A stretch of 63,985 nucleotides of DNA, counting the filler, from Pelomyxa schiedti (Eukaryota; Protista; Evosea): assembly GCA_020536535.1 (NCBI GenBank). It is 9 parts of 9 records of this genome, joined end to end, with 100 filler letters (N's around TTAATTAATTAA, not from the genome) between each part and the next. Parts side by side here need not be neighbours in the genome. Positions count along the whole stretch, not along the records: positions 1 to 19,809 come from JAHLWZ010001100.1; positions 19,910 to 26,113 come from JAHLWZ010001437.1; positions 26,214 to 51,372 come from JAHLWZ010000397.1; positions 51,473 to 52,779 come from JAHLWZ010002602.1; positions 52,880 to 54,021 come from JAHLWZ010002776.1; positions 54,122 to 56,268 come from JAHLWZ010002107.1; positions 56,369 to 60,549 come from JAHLWZ010001626.1; positions 60,650 to 62,875 come from JAHLWZ010000078.1; 1 more part is not named here. One strand, written 5' to 3'. The translations under genes and the position numbers were made by a program. This document shows positions 1 through 63,985 of this stretch, one piece after another. How positions within the stretch are numbered: position 1 is the stretch's first letter; each line of letters starts with the position of its first letter. The notes under the pieces are model-generated. The model was not told the origin of the DNA. It was given only the letters and a program-made list of their open reading frames with translations, and searched no databases.

Positions 1-520
1 GACAGAGCCTTGTTCAGGGAATCAACTTGCCAGAAGAACATCCTCGATTCCTGCCAAGTGTCAGCCTTAAGGCGTGTTGCTAGTTCCTTTGTCAAATCCA
101 GCAGCTGTTGTAAACCACCAGGGTTGTTGAATGGTTCGCTTGTATGAATTTCTTTCTTTTTCCACCCCCCTCATTAGTTCGAGGTATAATATAAAGCGAA
201 GGTACCTTGGAAACAGCAAGCACCTTTTCTGCAAATTCAACAAGAAGTTTTGCAGTGGTTACCTCCTGTGAGTTCACAGGAAACACTTGGGGCCTCACCG
301 ACCCCTATTAATAATATGTTGGAAATTTAAAAAACCCCAAAGCACAGGAAAAAAAAAAAACAACGGCACTGACCTCGAAATTTGACCGGGAAACTGGCAG
401 CAGTTGCCTGCATTCGTTGCACGCTTGTATGAGCACCCCAATCCGATCCAAGACCACTTCGATACCATCACCATCATCGGTCCTCCCACTCAGTTCAGGG
501 TCGCCCGTTGCCAACGACAT
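1..520 (-). CDS. Hypothetical protein, intron-containing, 3' partial
   Basis: MSLATGDPEL...NFE, then a GT-AG intron, PQVFPVNSQEVTTAKLLVEFAEKVLAVSK, an intron, and EPFNNPGGLQQLLDLTKELATRLK... open to the window edge. Confidence 0.55.
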
Positions 521-758
521 TTTGGTTTTGACTGAGAAAAAGTTGGTTTTCGTACGAAATTCCCTTAAGAGAAAATAATAAAGCTGGTTTTAGCTGCGGA
601 GGAGCGTTGATAGGACTTCAGTTACGATTGGCTGAAGAAAGTATCTGACGTTTATTTTATTATTATTTATCCCAAAAAGCTCCACACCTTTGTTTCACAA
701 CCACCTGCAACCCAACATCACTCAGAATGGGCCGTCCACCACCTGTGCAGATAAATTT

Positions 759-1490
759 TCAACCTAGCACAGGTTGCCCAAAAAGCTTCTGTGCACATTG
801 GGAACACAAGTCATAACTGTGGATATGATGTCATACGAACGAATAAGAAAGAGAGTGGTAATATACCTACAACGTGCACAATGGTAGGGCTCCCCGTGCT
901 CCTGTTCACACAAGTCACATAGATATGTGCCTCCATACGAACTCTTGTTGTTACCATCAGTTTCTTATAAGAAAAAGGAAACAAACCTCCAAAGACGCAA
1001 GTGGAATCCTTGTCAAAATGTGGCCTTCTGGGTCCCTCAGGTTAGTACGTGGGTGTTCTCTTCTCCAGGTATCCATAGAACTCTGTATTAGGGCCACAGT
1101 TGTGTCCGTTTCTATTCCAAGATGACTGGTATTATGAAAAAATTACAAGCCTTACCAAGGGTAGTGACTGCTGGCAATGTAGTTGCCGTGGCCGATCCCG
1201 TTATGGTTGTAATGATGAGCCTCTGAATGGGCTTTTCTATTAGTTCCTGGTGTGTCACACCTGCCCTTGTGAACAAATCCCTCCACACTTCCGAGAGTTC
1301 TTCTGCCTAAAATAGAACAATAAGTCCGGCTACAAAATTTAGAAAGAGGAGGTGACTGCCAGTTCGCTTTTTGTTTTCAGCGACGCACATCGAACTGTGG
1401 GCTCGGCGGGCGAATAATGGGAGTGGTAGCTGTGCCTGTTGGTCTGTGAGGTGGCGCCCTCCTCCCCATCATCACCCTCTTGCCCGACAT
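759..1490 (-). CDS. Small protein with WASP GBD-like helix and C-terminal ZZ-like zinc finger (about 5 exons)
   Basis: Spliced by eye: MSGKRV...QFD|AEELSEVWRDLFTRAGVTHQELIEKPIQRLII (resembles the WASP GBD C-terminal helices) ... YLCDLCEQEHGEPYHCARC|SYDLCSQCAQKLFGQPVLG*. Confidence 0.55.
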
Positions 1491-1606
1491 CTCCAACGTT
1501 CGGTATTTTTTTTTTTTTTTTCCCGAATGAGAAAAATGTGAGGAAAATGGTATGTGATTGATCGTCATTGACAGTGCTACACCTGTCAAAGCCTTTGCTT
1601 TTTGAA

Positions 1607-3335
1607 TCAGAATATGGGCACCGCCAGAGGTGAGGTGGCCCAATTTCGGTCTCTGAATAGGTTTTAGAAATAGGAAAAAGTGGAGGGATGAATGGTTGCC
1701 TGTATCTTTTGATGGATGAGGCAATATCATATGGGAGGTAACAGCGAATTCCAAAGGAGAAAATATATTCAAAGACCTTTTTTTGCATGAGTTTGCAAGA
1801 GGGTGGAGTTAGAGGAATTTGTAACGCACAAAAACCGGTAAAATTGAAGCAAAGCTATCTCTCCCACAGCGAGGGTGAGTAGCCATCATAAGGGAAAGTA
1901 TTTCAGTTTCGGTTATCTAAGGATTCTTGTAATTATACAGGAGTTGGTGCTTACGCATAGACTGTTGCAGATAAATGGATGTTGTAGAATATATGTGCAG
2001 TCAGGTCTCTGTTCACGGATTAGGAGTTGTGTGACCAAGTCTTTGGCTAATTTGGATTTATGCAATGCTCAAGGTGATGGGTACCGATACCATCAGGAAT
2101 GTTTTCCCACATTGGCTCAAATGTGTATTTCAGTCCTATTATATTCCTGATGACTTGAAAGTTTTCCGTGCGGTAGAAGGGAGGAAGACCCGATATACTA
2201 CAAAGCTTTGTTATGTTTCAAAAAGCTGAGTGCACAAACAAGGTATAAAGCAGGCACCCAATTGACCAGCTACAGAGTTGCACAGGATTGAGTTTGTGAC
2301 ACATTAGTACCTCTGGTGACAAAAAATCTTATTAATCATGTTTACCACAAATGAAAGTAGAGTAGAATATAAAAAACCAGGGCATCCGCAATAAGTTGTT
2401 TGTGGATCTTGGAGTGAGTGCACCTTCAGAGGTGAGGGTGAATCTAAGGAATTGGAAAATGTACAGTGAGGTCTGCGAATTTTATATGCAATTGGGTATC
2501 CTCAAAAATCAAGATACGAGAGGGTACAGGACACACATTGTATTCAACAGCAAGGCACTACTGTGAATTAATTATAAACAGTCATAGAACTTTTAATTGA
2601 TGAGTAGCAACTGCTTTGCATATTTGAGAAATCAAAGTTGCTATATCAGACAGGGCTCGTGGTGTGCCTGCTCTAAAGTTAGTTGCTTTGGATAAATTAT
2701 GGGGTGCAACTATTCCATGTTAAGATATCCACTGGACCAGTTAGATTTGGGGGTCTATAAAGCAAAGAAATGAGAATTTGAATAAGTACTCTTCAGTGGC
2801 TTACTGTTCACTTACAAGAGCTAAATAACATTTATCTTCATAAATCTCGTACACAGGAAGTACGTATCCATTACTTTTTTTCTGTTCCCAGGGTTGGAGA
2901 TTCAAAAGTGTATCAATAGGTGTACCCTGTCGAGTGCCTCCAAGTCCCGGGATAGGTTGCGTTGCTCGAGAGAATTTTTCGATAGGAATCTTATGAGTAC
3001 GTTCTTGTTGGTTGCTTTGTGCACCGCACGGTAGAACTCTCCTTCACACGCACTGTGTTCACATTTCACATTCAGTATGTAAGTGGACACCAATCAACAA
3101 ACGACGCATCACCAACACACCAATCATTAATAGTTGTTAGGCCGCTGAATATATCCCCTATGTGGTTGTGTAACTGAATAACCTCAACACATATGTGAAT
3201 ATCAAATCGAAACTGCACCGAATGGTGGGGGGACTACCGGTATTCCACCTATCTGTGTCCTGGTGCCCGTGCCCGTATGAGTCACACACAAACTTGTGGG
3301 TACGTATTCCGTTTCCGACGTAGGAATGCAGGCAT
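1607..3335 (-). CDS. CAMK-like pseudokinase with C-terminal HPRCG module, multi-exon
   Basis: Exons encode EFYRAVHKATNKNVLIRFLSK, VYEIYEDKCYLALVSE, LISQICKAV, IKFADL, FLSPEVL, WSIGCLLYTFISGLPPFY and AKDLVTQLL...ILQHPFI, followed by LSLMMATHPRCGRDSFASILPVFVFEYIFSF. Both ends are uncertain. Confidence 0.7.
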
Positions 3336-3470
3336 TCCCCTGCATGTGGCCAAGGTGCTCTTTAATTTTAACTTAAAAACAAGGTTCTCTTTGTTTGTAC
3401 AATAACGCATCACCAGGTTTTCGTGTTTATGTGAATTGATTGCCGGTGATGATTTGGGTGTGCCGGGTTC

Positions 3471-6400
3471 TCAGTACCTGGATTCGACGCCAAAGTGGCT
3501 CACGTCCTCTCGCATGCCAGATGATACTTGCCTGCGCTTGACGGCGGCTGTGTTGAGCTTACTGGCAAGTAGCAGTCCCTATTATGGGTTATTGTTAGTC
3601 AGTGAGTGAGCGGGCTGTGTTTGGTTGGGGGATCACCTTGGGTGCTGACTTATATTTGTTGAGCATCTTTGCTGTTGTGTCGGAACTGGCACTCTTGGGG
3701 TTCTCGATGGCAAGACCCAGTTGGATATCAAAAGGTTCACATTCGCGGGCGGTGGACTGGCAGGCCGGTTAGATAAGGAAATGGTAGTGCGGGAATAGCC
3801 GTACGTAGTGCTCTTCAATTTGTATTTCTGTCTTGGAGACTCTCTTCAGCAACTGGAGGGTGGAAAATATTACTGCCCGGGCTACTTTGTACTCCTTGTT
3901 AGAAGCTATCCGCGCGCTTTGGTGCAGAGCGTGAAGTCCCACAATGGCTACATTGATACTCTCCTCAGATGCACTGCGGGTTTTGGTTGTCCTCCAGTTT
4001 TGCGTTATCACTCTGAGATTCTTCTGCCCATCCAGTGTTGTATACATTATCTGAGCCTAGAGGTGGTTACACTCCGGGGGAAAAAAAAAGGGACAATATA
4101 AGTGCGCACTTGGACAGGAATTGAAGACGGGAAGCTATCTCTCAGTGCGGGGTTTCCTCGTATCTTGGCCTCTAGCTGATAAGTAAGGTCCATTTCCGCA
4201 TTGGCATTCCCAATTATTTGCTGACGAAGTCCGGAGATCGGCGGCTTGGATGCTGGCCTGGATGTTGCTGTTGCACAAGAGGTGGAAGTGCTTGTGCGAG
4301 GAGATGAAGAAATGGTTAAGATGGTAGATTTCTTTTGGTCAAAGACGCTTTGGAGGTAATTGGCCTGCAGGAAATCGTTAGCTTCAAATGCCTTTTTCTT
4401 GGAAGCGTTAATTTGCTTCAACTCTTCACACAAAGCCAGATCTGAAAAGGGAATGAGAGAGGACCTACAAGTAGAGAAGAGATACCGCTTTTGATTCTTT
4501 GGGCCATTTCGTAATCCTCTGCCTCCAGAGCTGCCTTCTTTTTCAGAGCCAACTGAGAAATCATTTCCATCACTTCAGCTTGAGTTTCATCTTCTACTCT
4601 TTCAGTGGCTGGGGAAGAGTATGCCACTAACGGAGCACTATTATACTCTGTATCTACTACTTCTAGGCCTGAAGGAAGCGCAAAAGAAAACTTTACGTCA
4701 GTGCTAATAACTGGATTTTGGTAAATCAGCCGTATCTGAATTTGTGAGTGTCCATCGTATATGTGACGTTACAAACCTGACGTAGTAACTCGAGTGGATT
4801 GATTATATTGATCGTGCCATGTGTTACTTCGGCGCAACTTCCAAGAATCTCCAGTGCAATGTCACAACTAGCAGAATCTGCACCCTGCCCGTGGCCGCTA
4901 TCCTAAGTGCGTTGTTACTCACAGTAATATTATTTCTTTTGACAGGGCGCACCTTTCCTTCCAAGCCAATGATATTAATAGTTGTATTGCACTGCACTGC
5001 TTTTGTTCCCAACTTTTTGTAGAGAGTTATGGCTTGGGCCCTCAAGAGATTCAATAATGGTGTTATGGAGTAGGGAATATACTTTTCAGCTTCATTTTCC
5101 ATTTCCAAAATCCCCACTCCTACATTGCTCAGCCCGTCAGTCATAACTATAATTTCACTTTGTGATTTCATCTGAGAACATATCCCTAGGGCCGCAACTA
5201 GGGCGGGACCAAGCGCGGTACTCCCATCCTCCTCCAGTGAAATCACTTCCAGAAGTAAAATTTAAAACGGAGCTATGTGACTGACCTCTTTTGGATAGAA
5301 ATTCGCGAGACCGGGAGATAGGAAGAAGTTCAAAGGGATTCAGGTGTAGCCCAATTTCCCAAATCTCCTCAAAGTTATCCAACTTATCCCCTGAGATGAT
5401 CACCTCCGCTGAAGTTCCATCACCATAAATAGTAACTTCACTGTTGAAGGTGATCAATGCGACTTTTTTGTTTGGGTGCCCCTTCTGGAGTCGTTGGAAG
5501 TGGGAATCAACTGCAGCTTTTACGCATTGAAGCCGCGTGACATAGTTTCCGGTCTCACCTTCGATTATCTTTTTAGGACCCATACGAAGTTTTTGCCACT
5601 CAGCCTAATTAAGTTGTAAAGGTCTTGACAATTTGAGCATCAAACCTGTAAATCTGGGACCTCTGTCGTCACACACATAGATCCAGAGATGTCAACCACG
5701 AACACAACTAATGAGTCTGCAACTACAGGAGGAGGTGGTGCAAGGATGAAGTCTACAGAAGGAGACTTGGGAATCTGCTCAGAGACTAAAGATACAGCAT
5801 TATCTGCATTACAGAATTGGCATTTCCAGCCTGATACGTCTGGAGTACGTTAGAAAAAAAGGGAAGCAAAGAGAATACACACATGAGCCACTTCTTTGCA
5901 ACAGACTTGCAGAAGTTAAAATAGCACCACAGGCACAAAATGTTGGTTCCCCAGTTATTAACTCAGCCGGTGTGGATAGATCACCTGGCACTATCAGGGC
6001 ATGGAAATTGAGGAAAAAAATTACCAAGGCTAATGAGTACTATATTTGTTGGGGCAACTTCAATTTGGCGAGTTTTTGTTGGATGGGATGGGGTAGCAGC
6101 TGAAGGTGGGAGGGAGGGGGAAATTGAGCTAAACAACTAATTCCCCATGAGAAATTGGAATGTGAAGACACAAAACGAAAAACAACATACCTTACTGAAA
6201 AAACTTGTATTAGTGGGTCTTGCAACAGGTGCAGATGTGGGTGGAGCAGTTCTAATTTTGATCTCACGTGCAGCAGTAATGAAAAGGTTATCTATATTAG
6301 CACCAGTTTTGGCCGAGGTCTCAAGGAAGGGTATATGCCAAGTGTGAGCTACAGCCTCACCTTCAACTGCTGATACTACCCGGTCCAAGAGATCACATCT

Positions 6401-7162
6401 GTTTGGGGGTCATGAATTTCGTTTGAATTCACTCATCTACTTATTTCCAACAAGTACTGCCAAAAAAGAGGCCGAGGTAGTAGCGTCCGTTACCTCTTTC
6501 ATTCTTCGTATATGTTCAAGTATGCACTTTGCAGATTCAAAAGATTCCCTATCGGTTACGGAATAGGCAACGACAAAGGCTATTCGACTGAGTGCAAGTA
6601 TCAAAAGAAAGGAAATTACCTTGTCCCATCCGGAAATAGGCATCTCTCATGGCACTAAATTCCTCTTGGCCAGCTACAAGTGTTTACACACAAGATAGAA
6701 GGGCTAAGAAGACCTGTGTCGAGAATGTCCAGCACCCATGTTTCTCCATCGACAGAAATAGCTTTCCTATAGGCATTCTCGATAGTCGGATCTGTTCACG
6801 GTATAAGGCGAATAAACACAGAACTGAACCAGAGTACCATATTCAGCTGTAAAAGGCCAAAGAAACACGGATAAGTACAAGAATGAAAGAGAAAAAAGAA
6901 GAAGAAGAAGAAGAAACTGCAAGCCCGTACTTGTGAAGATTTTTTGCACAAACTGGAGAGTAATTGCGCTTTTCCCCACACCACCGTCACCCACAACGAC
7001 CATTTTTATAGATCTCACAACCGCCGGTGACGAGGTACCACTCGGAACAGTGGTAACAACCCCGTCCCTACCGGCGGTAGTGCTAGAAGGCGCGTCATCG
7101 GCTACAGTCTCCACGTCCGGCTGTCCTTTCCACACATAAAAGAACTCACTCCCGAACTCCAT
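3471..7162 (-). CDS. cpRas-like protein: canonical Ras GTPase + Sec23/24-type Zn finger + vWA + UVR-like helices
   Basis: G1 GDGGVGKS, G2 YDPTIE, G3 DTAGQEE, G4 NKCD, G5 ETSAK; CACGAIL...WKCQFC; vWA VFVVDISGSM and TALGPAL...MTDGLSNVGVG; KKAALEAEDYEMAQRIK. About 20 exons; the 3' end is approximate. Confidence 0.85.
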
Positions 7163-7398
7163 CTCGTGGTGCCGTACCTTTTAACCGTTTGCACGATCCT
7201 TTGATGGCTTTTCATTATAAAATGACTGTGTGCCGTTTTCTTCGGAAGGCCACATTTCTGAAGAAGCGAAAGCCAGGGAAACAGTTACACGGGCAACAAC
7301 ACCAGGGGCACGTACTTATGGGCGCCGGTGCAGAAAGAAGAGCACCACGGATTGCATCGGAGTCAGTGAATCCCGATTCATTGAAAAATCCGAAATTC

Positions 7399-9429
7399 AT
7401 GTGCGACAACACCACCGGCGCCGCGGCGTCGCCTTCAAACACCGAATCGGCCCAAAATTCCGCCGGCGGGGGGTGTGATGACGATGAGAACAACAGCAGC
7501 CACAGCGAAGGCGAGGGCGGCGAAGGCGCCGACGGTGACGTCATCGTCCCCGGCGTAGCCGCAGCAACTGCGCCCGGCGACAGCGGCAACATCACCCCCG
7601 CGCCCCAACTTGGCGCCGCCCCGCCCTCGCCCGACGCAACCCAACGGCAACAACAACAACAGCCGGGGAACCAAGTTGCGCCGTCGACGGCAGCAACTTT
7701 AGCTATAAATTCCACCGGTGGCGGTGACGTCACCGACCAAGCAACTGCGCAGCTACACCAGCAGCAGCAACAACAGCAAAATTGCAGCATAACACAGGAA
7801 GCGCAATCTACACAATCACAGCCACCAAACACACAGATAGAGCCACAGGTGCCTCTGAATACACTGCTGTCTTCGTTATCTGCTTTGTCTGCTTGTTTTG
7901 GCTCCACAGCGATGGCACGTGGTGGGGGAATTGGTGGCGGGGGACTCACAGTGGGACCTGGTGTTGTGATTGGGGACCAATCCNNNNNNNNNNNNNNNNN
8001 NNNNNNNNNNNNNNNNNNNNNNNNNNNNNNNNNNNNNNNNNNNNNNNNNNNNNNNNNNNNNNNNNNNNNNNNNNNNNNNNNNNACTGCTGTCTTCGTTAT
8101 CTGCTTTGTCTGCTTGTTTTGGCTCCACAGCGATGGCACGTGGTGGGGGAATTGGTGGCGGGGGACTCACAGTGGGACCTGGTGTTGTGATTGGGGACCA
8201 ATCCGCTGCCACTAGTGGTATTGGTATTGTAAGCGGGAATGGGACTGGGATGGGGGCTGCGAATGTGAGTGAGAGTGGGGCAGCGGAACAAGAACAGGAA
8301 CAGGTGCAGCAGGTGATGGTGCAGGACAAGCCTGTTCAAGTGTGCTCAAAGATACCTATTGTCACTGACTTGCAAGTTCCTGTTACTTCGGATATGAGAG
8401 TTGGGGATTTTATCTCTCTATTGCAAGACAAAGTCCGCTCTTCAATACCGCTGCCTTCTGGGGTGAGTTTTCTTCTTCCTCTTTCTTTATGCACTGACAT
8501 TTTGACATTCAAGAGTGGTGATGATCTCGTGGAGATAGTTCCAAAAATAAGCCTTTTTGTACCGGACCTACGCAATGCGTGCTCATTGGATACCAAGATA
8601 TCGGAACTGATGAAAGGGAACGATGTAATTCTCGAGATGATACCCGAATCAGAGTGGGTGCGGACCCAGTCAGCCCAGGACCTCAAACCGCTTGAGATTG
8701 AAATAGCCCCCGATCCAGTCGCCTCCGGTGCTGAAGCTTCCTACAGCGTCAACAACCCCGAAAGTGCACTACACGAATCGCCGCAGCAACAACCTGAAGC
8801 ACCACCCCCGCGCCGAGGCAGAGGCCGAGGAAGAAAGAAGACCACAGGGGATTCAGATAACCCAGATACACCAAAGCCCAGGCGAGGAAGGGGATCAGGT
8901 TCGGCCTCAGCCGCAGCGGCAGCATCATCATCAGAGTGGACACAGCAACAGTGGAGCCAGCAGCAAATGCAACAACACTGGCAGACTCAGACTCAATCAC
9001 AGTCACAGTCACAGTCACAGCAGGGTCAGTGGGGTTCTCAGGAGGATTATTCTCCGCGGAAGAGGCAGCCGTCTGAAAACAGCCCGATTACTGACCTTAA
9101 TGGTGATCCTGAGGAACCTGACAGAAAGCAGCTCAGGACAGTGTCAAATATGAGCTGCCACAGGTTCAGCACCCTTTTCTTTCTTTCTAGAAATAACTTA
9201 TTTCGAAAAAGGTGTAAAACGAGGAGACCAAAGTGCATGGTTTGCCCAAAGAACGAGAAACACAAGGTTTGTTTGTTTATTATCGAGGAGGTTGCTGTTA
9301 ACCTAATCTCACACAAAGTTTTGCTATGCTTGTATGGAGAGGCACCATAGTACAACAAGGATACCGGATGTTGGTTGTCCCGTTTGCACGAGAACATGTA
9401 CTTGTGCCCAGTGCCGCAAGAAAGTGTAA
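7399..9429 (+). CDS. Low-complexity nuclear protein with AT-hook-like motifs and C-terminal zf-4CXXC_R1 (CDCA7-like) finger
   Basis: Spliced C-terminus SCHRCKTRRPKCMVCPKNEKHKFCYACMERHHSTTRIPDVGCPVCTRTCTCAQCRKKV*; PRRGRGRGRKK motif; spans the gap at 7984-8083. Confidence 0.75.
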
Positions 9430-9514
9430 ACTGTGTAGGAATTTCTAAAAAGCTGTTTTTTTAAAAACAGGAGTCGCAGGGTTTTTTTTGTTGTTGTTAC
9501 CTTCAAAGCAGTGT

Positions 9515-10618
9515 CTATAGACCAAGTCCTCCTGATCCCATGTGTCTTCTCTGAACTCCTTGAAGAAACTGTTGTTCCAGGTCGGCAAATACTTGTTGGT
9601 ACCTGTTTCAGCGTTTAGTTTGAATCCAATGAAAAGATGAGATACTGTTTTTCCTTATCAGCCGGGTCTTCAGTCGGGTTCATAGGGTCATATTCCTGTG
9701 GTACTGTATTCGTCGGTGTAGTAGCGGCCGTGGTGGAAGATGATTTAACACCCATGAGGCGAAGGAATTTTGCCTTTTGGCTTGGATCCTCGAACTTGGC
9801 TTCCTCCCAGTTGTTCCGTGATGATGATAGTTGAGGTCGTTGGTTTTGGTTCGATTTCGATGATGATGAGGAGTCGGGGGAGGGTTCGTTTGTGGTGAAT
9901 TGAGAGGATGATTTGGCCCACAGCATTTTGCGTTTTTGGATGGTCTCCGCGATGTTTGTTTGGTTGTGTGATGACGGCATTATACCGCTAAAGTCATCGT
10001 CGTTGCCATCTCCTAATAATGTGTTGAATTTCTTTGTTGTTGTTCGACTTAGTGGTCAGTCAGTCAAGTGAATAACACACAAGGAGTACAGTAATGTATC
10101 CACAACCCCAAAACAATAGAGACCAATCCACACACAGCCACGCTATTATCATCACATCATCGCGACATCACAACACATCACGTCACGTCACATGGCATAC
10201 TGCGAGGTGGGCGCTTCCACGGCCCCCCGCCCCCGCCTCCTCCTTCGTCGTCGCCCCCTTGGTCCCGCGCCCCGTGCGGCCCCCCGCCCACGCCTCGTCC
10301 CCCTCTGTGTCCCCCTCGCTGCTGCTGCGTCCTCCGATCGTTGTCGTGTCTGCGGTCCTCACCCCTTTCCCTCTCCCTGTCCCTGTCTCTGTGTCGGTCT
10401 CTGTCTCTGTCCCTCTCCCTCTCGTTGCGGGAGTTTTTAGTGTCCCTGTCCGGGCTCCTACTCCGGCTCCTGCTCCTGCTCTTGCTCTTAGTCCTTGGTT
10501 TACTCTTGGTGGTTTTCGGTGGGGGGGTGTCGTCGTCGTCTTCTTGGGGTGCGCGCCCTCGTGGTGCCGCGGGTGGCGTCGTGGTGCTTGTCGTTGTTTG
10601 TCGGCCGACGCGGCTCAT
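9515..10618 (-). CDS. RSRC2: Arginine/serine-rich coiled-coil protein 2-like (RS region + SMAP domain)
   Basis: RS/RD repeats, KRKMLWAK, NWEEAKFEDPSQKAKFLRLMGVK, QQVFADLEQQF...GGLGL*. Confidence 0.75.
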
Positions 10619-10711
10619 CCGCGATCGATTCGATTTGATCTCTTCAACGAAAAATGATGAAAGAAAATTCGTTTTACCTCCTCAGGAGCAGAGGAAGGGG
10701 ATGGGGGGGGT

Positions 10712-12948
10712 TTACTCCGAGGTTGTGCCACTAGCACACTCAAAGTCATACACGCGTACAAGGGAGTTCATAGACCCTACGATGCGAGATTCATCGTACT
10801 GCATGTAGCTTACACCGGGCCTCTGGGGGTGTGGCCTGTTGATTGGTGGGTGTGGTTAGTTGGTGGTTGTGGGTTTTGTTTGCTGCTGTGGGTTTTTATG
10901 TTTATTCGTTAAGGCATACGGGTTGTTGGCTCTTGCTTGAAGAGAACCACCCAGTAATGTGTACATGCGGGCTCCCGTGGCCATGTTCCACACTTTTATG
11001 GCGTTGTCCGCGCCACAGGTTACAACTTTCCGATCATCAAATTGAACTGAATGTACAGGACCGCGGTGATCCGCCAGGGTGTGTTGTAGAACCTGCATAC
11101 CAAAGCTCCATACCTAAAAATATGTATCAGAACCGACCAACATTAAGCAAAGAACTACTTTGGCTGTATTGTCTGCTCCGGCAGAAACAATGTGTTCCGC
11201 GTCGGCTTGCAAAGCGTGAACGGTAGCACCGTGCCTCATCTGACCAGAGCAAACTCCGTTCAGTCCATTCCACACACGAACTGAAAGGAGTAAGTAAGGG
11301 TGTGGATTAGTGCCTAGGTATACCATAGCCGTCACTTCCTCCCGTAACAACATCTTTGCGAACAACCTTGAAGAGTGAGGGTGGTTAAATGTTTTGGGTG
11401 ACTGACTTGGAAGCATGTAGCAGGCGTGGAAAGAGTTTGCCTGGCAATGTAGTTGTTGCGTGTATCCCAAATCTTTTTCACTGGATGTTGAGACTAGAAA
11501 GAACGAGATGGCAACCTACCCTAACTCCATGGGCTGATCCTGTATAAATATCGTGCTCATCGAGGTGAATGGTATGAACAGCCATAGTGCCGGTCTAGAA
11601 GACATTACATGAAAACGAACAAGAGCCACGTTACATTGATTGTCCTAGAGCATGTATTGGTGCGAGAGTCCCATAGTTTGGCAGTGCCATCACTTCCACC
11701 GCTTATGAAGGTCTGACCATCAAAACGGAGGCTATGCACTGGCCTTGTGATTTGTGAGGAAGGGTGAAGGGAGATGGCTCGCAACCTTGTGTGGTTCAAC
11801 ACGGCCAGCTGAGTTGCTGTAGTTATGTCCCAGAGGCGTACAGTAGTATCAGCTCCTCCTCCACCACTGCCTACCATAATTTCATTGAATTGAACGCAAG
11901 ATATCGGCCCTGTATGCCCGGCGAGTACACGGGAGTTATCTGGATCGGTTGACCTCCAAATCTGCATCAAGTGAGATTTATTTGTGGGGGGAAGTGAAAT
12001 TCACCCTCAATGTAGTATCGGCAGATCCAGACACAAGGAGAGAGCGATAAAACTGGAAACAGGTGATATAATTCGTGTGACCCCTACAAGTGTTGGAATT
12101 GAATCATGGTTATGAGGGAAGGAACCGGAATGTAGTCACTTCAAAATCCCCTGCTCTGCCACCTTCCCATCCTCGAGTGACATTGTTACGAGCAACATAG
12201 CACCTTTTCCAGTTCTTGTGCCTATCAATTGTGCAGAAGGGCCACCTCTCCAGGCACATGTCACGCCAGAGGTAGGGACTCTCACCCACTGTCTTCATCC
12301 TCTTGCACGTCTAACACATTATTGTAAGGAAAAAAGACCGTAAGCCGAAGGAAAAACCCTGGAGGTTCGGCACAGGCCCCTTGGTCCAGCGTAGTTGAGA
12401 ATCAATTCAAGGACATCATCACTCAATTGAACAAAGAGGGACTACAGGGGGTAAATAAAAGATTGTACAAAATTGCCGCACTTGTTCGTTGGCAGTTGCA
12501 TCAGTTGCATTCTGAGTAGCATTTGCGGCTGCCAGTTTTGATTGTAAGTACTGATCAACCATTGATTGAATACGGTCGTTTTGGGGCGGGAGCGGAAGTG
12601 AGAATGGGCGCCTTGTTTGGTTGTGAATTTTTACTTCACCCTTCAAACGGAAAAGAAAGTCAACCTGCAAAACGGACATGACGGATTCTTCCTGTACACC
12701 TGTGCCAAGCACTCCTACACAGTGTCAGTCACCAAAAAAAAAGTGCAAATAAAACAAAAAAAATACCAAGGTAAGGGTAGGGTGGAGGGAAAAAAAAAAA
12801 AAAGGGAAAAAAAAAGAGTACATGGCATACATACCCTGCAGAAAGTGTGACCACAGTGCAACGTGGTGGGCGTGGTGAAGATCTCGAAACACACCCAACA
12901 CGTACACGCGTCCTCGACCAGCGTCGCGTCAACCGCTACGCTACTCAT
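10712..12948 (-). CDS. RING finger + F-box + WD40 repeat protein
   Basis: RING CWVC..CGHTFCRECL..CPFCR; F-box LSDDVLELILNY..LCRTSRTCKR..LWR; multiple GH...WD repeats; ends VRVYDFECASGTTSE*. Confidence 0.85.
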
Positions 12949-13349
12949 TTACGGTGCCTCTGGGCCGCGAATTATTATTCAAAACAAAATTTTTCAAAAC
13001 TGTTTTGTTTCCAAGAAACTCGTTTGAACGGTTTTTGATTGGCCNNNNNNNNNNNNNNNNNNNNNNNNNNNNNNNNNNNNNNNNNNNNNNNNNNNNNNNN
13101 NNNNNNNNNNNNNNNNNNNNNNNNNNNNNNNNNNNNNNNNNNNNTCGCGTCAACCGCTACGCTACTCATTTACGGTGCCTCTGGGCCGCGAATTATTATT
13201 CAAAACAAAATTTTTCAAAACTGTTTTGTTTCCAAGAAACTCGTTTGAACGGTTTTTGATTGGCCACCTACAAAAGGAGCCCCAACATTGCCCATCCGTA
13301 AGTAAGAAGATAGTCACGGTAACGTGGCCGCCAGAATCCCCGGATCTGT

Positions 13350-14192
13350 ATGACGTACCGGATACGAGGAGCCACGGCGTCGGACGGCGCGGCCGTGGCG
13401 GCGATCTACTCCCACTACGTCGAAAACACTCCGGTGTCATTCGAGGAGCATCCCCCCACAGCCTCAGAAATGGCCACGCGAATCACCCGCATCACAGAAA
13501 CACACCCCTGGCTCATATGTGAGATGACTCCATCGCTCTCGGCTTCGCCACCCAACACGCCCACATCAACATCAACAACATCAGCAAGATCACCACCCAA
13601 AACCGAACCTGGGGTCATCGAGGGTGGAGGCAGAGGCAGTCACGGGGAGTGGGTGGTCGTGGGATACGCTTATGGGTCTGGGCACCATGAGAGGGCAGCG
13701 TACCGGTGGTCCTGTGACGTGAGTGTGTACGTGCTAAATGGCCACACGGGAAAAGGCATTGGGAAGCACCTCTATGCAACTCTCATATCAATCCTGGTAG
13801 GTGGTATGTGTGTCAGATCGGTTGTGTTTCGTTTTTGTCAGTGCATCCTGCGGGCGTTGTGCTATTGTTGTATATGATATGCAAGTGAATTGCAGTACTT
13901 GGAGAGTATCTATTTAATAGTGGAAAAGAAATCACAGGGATTCTGTGTGGCATGTGCTGGGATTACTATGCCAAATGAGGCTTCTGAGGCACTGCACAGA
14001 CACTTTGGATTTGTGCCTGTGGGCGTGTATCCCGCCATTGGCTTCAAGTTTGGACAGTGGCGTGATGTTATGTACCTAACAAGGAGGTTGGACACTGAAT
14101 CCAGTTCAAGTATTCCAGTTTGCCCTCAGCATGACCCAATCAAATGGCCAGCAATGCTACCAGAACGCCATGGGTTTTTGTGCACTTTCTAA
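13350..14192 (+). CDS. GNAT phosphinothricin/arsinothricin N-acetyltransferase-like (PAT/ArsN1/YncA family), one intron 13797-13928
   Basis: IYSHYVENTPVSFEEHPP, VVGYAYGSGHHERAAYRWSCDVSVYV, GKGIGKHLY, AGITMPNEASEALHRHFGF, GFKFGQWRDV. Confidence 0.88.
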
Positions 14193-14266
14193 GCAAAAAG
14201 CAAAAAGCAAAAAGCAAAAAGCAAAAAGCAAAAAGCAAAAAGCAAAAAGCAAAAAGCAAAAAGCAA
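14191..14266. repeat. (GCAAAAA)n heptamer tandem repeat between convergent genes
   Basis: About 10 perfect units visible. Confidence 0.9.
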
Positions 14267-14294
14267 TTACTCCCTGCTATTTATTTGGTTTTAT

Positions 14295-16542
14295 TTAATC
14301 AACTGCAACACCCAATTCAAAACCCAGCCAGAGCTTTGTTTCGTCGGACACCGGGGTGATGCAAGATGCGGCACCGCTGTGGTGGCTGCGGATCTCGTCG
14401 AGGGTGATCCCGAACTTGTTCATTGTGTAGATGGCAACATGCGGTGATGACGTTGATACATCCATCAATTTGGAGCGTATCACCGTGGCGTCAATGGAGT
14501 CGCCGTAATGACTCAGAAGCACCTGCCATCCGGCAAGATCACATCTCAGCCAATAGGAGTGAAGCTCTATGATGAGCAGTACCTGATTGATGATAATTAA
14601 AAAGTGAGGAAAATGAATAGGGACCCACATCATCCAAAGGGATGTTTAATGTTCCCAGTAGCCACTGTGCGCAACGGTTCTTTCCGTTGACAAGCAGTGA
14701 ATGTAAGAGGTGGTTGTTCCCGGACTTGATGTGCTGGTACTGCAGGTTGAATGTACAAATGACCCACTTGATAACCTTGCTGGACAGTGGGCGGAAGCAG
14801 GGAGAACACAAGCAACTAGCGAGGAATTCTGGTGTAAGAGATGGAGAGACGGAATCCCTAAATAGGAGAAGCCACTGGAGAGCCTTCAGGCCTTTTCTCA
14901 TGAAAGCAACAACGATTTCTTCAGAGCATTCCAGTCCCGAGGCAAATTCCATGGTGTGCAGCAGTTCCTGAGAAGCATAGAGTGCCTGCAAAACAACTCT
15001 CTTAATGGAATGATTGGTTGTTGTAACTGGCCTTGAGAGATGCTGAAGAAACCACTGGATCCCCACCACTTCATCCTTGTATTTCTCGCACAGCGCAGAC
15101 AATGCATTTGTTTGCGCCTCTGGGTCAGCATTGAGAACATCCATCACATGGAATGTTTCATCCAACCAATCAGCAACTTCAATGTTGCCTGCACGCAATG
15201 CTTGAACCAGGGACTTGATTACGTCAGATTGAGTCAGAGCAACCCTATTTGAAACCCACTTTGCCAGCGATGCCCCTCGTTTTTTTGATGTGGAGCAGGC
15301 TGCAATAAATGTTGCCACTGTTGGACTGCAGTCTATGAAAAGGAACTTAGCAAACTCCACATCTCCAGTGACATGACAGAGGTGATTCAACGTGCCCTCG
15401 TTTGCATGGGAAGCAGGATACGTCATGAGAATCCATTTGGCGACATCTGAATTTCGGACCAATTTCAGGAGGTAATTGAATCGGTATGGTCCCACAAAAT
15501 TGTTGGTAGAACCCTCAAGCCATTGGCAGTCTTCCACGGTACAGTGCTTTTTTGCCAACAGGGCGAACACCATGTGGTCCATGCAGGGGGGGATTGGAAA
15601 TGTCGCATTAATCCAGTCATAAAGCAACCTGTAATGCAGTGGTGATGTGCGGTTAGAATATTTTGAAAACATTCTCAGAATTTCAACGGCACATGAAGGG
15701 AGCAGCTCCACCAAATTGAACTCTTTGAACACCCACTTGACAACCTCCACGTTTCCATGATCCATAGCGGCGCAGAGCGGTCTGTACAGCAACCATTGAG
15801 CCTCACCCACCCCAATGCCAAGCCAACTCACCAGCCACCTGATCACCTCCAAGTGGCCTGCTGCAAACACCCTGTCCAGAAACCCCATCGACATGTAGCT
15901 CTTCATACACACCAATTGCTTCCCACACGACGCCCTCACATACTCCCTCACGCTGTCCCTCACCAACCTCGTTCCTCCTCCTCCTCCCTCCACATTGTCG
16001 ACCCCCCACCCCGCAATCACCCGCCGCCCATCCCACAATCCCGGCAGCGTCCCTCCCCCTGCACCTGCGTCCGCGTCACCCTCGCCCAGAAACCTGCGGG
16101 CCGCCCCCACGTGGCCCCCGATGCACAGCCCAAGCAGAGCCGCTGCGACCTCCTTCACGGCGCGGCCGAGGCCCCCACTGGCCCCTGGGTGCTGCTGGTT
16201 GTGCCTGCGGTTCACAATCCAGGCCACGCAAGACGGCGCGGGGGCGGCCGCGGCGCTCGTGATTGCGGCGTAGGAGGAGCCGGGGGAAGGGGCGCTGGGC
16301 CGCGACAGGGCCCTCTTGCAGACGAGGGCCACGAGTGGGAACATGGCCTCGGCCAGCCGGAACAAGTGGTGGGAGTCATCGCGGATGCGGCTGGTGGGGG
16401 TTCCCCTGGGGTCCAACCAACCAGGGCACACCACTGACTCCCACACCACCCGCGAGACACGCAGTACTGCATCCGACATTATGAATGGTTGTTGTTGGTG
16501 ATTCGGGTCTGTTGATTTGTGATGCTTCTTGTCGAAAAGCAA
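14295..16542 (-). CDS. Divergent ankyrin-like helical repeat protein (lineage-specific family), one short 3' intron
   Basis: 667-aa ORF with AAGHLEVIRWLV, AMDHGNVEVVKWV, GDVEFAKFL and ALRAGNIEVADWL; an intron near 14583-14628 joins it to ORF 14295-14633; likely start 16479 or 16542. Confidence 0.7.
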
Positions 16543-16583
16543 ATAGTGTGGCCCACGATTCTCTGTTCCATTTTTCTTTTTGT

Positions 16584-18002
16584 TTAGTGTTTTTTTCTGG
16601 TTTGGGATTTGGTAGCAATGTTGGCTGCAATTCCAGAGAAAAAAAGAAGAGCACCAACAATGTGTCCAGGAACGAGGGGCTTGGGAAAGAGTACAAATGA
16701 CAGGGCGATGGTCACAGCCTTGCGGACAGCAACAACTATGGATGCCACAACAGCATCACATAGGGATGTAAGTGACAGCGTGATCAGAGTAGTCAGGTAT
16801 GCAAAGAGGAACATTGGCTGTTTTGGTGTTGTTATTTTTTTTTGTTTTTTGATTTGGATTTTATTAGTAAATATTAGATAGAAACTGTACAAGCATTGCC
16901 AGGAGGTAATGCGGCTGCGATATGAGGAGTGTGATCGCAGGCCAAAATTGCCCACTGTAAATCACAACCGGCAGAACAAGGATCCCACCGGCGGCACTGG
17001 ACCAGAAGCTCTGGTGTCAATTAATAAATAATGAAGCAAGGTTCGCTGCAGACCACTTCCAATTCTGGTGCGTGAAATCCAGAAAGCGCAGTTTCGTGGA
17101 GTAGGTGCTTTGTGGCATCACAAGTGAGACTTCCAAGCATTAGAAAAGCACCTGGGGAGGTGGGTGAATATTGTAAACGCAATCAAAGGGGGCCTGCCTC
17201 GGATATCAAAGGAAGAAATGGTAGAGTCAGCAACAGAAAAGAAAACGAGCCCTGCTATCATTAAAAGAGCAAATCCAATTTTTTTAGCTTGCAGCGGTTT
17301 GTGTAGAAAAAGGGCACCCTTTTCTTGGTGTAAAAATATATTTATACCGAATGTACATATGAGTGCCATACCAGTAACATTGTTGGCAAGGGAAGTGAAG
17401 ATGTAAACAAGACTTTGCATGTGTAGTTGAGGAACCGATAGGCAAAATTCCCAAATAATCTGTCATTAGAACGTGAGTGAGTTCCACTCATTGTGAAAGG
17501 AAAACCTCGTTCCAAAGGTGGCAGCAGCCACCCAGCTGTAAAACCAAAAGGGCACCCTGTAGTGCTGATATCAGATGGATAAATCGGAGAGGAAACATCA
17601 CGTCTTCTTCACTGAGCTACCCGATAATACCGCATGCAGAGTTGAGAACAAAACGTAGCACCAGCATTGCAACCAAGCCGCAAAAATTCCATACGGGAAC
17701 TACACGATTCAAGTTCTTACATAATACATACAACTAAGCAAAGGTAATATATATTTTACTGAAGTAACGTACCTTTAATTCCTTCCACAACAGCTCCTGA
17801 AAGTACCCCCACAATGAGCTGAAACCGAGAATTAAACTGCCAATTCAAGATGGATGAATTAGTGACGGGCGGAAAAAAAATAATAATAAAGGGGAAGAAG
17901 ACAGAGTGACACACACGCTATTACGACGGTGACCTGTGACCCGTGTGACAAACTCCCTATAAATGGCACCACCGTTTGCTTCTTCCCTTCTTTTCTCTTC
18001 AT
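16584..18002 (-). CDS. Nucleotide-sugar/PAPS transporter (SLC35B/UAA family), multi-exon
   Basis: LWGYFQELLW, FLNYTCKVLFTSS, LMIAGLVFFSVADS, VRKAVTIALSFVLFPKP; multiple TM segments. Confidence 0.8.
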
Positions 18003-18118
18003 CTGGCTCAATAAAATAAACTCCGGACCCCAGCGTGTGCCGACAATACCGTAACAAATTTAACTCCCTTGAAAGAGAAAATAATGTATCAACAAAGGAT
18101 ATCATTGCTGAATGACCC

Positions 18119-19447
18119 TCACCACAGGAAAGAGGTGTAAGGCAACATGTCACATACCCACCATCCATCAATTCCAAAGGACACAACAACCTGGGTTGAT
18201 GATGCTTCAATCACCTGAAGTTTGTTGTGGTTTTTCTCAGTGAATACGATGAACCCACCACCAGTCATCTCGTTGGCATCATCCATGTAGTCTGGGATGC
18301 ATTTGACAACAGGGTACTTCTTGGAGGTGTCATTGCAGTCCCAGATATCCAGCCTATTTGCGTGGTACACTGAGAACAGTGAGCTACTCACTTGGTCCAA
18401 GACGAGATAAATTCTGGGGGTGTATAGCTTTCTTGCATCCCCATTTGATTGCACAGACATCACAACAGTCTCGTGGTCTCGAGTCTCTTGGGCAGAGAAA
18501 ATGAAAACATTCTCACCCACCTTGTTTTGCATCACAACGATGGTTTCTATGTACCAATCCTCATCAAGCTTGTCGTCTGGAAATGGTGTTGCTCCCATAA
18601 TCTCCAGTACTCTGGAGGAGTATGTCTTGGCCACATCCACCACCAGGAAATATCTGGCTCTCTTTCCCTCAGAGTCCTTAACAAGGATCACTGCCTGTGA
18701 TGGGACCACTTTATTCAGAACAAGGAACGTGGCTCTGTAAGAAGGATGCGGAAGTGCAACCGAAACACCAGAATCCACCCCAACAGCTGCCGTAGGTGTT
18801 ACAACAAACAGCTTGCCACCACTCTTGAGGTTCACCAACCAACTCCTGTTTGCACACAAGTGCGAAATGCTCCCCTCCTCCCGCCTCAGAACCGTTTTCA
18901 CACCAGTCAATGCATCAATCATTCGAACCTCAGGCCTCTCAGCTGTGAGGCCATCCACCCCAATGAATCTGTTTTCATCAACCCACTGTTGCTTCTCGAC
19001 GATGTGCGGCAGGTGCACTGATGTCACTTGCACGCCGCCACCCATAATCCCGAGAAGCAGCGGCGACACACTGAACCTGAATGCGCACGTCGGAAACGTC
19101 TTCCTTTCCTCGCCATCATCTTCTTTGCGCTTAAGAAGGACATCCACGACGATTGCCCTCTGGCAGCCCACGACCCAGTCGTCCCACAATTGCCTCAGCA
19201 TGTGCGCACCCAGCGCGCGAGCGGGCGACCGACTCCCGCACCTCGCCGAGACAACGCCGAGGGCCAGCGACGCGAACTGCGCGGGGGCGCTCAGCCCCCC
19301 CTCGTGAATGACGATGTCACCGAGCCATTCTGGCTTCGTCACTTTGATGATCGGCGCCTTCACACTTGCTTCCTTTTTTGGTGGTGCTACTCGTGGTTGA
19401 TCGATCCTTGGTCTCTTGTGCGTCGGAGGCGTGGGTTCGTCTGACAT
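18119..19447 (-). CDS. RCG-motif family protein (intronless, beta-rich)
   Basis: QFASLALGVVSARCGSRSPARALGAHMLRQLWDDWVV; ANRSWLV; DIWDCND; QVIEASSTQVV. Confidence 0.75.
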   Translation of the reverse strand: MSDEPTPPTHKRPRIDQPRVAPPKKEASVKAPIIKVTKPEWLGDIVIHEGGLSAPAQFASLALGVVSARCGSRSPARALGAHMLRQLWDDWVVGCQRAIVVDVLLKRKEDDGEERKTFPTCAFRFSVSPLLLGIMGGGVQVTSVHLPHIVEKQQWVDENRFIGVDGLTAERPEVRMIDALTGVKTVLRREEGSISHLCANRSWLVNLKSGGKLFVVTPTAAVGVDSGVSVALPHPSYRATFLVLNKVVPSQAVILVKDSEGKRARYFLVVDVAKTYSSRVLEIMGATPFPDDKLDEDWYIETIVVMQNKVGENVFIFSAQETRDHETVVMSVQSNGDARKLYTPRIYLVLDQVSSSLFSVYHANRLDIWDCNDTSKKYPVVKCIPDYMDDANEMTGGGFIVFTEKNHNKLQVIEASSTQVVVSFGIDGWWVCDMLPYTSFLW

Positions 19448-19571
19448 TGATGACTTGTCGCCTTCTCGGAAAGAAAGACTGATTTTCAATTGAAAATCAT
19501 TACGGAAGTGAGAAAAACAGCGCGGCGTGTGTGTTCGTTGAATCGGGTCTCGCCGCGGCTGCGCGGCCTTG

Positions 19572-19740
19572 ACATAAATGGCATGTTTGGGGTTGTGGGG
19601 ACTGTGCAGTGACTTGCCTCTTTGTTTACCTCCACTACCATCAAAAAAATCGCTGCTACGAGGGGAGACCATGCCGCCCTGGGGTGAATACCCGCCTTGT
19701 CTCTTCCATCACGTCGTTCCATCTAATATTAATTGTTTTA
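19572..19740. repeat. Dispersed repeat; an inverted homologue lies at about 33700-33865
   Basis: Shared cataaatggcatgtttggggttgtgg..actgtgcagtgacttgcctctttgttta..ccactaccatcaaaaaa...ccatctaatattaattgttt. Confidence 0.75.
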
Positions 19741-19809
19741 TTTCTGAATCAATTAAATTAATTTATATATCTATTAAATATTTAATATATATTTTATTTA
19801 TTAATTAAT

Positions 19810-19909
19810 NNNNNNNNNNNNNNNNNNNNNNNNNNNNNNNNNNNNNNNNNNNNTTAATTAATTAANNNNNNNNNNNNNNNNNNNNNNNNNNNNNNNNNNN
19901 NNNNNNNNN
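19810..19909. other. Artificial contig linker N44-TTAATTAATTAA-N44 (also at 26114, 51373, 52780, 54022, 56269, 60550, 62876)
   Basis: An identical all-frame stop 12-mer flanked by Ns occurs at 8 positions. Confidence 0.97.
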
Positions 19910-20018
19910 TGTCTGCAACGTCTTCCGACGTTGAAGACCCTGCTGCAGCGAAAAAGATTGCATTCCTTGGTTGATGTTTTGTGCGAGACACTCCTTCACT
20001 TGTGTGTGAAAACGTTCC

Positions 20019-21370
20019 ATGTCCGCGCTGCGTTGTTGCTGTTACGTCCGTAATCGATTCGGTCACCTCTTATTCTTTGAATTCTGGATGACTATGAAAC
20101 CTGCACAAATAAGGGCAGAGAAAAAAACAAGGCGCTGGTTAGTGGACATTTCCTGGTGCTGTGTAATTACCGACTACGTTTGGGCTCTTGTGGACTTTTA
20201 TATGTGTGCACCCCTGAAAACGGGTGCCTGTATTCGACTAGTAAGCCTTGATCACGCCGTGACCCTCAAGTCGTTGTTCAAGATGGCAGTGGACTTTGCA
20301 AAGCTCTACGACGGGCATATTGATTACTTTGTGGCCAACGAAGGCCGTAATTGGGACGTTACGATTGCCTTTTCCAAATACAAGATTGCCTGGGAAGCAA
20401 TTGGGCAATGGAACAAGGAGAATACTTATTACTGTGGACGAAATTCCATGTCTCGAGAAGACATTCCATCCGCAGCACTCTCCGACGCGCAGATGAAGGA
20501 CCACAGGAGACACTTTGGTGAAAGGGGTTACCCATATGAAAACTACGATTACTTGTCCTTGCTGGAGCTGCTATTCAGCAGGGGCTTTTCAACAACGGGG
20601 TCGAAGCAGGCTCTTTACGCGAGATGGTTCATCCTAAACAAGTACAACTCTTCGTGTCATACCCAAGAAAATATAGGCTTCACCACGGAGCCAACCCCAA
20701 TGCCAATGCCGCCACTCCGCCCTCCAAGTATGCGGCGCTCTTCTCTCTTCCTTCCGTTTGGCCTCCTTTTTTTTCATCTGCACACACAGGTCACAACGCA
20801 GTATTCGACAAATTGATAAACATGTTGTTACTTGAGTCCGTATCCGGCGGGATCACCTATCTCAAGTGCGCGACGAATTTCGTTGCCAATTTCGCTTGAA
20901 ACTTCCCGCTCCGCTCACTCAATGCACAGAAACCACATGGCTACTTTCTATGCGCGTCTGGAAGCTCTGATAAGCACAAACCCAGCAGAGAACACCCTCA
21001 AGAACACAAATGAATCCCACCTTACTAGAGTGGCTGTTTCTGTTAGGGATATCAGGAAGCTCAAGAAGTGGGTATGTTTTCTAATACATTTTTGTCCCAG
21101 CTTCCACCTGCCACAGATTTTCCGGGGAGGATTCTGCAACAACGTGGCGCACTGGCAGTTCATTGAGTATGCGTTTCTGTGTGGATACTATCAGCAGTCC
21201 ACCCCTGGGTGCGTGGTTCTAGTGAAACACTCAGTAATGACAATGTGCACACTGGGCCTATACTGAAAGCAGCCAACCAAACGTTAATCCCCAAACTGCC
21301 CAAATACATGGCCACTGTACAAAAACAAACAAACAAACAAATCAATCTTCTGTTGTTTTTCCTATTCTAG
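20019..21370 (+). CDS. Hypothetical protein with possible RRM-like region and SAP-like motif
   Basis: LSLLELLFSRGFSTTGSKQALYARW resembles SAP; downstream exons are uncertain. Confidence 0.4.
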
Positions 21371-21929
21371 GTGTGGGTGCAAAGGGGACGATAATCTGAT
21401 AATATAATAATTAGAATGAACGCTCTGTCCAGAACTAAGTTTCCCGGTGATTCTTGGAACAGATTATCGTCCCCTTTGTGAATTTGTCGTCCTCGACAAC
21501 TCCTAACCGCTTTGGTGCCGGTGGAGTAACTGCGTACAGCTTGTAGTCGCTGAGGCGGGCTGGAGGGTGGCTGGCGTTTTCGGGTTGGTCTGCTGGTATT
21601 CGTTGTTGGTGCGGCCACCGCATTTTGTCGGTGCTGAGTCGGCACCCGTGCTGGTCATGTCTGCGATGCATCGCTATCGGCCTCCTTGTGGGTCGATTGT
21701 GCGGCTCGTGTTGATTGTGCAACTTGTGTTGTTGTTCTTGTTGAACTCGGGTGGTTTTGTGGGCTCTGGCGTTGTTGGTGGTTGCCACTCCCCGTCTCGT
21801 GGGTCAATGCCGCCATTGACGTCGCGCGTAAGGGAAGGTACTTCTTCGTACTTTTCAATCGCTCTCCTCCTGTTTTCTCTCTTCCTTCCCTGCTTTTCTT
21901 CCCACCTTTGGTGTCGTTCTTCTTTTGTG

Positions 21930-23155
21930 TCAGGGTGCCCTTGGGTTCCAGTGATGGATCAAATGTATCTCCTGCTGCAATTTCCGGTGCTGCCTCTGGC
22001 GTTCTTGGGTAATACTCTTGAGTCTACTGACGTGGATCAGTCTGAGCCAGGGGAAATCCTCTGCTTTGTCCCAATCATACTTCTTCCCCCTGGTTCTGCT
22101 GCAGTATGCCTGCGATCTTCTTGTACATTTAGAAACGCAAGATCCTTTTCTGCCATGGTCTGTGCGGTTGCTAGCACCGTTCCAGCAGGGATTCGCACAG
22201 TCTCTTGCTTGGGATTGAGTATACAAATAGGTAGAGTTCCTTTCTTCAGCTCGGCTCCCACTCCTGGGGCTATGCACAAATTCACATTAGTTGCAGGTGT
22301 TATATTATACAGCGTTCCTTCTGCAGCCTCTGCATTCACTTGTACCTTCGCGACGACTTTATGTCCAGTGAGATACTCCTTATCCTCTCGGGTGGTAAGG
22401 AATACCCTAGTATGATCTGGTGTACAGTGGCAATGTACTTGCTTATTCCATGGCAACTCCATGCAGTCAATTGAAGGCAGTTAGACTTCATATTCTGCTC
22501 TGAAATCATTACCAAGCACCCAGATGTTGTCTATGTTATCGATCACTAGCAAACGTGAAGCCAATCTTCTTCCCTGCCAGTGTGAATCTCACTCTAATTG
22601 TATTTTCAATACACAAGCTTGTCTTCCCAGCTAGTAGTGATCTGCTCTCATATGGGGTTTGTACAAACTTATTCCCATTCTTTTTTTCTAACTCTGCAAC
22701 AAGGTTCCGACTTATCAGTGAATACCCTGAACCGGTATCCAAGCAAACTTCCCTTGACAGTCTACTCTGTTTCTGTAGGTGTGAATTTATTCCCAACACC
22801 ATCTCCATTAACATTGAACATTCTTTCGTGGGTATTATCTGCACATCTGTTTATTTCCTCAGTTCACTGATCTTTGAGTCTTTATGTCTCCACAACTGTC
22901 ACCTTTGCTGGTTCTCACCATCGCCATCGATGTATTGCCAGCTGGAATACTACTGCTGCTACTACTACCCCTAATCATGAACTTATCTGGATCCTGCACA
23001 TACCACTTGTTGGCTATCTCTGCATATTTTGAGAATGTTCTAGAGATATGCTGTCAACTGTGGCAGCACAGCAACACTCAATCTCATTGACCCAATCAGG
23101 GGGTATTCTGCAGCATCGTCATCGTCCACATCCTGAACAATCTCTTGCAGTCTAT
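21930..23155 (-). mobile_element. Ty3/Gypsy gag-protease remnant
   Basis: Aspartic protease motif VCLDTGSGYSLIS, followed by WVLGNDF and ICILNPKQETVRIPAGTVLA; interrupted by stops and frameshifts. Confidence 0.7.
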
Positions 23156-23160
23156 GTTTA

Positions 23161-24184
23161 CTAAGTAAATAAGAAAGAAAGTGCTGTTCCATTGAGGTTG
23201 TTATTTACCACTTTCAGTTGTTTGTGCTGAGCAGAAATTTGGTGGGTATTAACATTATTCTTGTGGAGACTTACTTCCAATAATGCTTTCACAGTGAGCT
23301 GTAATAAATGGCAACCACAAGGGATCTGCATGAACTGCAGTTGCTGTGCAGTAGCCTTCACATTGCTGCCACCATCACAGTTGAAGGCAAATATTCTGAG
23401 TGAACATCAGGTGTTGCATAGGGATGCAATGTATTCTGCATAAGAATTGGCTGTGGAATCAGTGGTGACTTTCACTCCAGCAAGAAACTCCAAAGGTGCC
23501 CACTGCTCAGTTATGACATGAAATATCACCCCAAAGTAGCTATGTTTGATGTGAAGAATAGGCTGTGGGAAAAAGAAAACCATTGATGACCATGCATCCA
23601 CTTCAATGCTAGCATATTTTGTACCACCCAAAGCATGTTTTATCTAAATACTCATAAATTTTCGAACCACAGTGATGTATACCTGGTCCATCACTTCACT
23701 GTGCAGTGGTGGGACTTCAACTGATCTTAGATGACTTCTAGCAGGCACTGTGAAAGCAGGATTTAACTCACACACAAATGCACGAAATACTGCATTTTCC
23801 ACAATGCCCACAGCAGATGAGTTGTGCAAGGCTTCGATTCAACTTAGCTTTGGCAGTGTCTGACAATGTTGGCAAACAAGGCTCCTTTACAGTGTAAAAC
23901 ACAGTCAAAAGAAAAACAACAGCACAGAGATGATGCAGCATTGATGAAGTGGATTTCTTGTTGGCCCAACTCTGTGAGCACAACGCACACTGCACCTTAC
24001 CACCAGACACTTCTTGAAAATGCCTCCATCCTCTGCTACACTTATGGCGCCAAGGTGGCAGTGGTGTGATGTTGGTACTCATCAAGTTGTAATTTATATT
24101 TTTCCTCCTCGACCAGAGGGAATAAAAATGCTGTGATTGGGATGATTTCGAAGAAAATGAATTGTCTTTGACAAAGTTAGACAC
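23161..24184 (-). mobile_element. hAT transposase remnant (BED finger + partial DDE) with introns
   Basis: WRHFQ..KVQCALC..STSSMLHHL; IVENAVFRAFVCELNPAFTVPAR; ASIEVDAWSS; DGGSNVK; IPCGCHLLQLTV; intron 23644-23682. Confidence 0.8.
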
Positions 24185-25387
24185 AAGCTTGTGCTTATTG
24201 ACAGGGTGGGGAGGGGTTCATGAAAACCTGACCAAACTCCACCCCTGCCTTCAACAGGGTGATGCACACAGTCAGGATCACTTTCACAAAAGTGACATAG
24301 TTCAGAGATTGTGTGACTAAAAAACAAAACTAAACTAAACAAAAAAGTCTCCAGCAACAAGAAGATAATGCATCATTCAATTACCAATAGACAGATTTAC
24401 ACATGGAGTGGGGCATTTTGTGGCAGTTGAATGTGGAGCTGAGGAGCAGGTGTAGCAAACCTGCACACTAAAGCCTTGAGGTGTGTGCAGCCAAGCGATT
24501 TGTACCCCATCGCTGACTTTGGGTGTGTGGTGCCTTGCTTTTGCTTGGCTGCCCAGACCAGACAGACATCCATACTTTGCTGCAACAGAGGAGCTTTGGG
24601 GGTTTCTTGCTTGCACTGGTTGTTGTTTGGCTGAGCCTGCCTGCTGCGTTTTAGAGCTTAGAGCTGGGGGGGCACACGCCCAAAGGCTGATTCGCAGTGT
24701 TGCCCACCACGCTTCATCCTTGGGGGAAAAATGCACACACCAGCCCCCCACTCACACCCACAATGGCAAGGCAACAACCAAAGCAGAACCCAAAAGAACA
24801 GTCAGTCCGGTCCATCCATCCACCAATGATGCTGCCTGCTACTACTACTGCCACTGCCAATGCGAAAAACGACACGTGGTTTTCCCCGCCTTGGGTTTTT
24901 TTTTTTTCTTGTTGTCCAATCCCAGAGGTTGTTGTGTGAGGGACTCAAGGGTCAGAGACACGAGCCCCGTTTAACTCTATTATGAAATGGACACACCAGC
25001 TGGAGTCTTGTGGAAGTTGATGGACCAGAGTCCTGATGAGGGTCAACAACCAAGAATCAAGAAGAAAAAAAGACGAAACCAAATAACTTGGGTGGGACGC
25101 AGGCCACACAACGGCGGGTTCCACAAGCAACACAAGTCACTCAGCAGTCGCGTACAACGAACGAGGATACCAACGGCGTCGCGCGGTGACCAGAACCAAG
25201 TTGGTCGAGTCGGAGCCTCGAAGACACAAAGAAACAGATGCGTGAACCGTGTTGGTGGGTGCACCCACGATGGTCCGACAAGTCTTGAGGACTCTTGTGT
25301 TACGTGGTTAAGGGAAATGGGCTTGATGGTGTAAATGTCGATAATAGCCAATGAGACCTAAGAAGCTACGAACTTCTCTCACATTCT

Positions 25388-26113
25388 TTGGGTGGAGTGA
25401 GATCTCATACTGCTTCAGTTCCTGTACTAGAGATGATATGTCTATCAAGATATCGAAGTTTCTTCTTCGCAAACTGGCATTTGGCAATGGTTACTTGTAA
25501 ACCTGCCTATCTCCAACACTCCAAAACCTCCACTTTTCAAATCGATTCCAGTACCAATCACATGCTCCAAGATTCTCTAAAGTGTCATCAATACGTGGCA
25601 TTGGAAACGCCACTTTCTTGGTGACTTCATTCAGTTTCCTGTAATCAAAACGAAATCTAATACTTCCATCAGGCTTCTTCTGTAATACAACACCACATGA
25701 GCTGCCCATGGTGTATTTGACGGTTTGCTGATTCCGGCTTTGAGGTTCTTCTGAACTTCTTGTTCAGCCACTGGCTCGGCATCGCCTGTATCGATATCAT
25801 TCTTCACCAAGGTTGTTTTCCCGTAGTAACGCCGTCACTTATGACACCAAGATCGTTCAGAAGCCATTTCCGTACTCGTTGACTGTCTTTCTTTTCTAAA
25901 TGAGACAAATCGAGGTACTTGATAAGCTCTATCTTGCGCTTATCTGACTCTGATAGGGGATTTTCTGATTGCTTGTGATGAATCGCGGGTGGCTTCTCTT
26001 CTACCTTCTCTGATTTCACTTGCGGTAGAGAAGATTCTACCTCTTGATTCTTGATTGGTCGATTGATTTCTGATACCGATGGATTCACACCTGGCTTGGT
26101 CTCAGGCTTTTTA
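25388..26113 (-). mobile_element. Ty3/Gypsy reverse transcriptase remnant
   Basis: KKPDGSIRFRFDYRKLNEVTKKVAFPMPRIDDTLENL, IDLKSG; frameshifted and internally deleted. Confidence 0.85.
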
Positions 26114-26213
26114 NNNNNNNNNNNNNNNNNNNNNNNNNNNNNNNNNNNNNNNNNNNNTTAATTAATTAANNNNNNNNNNNNNNNNNNNNNNNNNNNNNNN
26201 NNNNNNNNNNNNN

Positions 26214-26418
26214 TGATTGTGGGACGGACCCAGTCGAACCACAGCGTGCGGACCAGCGAGGTGGCGAGGCCGCGTCCCATAACCCGCTGCATCGCGCTGT
26301 CGGCCCCGCACCGCGCGACGGTCGCGCCTGCGGCCAGGGCACCAAGTTGGCCGAGGGTGGTGGCGGCACCCGTTGATGTCGCTTCGTTGCCTTCCGTGCT
26401 CCACCTTGTCATTGACAT
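26214..26418 (-). CDS. RCG-motif family protein, 5' part (cut by contig end); close paralog of the 29951 gene
   Basis: GQLGALAAGATVARCGADSAMQRVMGRGLATSLVRTLWFDWV. Confidence 0.7.
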
Positions 26419-26585
26419 GATGGTTTTAAGTAAGCAACAGAAAACTGAATGGATGACTTTTCGAAGGAAAAAGCAAAAAAAAACCCTTGGATACGCCGAT
26501 AAAGTCGAACTTGATCGGCGGCGAGGCTGCGGAGTGTATTTCTTAACAGGTGTTGAGAAACAGATCTATAGAAGAAGGAACACAA

Positions 26586-27809
26586 ATGATGAACGACGCT
26601 CCTCTCGTTGTGGAGATGAATGGCACAACAGCCGTGAGCCAGTTTGTTGCCCTTTTGTCGTCGTCGCACCCTCGTTGTGGTGTGTGCAGCCCGGCACGCA
26701 TCATCTGCTCCGTGGGTCCCATAATGTGTTCCATGTGGCGCGACTTTGTGGTGGCAACGGCGCACCATTTAGTTGTGGTGCTTGGGCCATACCTCTACCC
26801 GCCAACAGCATACTCGGTTCCCATGATCGTGTCCCCACTGCTCGACAGTGTGCTGAACAGCAGCAGTGTCACATGCTCATCAACGAAAGGAGACCTCAAG
26901 TGGCTTGCACCACACTTCGCAATGGAGACCAAGCTTGGGCCTACCAATGGCGCTGTCGTGACGGCTGGGGTGATTGATGATCGTCCCACAATTTACCTTC
27001 AAGCTGGCTTCCACAGCCCGTCCAGTTTTGCCAACAGCAGGTGGTTGATTGTCCCTGATGACTCTGGGCACGCACTGGTAATCAGGAGGCTGCCTGAGGA
27101 ATCGTCAATGCGCAACTGGAACAGTTGTGACTGTGTTTTAGTGGAGCCTGCTCTTGAGGTGTTGATTCCTGAGAGTGACGTGGGGGGCACAATTGGTTTT
27201 TTTGACAACTTGCTTGATCCTGATGAGGTTCTGATGTGCAGCACTTTCCAGAGGAAAACTGTACTCACGCTGATTGATGTTGGCAGCACAGTCCAATCAA
27301 AGAAGCTTGTTGTTGTGGGTTCTGGACAACTCAGCTGGGAATACATTTTCCACACGTGTGGTTCTGCTTGTGTGATGAGGAGAAGGAGTGGTGGAGTTGT
27401 TTTCGTGGTGTCAACCATTGAGAAGCGAGACAGGTTTGAGATCGCAGAGAGCAGGGCTGTTAAGGCAGTTGACAGCACAACAGGGAGTGTCAAGCAGCTG
27501 TCACCCAGGGGAATTGCTGTCATCCATGTCAATTCGTCTGTGTTCTGCATTTGCCCCAAGGAAATGGCATCGTATGAGGTGTGGGACTGCAACAACCTCG
27601 ATCAACCACTGAGGATTGTGGAGACTGTGTGCGCAATTGCAAGCACAACCAACCAGGTTGTTGGTGGGAGGTGTTTCATGTTTGTGGTGCTTGACGGTAA
27701 GGTTGTGGTGATGGACACAATGTCAGGCTTCATCATCACCTCTTTTCTTTCGGTCACTCCATTCTCATTCAACTCCCACATAAGCAAGTGCAACTCCCTT
27801 TTGTACTGA
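26586..27809 (+). CDS. RCG-motif family protein (intronless)
   Basis: SQFVALLSSSHPRCGVCSPARII...MWRDFVV; ANSRWLI; YEVWDCNNLDQPL; VVMDTMSGFII. Confidence 0.8.
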   Translation: MMNDAPLVVEMNGTTAVSQFVALLSSSHPRCGVCSPARIICSVGPIMCSMWRDFVVATAHHLVVVLGPYLYPPTAYSVPMIVSPLLDSVLNSSSVTCSSTKGDLKWLAPHFAMETKLGPTNGAVVTAGVIDDRPTIYLQAGFHSPSSFANSRWLIVPDDSGHALVIRRLPEESSMRNWNSCDCVLVEPALEVLIPESDVGGTIGFFDNLLDPDEVLMCSTFQRKTVLTLIDVGSTVQSKKLVVVGSGQLSWEYIFHTCGSACVMRRRSGGVVFVVSTIEKRDRFEIAESRAVKAVDSTTGSVKQLSPRGIAVIHVNSSVFCICPKEMASYEVWDCNNLDQPLRIVETVCAIASTTNQVVGGRCFMFVVLDGKVVVMDTMSGFIITSFLSVTPFSFNSHISKCNSLLY

Positions 27810-28150
27810 CAGTGGCAAAACAATTATTACTCCCGATAAATAAATTTATTCTGAAGTGGGAGAATAAAGAGTTCTCGTTGTTCTCGGTAGCTAGATAGAC
27901 TTTAGATCGCGGGATTAGAATGGCAAGAGATTCACCAAAGCTAAGCTTGACACCTTTGGCACCATTCCCCTGCATAGCATTTATAAGATCTCCGTTTCAA
28001 CGAGATCACAATGGTCGTTAAATTGGTTGAGTAATTGAGTGTTGAATAGACTATTGTTGCGTTTGAGTTATTTGGTCTTGTGAAGGAAGAGCTAAGTCGC
28101 TATTACGAGCGTTGTGTAGCGTATTGTGTTTAGTTGAAATTCTTTTACTT

Positions 28151-28818
28151 TCAGAACAAGAAACAAGAGAAGGGATGGTAAAGGTTGAGGGAACTGACAT
28201 CAGGAAAATTGAGGTTGACAACAACGGTAGTTGGCTCAATGACCTCAATCATGTTGGGAAATTCCTTGAAGATGAATCCTGACTCTGCTGTCACCTGAAA
28301 ATTACTCATTTGGGAATTGGCTTGTTGAAAGAGATTCAGTGGTTGTGCAGAATTATCACGGTGGTAGATGTGCTGCTCACCTGTGCAACAGGACACACAG
28401 AACAGTGAATCAGACATAAGAAGAAGCACGAGATGATGCTGCGGTGCGGCAGGCTTGGGGACACGCTGGCGAGGTCCCTTGGGGGAATGCACACTGGTCT
28501 CTGTGACAGGCTCATGAGGAGAGGGCAGAATGCAAACCTCACTGAAATGTCTTGTGGGTTGCAGGGGTGGGACCCACTGCGTACGGTGCTCACGTCCAGG
28601 ATGAAAAGCCTGATTGTGGGACGTACCACGTCAAACCACAGCATGGCAACGAACGACGTGGCTGGGGCCTGTCCCATAACCTGGAGAATCGGGGCACAGG
28701 CACCGCACCTGGCGACCGAACCAGCAGCCAGTGCGCCAAGTTGGCGCTGTGTCGTCAGCCCGGCAAATGGTGTCGTGTCTTGACACCTGTGACTGGCAGT
28801 TACACTCCACGTTGTCAT
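28151..28818 (-). pseudogene. RCG-motif family gene, internally deleted and frameshifted
   Basis: The N-terminus RQLGALAAGSVARCGACAP joins out of frame to the C-terminus DSLFCVS...AESGFIF...HPFSCFLF; only about 670 bp. Confidence 0.6.
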
Positions 28819-28870
28819 GAAGTTGTTGATGATTTCAAAGAAAATGAAATGCCTTGACTAATCACAAGAA

Positions 28871-29951
28871 CTATCTTTTACTTTCATGTGACAAGAAACA
28901 AGAGAAAGGAGAAGTGAGGTTGATGGAACTGAAATCAGGAAAGGTGATTGTGAGGATCACGAAGCCCGTTGTTGGGTCAATCACATCAACCATGTTGGCA
29001 AACACATTGAACACGAACCCAGACACTGCCATGAACCTCCTCACGTGTTTGCCCCTGTGTTTTGTCTTGTTGCGTTTGAGTTCCTGAAGAACATCCAGAG
29101 GCACAGTGGGCTGATCACGGTGATAGAATCTGAACCACTCCTGCTGTTTGTTGGTTTGGAAGGACACACAGAACAGTGAGTCTGAAACCCTGAACACATC
29201 AACCACGTTCCGATGAATCAGCGTGGAAATTCCAGTTGATTCCACAATGTGATCGACTGGAATGGTGGCCACCATCTCCACAATAACCATTGCCATCACT
29301 GCCACCACCACAACAACAACAACAACAAGGCACCATCTTGGCCACAGTCAAAAAAGCAGGCAGGCCGTGGCCCTCTCGGCGGTACGACACCACCGCCGCC
29401 CATTTGGCGGTGACTGTGAATTCGTACTCGTAGTCCTTGCCGGGTGTGTCCCCTCGCGCGCACGTGACCCACGGGGTTCTGGGGACCACAGGGTCCCAGA
29501 CGCTGAGCTCGAAGCCATCCCAGGGCTGCTGCGTGTACTGGCCGTTGGTGATGTGGGCAACACGGCGGCCGTCGAACAGCCGGCCATACTGCAGGGGCAC
29601 GAGTGTGGGGCCGGGGCCGTGGCTGCTGCTGGTTCCTGCGACACTGAGAAGGAGCGGGGAGAGGGCGAACGAGACGGCGCGGTAGGCGGTGCTGGGGACC
29701 CCTGTGGTGCCGTCGTGGACGCAGGAGACTTGGAGGAGGAAAACCTTGATTGTGGGACGGACCCAGTCGAACCACAGCGTGCGGACCAGCGAGGTGGCGA
29801 GGCCGCGTCCCATAATCCGCTGCATGGCGCTGTTGGCCCCGCACCGCGCGACGGTCGCGCCTGCGGCGAGGGCACCAAGTTGGCCGAACGTGGTGGCGGC
29901 ACCCGTTGATGTCACCTCGTTGTCTGCCGTTGCCCACCTTGTAATGGACAT
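28871..29951 (-). pseudogene. RCG-motif family gene with frame break near 29230-29330
   Basis: MSITRWAT..GQLGALAAGATVARCG in one frame; the C-terminus SDSLFCVSF..AVSGFVF..SPFSCFL in another. Confidence 0.6.
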
Positions 29952-29994
29952 GATGGTTTTCTGAGAAGTAAACAACAGGAAAGAAGAACGGAAG

Positions 29995-31192
29995 ATGGCC
30001 GACGGTGATGTGGTCGTGATCGACACCGAATTCGAAACTGATGCACGTGCCCAATTCATTGCCCTCGGCGTTGGTGTCATTGTGGGACGTTGTGGGGGAT
30101 CCAGCCCTGTTTCGGCCCTCACGCCGTCGTCCCTGTCGATCCTTGGTCGCGATTGGATCGTGTTCCCCGCCAGAGTCGTTGTTGCCAAGCTGGCGCGCAG
30201 AGACGCAAAGAAGTACGTCAAGATCAGCGTGTCGCCGACGCTTGGGCTCGTGGGCCATCCCACAATTGTCCCGTTTGGTCGCCACCAAGTCAGCAGTTTC
30301 TTCCACTGGGTCGGGCCTCTGTCTTGCGGTGATCGGTTCGCCCTGGTGTTTGCCCGGGTGGGAGCAAATCATGACCCTTGGGAGTTGGAAGTATGTGCGA
30401 TTGACACCAGATTCAGTGGGCAGAGGAGGCGTGATGATGATGCCCTTGCTGTTGGTGGGGGGGAGCGGGATGTGAAGCTCATAATGAGGGTGGACCTGTC
30501 CAGGCCTTGGTGCAGCAACAGGCGCTGGGTCGTGGGCTCAGGGGCACAAGGTGGATTTCCGACCGCTCTGAGCCTGTGGAACCTCGATGGTGTCGAGCAT
30601 GGAGATGGAACGGAAAGTAGAATCGAGGTCACGATGCCGGGAATGGTGGCAAGGATGGCATTTGGTGGTTGCAAGAGTGGCAGCTCCTTGGTGGTGCAGT
30701 GGAAAGGTGGCGTACTGCTGATTGACCTGGAGGCCACTGCTGCACAGAACAGGCTGGTTTCCACACCACTGTCATTTATCACACTCGATGATGGGAATAC
30801 ATTCACATGTGTGCTGGCAGGGAATGGACTATGGGCTGCTCTCTTACGAGCAAGGCCTTCTTTGCCTGAGCACTGGCCAGAGGAGGGCAATCCGCCCTGA
30901 GACCACATGTGCCATTGGTGGGCCCTATGCAGCTATCTACAGATACCAACACCGAGACTACACTGAAATAGAGGTGTACAGTATGTTTGAACCAACCAAG
31001 GTGTGCTGCACACACAGGGCACAGAGGGGAAGGCAGAGATTGGAGATTGGGAATGAAACTGTTCTCCTGGATGATGATGTATCCATCAGAGTCATTGACG
31101 CTGTGTCTGGATTGCTTCTGTGCAAGATGTTTGTCAAAGGCTTCCGTGCCACTGAAATTTCCAACCACAGCAATAACCGACAAAATTTGTAG
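29995..31192 (+). pseudogene. RCG-motif family gene with one frameshift near 30805
   Basis: RAQFIALGVGVIVGRCGGSSPVSALTPSSLSILGRDWIV; the C-terminus LLCLSTGQRR..IRVIDAVSGLLL is in ORF 30722-31192. Confidence 0.65.
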
Positions 31193-31299
31193 CTTTTCAT
31201 GAAAGCACACTTCAGCACCACAGAGGCACTGATGACATTAAAAATGGAAAAAGAGCTTTTGTTTTTTGGTTTGTTGTACAGATATGAATCAGTAGTAAC

Positions 31300-32367
31300 T
31301 TATGAAATCACTCGTCTGAAACAACAGGGGAGCAGATGTTGGCTATGTATTCCATCATCTTTGTTTGCATGTGCCAGCATGTACCATCTGAGCGCCTCCT
31401 TGATGTCACTGAACCCCATGTGCCCCCTCTCCAGTGCCCTGGCGTACATCACCTGTGCACTGCTGTGTCCCCAGTCTGCTGCCTCCCTCAGCACAGTGAT
31501 ACCTTCTTTTGGGTTTGGTGCAGTGCCACCATCCCCAGTTCCAACTGTGAGGAAGTATCCCAACTGTGCCATGGCATCAGGGAACACCTGCTGTGCTGCA
31601 ACAGAGTACATTCTCACAGCCTCTGTGATGTCCTGCCCAACACCTTCGCCAGTTTCCAGGCAGGTGGCCACCTCAGTCTGACATGGTGCTGAGTTCATGC
31701 TGGCACCCATCTTGAACAGCCTGAATGCCTCATTCTCGTTCTTTGGAACTCCATTTCCCTTGAGGTAACACAGTGCCAGGTTCCTCATTGACAGAACGCT
31801 GCCCTGTGACACACCTTTCCTGAAGTATTCTGCTGCGAGTGTTGTGTCCTTGTCCACACCAACACCAAGGGAGTATATCACACCCAAGAGGTAATTCCCA
31901 GCCGAACTCAGTGATGCCTCTTGTGATTCAACAGCTCTGTGGGCAATCCTCCTGAAAAAGAGCTTTTGTGCTTGCGTTCCAGCCATTCCTCTGTCCAGGA
32001 ATTCGTCCAAGGGATCCACAGCAAAGGGCCTCATCGCAGAGAATTCCTTTGTGGCAACAAACACAGCCCACCTCAACAAGAACCATGCAATGGTCTCGGT
32101 GACTGCAAGAGAGTCTCCTCCAAGTGACTCACAATTGTCGGGTTGCAGTGCGCTTGTATTTTTCATCCTTGTGTTCCATTTTTCCACCCATCTGGCACCA
32201 ACATCATGACAGTGATGATGATGACTAGGTTTCGTTTCATCTCGTTCAGTGTCTGTTGTTTTTGCCACCATCAACAGCATTTCGTTGCACCTTGGGATTG
32301 CCTCCTTGAAGTTGCCATTTGCACACATTCTCACTGTCTCGATCACAAAGTCATCGACAGCCGTCAT
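31300..32367 (-). CDS. Sel1-like repeat protein (intronless)
   Basis: LLGVIYSLGVGVDKD, LALCYLKGNGVPKN, VATCLETGEGVGQD, AMAQLGYFL, EALRWYMLA. Confidence 0.85.
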   Translation of the reverse strand: MTAVDDFVIETVRMCANGNFKEAIPRCNEMLLMVAKTTDTERDETKPSHHHHCHDVGARWVEKWNTRMKNTSALQPDNCESLGGDSLAVTETIAWFLLRWAVFVATKEFSAMRPFAVDPLDEFLDRGMAGTQAQKLFFRRIAHRAVESQEASLSSAGNYLLGVIYSLGVGVDKDTTLAAEYFRKGVSQGSVLSMRNLALCYLKGNGVPKNENEAFRLFKMGASMNSAPCQTEVATCLETGEGVGQDITEAVRMYSVAAQQVFPDAMAQLGYFLTVGTGDGGTAPNPKEGITVLREAADWGHSSAQVMYARALERGHMGFSDIKEALRWYMLAHANKDDGIHSQHLLPCCFRRVIS

Positions 32368-34223
32368 CGTTTCGTGTTGGAGAATTCGGCTGTTTCTGAG
32401 AAAAAACCGATGATGACGACGTCCCTTTGTTTTCAGAGTGACGGCAGCCCTACGAGGGACCAAATATGGTGCTGGTGGGTCCCCGTTGTGGATGCGGTTT
32501 CCGCAACAAATTCTTCGTTTTGTGTCTTTCCGATTCGTTTATTTATGTTGCGCTTTCAACGCTCCTCCGCACCTTCAACTGACAACAAGTTGGTTTTGAT
32601 CGGAGGAGGGTTGTTGGCAGTTTTACTGTGTCTACTACGAAATTTTTCGACTTTAGAGTGTATTTTGTTTCGGTATGTTTTGTTTGTACAAGATCTAGCT
32701 TTGTGTTTGTTTGGTTTTGGACTTGTTCGGTTTTGTCCTTGTTCTCACATCAACACAGACAACAACGAGAAGAAGCGGACATTGACATTTCTGACAACAC
32801 AGTGTGTCCCCAATGCATTGCACCACACGCGGTAAAGGTGTGTTTCTGGCACCTTTACCTTTCTTTTTTTCTGTCTTCACTCACATACATACTTTAAAAA
32901 ATGATAAACATCATGCATACAACATCTGAAAAACGAATTCGTTCATAGAAGTTTATGCATGATAGAAAGCTGCAAATTTGAAGCTTGGAATAATCAAGCC
33001 ATAACTACATACATAGATTAATTTGGCTCCATTTACAATAGGTGAATTAAATTTGTTTGTATTTATTGTTTTGGTTTTGTGGGATTGTATTTGCGTTTTA
33101 ATAAGTTGTTGCACTTATTCTGTGTGCGCACTGACCAGATGCAAAGCTACGTCGATTCCCGCTCTTAGTATTGCCCTAGAAGCGGGTTTAATCAGCCTAA
33201 AATGATTTTACTTCGTTAGTTATCGATTTTCAAAGTAGTACATACAATCTGAAAACAAACACCACCACAGAGTGCATATTGCCAATTCACTGGCGTTGTT
33301 GTCTTCTTTGCCACAACTGTTCTATTTGCTTGTTTATTTATAGGAGTGGTGTTTTTGATTTTATTATTTAACAAATTTATTTTGTTATAAATAATAATTA
33401 ATTGCACCTCCAGTTCTTTTTTCCATTCAACCTGTATTAGAAGTCTCCGCATTACCAGTATTTACAGCAGCTTTCCACCAGTATGTGACTTCTTCTTTCT
33501 TCGTTTTCTCACATAGGATAATTTAGGTGCCAGATGTGGTGGCTGGAATCCCAGCTGGTTAGGTAACTTCCTTCTGTATTTTCTGAGACTAGCATGGTGG
33601 TATGTAGCTTTTTTTTTTAAAGTTGTAGGCCTTATCAAGTCGTAAATGTGTAAAAAACAATTAAAAAATAAATTAAAGAAGAAACAAACACATTCATAAA
33701 GAAAACAATTAATATTAGATGGCACAATGTGATGGAATATACAACACAAGGCTGGTACCACATTTGGTATCCCCTTGTAGCAGCAATTTTTTTGATGGTA
33801 GTGGAGATAAACAAAGAGGCAAGTCACTGCACAGTCTCCACAACCCCAAACATGCCATTTATGTTGGGGCCACACAGCTGTGGCAAGACCTGACAGCAAA
33901 CACACACACTGTGCCGCCACTGAGGCAACCACCCTGGGGCACAAAACTTAGACAAATCCCAGCAAAATCGGCTGCTTCTCACTGCCGTGCACACTAAAAA
34001 TTGTTTCTTTGCACCCAATGTACAATAAAACAACACTCATCAATAACATCAGGTCACTGTTCCATGTCATAGATAAACCAAAGACACCAAAACAAACACC
34101 CCACTGGTGAGTGAGAACCAGTGCCAGGTGTCTTAGACAAAATACACACAAAAAGGGAGAAAAAGGCAACCACCCAAAAGCGGGAGCACAGCGAACCTCT
34201 TTTGGGTGGGTAGCCACCAAAAC

Positions 34224-34495
34224 GGCGAAAGTTTGCATGTTGTGGCAAAGGGCAGTTACAGGCCTTGGGTCTGAGGATGAGTCGAAATGAACTCAACCTG
34301 GAAATTGGCACTTTCCCATGGGAACCGGTGAACCCTGGGGCAATGGAGCCACAATGGGGGGTGACCTTGGAATGTGACATGGTGGATGAACAGCATGATT
34401 GGCAGAGTGGCGAAAGTTTGCATGTTGTGGCAAAGGGCAGTTACAGGCCTTGGGTCTGAGGATGAGTCGAAATGAACTCAACCTGGAAATTGGCA
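34224..34495. repeat. 87-bp perfect direct repeat (34224-34310 and 34409-34495)
   Basis: ggcgaaagtttgcatg...acctggaaattggca appears twice. Confidence 0.9.
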
Positions 34496-35384
34496 TCATT
34501 GCTGTTCCAAGCTTGGTCATTACGGGTGCCTGACAGCATGTTAGTGGGACCAGGGAAGGTTATGGTGGGTACAAACCGAACAGTTTCCAAAGGTGTCCGC
34601 TTTAGTATGTGGAAAACGTGAGAGGAAGAAAGAGGAAAGACAAGGGGACCTACCCAACTTCCCAGGCACCAGCTGGGTGGAGTTAGTGTAAGTTGGGAAC
34701 ACGGCAGAGTGGAGTGTAGGAGCCCAGTGAGCGGGAGTGTTGGTGTGCAAGAGCAAGAGCAAGAGCAAGGGGTGTTAGTGCCGAGGTGAAACAGGTGAAG
34801 GCGGGTAAAGCCTGGCATGCACTATGTTTGTCAGTGGCGTCCATTGTCCTGTTGTTGTTGAGTGGTGATAAGTTAAGGGAGAGGGAATGCACCTTGGTGA
34901 TAGATTGTCAGCAGGTCCGCCACCTGAATAATATGTGGGCTGCCTGGGAAAGAAAAAAAAGAAGCCACCTACCAGCATCACTGTTCAATGTGCTGGAAAT
35001 GCAGGAAAGGGCTGTGGTGTGCAACACTGGAACCTGGGTCTGGGTACCTACATGTGAAAGTGTTTCCTTAAATGCAGACTACACTGGACAATGTGGGTGA
35101 TAATACAAAGGGAGGTGGATTTACCGTGGCAATGACAAGTTGCAACACGACCTGATTATAAAGTGTGAGAACTTGAAAAAGAAAAACAGAGAAGATACCT
35201 GTAGCTCTGGCTTGGTTCAGAAGTCTGACTGAGTGCCGGAGGGAATCAGCCCTATGTTGCCATGAGGAAATGGAACACAACAGTAAGTTTAACACAAGAC
35301 TAAGGAAGAACAATACAAGACAAACAAAACGAAACAACACGAAACGGAGTGAAACGAAACGAAACAAAACAAAACAAAACAAAA

Positions 35385-38300
35385 TGTTAGCTTCTGTGGG
35401 CTCGAGAATAAGTCCCACAGAGGAAGAAAACGAGTGAGAGTGAAGAGAATAAAGAGGGTTCTCTTGTTTGTTCTCGTCATTGTTGTAAAGGGGATAAAAA
35501 GGGAGTGTGTAAAAAATCTCGCAGAGTGGTTGTGCAATTGGGTTAAAAGGCTGTGATGTTCAAATGGATTCTCAGACAAGTGTGCATGTAATCAAAACCG
35601 CCTGCCACGTTCTTGTTGCTGTATTTGTGCACCCAGCTGCACTGTGCGCTGATCATTACCTTCGCTGTCTCATTCTGGTAATAGTCCAGCTCAGTCTCTC
35701 CAATCCCACTAAAGTGCACCAGACTTCAAAGCCTTGCGAGCAAGGCCGAGTTCGTGTACTTTGTGGAAGTACACACGTTCCCCCTCCTGTTGAGTGTGAT
35801 GACAATCACCAAGCGTTAGCGTAAGGCCAAATCGCTGTAAAATTCATGGAGACGGCGTTGACACGTTGCCGTTGGTCTGCGATTAGTGTGGCAGAGGCCG
35901 CTGTCTGTGTTTTTGACGGATGTTGGGTGATGGTAATGGTCAGTGGCGTTCGATAAATCATGAGGTTGCCGCGGTATGGTATGTGGAACGTTTCGGGTGG
36001 TGCTGGACATTCGGCGTTGGTGGTGGTAATAGAGTGTAAAAATGCACGTAGATACGTTGGCATCAGTCCGCGGATGGTGTGGTGAGGCCAGAGTTGTCGG
36101 GTGAATCTTGTGGGAGAGTTTCCTGTGGTGCCAGCATGTTGCTGGACGTCGGGTTGATGGTGCCGAGACCGCGTCGATATCGCGGATGTATGTGCGTTGT
36201 CACTGGTGCATTTTTTTTTTTTGCAGTTAATGTGAGACTTTGCCCCACAAAGGGCTAAGCCACAATGATCCCGTTATTGCTCGGTAGTGTCCGTTGTATT
36301 TGCTTCCATTTCGCCAGTTGTGTATGCCTTCACTCCATTGTATTCTGATTTCATTCCTCAAGTATGGAGCTTCTTTCCTTTTGCAATCTTTCATTGTATC
36401 TCTTGCTTTGCCAACAAAGAAATTTACATAGCCTCTGGGATGTATGCCTTCTACAATTTTGTAGCATCATTTCTGATGCTGAATACACTGTCTATGTGGC
36501 TAATTGTCCCAGGAATCTCCATTTTCTCTTAGCGCTAAATGGTTGGCAATGATTGTTCTTTCCTTTGGGTATGTTCCAATTTCGTACTCCTGTCTACTCA
36601 CTGGTATTATTGTTGCTGGTGACTCTCCTGATAGTGTGTACTGTAGCAAGTACACAAGCTTTAGCTCTATGGTCACTCTACGGACTCTGTACGAATCTCG
36701 ACTCTCGAGATCCAATGCGGGCTTGATGGAATTACTGGAATAAGGCAGTGACGATCTTATGAGACGCAGAACACACTAATGCGGACTGCAGTGGTGATTG
36801 ATTCTGAGGCAATCTCAACTGCGTGGCTTCGAAGCTAACCGCACCTAACCGCACCAAATTAATTATCCTTTGAACACGTGCAACCCAAGCACGAGAACAA
36901 GCAAGAGAACCTTTACACTCTTACTCTCTTTCGTTCTTTTCCCTCTGTGGGGCTTTATTCTCTTCCCACAGAAGCTAACAATAGTCCCAATTTCGTTTAC
37001 AATGGACCTAGTATCCTCAAATGACTTCTACTGATTCAGGGATTTGCCTTTCACTGACTTTGCCTTGATTTTTGGTGATTTCTGTGGCGCCTGTCATTGC
37101 CCTGTAAGCCCAAACTCCTTGCTTGATCTTCCTTAATGTGTTGTAGGTGTGGGTAAATAGCTATCAGCCACGCTGAGCATGATTGTTGCTGGTGATATAT
37201 TTTGATCCAGGGTCTTGGTTCAATTCTTTTCCCTCATAGTGCAAGGCGTTGTTACTTGGCCTGGCATACACAGGTATCTCAGTTTTCTTTCCAGCTGATT
37301 TCTGATCCCTCTCAGAGAATTACCGCAGTGCCTCATCTGTGATTGCCAACGCATTTTGTTGCATGCTTTCCCATCAGGTTGGAGCCTTCACTGCCATTGC
37401 ATTGCTCAAAGGCAAGTCCACCTCCCAGATTTCCAAAGTAATCATTCACGAAATAGATGCAGATACATTGCCTGCATGTTGGTTTTATTCCAGTTGTTGG
37501 AATACAGCTGCAGATTGTGTCCCACGAATTTCTATTGTGAGGCTGACTCCTTTAGGTTGATTCAGATTTGTGCCTTTGCTTGGCAGGGATCTCAATTTGG
37601 ACTTGGTGGTGTGTGAGGTGAGGTTTCCTTCGAATCACCTTGTTAATTGTTGTCTAGACACTGCCGCTTTGCAAACTTGGACTGCGTTGGTACTCAGATT
37701 GTTACATGATGCTGATGCTTGCCTCTGCTGTGTCCATTGGGCTTCAATCAAGCATTGCGTTTCCCAACTCATCTCCCAGTTGTGCAACCCTGCTGGGTTT
37801 AAGCCTGCCTGCCAGTTGTTCTGTGCCCTTTCCAGTATATTTGTCATTACTATCCCTAAGTCACTCATTCAATTACAGGAAATTCGAAATGATGTGCAAA
37901 ACTTTTTGGAAGTAGTAGAATAGAGTTGCTTGCTTGACTCCAAGCTTGGTGCGAGAGTTGACTAGCTGCCTTTGAAAATTACTTCTTTCCACACTAATTC
38001 GGAGTAACTCACTGACTGTAGGTCCACCAAAATGCTCTCGCCAATTGCTGGGAGTTTCCTCGGTTGGTATTACACATTCTCCAGACTCCATAATGTCCGC
38101 TTCATCAAATAGAAGTCAGGTTTGGCTTGTTAATTACCTCCACTGGCAATTACAGCCGAATCAGGGTAGTAGTGTAGTCCTTGGTGGCCAGATGGATATA
38201 ATAGCTGTCAGTAGGCTCTCAAGTTCTCAGGTAGTTCTCCTCTCATGGAACATTGGTGTTCTAAGTTCCTCTAGTTTGCCTTGGGCTCTCTTGCGTTGTC

Positions 38301-39239
38301 CCATAACTTGGGAGCTTGCAATACCAGCTGCTTGAGTTATTGTTTGTTTGGTGGGCTGCGCTCTAGTTGGGTGACCTTTTTTTGAATGATTCCCTGTTTA
38401 CTACATCCCCAGAGATGACAGGGTGACCTCGAATTGAAACAATGTGTGTCCAGCATTACTTGAACTCCCAATTTAGCCCGAAATAATGGGGGAGCTGCNN
38501 NNNNNNNNNNNNNNNNNNNNNNNNNNNNNNNNNNNNNNNNNNNNNNNNNNNNNNNNNNNNNNNNNNNNNNNNNNNNNNNNNNNNNNNNNNNNNNNNNNGG
38601 CGCCTGTCATTGCCCTGTAAGCCCAAACTCCTTGCTTGATCTTCCTTAATGTGTTGTAGGTGTGGGTAAATAGCTATCAGCCACGCTGAGCATGATTGTT
38701 GCTGGTGATATATTTTGATTCAGGGTCTTGGTTCAATTCTTTTCCCTCTTAGTGCAAGGCGTTGTTACTTTGCCTGGCATGCACAGGTATCTTAACTTCT
38801 TTCCAGCTCACTTCTGACTCCTCTCAGAGAATTACTGCAGTGCCTCATCTGCGATTGCCAGCGCATTTTGTTGCATGCTTTCCTGTCAGGTTGGAGCCTT
38901 CACTGCCATTGCGTTGCTTGAAGGTAAGTCCACCTCCCAGATTTCCAAAGTAATCATTCACGAAATAGATGTAGATGCACTGCCTGCATGTTAGTTTCAG
39001 TTCAGTTGTTGGAATACAGCTGCAGAGTTCCAGGTATGTCCCACGAATTTCTATTGAGAAGCTGACTCCTTTAGATTGATTCAAATTCGTGCCTTTGCTT
39101 GGCAGGGATCTCAATTTAGACTTGGTGGTGCATGAGGTAAGGTTTCCTTTGAATCGCCTTGTTAATTGTTGTCTAGACACTATGCTGCTGTGCGGACTTG
39201 CACTGCATTGGTCCTCAGATTGTTGCATGATGCTGATAC
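35385..39239 (-). mobile_element. Degenerate Ty3/Gypsy element copy: 3' LTR 35385-35775, PPT 35776-35788, integrase/RT fragments
   Basis: Minus-strand LTR TGTGTAC...CTAACA preceded by PPT AGGAGGGGGAACG; integrase-like YFVND and YNT..G segments; homologous to 42030-51372. Confidence 0.8.
36635..36980 (+). mobile_element. Solo LTR (family A) with ATAG target-site duplication, nested in Gypsy copy
   Basis: ATAG-TGTGTAC...GCTAACA-ATAG; the empty site is visible in the paralogous copy near 42730. Confidence 0.9.
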
Positions 39240-39752
39240 NNNNNNNNNNNNNNNNNNNNNNNNNNNNNNNNNNNNNNNNNNNNNNNNNNNNNNNNNNNNN
39301 NNNNNNNNNNNNNNNNNNNNNNNNNNNNNNNNNNNNNNNGTGGGTGAGTGACAGTGAGTGAAGCCAGTGGAGTGGGGCGAAGTGGTTTGAGAATTCACTC
39401 TGTTCGGAACCTTCTGGCATCCACAGTCCTGTTGTTGTTGGGTGATAAAAGGGAATTTTAACTTTTTAGTGGACTGTACAGGCAGGTCGGCCTAAATATT
39501 ATTTTAATATATTTATTATTAATAATTATAATAAATATTGAGGCTTGTATAGTAGTGAACTTGAGGCTTTTTTGGGTCAAAAACCCTCACCTGTGTGATG
39601 GGTGAGTAAGAAAACAAAAAAGAAATAACTTAAAAAAAAACGAGTCACCAACTTGCGCGTTACGCCAAGTCACCACAGACCACCAGACGGCACTACATTT
39701 TTAATAATTGGTAATACCACTCCCCGCGAAAAAAACAGCAGAGACAAACGTT

Positions 39753-40855
39753 ATGGACCAACACTGCACCAGTGGACCGTTCAAAATCGAACGGGTGTTG
39801 GACGCACGGTCACAGTTCGTTGCGTTGGCATGCGGTGCCATGATCCCACGTTGTGGTCGTGGTGGTGTTGCTGGCGATGGCACAACCCGCGTCTGGCCCC
39901 TCTCCGCGGTGAGGCTCCTGTCCAACGCCACTTACGTGTTGGTGAGCCACATTGGGACCAAGTGGGTTGTTCCAGCAGAGACGTGGCAGCAGCAGCAGCA
40001 TCGGCGAGCCATTGGCTTCAGTGTATGTGGCAGCGACCCACTCCAGTGCGGCGACTGTGCAAAAACAGTCAATACCTGCAGGTGTGGAGGCTTGGCGGCG
40101 GCCTGCCTGTTGGTCACTGTAAGGCCTGGGGGTTTACCCACAACACCTTCTCAGTTCGCGTGAGGTTCAGCCCTCTGGGATGCAACGGCCACCATGGCGA
40201 CGAACTGGTTGTAGCGACAATTATTACATCAGACACCAATGATTTCGAGACAACCGAGCTGCTGTTCATTGACCTGGAGGCGAGCTTTATGGATGGGCAT
40301 CTGGCTCTAACCAGCAGCATTGTTATTCCAGACACAAGAGTTGTTGACTTTCTGTGGGTGTCCCACGACGAATTACTCCTTCTCAACTGGTCAAAAACTG
40401 GTTTTGTACTGCAACCTGTTGTAAATGGCACCGTGGCAGGGGGGAAAGTACTATTCCCAGAGCGAAAATACACAAGTTTGCAGTTCATACAACCAGCACA
40501 TGTACTTGCACAAACGAAGGCAAGGAGTGGCAGCAGGGGTTCTGAGGTTTACTCCACCTCGAACTTGAGTGAGCCACTGTACCTGCAAACACATGCAAGA
40601 AGCTTGTATCTTCGCTCGGGGTTTGTTGTGTTCACCGGTGGTGATGCCCACACTGTGAGACAGAGTTTCCAGGATGTTGGGACAGGCACAGTTCTGTTCG
40701 CCCTGACACGCACCCATAATGTGCCCCCAAACACACAAGAAGCCCTGTGGACCACCACCACAACCACAACGGCACCACGACCCTCCTCCCCAGACTGGCC
40801 TCCCTTGGGAGATCGTTTTAAAAAACACCGGACCACCGCTCCTGAGCGACGATAA
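39753..40855 (+). CDS. RCG-motif family protein; frame restored by putative intron 40023-40081, otherwise a pseudogene
   Basis: RSQFVALACGAMIPRCG..HIGTKWVV; LLFIDLEASF; FQDVGTGTVLF; gtatgt...ctgcag in the correct phase. Confidence 0.6.
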
Positions 40856-41294
40856 AAAGGACAGCGTTGAGAAAAACAGAATTATTGGGACTGCCCAAGT
40901 GTGCACACTTTTTATCAAAAAAATCAGGCACAGCCTGGACTTTCTACACTCTTTCACGCACGAGATGGTTCGGTCCTGAATGCTTTGTGATGGTGTTCAG
41001 GACCGTGTGTGTTTGAGTGCATTTTCTTAGTGTTAAGGGCTTGTTTCTGTGAAAAGTGAAAGACCCGATTCTCAAACACCTGATCTGGGGTGGGATCCCT
41101 TTTCTCAGCGGTCAAGCTGCTTCAACAACTTCAGTAATAGGCTTTCCTTTTGCTGTTGCCAGCTTTTTTAACTGCTCATAAACAAAATCACAAATGTAAA
41201 CATGTTTAGAGCTAACACATGTTTTTCTAGTTGACATTGTCTAAACAACAAAAAAAAAACCAAATGTTGGTTAAAAGCCCTACAGTAGCATCAC

Positions 41295-41656
41295 TGTGTA
41301 CTATAGCAAGTACATGAGCTTTAGCTCTATGGACACTCTGTGGACTCTGTATGAATCTCGACTCTTGAGATCCAATGCAGGCTTGATGGAATTACTGGAA
41401 TAAGGCAGTGACGATCTTATGAGACACAGAACGCACTAAAGTGCACTGCAGTGGTGATTGATTCTGAGGCAATCTCGACTGAGAATTGGACAACAGCGTG
41501 GCTTCAAAGCTAACCACACCTAACCACACCAAAATTAATTCTCCTTTGAACACGTGCAACCCAAGCACGAGAACAAGCAAGAGAACCTTTACACTCTTAC
41601 TCTCTTTCGTTCTTTTTCCTCTGTGGGGCTTTATTCTCTTCCCACAGAAGCTAACA
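41295..41656 (+). mobile_element. Solo LTR (family A) with TCAC target-site duplication
   Basis: TCAC-TGTGTAC...GCTAACA-TCAC; highly similar to 36635-36980; an inverted LTR-end fragment follows at 41663-41713. Confidence 0.9.
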
Positions 41657-42029
41657 TCACATGTCCACAGAGTGTCCATAGAGCTAAAGCTCGTGTACTT
41701 GCTAAAGTACACACACAAAACTGTTTCAAGTTTAGTTTCTCTCGGACAGAGTCTTGGCTTCGCGGTACAATGTTTGTCTGCATATCTGGATCAGTGGGCG
41801 GTGATTTGTTTCCCTATCAAAAAGTGTATCATCACCGCCCAAAATCACTGCCTGGGCGGTGGTCAAGCACATAAGCCAGTCAGTAAAATCACCGCCCTGG
41901 GTTTAACCAAAAGAAAAAAACTTTTTTTTAGGTTGTTCTTAATCTAACTCAATATTTAACAGTGCTGAGGGGTTAAGCTTTGGGCTAAACAAGGAGTACA
42001 AAGCTAACATGTTGTTCCTTGTGGTGTTC

Positions 42030-42293
42030 TGTTAGCTTCTGTGGGCTCGCGAGCAAGGCCGAGTTCGTGTACTTTGTGGAAGTACACACGTTCCCCCTCC
42101 TGTTGAGCGTGATGACAATCACCAAGCGTTAGCGTAAGAGCAAAATCACTGTACAATTCACGGAGACGGCGTTGACGCGTTGCCGTTGGTCTGCGATTAG
42201 TGCGGCGGAGGCCGCTGTATGTGTTTTTGACGGACATCGGGTCGATGGTGCCGAGACCGCGTCGATGTCGCGGATGTATGTGCGTCGTCACTG

Positions 42294-42339
<46 letters not shown>

Positions 42340-43646
42340 CAAAGTTAGTATGAGACTTTGTGGAGCCGCAATGATCCCGTTATTGCTCGGTAATGTCCGT
42401 TGTATTTGCTTCCATTTCGCCAGTTATGTATGCCTTCACTCCATTGTATTCTGATTTCATTCCTCAAGTATGGAGCTTCTTTCCTTTTGTAATCTTTCAT
42501 TCTTTCTTGCCAACGAGAAGTTTACATAGCCTCTGGGATGTATGCCTTCTACAATTTCGTAGCATCATTTCTGATGCTGAATACACTGTCTATGTGGCTG
42601 AGTGTCCCAGGAATCTTGATTTTCTCTTAGCGCTGAATGGTTGGCAATGATTGTTCTTTCCTTTGTGGGGTAGGTTCCAATTTCGTACTCCTGTCTACTC
42701 ACTGGTATTATTGTTGCTGGTGACTCTCCTGATAGTACCAATTTCGTTTACAGTGGACCTAGTATCCTCAAATGACTTCTACTGATTCAGGGATTTGCCT
42801 TTCACTGACTTTGCCTTGATTTTTTGGTGATTTCTGTGGCGCCCAAACTCCTTGCTTGATCTTCCTTAATGTGTTGTAGGTGTGGGTAAATAGCTATCAG
42901 CCACGCTGAGCATGATTGTTGCTGGTGATATATTTTGATCCAGGGTCTTGGTTCAATTCTTTTCCCTCATAGTGCAAGGCGTTGTTACTTTGCCTGGCAT
43001 GCACAGGTATCTCAGCTTCTTTCCAGCTGACTTCTGACCCCTCTCAGAGAATTACTGCAGTGCCTCATCTGTGATTGCCAACGCATTTTGTTGCATGCTT
43101 TCCCATCAGGTTGGAGCCTTCACTGCCTGCATGATGGTTTTATTCCAGTTGTTGGAGTACAGCTGCAGAGTTCCAGGTATGTCCCACGAATTTCTATTGA
43201 GAAGCTGACTCCTTTAGATTGATTCAAATTCGTGCCGTTGCTTGGCAGGGATCTCAATTTGGACTTGGTGGTGCATGAGGTAAGGTTTCCTTTGAATCGC
43301 CTTGTTAATTGTTGTCTAGACACTATGCTGCTGTGCGGACTTGCACTGCATTGGTCCTCAGATTGTTGCATGATGCTGATACTTGCCTCTGCTGTGTCCA
43401 TTGGGCTTCAATCAAGCATTGCGTTTCCCAACTCATCTCCCAGTTGTGCAGCAACCCTGCTGGGTTCAAGCTTGCTTGCCAGTTGTTCTGTGCCCTTTCC
43501 GGTATGTTTGTCATGGTTACTATCCCTAGATAACTCATTCAATTGCAGAAAATTCGAAATGATGTGCAAAACTTTGTGGAAGTAGTGCGCCAGACTTCAG
43601 AGCCTCGCGAGCAAGGCCGAGTTCGTGTACTTTGTGGAAGTACACA
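42030..43646 (-). mobile_element. Internally deleted Gypsy copy: 59-bp mini LTR (42030-42088), PPT, integrase fragment, partial second LTR (about 43585-43646)
   Basis: LTR termini tgttagcttctgtggg and gaagtacaca; internal sequence homologous to 35776-37915. Confidence 0.8.
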
Positions 43647-44911
43647 CTGGCCAGTTCGTTGCGTTTTCCTGTGGATCAGTTGTGGCAAGGACGAGGGCGC
43701 TGTCTCCACTGCGGCTCCTCTCTGTTTCCCCCTCGATAGTCGAGCAGTTTGGCAGGGAATGGATAGTGTGTGCCTGCAGGGACGTCGTGTTTACAGTGAG
43801 AGGGGAGCTCATGAGAGTCTGCAGTGCGGATGAGGAGCCGTTCGAAATTCATGTTTGGATGAGAGTGTCACCAACCCTTGGTGTTGTGAGGTTGGTGCAG
43901 TTTGCCACGTTCGGGCCTGTGTGGGGATTCAGTGACCTGGTTGCTTGCATTGGGGCACAAGCCACAGCAAGAAGAATACAGCTGGAGGGAACACTCTTTC
44001 GTGGCAGTGGGCATAAAATTGGCAAGGACAGGCTGGTGATGGCAAGAAGTCAGACCAATGGTGTTTTGGTTGACATCGTGGATGAAAGTGGATCGATTGT
44101 GAGGAACTTGTTCCCTGGTGACGGAACTCGTGACCCCAAGTCACTCAGCCCTTCTGTGTGTTCCAACAGCAGGTGGATTGTGTTGGTACTTCCTGCCGAA
44201 ATAAAACTCTGGAGGCTCTTCAATTCCATTGTAAATTCAGATGGGAGTGGCAAGCCACTGTTCACTGAAGAGGACTGTGTGAAAGTTAGCAGGGATTTTG
44301 GCTCCATTCTAAGTTCTGTGGCACTCTGTGAGCGTGATCCTGATCTGCTCCTCGTGGCTTTTCCCCTGTCTTCTGACAATGTCAACGAGATTATCTTGCA
44401 GCACATTGACTTGGTGGCCACCTTTAAACAAAGGGCAGTTATGCTCAAGAAGGAACATGTGCGTCTCCAATTGCCCCTCAATCAGCCTCTTACAGTGCTT
44501 GGTGGTGAGCCAATCTGTGTGGCTGCACATGGAATCACTGACTCACTCCACAACACCAGCACCAACCAGACTCACCCTTTTGAAGGCTACGTACAACCCC
44601 TTGGCAGAAATCTGTTCTCGGTTGTGGGAAATGGGCCCACACTCCAGCGCAAGGTGTTCCACATAAATGACTTCAACACACCTTACAGCATCCATGATCG
44701 TTGGAGGCAAGTTGGCAGCGCAGATGGCTCCATGATGAGACCCTTGCTGGTTCTGAACACTGGCATACTGGTGTGGGTGTGCAGCCCAACCACACCAGGT
44801 GAGGCAGGCCTCCACAGAATGTCAGTGAAGTATGCAATAACTGATGCTGAGAAAGGCACACTCTTGGCATTTGTCACTTACCATGCCCCTGCCAAGAAGA
44901 GTTGTATTTGA
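43647..44911 (+). pseudogene. RCG-motif family gene, 5'-truncated by LTR
   Basis: The LTR end abuts GQFVAFSCGSVVARTRALSPLRLL..QFGREWIV; the rest of the ORF is intact (about 420 aa) but has no native start. Confidence 0.7.
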
Positions 44912-45873
44912 GAACATCTGTTGGTTTCCAAAACACCTCTCACTCCAGAATTCGGTAAGTATCAGAGAACCTCATTCTCAGAAAAACCATCGGAGCAAGA
45001 CAACGGCAACGGCTCACACCATTGACACTCCCAAGGCGCACCCACAAGTGCGGCAACCAGGCCCCGCCTCGTCCTCATTTTCACCCCCGCCACCGCCACC
45101 ACGCGTGACAGTCGACGCCGTCCTGTCGGCCGCGAGCCAGTTCGTCGCGTTCGCGTGCGGCTCGGCTGTGGCCAGGACGAGGGCGCAGTCGCCGGCCAGG
45201 CTCCTCGCCGCGTCGCCGTCGGCCGTCGAGCAGTTTGGCAGGGAGTGGGTCGTGCGCGCGTGCAGGGAAGTGGTGTTCTCGGCCAGTCTCCGCGGCCTGG
45301 GGTTCTCCACGGTGCACGTGCGGATGTACCTGTCACTTACGCTCGGTGTTGTGAGGTCGGTGCAGTTCGGCACTTCGGGGGACCCCTGCTACCTGGCTGG
45401 CTGCATTGAGTCCCCGGCCACAGCGAGGAGAATACACCCGGAAGAAGAATCGGCGGTGGTGGAGGAGGATGACGGAGGAGTACAGGGCGGTGGCGGTGAG
45501 ACTGGCGACGAAAGGCTCCTGATGAAGATGAATGTTCGTGGAATTACGTATGTCAACATTGTGGACGGGAAGGGCTCGGTGGTGAGGAACTTGGTGCCTG
45601 GCAGTGACGCCCGTTTCCCAAGGGTGCTCAGTCCGTGGGTGTGTTGCAACAGCAGATGGGTTGTCGTTGTGGATACAGTTTACCTGATCATGTGGAGGCT
45701 CTGGGGTGGTGGGCATTTGCTCACTGGGGAGTGCCGTGAAAGTATCAAGCTAGACAGGTCACCAGTTGGCTGCGCATTACAGGTTCAAGACCCTGATGTC
45801 ATGCTCCTGGCTGCTGGGAAGCCAAATCACGATTTCAGTGGGTTTTTACTGTGGCATGTTGACCTGATCGAGA
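44844..45873 (+). CDS. RCG-motif family protein, tandem paralog of the 43647 gene, 3' lost in gap; start unclear
   Basis: SQFVAFACGSAVARTRAQSPARLLAASPSAVEQFGREWVV; CCNSRWVV. Confidence 0.65.
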
Positions 45874-48800
45874 NNNNNNNNNNNNNNNNNNNNNNNNNNN
45901 NNNNNNNNNNNNNNNNNNNNNNNNNNNNNNNNNNNNNNNNNNNNNNNNNNNNNNNNNNNNNNNNNNNNNNNNNAAGCTTGCTTGCCAGTTGTTCTGTGCC
46001 CTTTCCGGTATGTTTGTCATGGTTACTATCCCTAGATAACTCATTCAATTGCAGAAAATTCGAAATGATGTGCAAAACTTTGTGGAAGTAGTGCTGATTC
46101 CTCTGCGTTGGTGTGCAAGTCTCCTTGCCTGAAAGTTAATTAATGGAAACCAGGAATTGGATCCGCAGAGATGCTTGAGTGCTACAATATTTAGAGGCCT
46201 TCCCATGTGCCATAATTTTTCTGATTGGAGTTTCCAGCGTGTCAAACAGCAGCTCTGTTCACCAAAATGCTGTGGTGCCAAGATTGGAGTTGCTTATGAC
46301 CTCAAATTCGATGTAAAGGATGACTGGTTGCCTTGAAAGTTCCTTCAGGTTCGTAGGCAATGAAATTCAACATTCTGACTCACTTCCTTCAGACATGCCA
46401 TAATAGCTACTGTTGATGGGATCAAGGTTTCCTGTGCTTGAAATGTAGTTTCTTGCTTGCCAAAATCCTTGTGGTGTTGCCTAGCTATTCCTGTGTCTGA
46501 CCTTATCCACTAGGATCAACTCAATTCGTTCAGGGTTCTTTGTATAGCGCTCTCCCGCTTTGAATATCCACAAACTTGACCTGCCCTTAGTATGGTTCCA
46601 CTTGCCATAGATGATTCCTCACATAGTGCAGATCGCTGAGAGTGCTGTTGGAACTGATCTAAGTGGTAAGCGTGAATTTATTGCTGTTAATATTGCTAAT
46701 ATGGGTTGTAAAGAAGTCAAGCTATGACTGGAGTGCAATTTCCCTTGGCTTGAAATGAAGTAGACCAGTTCTGGTCTTTCCTGAGCTTCAATGTACATGT
46801 ATAGCATTTCCGCACTTGTAGGAATGCTTGCCGAGTGTTGTAATTCATAATCTTCTCCATTTCTGCACTAATTCGGAGTAACTCACTGACTGTAGGTCCA
46901 CCAAAATGCTCTCGCCAATTGCTGGGAGTTTCCTCAGTTGGTATTACACATTTCCCAATGTGTATCTCGTTTCTGTGAGGTGTTCCTGCTTCCTCCAGAC
47001 TCCACAATGTCCGCTTCATCAAATAAAAGTCAGGTTTGGCTTGTTAATTACCTCCACATAGTCTTCCTTACTCCTTTGCCAGAATCGGCCCTCCTGAAAA
47101 ATTTCCCCATGTGCGCATTGTGTCAGCTCCAGCGCACTCAATTCTATTCCTGCCAGGACTCTCTCTGCATGGTGTTGNNNNNNNNNNNNNNNNNNNNNNN
47201 NNNNNNNNNNNNNNNNNNNNNNNNNNNNNNNNNNNNNNNNNNNNNNNNNNNNNNNNNNNNNNNNNNNNNNNNNNNNNGTGATTTCCAGTGCATTTTGTTG
47301 CATGCTTTCCTGTCAGGTTGGAGCCTTCACTGCCATTGCGTTGCTTGAAGGTAAGTGCACCTCCCAGATTTCCAAAGTAATCATCCACGAAGTAGATGTA
47401 GATGCACTGCCTGCATGTTGGTTTCATCTCAGTTGTTGGGATACAGCTGCAGAGTTCCAGGTGTGTCCCACGAATTTCCATTGAGAAGCTGACTCCTTTA
47501 GATTGATTCAAAGGAGCCTTTGCTTGGCAGGGATCTCGATTTGGACTTGGTGGTGCATGAGGTAAGGTTTCCTTTGAATTGCCTTGTTAATTGTCGTCTA
47601 GACACTATGCTGCTTTGCAAACTTGCACTGCGTTGGTGCTCAGATTGTTACATGATGCTGATGCTTGCCTCTGCTGCATCCATTGGGCTTCAATCAAGCG
47701 TTGTGTTTCCCAACTCATCTCCCAGTTGTGCAGCAACCCTGCTGGGTTTAAGCTTGTCTGCCAGTTGTTCTGTGCCCTTTCCGGTATACTTGTCATTACT
47801 ATCCCTAAGTCACTCATTCAATTGCAGGAAATTCGAAATGCTGTGCAAAACTTTGTGGAAGTAGTGCTGATTCCTCTGCGTTGGTGTGCAAGTCTCCTTG
47901 AGTTGCTTATGACCTCAAATTCAATGCAAAGGATGACTGGTTGCCTTGAAAATTACTTCTGGTTCGTAGCCAATGAAACTCAACATTCTGGCTCACTTCC
48001 TTCAGGAATGTCATCAGAGCTACTACTGATGATGGGATCACAGTCCTGTGCTCGAAATGTAGTCTCTTGCTTGCCGAAAAGCCTTGTGGTTGCCTAGCTA
48101 TTCCTGTGTCTGACTTTATCCAATAGGAATCAACGCAATTCGTTCAGGGTTCTTTGTATAGCGCTCTCCTGCCTTGAATAGATGCAAGCTTGACCTGCCC
48201 TTAATATGGTTCCACTTGCCATAGATGATTCCTCACATAGCGCAGATCACTGAGAGTGCTGTTGGAACTGATCTAAGCGGTAAGCGTGAATTTATTGCTG
48301 TTATTATTGCTAATATGGGTTGTGAAGAAGTCAAGCTATGACTGGAGTGATTTCCCTTGGCTTGAAATGAAGTAGCCCAGTTCTGGTCTTTCCTGAGCTT
48401 CAATGTGTACATGTATAGTGTTTCCGCACTTGTAGGAACGCTTCCCAAGTGTTGTATGCATGATCTTCTCCATTTCTGCACTAATTCAGAGTCACTCACT
48501 GACTGTAGGTCCACCAAAATGCTCTTGCCAATTGCTGGGAGTTTCCTCAGTTGGTATTACACATTTCCCAATGTGTATCTCGTTTCTGTGAGGTGTTCCT
48601 GCTTTCTCCAGACTCCATAATGTCCGCTTCATCAAATAGAAGTCAGGTTTGGCTTGTTAATTACCTCCGCATAGTCTTCCTTACTCCTTTGCCAGAATCG
48701 GCCCTCCTGAAAAATTTCCCCATGTGCGCATTGTGTCAGCTCCAGCGCACTCAATTCTATTCCTGCCAGGACTCTCTCTGCATGGTGTTGGTATTCATCT

Positions 48801-50561
48801 GCGTCAGGCATCAAAGAAGGTTGACTGTATTACTGCCTGGAAACGAAAAACTTGGTTGTCAGTCTGAAGTTGTCCTGCTGCAGGTAATCCCTTGGTTCGA
48901 TATAGAGAACTACTCCTAATAATGAATAAAAGGTTAGAGCCTTGCTCATTTCCACCTCAGAATTGTTGTAGTATTATCAGGCCTGGTTACTGCTTGCATC
49001 TAGCTCAATATGGCTTCCAGAATCATGGCAATTACAGCCGAATCAGGGTAGTATTGTAGTCCTTGGTGGCCAGATGGATCTCATAGCTTTTGGTAGGCTC
49101 TCAAGTTCTCAGGTAGTTCCTCCTCTCATGGAACATTGGTGTTCTAAGTTCCTCCAGTTTGCCTTGGGCTCTCTTGCGTTGTCCCATAACTTGGGAGCTT
49201 GCAATATCAGCTGCTTGAGTTATTGTTTGTTTGGTGGGCTGCGCTCTAGTTGGGTGACCTTTTTTGAATGATTCCCTGTTTACTACATCCCCAGAGATGA
49301 CAGGGTGACCTCGAATTGAAACAATGTGTGTCCAGCATTACTTGAACTCCCAATTTAGCCCGAAATAATGGGGGAGCTGCTGGGTCCTCTGCAAGGAGTA
49401 TGTGTGCACACTTCTTCTTTCAAAGAAAGTTTACGTCTTGCAGGGCAGAAATGATTAATGGCGTGAGGTCTCAACAAATATTGGAAATAGGAGCGTGATG
49501 GATGATCCAGCCAAAGTGCAAAGCTGGGATCCACCACAGGGATGTGCCTCGCTCCTGTATGCACCATGATCCACCCAAGACATATAATTATGTCATCATT
49601 TCTCATGGGCAATTTACAGGGCGGCAACAAAACGATATCTGCTTGGTAGAAAAGTGAAATTCCATGGAAGCAACATTATTAACACAAGCAGATTCACAAC
49701 GAGATTAATTTGGATGCAAACAACGCAATACAAGGTTTGAAACAATACAGTTTCAAGTATAATTCAAGTTTTAATTGTTAAATAGCTAATGGCTACGCAG
49801 GTTTGTGACAATTCATGAGTTATCTGAGCTCAGGGATTCATATTTTCTCCTTCTCTTGGCCTCTTCTCAAACCGGCTCTGTTGGTGCTCTCTGCTCAGCT
49901 CAAACTCGCTGGTAAGCACTCCTTTCATCACATCCACGCTCTTCTGCACCCTGATGCCATTCCAGAGAATGCTGATGCGATTTGTAATATTGTACAGCCT
50001 CAGTCTTGTTCTGCTCTTGCCGCGGAATCAGCGGTTTCACCTTCAGGCTTGCTCATGCAGCCTCAGTTCCCATAACGCCGCTGTTGAAGCCCAGGTTGCT
50101 GTTGATACCTCTGATAACTATATCACTTACGCAATTCAGTTCTCTGCAAAATTGCCTTAGAATGTGAGCCTTTACTTCCTGGATTGCAATTAGACTCTCC
50201 AGAAGCACTGGCCGTTGTGCTGTAAGGTTGGTTCTGCTTGTGGAATCACTGATCCTAATCTCAGTGCAGATTCCAGGCTTGCCAGTTCTGGTTCCCTTGA
50301 GGGCTTGGCCATCCATGATGCCAGCTTGCTGTATTTATCTTTGGTGTGGGATTTGCATGCTTGTGCATTGCCGTATGACTTCCGCTGATTTACAGTTGCT
50401 TTCCGGCATTTCCGCATGTCTCTTCTGACTCCACTCTGCTCCTCTCGGTAGCAGCACCTCGAAGTAAGAGATTGGAGATTCATTGAAATCAATCAAATCA
50501 AATCGAATCAATCGGAAAATAATCATTGGTGTTGGGTGTCGACGCCGATGGGTCCTTCATC

Positions 50562-50650
50562 GTCGATGTCGATGTCGATGTCGATGTCGATGTCGATGTC
50601 GATGTCGATGTCGATGTCGATGTCGATGTCGATGTCGATGTCGACGTCGA
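50562..50650. repeat. (GTCGAT)n microsatellite inside the retroelement
   Basis: About 14 units. Confidence 0.95.
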
Positions 50651-51065
50651 GAAAGGGTTGTTCAACGCAGACGGTGTTGTCGTACTCGTTGCCAGTGAAG
50701 CGGGTCGTGTCGGTAGTAATGGATCGTGATCGTGAGCATTCCATGTGCAGGTACAATGCGTAGGAACATAGTAGTTATCATCTCTGTATGTGGCGTGGTG
50801 ACAGCTCTCTGAGTCTTGGAGCATGATCAGGCCTGACTTGGGGCTGAGTTGTATTCTCTGGGTAGTTCTTGGTCCAGTTGGGCGTTGGCAGATGCGAAAA
50901 GAAACAATTTGTAGGGCAGTAAGAGTCTTTGTAAGAGTACTTGAAGACTTCGAATCACGGTGATCGTTAAGATAAGGGTTAATGATGTAAATTGGTGCCG
51001 CGGGTAGTATCCGGCAATCGGGTGAATGTCTGCTAACCGAAGTACGATGTCATTAGTGTGCCATA

Positions 51066-51273
51066 GTGTCCTCGTAGGTTTACATAAGGTCCACGAGTAA
51101 AATCAAAGCATCGGAGATCGGGTGTAATCGTCGGAGTTTCGGTTCGAGTTACGAGTGACGAGTTACGAGTTACGAGGTGTGTCCTCGTAGGTTTACGCAA
51201 GGTCCGCGAGTAAAATCGAAGCATTGGAGATCGGGTGTAATCAGTTCAGTTCGAGTTACGAGTGAGTTACGAG
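51066..51273. repeat. Two imperfect about 110-bp tandem copies in the retroelement leader
   Basis: gtgtcctcgtaggtttac..aaggtcc..gagtaaaatc..gagatcgggtgtaatc..ttcgagttacgagtga occurs twice. Confidence 0.85.
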
Positions 51274-51318
51274 TTTCGATGTTGCGTAGTGTTTGGATAC
51301 GAGCCACGGAGAACGTGA

Positions 51319-51332
51319 CGCATCCTCCACCA
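51319..51332 (-). promoter_or_regulatory. Primer-binding site, complementary to the 3' end of a tRNA-Ala-like tRNA
   Basis: TGGTGGAGGATGCG lies 3 nt after the LTR end CTAACA; its complement CGCATCCTCCACCA matches typical eukaryotic tRNA-Ala 3' ends. Confidence 0.8.
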
Positions 51333-51472
51333 ATTTGTTAGCTTCTGTGGGCTCGAGAATAAGTCCCACAGANNNNNNNNNNNNNNNNNNNNNNNNNNNN
51401 NNNNNNNNNNNNNNNNTTAATTAATTAANNNNNNNNNNNNNNNNNNNNNNNNNNNNNNNNNNNNNNNNNNNN

Positions 51473-52181
51473 CAGTGAGCCTGTCCTGCAGCGAGAACAT
51501 GCACCGTTCCTTCCTCCTCACCAGGTAGTCCTCATTTGCATACACCACGCCCCCCCGCCACCACACTTGCGCAGCCCACCACCTCATTTCATGGGTGAGT
51601 GTCAGCAGCACCAGAGAGACCCCGAAAGTCGCCACCACAGTGTAGCCGTGTATGTTCTCCCACGAGACACAGTAGAACCTCGAGCGTTCCCTCAGCCACG
51701 ACCACACCAGCCTCACCACCAACAACGCTCCATCCCCATTAATCATCAAGGAGCCGTCATTGTTGTCTGACATCATTGTAGTCACCACCATCAACCACAG
51801 TTGGCATTGCGCACCGCAGCGTTGGTGTGTGCCTACAGCCAGGGCCAGCACTTGGTCTCCCATCCTCGCCGCTGTGGTTTTTGTTGTTGCTGTTGTTGTT
51901 GTTGTACTCGTCACTGTTGTTTCCACGTTGGTATCAACCACAGTTGTTGTTGTTCTTGTGTTTGTTGCAGCACTGCTGGCTGCTGTTCTTCTTTCTGTTT
52001 CAGTGTGTGTGTCAGAGCACGTGGACGAACGCGAAGTCGCCGTTTGTTTGACTTGAACTGCTTTGCCGGCCCTTTCTCGTGGAGTGTTGTTGGCGTTGTC
52101 ATGGTTGAGGTGGTGATGATGAGGCAGAGAAGGAGAGGTGGCATCGGCACCCAGACACTTGTGCGGTGTTTGGGATATCAT
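51473..52181 (-). CDS. RCG-motif family protein, 3' partial
   Basis: DQVLALAVGTHQRCGAQCQLWLM..LVVRLVWSWL..FGVSLVLLTLTHEMRWW. Confidence 0.7.
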
Positions 52182-52376
52182 CTCGCCCAGTTTTTTTGAT
52201 TTTTTGATTTACAGTGGACTGAGGGTGGTGTCCTGATTGCACTTCCCCAGCCCTGGCAGTGTGGTTTGTTGTACAAAACTGCATCAAATTTCCGAGTTTG
52301 GACTTGAAAGAAAAGGCTGACGGTTCTGACAGTGGACTGTTGCATTTGCCTGCCACTTCCACTACTAGTGGTGCTA

Positions 52377-52779
52377 TGCTGATTGATGGATGTGGTTGGG
52401 CAGTTTCCTCCGTGCAGCGTGCCACCGACCAGATCCGTGCCCTCATCATCGCCGTTCCCTCATCGCCAACGGCCAAACCCAGAGCCACAGCCACGGCCAC
52501 GGCAACTTGCAGCTCCCCCACTCACCCCCACCCCCTGAGTCCCATAATAACAAAGAAACCGCGCAGCTCCTCCACACTCCACACGCACAAGCAGCAGGAA
52601 CAACAACAGCTACAGCAACAGCTACAGCAACAAGGCCACAGCAACGACCAACAACACGCCACAAATGTGAGGCTCAGTGGTGCTCCCACAAGCACTTGTT
52701 TGTGGGGCAGCAGTGGCCACGTGGTTGCAAGGCTGCTGTGGGACCTGGTTGCGCAACACACCACTACGTTTGTGCTGCA
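52377..52779 (+). CDS. Divergent RCG-motif family protein, 3' partial
   Basis: ATDQIRALIIAV..(low-complexity insert)..RLSG..HVVARLLWDLV. Confidence 0.5.
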
Positions 52780-52879
52780 NNNNNNNNNNNNNNNNNNNNN
52801 NNNNNNNNNNNNNNNNNNNNNNNTTAATTAATTAANNNNNNNNNNNNNNNNNNNNNNNNNNNNNNNNNNNNNNNNNNNN

Positions 52880-54021
52880 AAACGGCACACACAGGTCCGG
52901 TGCTTGAATGCATCAAAGAAGAAATAAAATCAACACCAATAAGGACAGAAAGAATTGTCACACTTTGCGGGCAGTGGTCCCCATCTGCGAAAGATCAAGA
53001 TATTCAAGTGCGAGTTGGTGAATCGGAGTGCACAAACGGAACCATTGTCACTCCTGGCTCTGTTCTCACATTCGCTGTGCCCGACAATGCTGTTGGCTGT
53101 AACCTCCCTGTGTCACTCTCTGTCTTCGGAAAACCTGCTGTCAGGCCCAATGACTCAATGCTTTCTTATGAGGGTGAGTGCATGCTCTCATTAGAGTGGG
53201 TTTCTGGAAACTTACTTACAGTGAAACAGGGCCGGCGATTCAGCAGGTGTCAAATGTACCTCAGGAAGGAGGGAAGGTAACTATCAGAGGACATGGGTTC
53301 GGCACGTCGCCAAGTTCAATCACTGTTTTGTTAAATGGTCTGTCTGCTCCTAATTCCCTTATTCTCATCACTAATGTTCACAAGGTGTACAATGCGGAAA
53401 CATAGAAGTGACCCACCCGCACTCTGAAATAACATGCACCGTGCCACCCCCGTCAAAATACACAAACCAAGCAACGTTGACTCTCACTGTTGCCGACCAA
53501 CAAGCATCATCCACTGTCTACTATGGAATGTGGGACACGGCATCCTGTGGGAAGCTCCTTTTTATCCCGACAGATGATCCCTTCACGGTTTACAAGCCAC
53601 AAACCAGTCCAAAGCAGCTTGCACAGTCCACAGTGACATCCACAACACAGCTTCTTGGTGGCAACTGCGTGTATGAGTGGCACCTCTCAATCTCTGGACT
53701 CAAGGATTATGGGGCCTGCAAGGGGTGCTACTGGGTGGCCTATGGACTGATCTCCAAGCCACAGTTGGACCACAGCAATCCCAGTCCATGTTCCTCCATG
53801 TATGGCTGGTCAACAAGTGCAAACCAATGCAAGCTTCCCACTGGCACACCATCTTTCCAGGCCACAGGAGGCATTGAGGAAGTGACACTGAGGTATGATT
53901 CTCACACACTCACACTCACTGCAACGTGGGCACTCCACAACAACGCAACTGCAACAGTGAACAACGTCCCAAGTGGCCTGCATCCTGCTGTGACAATTTG
54001 GGGTCACAACAGGGTCAAACT
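52880..54021 (+). CDS. IPT/TIG repeat + SPRY-like domain protein, partial
   Basis: GGKVTIRGHGFG, HSEITCTVPP and LTFAVP (TIG); YEWHLSI..VAYGL..TLRYD..LHPAVTIW (SPRY-like); short introns. Confidence 0.7.
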
Positions 54022-54121
54022 NNNNNNNNNNNNNNNNNNNNNNNNNNNNNNNNNNNNNNNNNNNNTTAATTAATTAANNNNNNNNNNNNNNNNNNNNNNN
54101 NNNNNNNNNNNNNNNNNNNNN

Positions 54122-55900
54122 GCATCAAGTTCCTGAAGGGTGATCATACCCTGGTGGATTGTTACCAAACCGAGAAGGTTAGGTACCGGTAACTGCTTGC
54201 CAAATCTGGAAAAGAGTGTTTCTAAAGCAGATAATGCTGGTGCAGCGAGTTCTTTACTTCTGGTAAATAACTTTTACATGCCAATACTATAATGTGTTGG
54301 TAGAAGCAAATAGAAAGTTGAGCATAGAGAGGACTCTTGGATCGTTTTACTGCTCCAATCCTTCAAGGGGCCAGAGTTATGATATCCCTTGGGCAAATGT
54401 TAGATAGAGAAAAAGAGGTGTATTACTCACGGGAAACTTGGTCTTGTTTATCTTCCTTACAACATCTGTAACCTTCTCAGGACATAGTACTGCAACAAAG
54501 GTGTAACTGCATTAGGGTTAAAACAAAAAAGGGTAATTACAGTAAAACTTTTACTCCATGGTCTTGTGTGTCCACATCGACTGGTAACCAGATACACTCG
54601 CACCAGTCCGACCCTCCCCATAGCTTGCAGTGTACTTGGAATATTTTGAAAAGTAGACCACCAATATCCCCTCGAATTTTGTTAGTATGAAAGAACTGAA
54701 AGAAGGGGATCTACAGGACGATTCCTCAGGAACTGTAGGTAAGCCCTCCACACAAACAATCTGTTCTTTGGTAGGTTTGGTGAGTCATGTGGTACCTTTC
54801 CGGAAAGATACCACACAGTTCAGTGACTTCATTGAACCAGGACAAGTTTGCAACTAAAGGGGAGAAGTTTAAATCTTGTAGTATTACTTTACGAAAAAGG
54901 TGCTTTTTGAGGCTTCAACTCTATCTTAATCCCAGCTGTGAAGGTTATGGAAGTAAAAAAAAGGAGGAGTTTACTCATAGATTCTTTCAACAACCTTGAA
55001 GATGGAGGGTGGAGGAATGGAACTCTCTGCTGATGTTGGTGTAGTAGTACATTCCTAGTTGTGGTACTACTGCTTCTGTTGGAGTCGAAACAACAGGAAC
55101 AGTTGAAGGTGTCATTGTATTAGAAACGTGGAAAGCAACCACTTCCATAAGTTTTGGAACTTCTGGGATTTCCACCTCCGTAGGAGAAGTTGTGTTGGAT
55201 GGTGAAGAGCCTGGTATTGCAGCTGCAGATTCCTCCTGCAGACTTGATGAAGGACTTGACTCCCCTACCACTGGGGACTCCATGGTTTCTGGGCTGCTTG
55301 CTATCCATGCTGTCATCCTTTGATTTTGACTCCTCCACCTCTTACCCAAGCTGGTAAAAGTGAAGCCAAAATCTTCAAGGAACACACAGATTGAAGAGAG
55401 TACAATTGCAAGAGCAAAATCATACATGAGCTGCTTGATCTGAATCTTGGTCAAAATGAATAAAGTAAGACATGTGTACCAACCTTCATCAGCACCGTCT
55501 GGTTCTAGTTTCTCAACACTGTATTGTAAGGTCTTGGTAACTGCAACTGCAGAGGCAGTGTCATATTCGTCCAGTGAGGCCTGATGCCAAACAAATCACT
55601 TGGCTATATGCTGATCAGAGGATTTTGGTGTGGAGCCAAAGATGCTGAGCAAGAGCTGCAGTGGTTGCCTCTGCAATTGACATCTGCGTTGCAGTTGATG
55701 ACTGGGAGTCTATCTTCTGATGTGACAGGTGGAGGGGGAGTCAGAGAAGCTCTTGCTTCCTACGGTAACATGTACCACACTTGTTTGGAGATGAAAGCAG
55801 AGACTGGAAATAGGTTGTGTGACTCCAGCCTTGTAACTAGCAATCAGAGCAACTCGAGAAGATAACTTAGTAAATACCAGCAATTGCCATCACCACCCAC
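54122..55900 (-). CDS. Hypothetical multi-exon gene or degenerate element gene, unidentified
   Basis: Several minus-strand open segments (54987-55454, 54551-54751) separated by intron-like stretches; no motif recognised. Confidence 0.3.
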
Positions 55901-56519
55901 TGTTGCTTCCAAAAAAAAAAGAGACACAGTCAAATGGTATTTTGGGGTGCCTGAGGTGTGTGCACACAGAACTAAAAAAAAAAAGGTATCAGTCATTTGT
56001 GTGTTTTGCATAACATACATAAGGAAATGCCGTAAAGGATGTGTGTTTGTTGGTTTTCTGTTGTTGGGAATAGAAACCTAAACTGCAGGGAAACAAACAA
56101 ATTTTTCGCGAAAAAAAACCAAAAAGGAGGCACCACCTGGTGGTGGTCACAATTCACATTCAGATTCACAGTCAGTAGTAGAATATCTGCCTGCATCTCT
56201 CAGAGAGGGGCCACACTAAAGTCACCACCACAAATTGGCTATGCAAATCACCCAACAACAGAACCAACNNNNNNNNNNNNNNNNNNNNNNNNNNNNNNNN
56301 NNNNNNNNNNNNTTAATTAATTAANNNNNNNNNNNNNNNNNNNNNNNNNNNNNNNNNNNNNNNNNNNNAACAGCTCTATTTATTGTGTGTTTCCGGTTGC
56401 TGTGCGTGATGGGCCCGGTCATTGCGGTTGTGAAAGGTCTGGTGTTATGGTGTGGGGGTGCTGCTGTGTGTGGTGGGCCCGGTCATTGCAGAATCACTAC
56501 TGTAATAATAGGATACCTG

Positions 56520-58023
56520 AATCCAGCACAGGTGGTGCCACCTGAGAGGTTGTGGCATCAAGATTGCAGTGGTACCCAGGGAAAAAAAAAGAGGATTAAA
56601 TTCATACTTGCTCCACAGGATTTAACTCAGGTGAGTAACAAGGTAAAAAAAGTACATGTATATGATAGGCAGAGTACAAGGCTTCACGAATATGTTTTGT
56701 GGTCTTACCCTTGTGAATCGAGGCATTATCCAGTACTAGTATATCATCTTACAGAGATCTTATCTTTGAAGGGAAAAGTGCGGAAATCACCTACTTGCTT
56801 GCAAGGCACCAATGTTCACAAAGTGTACCAAGGAATTTAGAAATGAGACCTGGTCATTGGTCAATATCTGAGAGGAATCAGATGCAAATAATATGAAAAC
56901 TGTGCAATAACCTGCATTTGACAGATGTTGAACAGGGTAATTTTTGGGACCCAACACTACTGTTCGCCTGCAATCCTTAGAATGAAAGCTAGCTTCATCT
57001 TTTGGGAACTCAGTTACATTACAGTCTAAAGTTACTTTAATTGAACCCAAGAATTTAATTCTGTCCCAAGGAATGAACTGAATTTCGACTAGAAAGGTCT
57101 CTGTCAGTGAGGTTATCCTCTTTTAGAACAAGACTGCTCTACCATAATAAGCCAGGTTGGCAAATGTGTACTTGGCTAACTGGGTGATCTGCCCAGCTTT
57201 GTGAAAGCTCCAGTTCCACGCCTTAAACATATCAGAAAGCATTGTATACTTCAAATCTAAATGTAGATTATGGTGGACTGCTGCCACTATCTCACGGCGT
57301 CGGCAAAAAGGGTTCTCTTGCACATAAACCCAAATAAACAGTTTCAACCCAAGCACTGTATCTATTTACAGTCATTTACAAAAAGAAAATAAAGAAGAAA
57401 CCTGGGTTCCACTTTTGGTATCGATGGCCACCATGTTGGCCAGGGTGGAAACTGGGGTCTGTTGACTTTCGTGTCCAGTAAGCCATCTAATTGTAAGTCA
57501 GGTGTGGAAATGGAAAAATGCATAGTATAACATATAAAACGAATCATAGGACACACCTCCATGTACACTGCTCCCCCCACAATACACAACATCGCAGCAG
57601 TTCCACATACACCCCCACCTTGATAAATGGACAGGTAGACACGAGCAAAGGGACAGGCACACACTGACACAGGCACAGCACAAGGCAACACACAACAAAC
57701 ACAAACACGAAAAGCACAGGTTACAATTGCTACACGCACAGGCACAGGCACCGGCGCACGCACATGCACACACACGCACACAGCACAAGCAAACAAACGC
57801 ATATGGCACAACAAAACGACGATGTAAACAATTGACACAATGCATCAACCTTGCCTCTTTTCCAGTGAAAAATCGCGCGGACACTATCATCATTTGCCAC
57901 AATCGAACCAACATCTTTCTTGAGCTGCTTCAACTCACTCTGTATGACGGCAACCCTTGCAGGGGATACTTTCCGTGTCATCAAGATTTTTTCCTGTGTG
58001 GTCTGATTCAGTTGCTCTGTCAC
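56520..58023 (-). CDS. IS630/Tc1-mariner DDE transposase (DD38E), intron-containing
   Basis: HTH-like YVQENPFCRRREIV..FKAWNWSFHK; IKFL|DEASF; LVLDNASIHK...FLPCYSPELNPVEQ. Confidence 0.85.
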
Positions 58024-58087
58024 AGAAAGGAAAAAAGAATTAATTCTGAAGAGGGCTTTCTTTTTGGAAATTTACCATTTTGTTTGG

Positions 58088-59787
58088 ATGGACCATGCCA
58101 CTCCCGGATCTGCGACACCAAGTCCCCATGCTTCACAAAGACCCAGTGCCCCACCAAGTGTGCTGAGTAACTATGTGACACCTCCACCTCCTCCCATCAG
58201 CCTTAGTACACCTACAAGCTTACGGCCATGGCACCCAAATTTGATTTCCCATTTAGGAGGATGTGATTCATTCTCAGCCCCAACTTATGTATGCTCTATC
58301 ACCTTATTGCGTTGTGGTTCAACTTTTCTTAGGGAGTGACAATTGATTTAGATCAGTGTGTTTTACTTTTTTTTCCTTAGAGAAGTGATGCTTACAGTTT
58401 CAGATCCCCAACTGACAATAGCACCAGTAGTACTACATCGGCCACAAGCTCTTCTGGTTCTACTTCAAGCTCCACAAGTTCTACTACAACTGTTACTTCA
58501 AGTTCCACAGGGAAATCAACAAGTACCAATTCTGCTTTGTGTTCATCAGCTACTTCAAGTTCGAAGTGTGCAGTAATGCTTGGAAATAGTAAGTTATCCT
58601 CCTCACACCTTACATACACACTTGTTTTAGAGTACTCTTGTGGGACCTGTCATGCCCCTGTGGAGCGGCACAATGTCTCTCACTATCGCAAGGCACAGAA
58701 ACCAAATGGCCAATTGAGCCACCTAAATGCAGTTGAGAATGGCTACCACATACATGAGTGGCATGGCACATACATATGTCGACCTTGTATGCTTCTTTAA
58801 TTAGAGATGTATTTTTTTTTATCCATGAGTAGGTCCTGGCTTTGCAGAATGTTATAATCACCAACGCAGGGCAAAGCTACACAAACAAGAAATTCAGTCA
58901 AGTGACTCAGACCCTTCAGAAGATGAAAAGGAGCCTCACAAGAAGCGTTCACATGTTGACAAGGTCATTATTACTTCTATTTTCATTAACCTAATACTAA
59001 TTACTAGGAGAAACGAAATAAGAAACTATCAGACCACAAAGTGAAGAAACGCTATAAGGCTTGTAAAGCTAGAGTCCAGCAATTAATTGAGCGACGTTGT
59101 GCCTCATGTGAGTTAGTTCCTAGTTTTAATTTTCATACTTATAATTACAGCTGATAAAGCCCTAGCAAGAATTGTGGATGAAAATCTTTCTAAGTATGGT
59201 TCTAGTTCTGCCTCTGAGTCATCATCCTATGATTCTTCATCTGAGTAAATTGGCTTATTCAGTTAGTTTATTTAACATGTGAAACAGATCAGACTCGAAA
59301 AAAGAGAAGTCAAAGAAGAGAGCACAAAGAAGAGAACAGAAAATTGCCAATGAAAGCAAAGCCCTCAAGCAAACAATGAAGACCATTAGACAAACAGGAA
59401 CATCTATGTTATGTTCTTTGATTTTACTTATTATTTATTAGATCAAGTGACTGAAGAGCCACAGGAACAAACCCTCTGTCAGGATTTCTTGAACTTATGT
59501 AAGCATCATAAGATTGACCCACAGAATGCCATACAGCAGATTCAAAGCCAGCTGAGCAGGAAAGGTATGCAGAAAGTCTCTGTACCACTACTAACAGGCT
59601 CACAGTTAATGCCACAGCCACGAGGGAGCCTCCACCCCCTTCCCAGCCACCAGTGGGGACACCGGACATGACAAATGCATTCGCGGAGTTTATGAGGTAT
59701 TTGGCTGCACAGTCGGCAGTGGCAACTGCTCCTCCACTGCTTCCATTGGTTGCCCCAACGCAGATGGCACCAGAAAATGCACACTGA
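58088..59787 (+). CDS. Hypothetical multi-exon protein (S/T-rich, CxxC..CxxC, basic/coiled-coil)
   Basis: YSCGTCH...YICRPC; short GT-AG introns; ends QMAPENAH* 12 nt before the right IR. Confidence 0.5.
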
Positions 59788-60130
59788 GGCCTCACAACCG
59801 CAATGACCGGGCCCACCACACACAGCAGCACCCCCACACCATAACACCAGACCTTTCACAACCGCAATGACCGGGCCCATCACGCACAGCAACCGGAAAC
59901 ACACAATAAATAGAGCTGTTCTATCATTTTTCTTTTGTTCTTTTCTAAAAAGACCACCAAAACGGGAAAAAGTCCGACAAAAGTGTTCTTTTCAGTGAAT
60001 TTGGCTCTCAAACCGAACACTCCCTGCTGAACTTGAATCGTCAGGCCAATATTGGGTTGTGCAGTGATGTTCTTCTTGGTTCAAAATCCAGGAACGGCAT
60101 CAAAATTCAATGGACTCAGTCTAGTCAGAG

Positions 60131-60549
60131 TTAGTGAGGGCAGACTGCACCCCTTTCATTTTTCTTGTGGACCACAGAGTATTTGCTGTCGTCACTGGAA
60201 ATCACTTTTAACTTGCTAGTGAACAAAGGGTGACTGTCATCACCATCCCACATTCTCTCTTGCATTGTCGAGCTTCCAATCCAGTAATCTTGGATGGCAC
60301 TGTTGTGTGCGATCATGTCACACACCACCCCTTCGGCTTTTCCCGTGTGCTCTGTCATCCTGATCAGAATTTGTGCCACCACTTCCAGGTGTGCAATCAT
60401 GGCTTCCCTCTTGCCACCAAACGCCCCACAGTTGTACAGAAGCTTCTTTTCGTCAGTCCTGTCAATCAGGTCGCAGGCCTTCCACCAGAGATGCACCCAC
60501 ACCCAGTCCACCCCCTCCTCCCACGAGAAGAATATGTCACGGCCGGTGA
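60131..60549 (-). CDS. Possible glycosyltransferase-like protein, C-terminal part
   Basis: TGRDIFF, LYNCGAFGGKR, CDMIAHN and VVHK pattern typical of GT-A-like folds; 5' cut by contig end. Confidence 0.4.
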
Positions 60550-60649
60550 NNNNNNNNNNNNNNNNNNNNNNNNNNNNNNNNNNNNNNNNNNNNTTAATTA
60601 ATTAANNNNNNNNNNNNNNNNNNNNNNNNNNNNNNNNNNNNNNNNNNNN

Positions 60650-62090
60650 GGGGTGCAGTTGGTGCTGCTGACACTGACGCACGACATGAGGTGGTGGGTG
60701 GAAGTCTGTGCCGACGGCCTTCTCGGCGCGAACCAGGACTTTTTGGTCCTGCGAAGAACGGAGGCGCTTTTCTTATTGCAGGACAGGGTGACTGGCCAGA
60801 GGGTGCCTCTGTTTGAGAACAAGAAGGGAAGGGGTTTTGATAGTGTGGCCACTAACGGGAAGTGGTTTGTTGGATGCCAACGACAAGGGAAGATGCTTGT
60901 TGTTAAGATTCCACAGAAGAACCCCTCAGGTTCCAAAACAGCCATCAGGAAGCCAACAGTTGTTTCTTTTGATAAGAGGTGGAGGGCATGTATTCCCAGA
61001 TGTGGAATCAATGAGGACCACCTGTTACTTCGCTGTCATGGCTTCTCCAACTTTTTTAAGTTTGTTCTTGTGGACCTTTTGCAAACGTATACATCAAACA
61101 AATTGGTTGTGCTGAGTTCATCTGTGCCGAGGTTGGAGGCCACACACCCTATTGTACTTGGACGTGGCCTGCTAATTTGCAATCCAGTTTATTCATTCAG
61201 AAAAGAGAATGGCTCTCATTCGTTTGTGCTGGGACATTATATTCCTTCAGCTTTTTCTCGTGGTGTGCCTGATTTCATGACATTTGAGGAGGGAACTGGG
61301 GGAAAGCCGCAACCAACCTTCCCATCGGCCAAACCATTTCATCTATTTCATGAAGGATGGCTTCAACAACTGGATAAGTCACAGTTCTGTGCTTTTTCTG
61401 CTGATGTTGATGCCTACGAAGTGTGGAATCTGAATGACACAACAAGGCCAGTCAGGAAGCAGAAATTCCTGAGTGGCTGTGCAAAGGATGCTTTCATTGA
61501 GGGGGGACTTCTGTTCCAAGTGAGTGAGTCACTCAAAGAGATACACGTGACTGAGGAATCCTCTGGTGTCCACATCATCACTTTCAATTTGTTCAGACCC
61601 TTGANNNNNNNNNNNNNNNNNNNNNNNNNNNNNNNNNNNNNNNNNNNNNNNNNNNNNNNNNNNNNNNNNNNNNNNNNNNNNNNNNNNNNNNNNNNNNNNN
61701 NNNNGTGGTGTGCCTGATTTCATGACATTTGAGGAGGGAACTGGGGGAAAGCCGCAACCAACCTTCCCATCGGCCAAACCATTTCATCTATTTCATGAAG
61801 GATGGCTTCAACAACTGGATAAGTCGCAGTTCTGTGCTTTTTCTGCTGATGTTGATGCCTACGAAGTGTGGAATCTGAATGACACAACAAGGCCAGTCAG
61901 GAAGCAGAAATTCCTGAGTGGCTGTGCAAAGGATGCTTTCGTTGAGGGGGGACTTCTGTTCCAAGTGAGTGAGTCACTCAAAGAGATACACGTGACTGAG
62001 GAATCCTCTGGTACCCACATCATCACTTTCAATTTGTTCAGACCCTTTATGGGTCTTTGGCACCATTTTTCCTTCCCTCTCTCTGAATGA
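60650..62090 (+). CDS. RCG-motif family protein, 5' partial (spans gap with duplicated flanks)
   Basis: Near-identical N-terminal part to the 62256 gene; TNGKWFV, FVLVDLLQTY, YEVWNLNDTTRPV, EGGLLF, IHVTEESSG. Confidence 0.75.
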
Positions 62091-62255
62091 ACTAACCACG
62101 GCAACCCTCAAGAAGTTCATACTTTGTGACAAGGTTTTTTCTTACGAGGTTTTTAGCCACCAAACCAAAACAATCTAACTGGATGTTTAATTCTGCATCA
62201 CTGTGGCATCAAAATTTGATTTTGATAAAAACAGAGGGAAACATCGAGACGAACC

Positions 62256-62875
62256 ATGGACCGTCAACCATTGCGTGATGTATCTGGGGCCTTGGCACCT
62301 GCATCACCACAACCACAACGGCGGCAAGTGGGCAACGTAGTGACCGCGGCGCCGACGGTGATGGTGGTGGTAACAAACGACAAGGCCGGTTCCGGCGACG
62401 CAGCGCCAACAAAGGCGATGAGGACACGCACCACGATGAGGGAACAGGTGTGGGCACTGGCGACAGGGACGCACCCTCGGTGTGGCGCGAGGTGCCCGCT
62501 GTGGCTGCTGTCACCAATTATGGGTGGCGGTGGCGACGGCGACGGCGCCGGGGCGCTGGTGGTGAGGATTCTGTGGGGGTGGCTGCGGGAAACATCGAGG
62601 TTCTACTGTGTCATGTGGGGCAACTATCTTGGGGAGGTGGTGATGATCACGTTCGGGGTGCAGTTGGTGCTGCTGACACTGACGCACGACATGAGGTGGT
62701 GGGTCGAGGGCTGTGCTGAGGAGCTTATTGGTGCGAACCAGGACTTTTTGGTAGTGCGAAGAATGGAAGTGCTTTTCTTATTGCAGGACAGGGTGACTGG
62801 CCAGAGGGTGCCTTTGTTGGAGTACAAGAAGGGGAGGGGATGTTCTTGTGTGGCGACCAATGGGAAATGGTTTGT
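62256..62875 (+). CDS. RCG-motif family protein, 3' partial
   Basis: EQVWALATGTHPRCGARCPLWLL..LVVRILWGWL. Confidence 0.75.
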
Positions 62876-63184
62876 NNNNNNNNNNNNNNNNNNNNNNNNN
62901 NNNNNNNNNNNNNNNNNNNTTAATTAATTAANNNNNNNNNNNNNNNNNNNNNNNNNNNNNNNNNNNNNNNNNNNNGCTGGCACCACTAGAGCAATTAAAA
63001 TCTGTAAACGAGGGGGCCTTCAAATCAGATGACATGGTGCTTTACCAGCTTTGGCAAATCAGGCAGTTTGACAGTGCTGAAGAATTGACCTCCTGGTGGA
63101 GCACAATCCTCCCCCGCAGATTCTGGACATCTCCATTGTGTGCCAACCTCAGCAAATCCCCCAATCCCTTTTTGTCGAAAAAGA

Positions 63185-63985
63185 ATGTCGTTCTCAGCAA
63201 GCATCCAAGTTGTTGTTGACGGACGATCGCAGTTTGTTGCGTTTGCGAGTTCGTCGATCGAGAGGTGTGGTGTTGCGAGTGCCGCCAAGTCGCTGTCACA
63301 ATCGGGCGCTGTGCGAGTCGTTCGGCCGCGACTGGGTCGCCGGCTGCCTCTACCAAGTCGGTGCCACGGCCACGGCCGCGGAAGTGTGCCGAGGGGCGGT
63401 CGCGTCGACCGACGGGGAGGAGGAGGGCGTGCACGTGTTCATGGGCCTGAGCGCCACCCTCGGCGTCGTGTGGTCCACGTGCCCCGCGGTCCGCGGGTTG
63501 GTCCTCGGCGACGGCACGTCCGCGGGCGTCGACCGCGTGGCGGCGTGCTTGGGCGACACATACAACAACAACAACCACAACAACAACAACGGCAACGGCG
63601 GAGGCAGGTTCGTGGCGGCATCCACGTGCATGGCCACCGTGCTCGACGCCGCGGGGAAGGCCGTGACTGTGCTGGCCGACACCGAGGGCGACGAGATGAA
63701 CTGGTACCCTGAGGGGTTCTGGGTCGGCAACAGCAGGTGGCTTGTGTTTGTTGGCCACCCTGTGTTGCACACGCGGCTCTTTGTGTGGAGGATGGTGGGT
63801 GGCGGTGGTGGTGGTGTGCCTGTGGGCGCTGGCGTGAGGGTGAAGTTGTGTGTTCCGCTCAATAGGAAAGGGGCTGGCTTCTCCAGGTTCAACCCTTGCA
63901 GTGACGAGCTTGTTTTTGTTGGTGGTGAATGTCCAAAGGGCAGTGAGGGTGAGGGCGCAAAGGGTGAAGGTGCAGCAAGTGAGGC
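63185..63985 (+). pseudogene. RCG-motif family gene with frameshift near 63305, 3' partial
   Basis: RSQFVAFASSSIERCGVASAAKSLS, then LCESFGRDWV..GLSATLGVV..VGNSRWLV in another frame. Confidence 0.6.

Follow-up and report, generated by a model that had tools for sequence, protein, structure and literature searches.

A conserved helical box joined to variable predicted beta-propellers in Pelomyxa schiedti: a candidate cullin-ligase docking box

SCF receptors of the F-box/WD40 class (Cdc4/Fbw7 type) join a short helical N-terminal module to a beta-propeller, and expanded F-box families are large and fast-turning. DCAFs, the receptors of CRL4, combine a helix-loop-helix or H-box with WD40; a helical element with a basic-Leu-Gly stretch precedes the propeller. 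Proteins of the ASB and WSB types carry a SOCS box. This box has about 40 residues, with two conserved parts and a spacer (PMC10509765), and is often the last element of the protein, behind ankyrin or WD40 repeats. Host-type boxes are also found in amoeba-associated bacteria: PMC4209131 describes NEX/PEX F-box and BTB effectors of Parachlamydiaceae as birth-and-death families that couple a constant box to variable repeats.

Substrate receptors of protists are hard to find. A Dictyostelium Skp1 study (PMC9485057) reports receptor-like interactors without a visible F-box. A short, searchable box would annotate many hypothetical proteins at once, marking receptors in amoebae and uncultured microbes and injected-protein candidates of intracellular bacteria. 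Pelomyxa hosts several prokaryotic endosymbionts (PMC10579272), and control of symbionts or of intruders is a role for which the family described below offers a concrete candidate.

Here we analyse this family in 63,985 nucleotides of P. schiedti DNA (the window, nine parts of nine records joined end to end). Its members share a module that resembles the short helical N-terminus of F-box/WD40 receptors, the element before the DCAF propeller and, in length and in its two conserved parts with a spacer, the SOCS box. We propose that this conserved 45-residue box would attach each propeller to a single conserved machine of the host, probably a cullin-RING ubiquitin ligase, and that variable inferred top faces would capture differing targets, making the family a substrate-receptor repertoire. 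We assign a rough probability of 0.55 to the reading that the box is an undescribed cullin-ligase docking box and the propeller proteins its substrate receptors. We hold a wider version more tentatively, at somewhat below even odds. In it, the HPR[LC]G box would represent a class of cullin-ligase recruitment motif not described before, in use across microbial eukaryotes beside F-box, BTB, SOCS and DCAF boxes. Dot/Icm bacteria would have hijacked it, and in Pelomyxa it would have expanded into several hundred propeller receptors (about 3% of genes), an immune-like intracellular repertoire in which one face is hypervariable.

An initial annotation of the window listed 14 family loci on 6 contigs. 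Thirteen are confirmed, all on five of the nine contigs, and locus 52377 is doubtful (Table 1). Its remark that many copies are broken holds: six loci carry lesions, five are cut by contig ends or gaps and two are intact. A module HMM (46 positions, 110 units) scores 12 loci at 31-60 bits in the six-frame window, against a best of 11.8 bits in 20 residue-shuffles of it; locus 52377 reaches 7.1 bits, under that maximum. This confirmation is partly circular because window loci seeded the profile from which the HMM was derived; tblastn cross-matches between loci support the family free of that circularity. The sequence pattern proposed for the module fits in part: among 13 loci tested, 11 have the Q..R[CTL][GRS] core, but only 8 the core plus [SC][PA] and 6 the [LF][WG]xxW. 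The 60650 member does lack its 5' end and is linked by paralogy, its body scoring 224 bits and being 84% identical to 62256. The 43647 member had been read as 5'-intact, but a high-copy repeat ends at 43647 itself. The bodies, once thought too divergent to align by eye, are aligned by a profile, with a median pair identity of 22%.

Table 1. Family members, module and related features in the window
Feature	Position	Strand	Remarks
Extra module copy, exon of unrelated intron-rich gene	1830..1916	-	25.5 bits; missed in the initial annotation
Intact single-ORF member, 442 aa	18119..19447	-	module about 19297-19169, then propeller; 298 bits
Member cut by contig end after module, 68 aa	26214..26418	-	88% identical to 29951
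Intact single-ORF member, 407 aa	26586..27809	+	example folded
Module (HPRCG box) of 26586 member	26622..26753	+	three predicted helices, residues 16-25, 38-41, 44-56
Predicted beta-propeller of 26586 member	26763..27806	+	residues 60-407; seven blades inferred from strand pattern
Broken member	28157..28818	-	profile positions 117-302 absent; frame change
Broken member	28871..29951	-	frame change near 29330, at a TGT microsatellite; no match to profile positions 187-274
Member with frame change	29995..31192	+	frame change near 30820
Broken member	39753..40855	+	about 100 codons deleted and frame change relative to close intact paralogue P0154
Member adjoining high-copy repeat at 5' end	43647..44911	+	open frame, no ATG
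Member running into assembly gap	44844..45873	+	module 45120-45254
Member cut by contig end	51473..52181	-	
Doubtful degenerate member	52376..52779	+	low-complexity insert separates the first helix-like piece from the last; RCG core absent
Member without 5' end (contig start)	60650..62090	+	
Member cut by contig end	62256..62875	+	
Member with frame change, cut by window end	63185..63985	+	frame change near 63310

A profile search yields 620 family clusters at 50% identity, a count of clusters and not a direct genome-wide count of genes; together with the broken window copies this bears out a very large family with many pseudogenes. The family may make up as much as about 3% of the 19,876 P. 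schiedti genes. These genes had been called unannotated, but they do carry annotation, as hypothetical proteins.

AlphaFold2 models the 26586 protein as three N-terminal helices and a beta-propeller (pLDDT 87.9, pTM 0.88). In VIA fold searches the family model matches propellers at Z 14.4-16.8 (Z 16.8 with rmsd 7.5 over 316 aligned residues; Z 16.2 with rmsd 4.4 over 273), and Foldseek with the propeller model returns at least 500 matches at E<=0.001. The body is a predicted beta-propeller, a ring of four-stranded blades. Blades 4, 6 and 7 have a conserved Asp at the end of strand c, a feature shared with WD40 repeats; Pfam gives no WD40 match in the window members or in P0002-P0004, and the propeller matches no Pfam family. 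With blades and faces read from the DSSP string and not from coordinates, loop relative entropy is 0.74 bits for b-c and 0.69 for d-a, against 1.78 for a-b and 1.47 for c-d (14 versus 13 loops, p=1.4e-4). The inferred top-face loops are more variable than the bottom-face loops, which could reflect relaxed constraint; no dN/dS above 1 was found. The model, the fold searches and the loop variability support the earlier description of a constant helical module on a variable beta body.

Modelled alone, the predicted module still folds (pLDDT 89). Its most conserved part is an H-P-R-x-G-x-x-S-P loop; in the predicted model HPR[CL]G lies outside any helix, unlike the stretch of the DCAF H-box. The best VIA match to the module is an unrelated chain (Z 4.2, rmsd 3.3, 53 aligned), and the 50 matches listed include neither an F-box nor a SOCS box. 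A Foldseek PDB search with the module returned 0 matches, and none of three profiles found a credible match among PDB sequences. A Pandoravirus F-box protein matched it at E 9.6 in a viral fold library, among 11 matches at E 5-10, and was treated as chance.

The box extends well beyond these propellers. Its 12-residue core occurs in 117 metagenome stretches; in 66 of 76 unique matches the flanks, which the pattern leaves unspecified, score higher with the Pelomyxa HMM than flank-shuffled controls do (p=2e-12), and profile-profile comparison gives a probability of 97.4% (E 1e-11). These sequence comparisons make the Pelomyxa module the Cys form of an 'HPRLG' box that is widespread and not lineage-specific; that earlier label fits the propeller family alone, as far as names were seen. 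The HPRLG box has no match in Pfam or PDB, and literature searches on the motif returned only papers that their listings showed to be unrelated, while those on the box and the family listed no description of either. In metagenomes it closes ankyrin, WD40 and ARM proteins at their C-terminal end, a placement often seen for the SOCS box. Domains sharing 40 metagenome ORFs with it include ankyrin (2), WD40, ARM, RCC1 (2) and ubiquitin-like, types that accompany F-boxes (PMC9485057, PMC4209131); 28 of the 40 have no Pfam domain, and some others are enzyme-like (2OG-FeII, fibrillarin-like, GNAT). Long 'fusions' among the matches (Sel1, Rad4, MBOAT, Med22, B-box, kinase) were not counted as real architectures, as they may be merged gene models. 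The neighbours of 44 ORFs in metagenome loci gave no clue to host taxa, and neither Skp1 nor Elongin C was among the 508 ORFs of those loci.

Within the window, the extra module exon at 1830..1916 follows exons at 3054-1950 that are kinase-like by eye (no Pfam match in the three scanned) and precedes a Cys/His finger exon (weak C1_2 match). Three bacterial genomes hold six further copies, carried by ankyrin-like, LRR and Lcl proteins, and each genome has DotI/IcmL and 28-62 ankyrin matches. In prokaryote genomes 1 of 18 core-pattern matches reaches at least 18 bits, against 50 of 76 in metagenomes, and most of the prokaryote matches are chance. No viral contig matched the core pattern, and three giant-virus bins contained no match to the box profile. 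The window gene, the metagenome proteins and the bacterial proteins together support the portability claimed for an adaptor-like module. Because the box sits on unrelated proteins of other microbes, and in bacteria equipped to inject proteins, it is likely a docking tag. The Dot/Icm bacteria recall the Parachlamydiaceae, but in the latter, according to PMC4209131, the boxes are recognised Pfam domains and the symbiont's families expanded, whereas here the box is unnamed and the host's expanded.

Adaptor-like architecture does not by itself name the machine. The tag could serve a conserved machine other than a cullin ligase, such as Cdc48/p97, a chaperone, the proteasome or a trafficking coat, with the propellers still acting as variable receptors. 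Portability, terminal position and bacterial copies would suit any conserved eukaryotic partner, and the H-P-R-x-G-x-x-S-P loop has no counterpart in F-box or SOCS profiles. The partner domains, however, are typical of cullin receptors and the last helix of the box weakly matches, with an acidic residue, the register of F-box helix 1; we consider such a machine unlikely, at a little under one chance in four.

The F-box/BC-box architecture first suggested is not recovered by Pfam: F-box and SOCS_box match 0 of 28 Pelomyxa and 0 of 46 metagenome modules, and whole family proteins contain no F-box or F-box-like match. The helix-1 register (pattern L-P-x-[ED]-hydrophobic-hydrophobic-x-x-I) comes from a weak one-helix hhalign alignment of the metagenome profile, 15 columns long with a probability of 3.8% and E 0.011. 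None of 60 column shuffles scored as well, although such shuffling is a lenient control, and the Pelomyxa profile aligns instead to another F-box helix in another register (0.6%). SOCS-box proteins differ in that the Pelomyxa family box is N-terminal and has no SOCS_box match; neither the BC-box leucine pattern nor the LPxP cullin-box motif was seen in the box column frequencies, and hhalign against only two SOCS boxes gave nothing exceeding shuffles. When a 54-residue module was co-folded with Skp1 taken from a giant-virus bin, not the host's, both runs scored 0.02; they left the alignments unused, the module came out poorly folded, and the score speaks neither for nor against binding.

An F-box or SOCS box that has diverged strongly, with textbook Skp1 or Elongin C binding in an ordinary F-box/WD40-like expansion, would account for about 40 residues in three helices N-terminal to a propeller. 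Cdc4 appears at Foldseek ranks 20 and 37, and PMC9485057 lists 18 receptor-like Dictyostelium Skp1 interactors without a recognised F-box. Yet Cdc4 is one among at least 500 propeller matches, Pfam is silent, and the helix-1-like part comes last and not first as in F-box/WD40 receptors, which also lack the conserved HPR[CL]G loop. In the model a beta-strand, not F-box helices 2 and 3, comes after the module; in 26 of 76 unique metagenome copies the protein ends 12-23 residues past the core, right after the helix-1-like part, which leaves no room for those helices. We regard this alternative as improbable. Within the cullin reading, our judgement, not a result, is about 40% for Skp1/Cul1, 25% for Elongin C and 35% for DDB1 or the cullin directly.

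The module is under purifying selection. Pair identity is 41% in the box and 22% in the body, the box being higher in 2641 of 2660 pairs, and in two window pairs dN/dS is 0.11 and 0.24 for the box against 0.57 and 0.34 for the body. All nine pairwise dN/dS estimates are below 1. Of five variants listed for the 26586 gene, four are synonymous. RNA contigs from a single run, which cannot show absence, do not cover that intact gene or the Sel1 gene at 31300-32367; at the broken 29951 locus they span 28954-29253 and 29267-29499, though DNA carry-over is possible. That the module is a mere structural cap, and the expansion largely neutral duplication beside repeats with most copies decaying, would fit six of eight judgeable loci being broken, copies in tandem and adjoining high-copy repeats, and intact members that are single ORFs within an intron-rich genome, but is improbable given the nine dN/dS estimates, the synonymous variants and a box that folds alone and occurs without propellers.

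The frame-change site of the 29995 member is spanned gap-free in contigs of two of three DNA runs, the third having 14 gap letters. Within the 60650 member, 61260-61602 recurs at 61705-62047 across a gap with 98.8% identity, probably as a scaffold overlap.

Many Pelomyxa schiedti proteins carry a conserved box of about 45 residues at the head of a predicted beta-propeller. Literature, motif and topic searches of full texts, with subscription papers and supplements outside their scope, found no description of the box or of the family. The box is without a name, and it is mostly for this box that the family is of interest.

The window joins nine contigs by spacers; the genome is described as 52.4 Mb long and encoding 19,876 proteins, at 7.43 introns per gene (PMC8887013). 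The initial annotation counted 14 family loci on six contigs. An HMM of 110 full units recovers 13 of the 14, with 52377 scoring under the shuffle level, and the loci sit on five contigs. Just two loci, 19447 and 26586, are intact, each as a single ORF. Pseudogenes are many, as had been claimed: in 28818, 29951, 29995, 39753, 43647 and 63185 there are deletions, frame changes or a 5'-end repeat. The assembly cuts 26418, 44844, 52181, 60650 and 62256.

The propeller family is real and large. Searched against 1.84 billion proteins, a 14-row profile built from 12 window pieces and two relatives retrieved 620 clusters (50% identity) at E<=0.001; 436 of these reach 1e-10 and 117 reach 1e-30. Names were checked among the best 150 of the 620, and all ten clusters looked up there come from P. 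schiedti, as do the 20 named matches of a module search (20/20); the word-indexed relatives of the 26586 protein are P. schiedti hypothetical proteins only. If the remaining clusters are also from Pelomyxa, the family makes up about 3% of genes. It is evidently old and diversified, since the tree spreads its 13 window members over five supported clades; median identity between unit pairs is 22%. Public counts of intact genes are unreliable, because NCBI models (P0153, P0155, P0156) fuse frame-changed pieces of 28157-29951 and 39753-40855 into single proteins, apparently via predicted introns, and many family models hold two tandem units. Three pairs lie head to head (26418/26586, 29951/29995 and 52181/52376, with start codons 167, 43 and 194 bp apart), the first two joining partners from different clades; the paired genes may share bidirectional promoters. 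Over the 29995 frame change (30290-31021), a contig from one of three DNA runs has 14 gap letters and may be another allele or copy.

How is a member built? AlphaFold2, given an alignment of 83 sequences, predicts for 26586 (pLDDT 87.9, pTM 0.88) helices at residues 16-25, 38-41 and 44-56, followed by a nearly all-beta body whose top structural matches are all beta-propellers, with no family preferred (VIA Z 14.4-16.8, 50 rows). The strand string suggests seven blades with a C-terminal strand closing the ring, a register consistent with the conserved Asp that ends strand c in three blades. The proposed architecture, a constant helical module on a variable beta-rich domain, is supported by this model and by conservation: pair identity is 41% in the module versus 22% in the body, and the module is higher in 2641 of 2660 pairs. 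Pairwise dN/dS is 0.11 and 0.24 for the module and 0.57 and 0.34 for the body, rough values because synonymous sites differ by about 60%; none of the nine estimates reaches 1. Conservation is much lower in loops b-c and d-a, which we take to be the top face by the WD40 convention, than in loops a-b and c-d (p=1.4e-4). Such a pattern is expected where a binding face varies on a scaffold that stays constant; it is no proof of positive selection.

The box is portable between unrelated proteins. The copy at 1916-1830 follows kinase-like exons (by eye) and precedes a Cys/His finger. Its sequence pointed to a motif with Leu replacing Cys, and we therefore scanned for a 12-residue core. In metagenomes 117 stretches matched; 109 in-frame matches from 107 loci were read, 76 of them unique. 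Although the flanks lay outside the search pattern, the Pelomyxa HMM scored above a flank-shuffled control in 66 of the 76 (p=2e-12), and the Pelomyxa and metagenome profiles match with 97.4% probability. A metagenome HMM of 46 copies, picked partly by Pelomyxa-HMM score, matches 58 of 151 Pelomyxa proteins; in the window it finds the copies at 62439 and 1910. The chain ends 12-23 residues past the core in 26 of the 76. Among 40 box-bearing metagenome ORFs scanned with Pfam, 28 gave no match; the other 12 carry ankyrin (2), WD40 (1), ARM (1) or RCC1 (2) repeats, a ubiquitin-like domain with SAP (1), 2OG-FeII (1), fibrillarin-like (2), GNAT (1) or, weakly, a DUF (1).

Is the box an F-box or a SOCS box? 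Pfam's F-box and SOCS_box profiles gave no match in either set (0/28 Pelomyxa and 0/46 metagenome modules). When the metagenome profile was compared with 23 F-boxes from giant-virus bins, its last helix aligned weakly to F-box helix 1 with a probability of 3.8% (E 0.011), a score equalled in none of 60 column shuffles. The box is unlikely to be a normal F-box, because the helix-1-like part stands last, often at the protein end. With SOCS boxes, of which two were compared, the profile gave nothing above the shuffles; the layout is alike, with two conserved parts within about 40 residues at a terminus (as described in PMC10509765), but neither a BC-box nor an LPxP pattern is visible. We therefore class it as a box of its own, which may work like an F-box or SOCS box. 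One giant-virus bin has Elongin C and two SOCS-box matches on one contig; others have Skp1 and 2-16 F-box matches.

In the mechanism we propose, the box, at the conserved propeller face, would bind a cullin ligase directly or via an adaptor, and the opposite face would bind targets, which would then be ubiquitylated. Endosymbiont or virus proteins, put forward in the initial annotation, are putative targets. Duplication and loss would renew the receptor repertoire.

The core gave 18 matches in prokaryote genomes, mostly chance. One lies close to the C-terminal end of a protein of 329 aa from an uncultured proteobacterium; the box profile is positive in 2 of 63 genomes of its order and 2 of 400 sampled class-wide. 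Three genomes in total account for six copies, which sit on ankyrin-like, LRR or Lcl-domain proteins; the genomes represent at most two independent cases, since two share an order. All three have DotI/IcmL of the Dot/Icm secretion system, with 28-62 ankyrin matches each; one has an ATP/ADP translocase. Because it is amoeba-associated bacteria that are described as carrying F-box and BTB domains (PMC4209131), the natural reading is that these copies would mimic a host docking tag. G252 (L155-L158), a 1.9-Mb Dot/Icm bacterium, has four box proteins that, judged by eye, start with a hydrophobic stretch like a signal peptide; one of them has Pfam LRRs and one an Lcl domain. In a bacterial bin, a long ORF (L144:3-3035, minus strand) contains repeated units that bear two boxes; its box is almost the same as the one in metagenome locus L018, and the ORF is possibly misbinned eukaryotic or viral DNA.

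Other features of the window
Feature	Position	Strand	Basis or remark
Further module copy	1916-1830	-	HMM match; intron-rich gene
Single ORF, 646 aa	14539-16479	-	weak ankyrin matches
ORFs resembling transposon parts	20019-24082		by eye
Retroelement-like ORF	22037-22462		by eye
BED-finger-like ORF	23768-24082		by eye
Sel1-repeat gene, single ORF	31300-32367	-	adjoins the cluster
High-copy nested repeats	33184-38498		contig depth in thousands; also in RNA run
High-copy nested repeats	41295-49380		

Text similar to the 646-aa ORF recurs in the tail of protein P0076, which suggests a second expanded family. Sel1 repeats also stand beside family units in P0060 and P0095. One high-copy repeat stops exactly at 43647.
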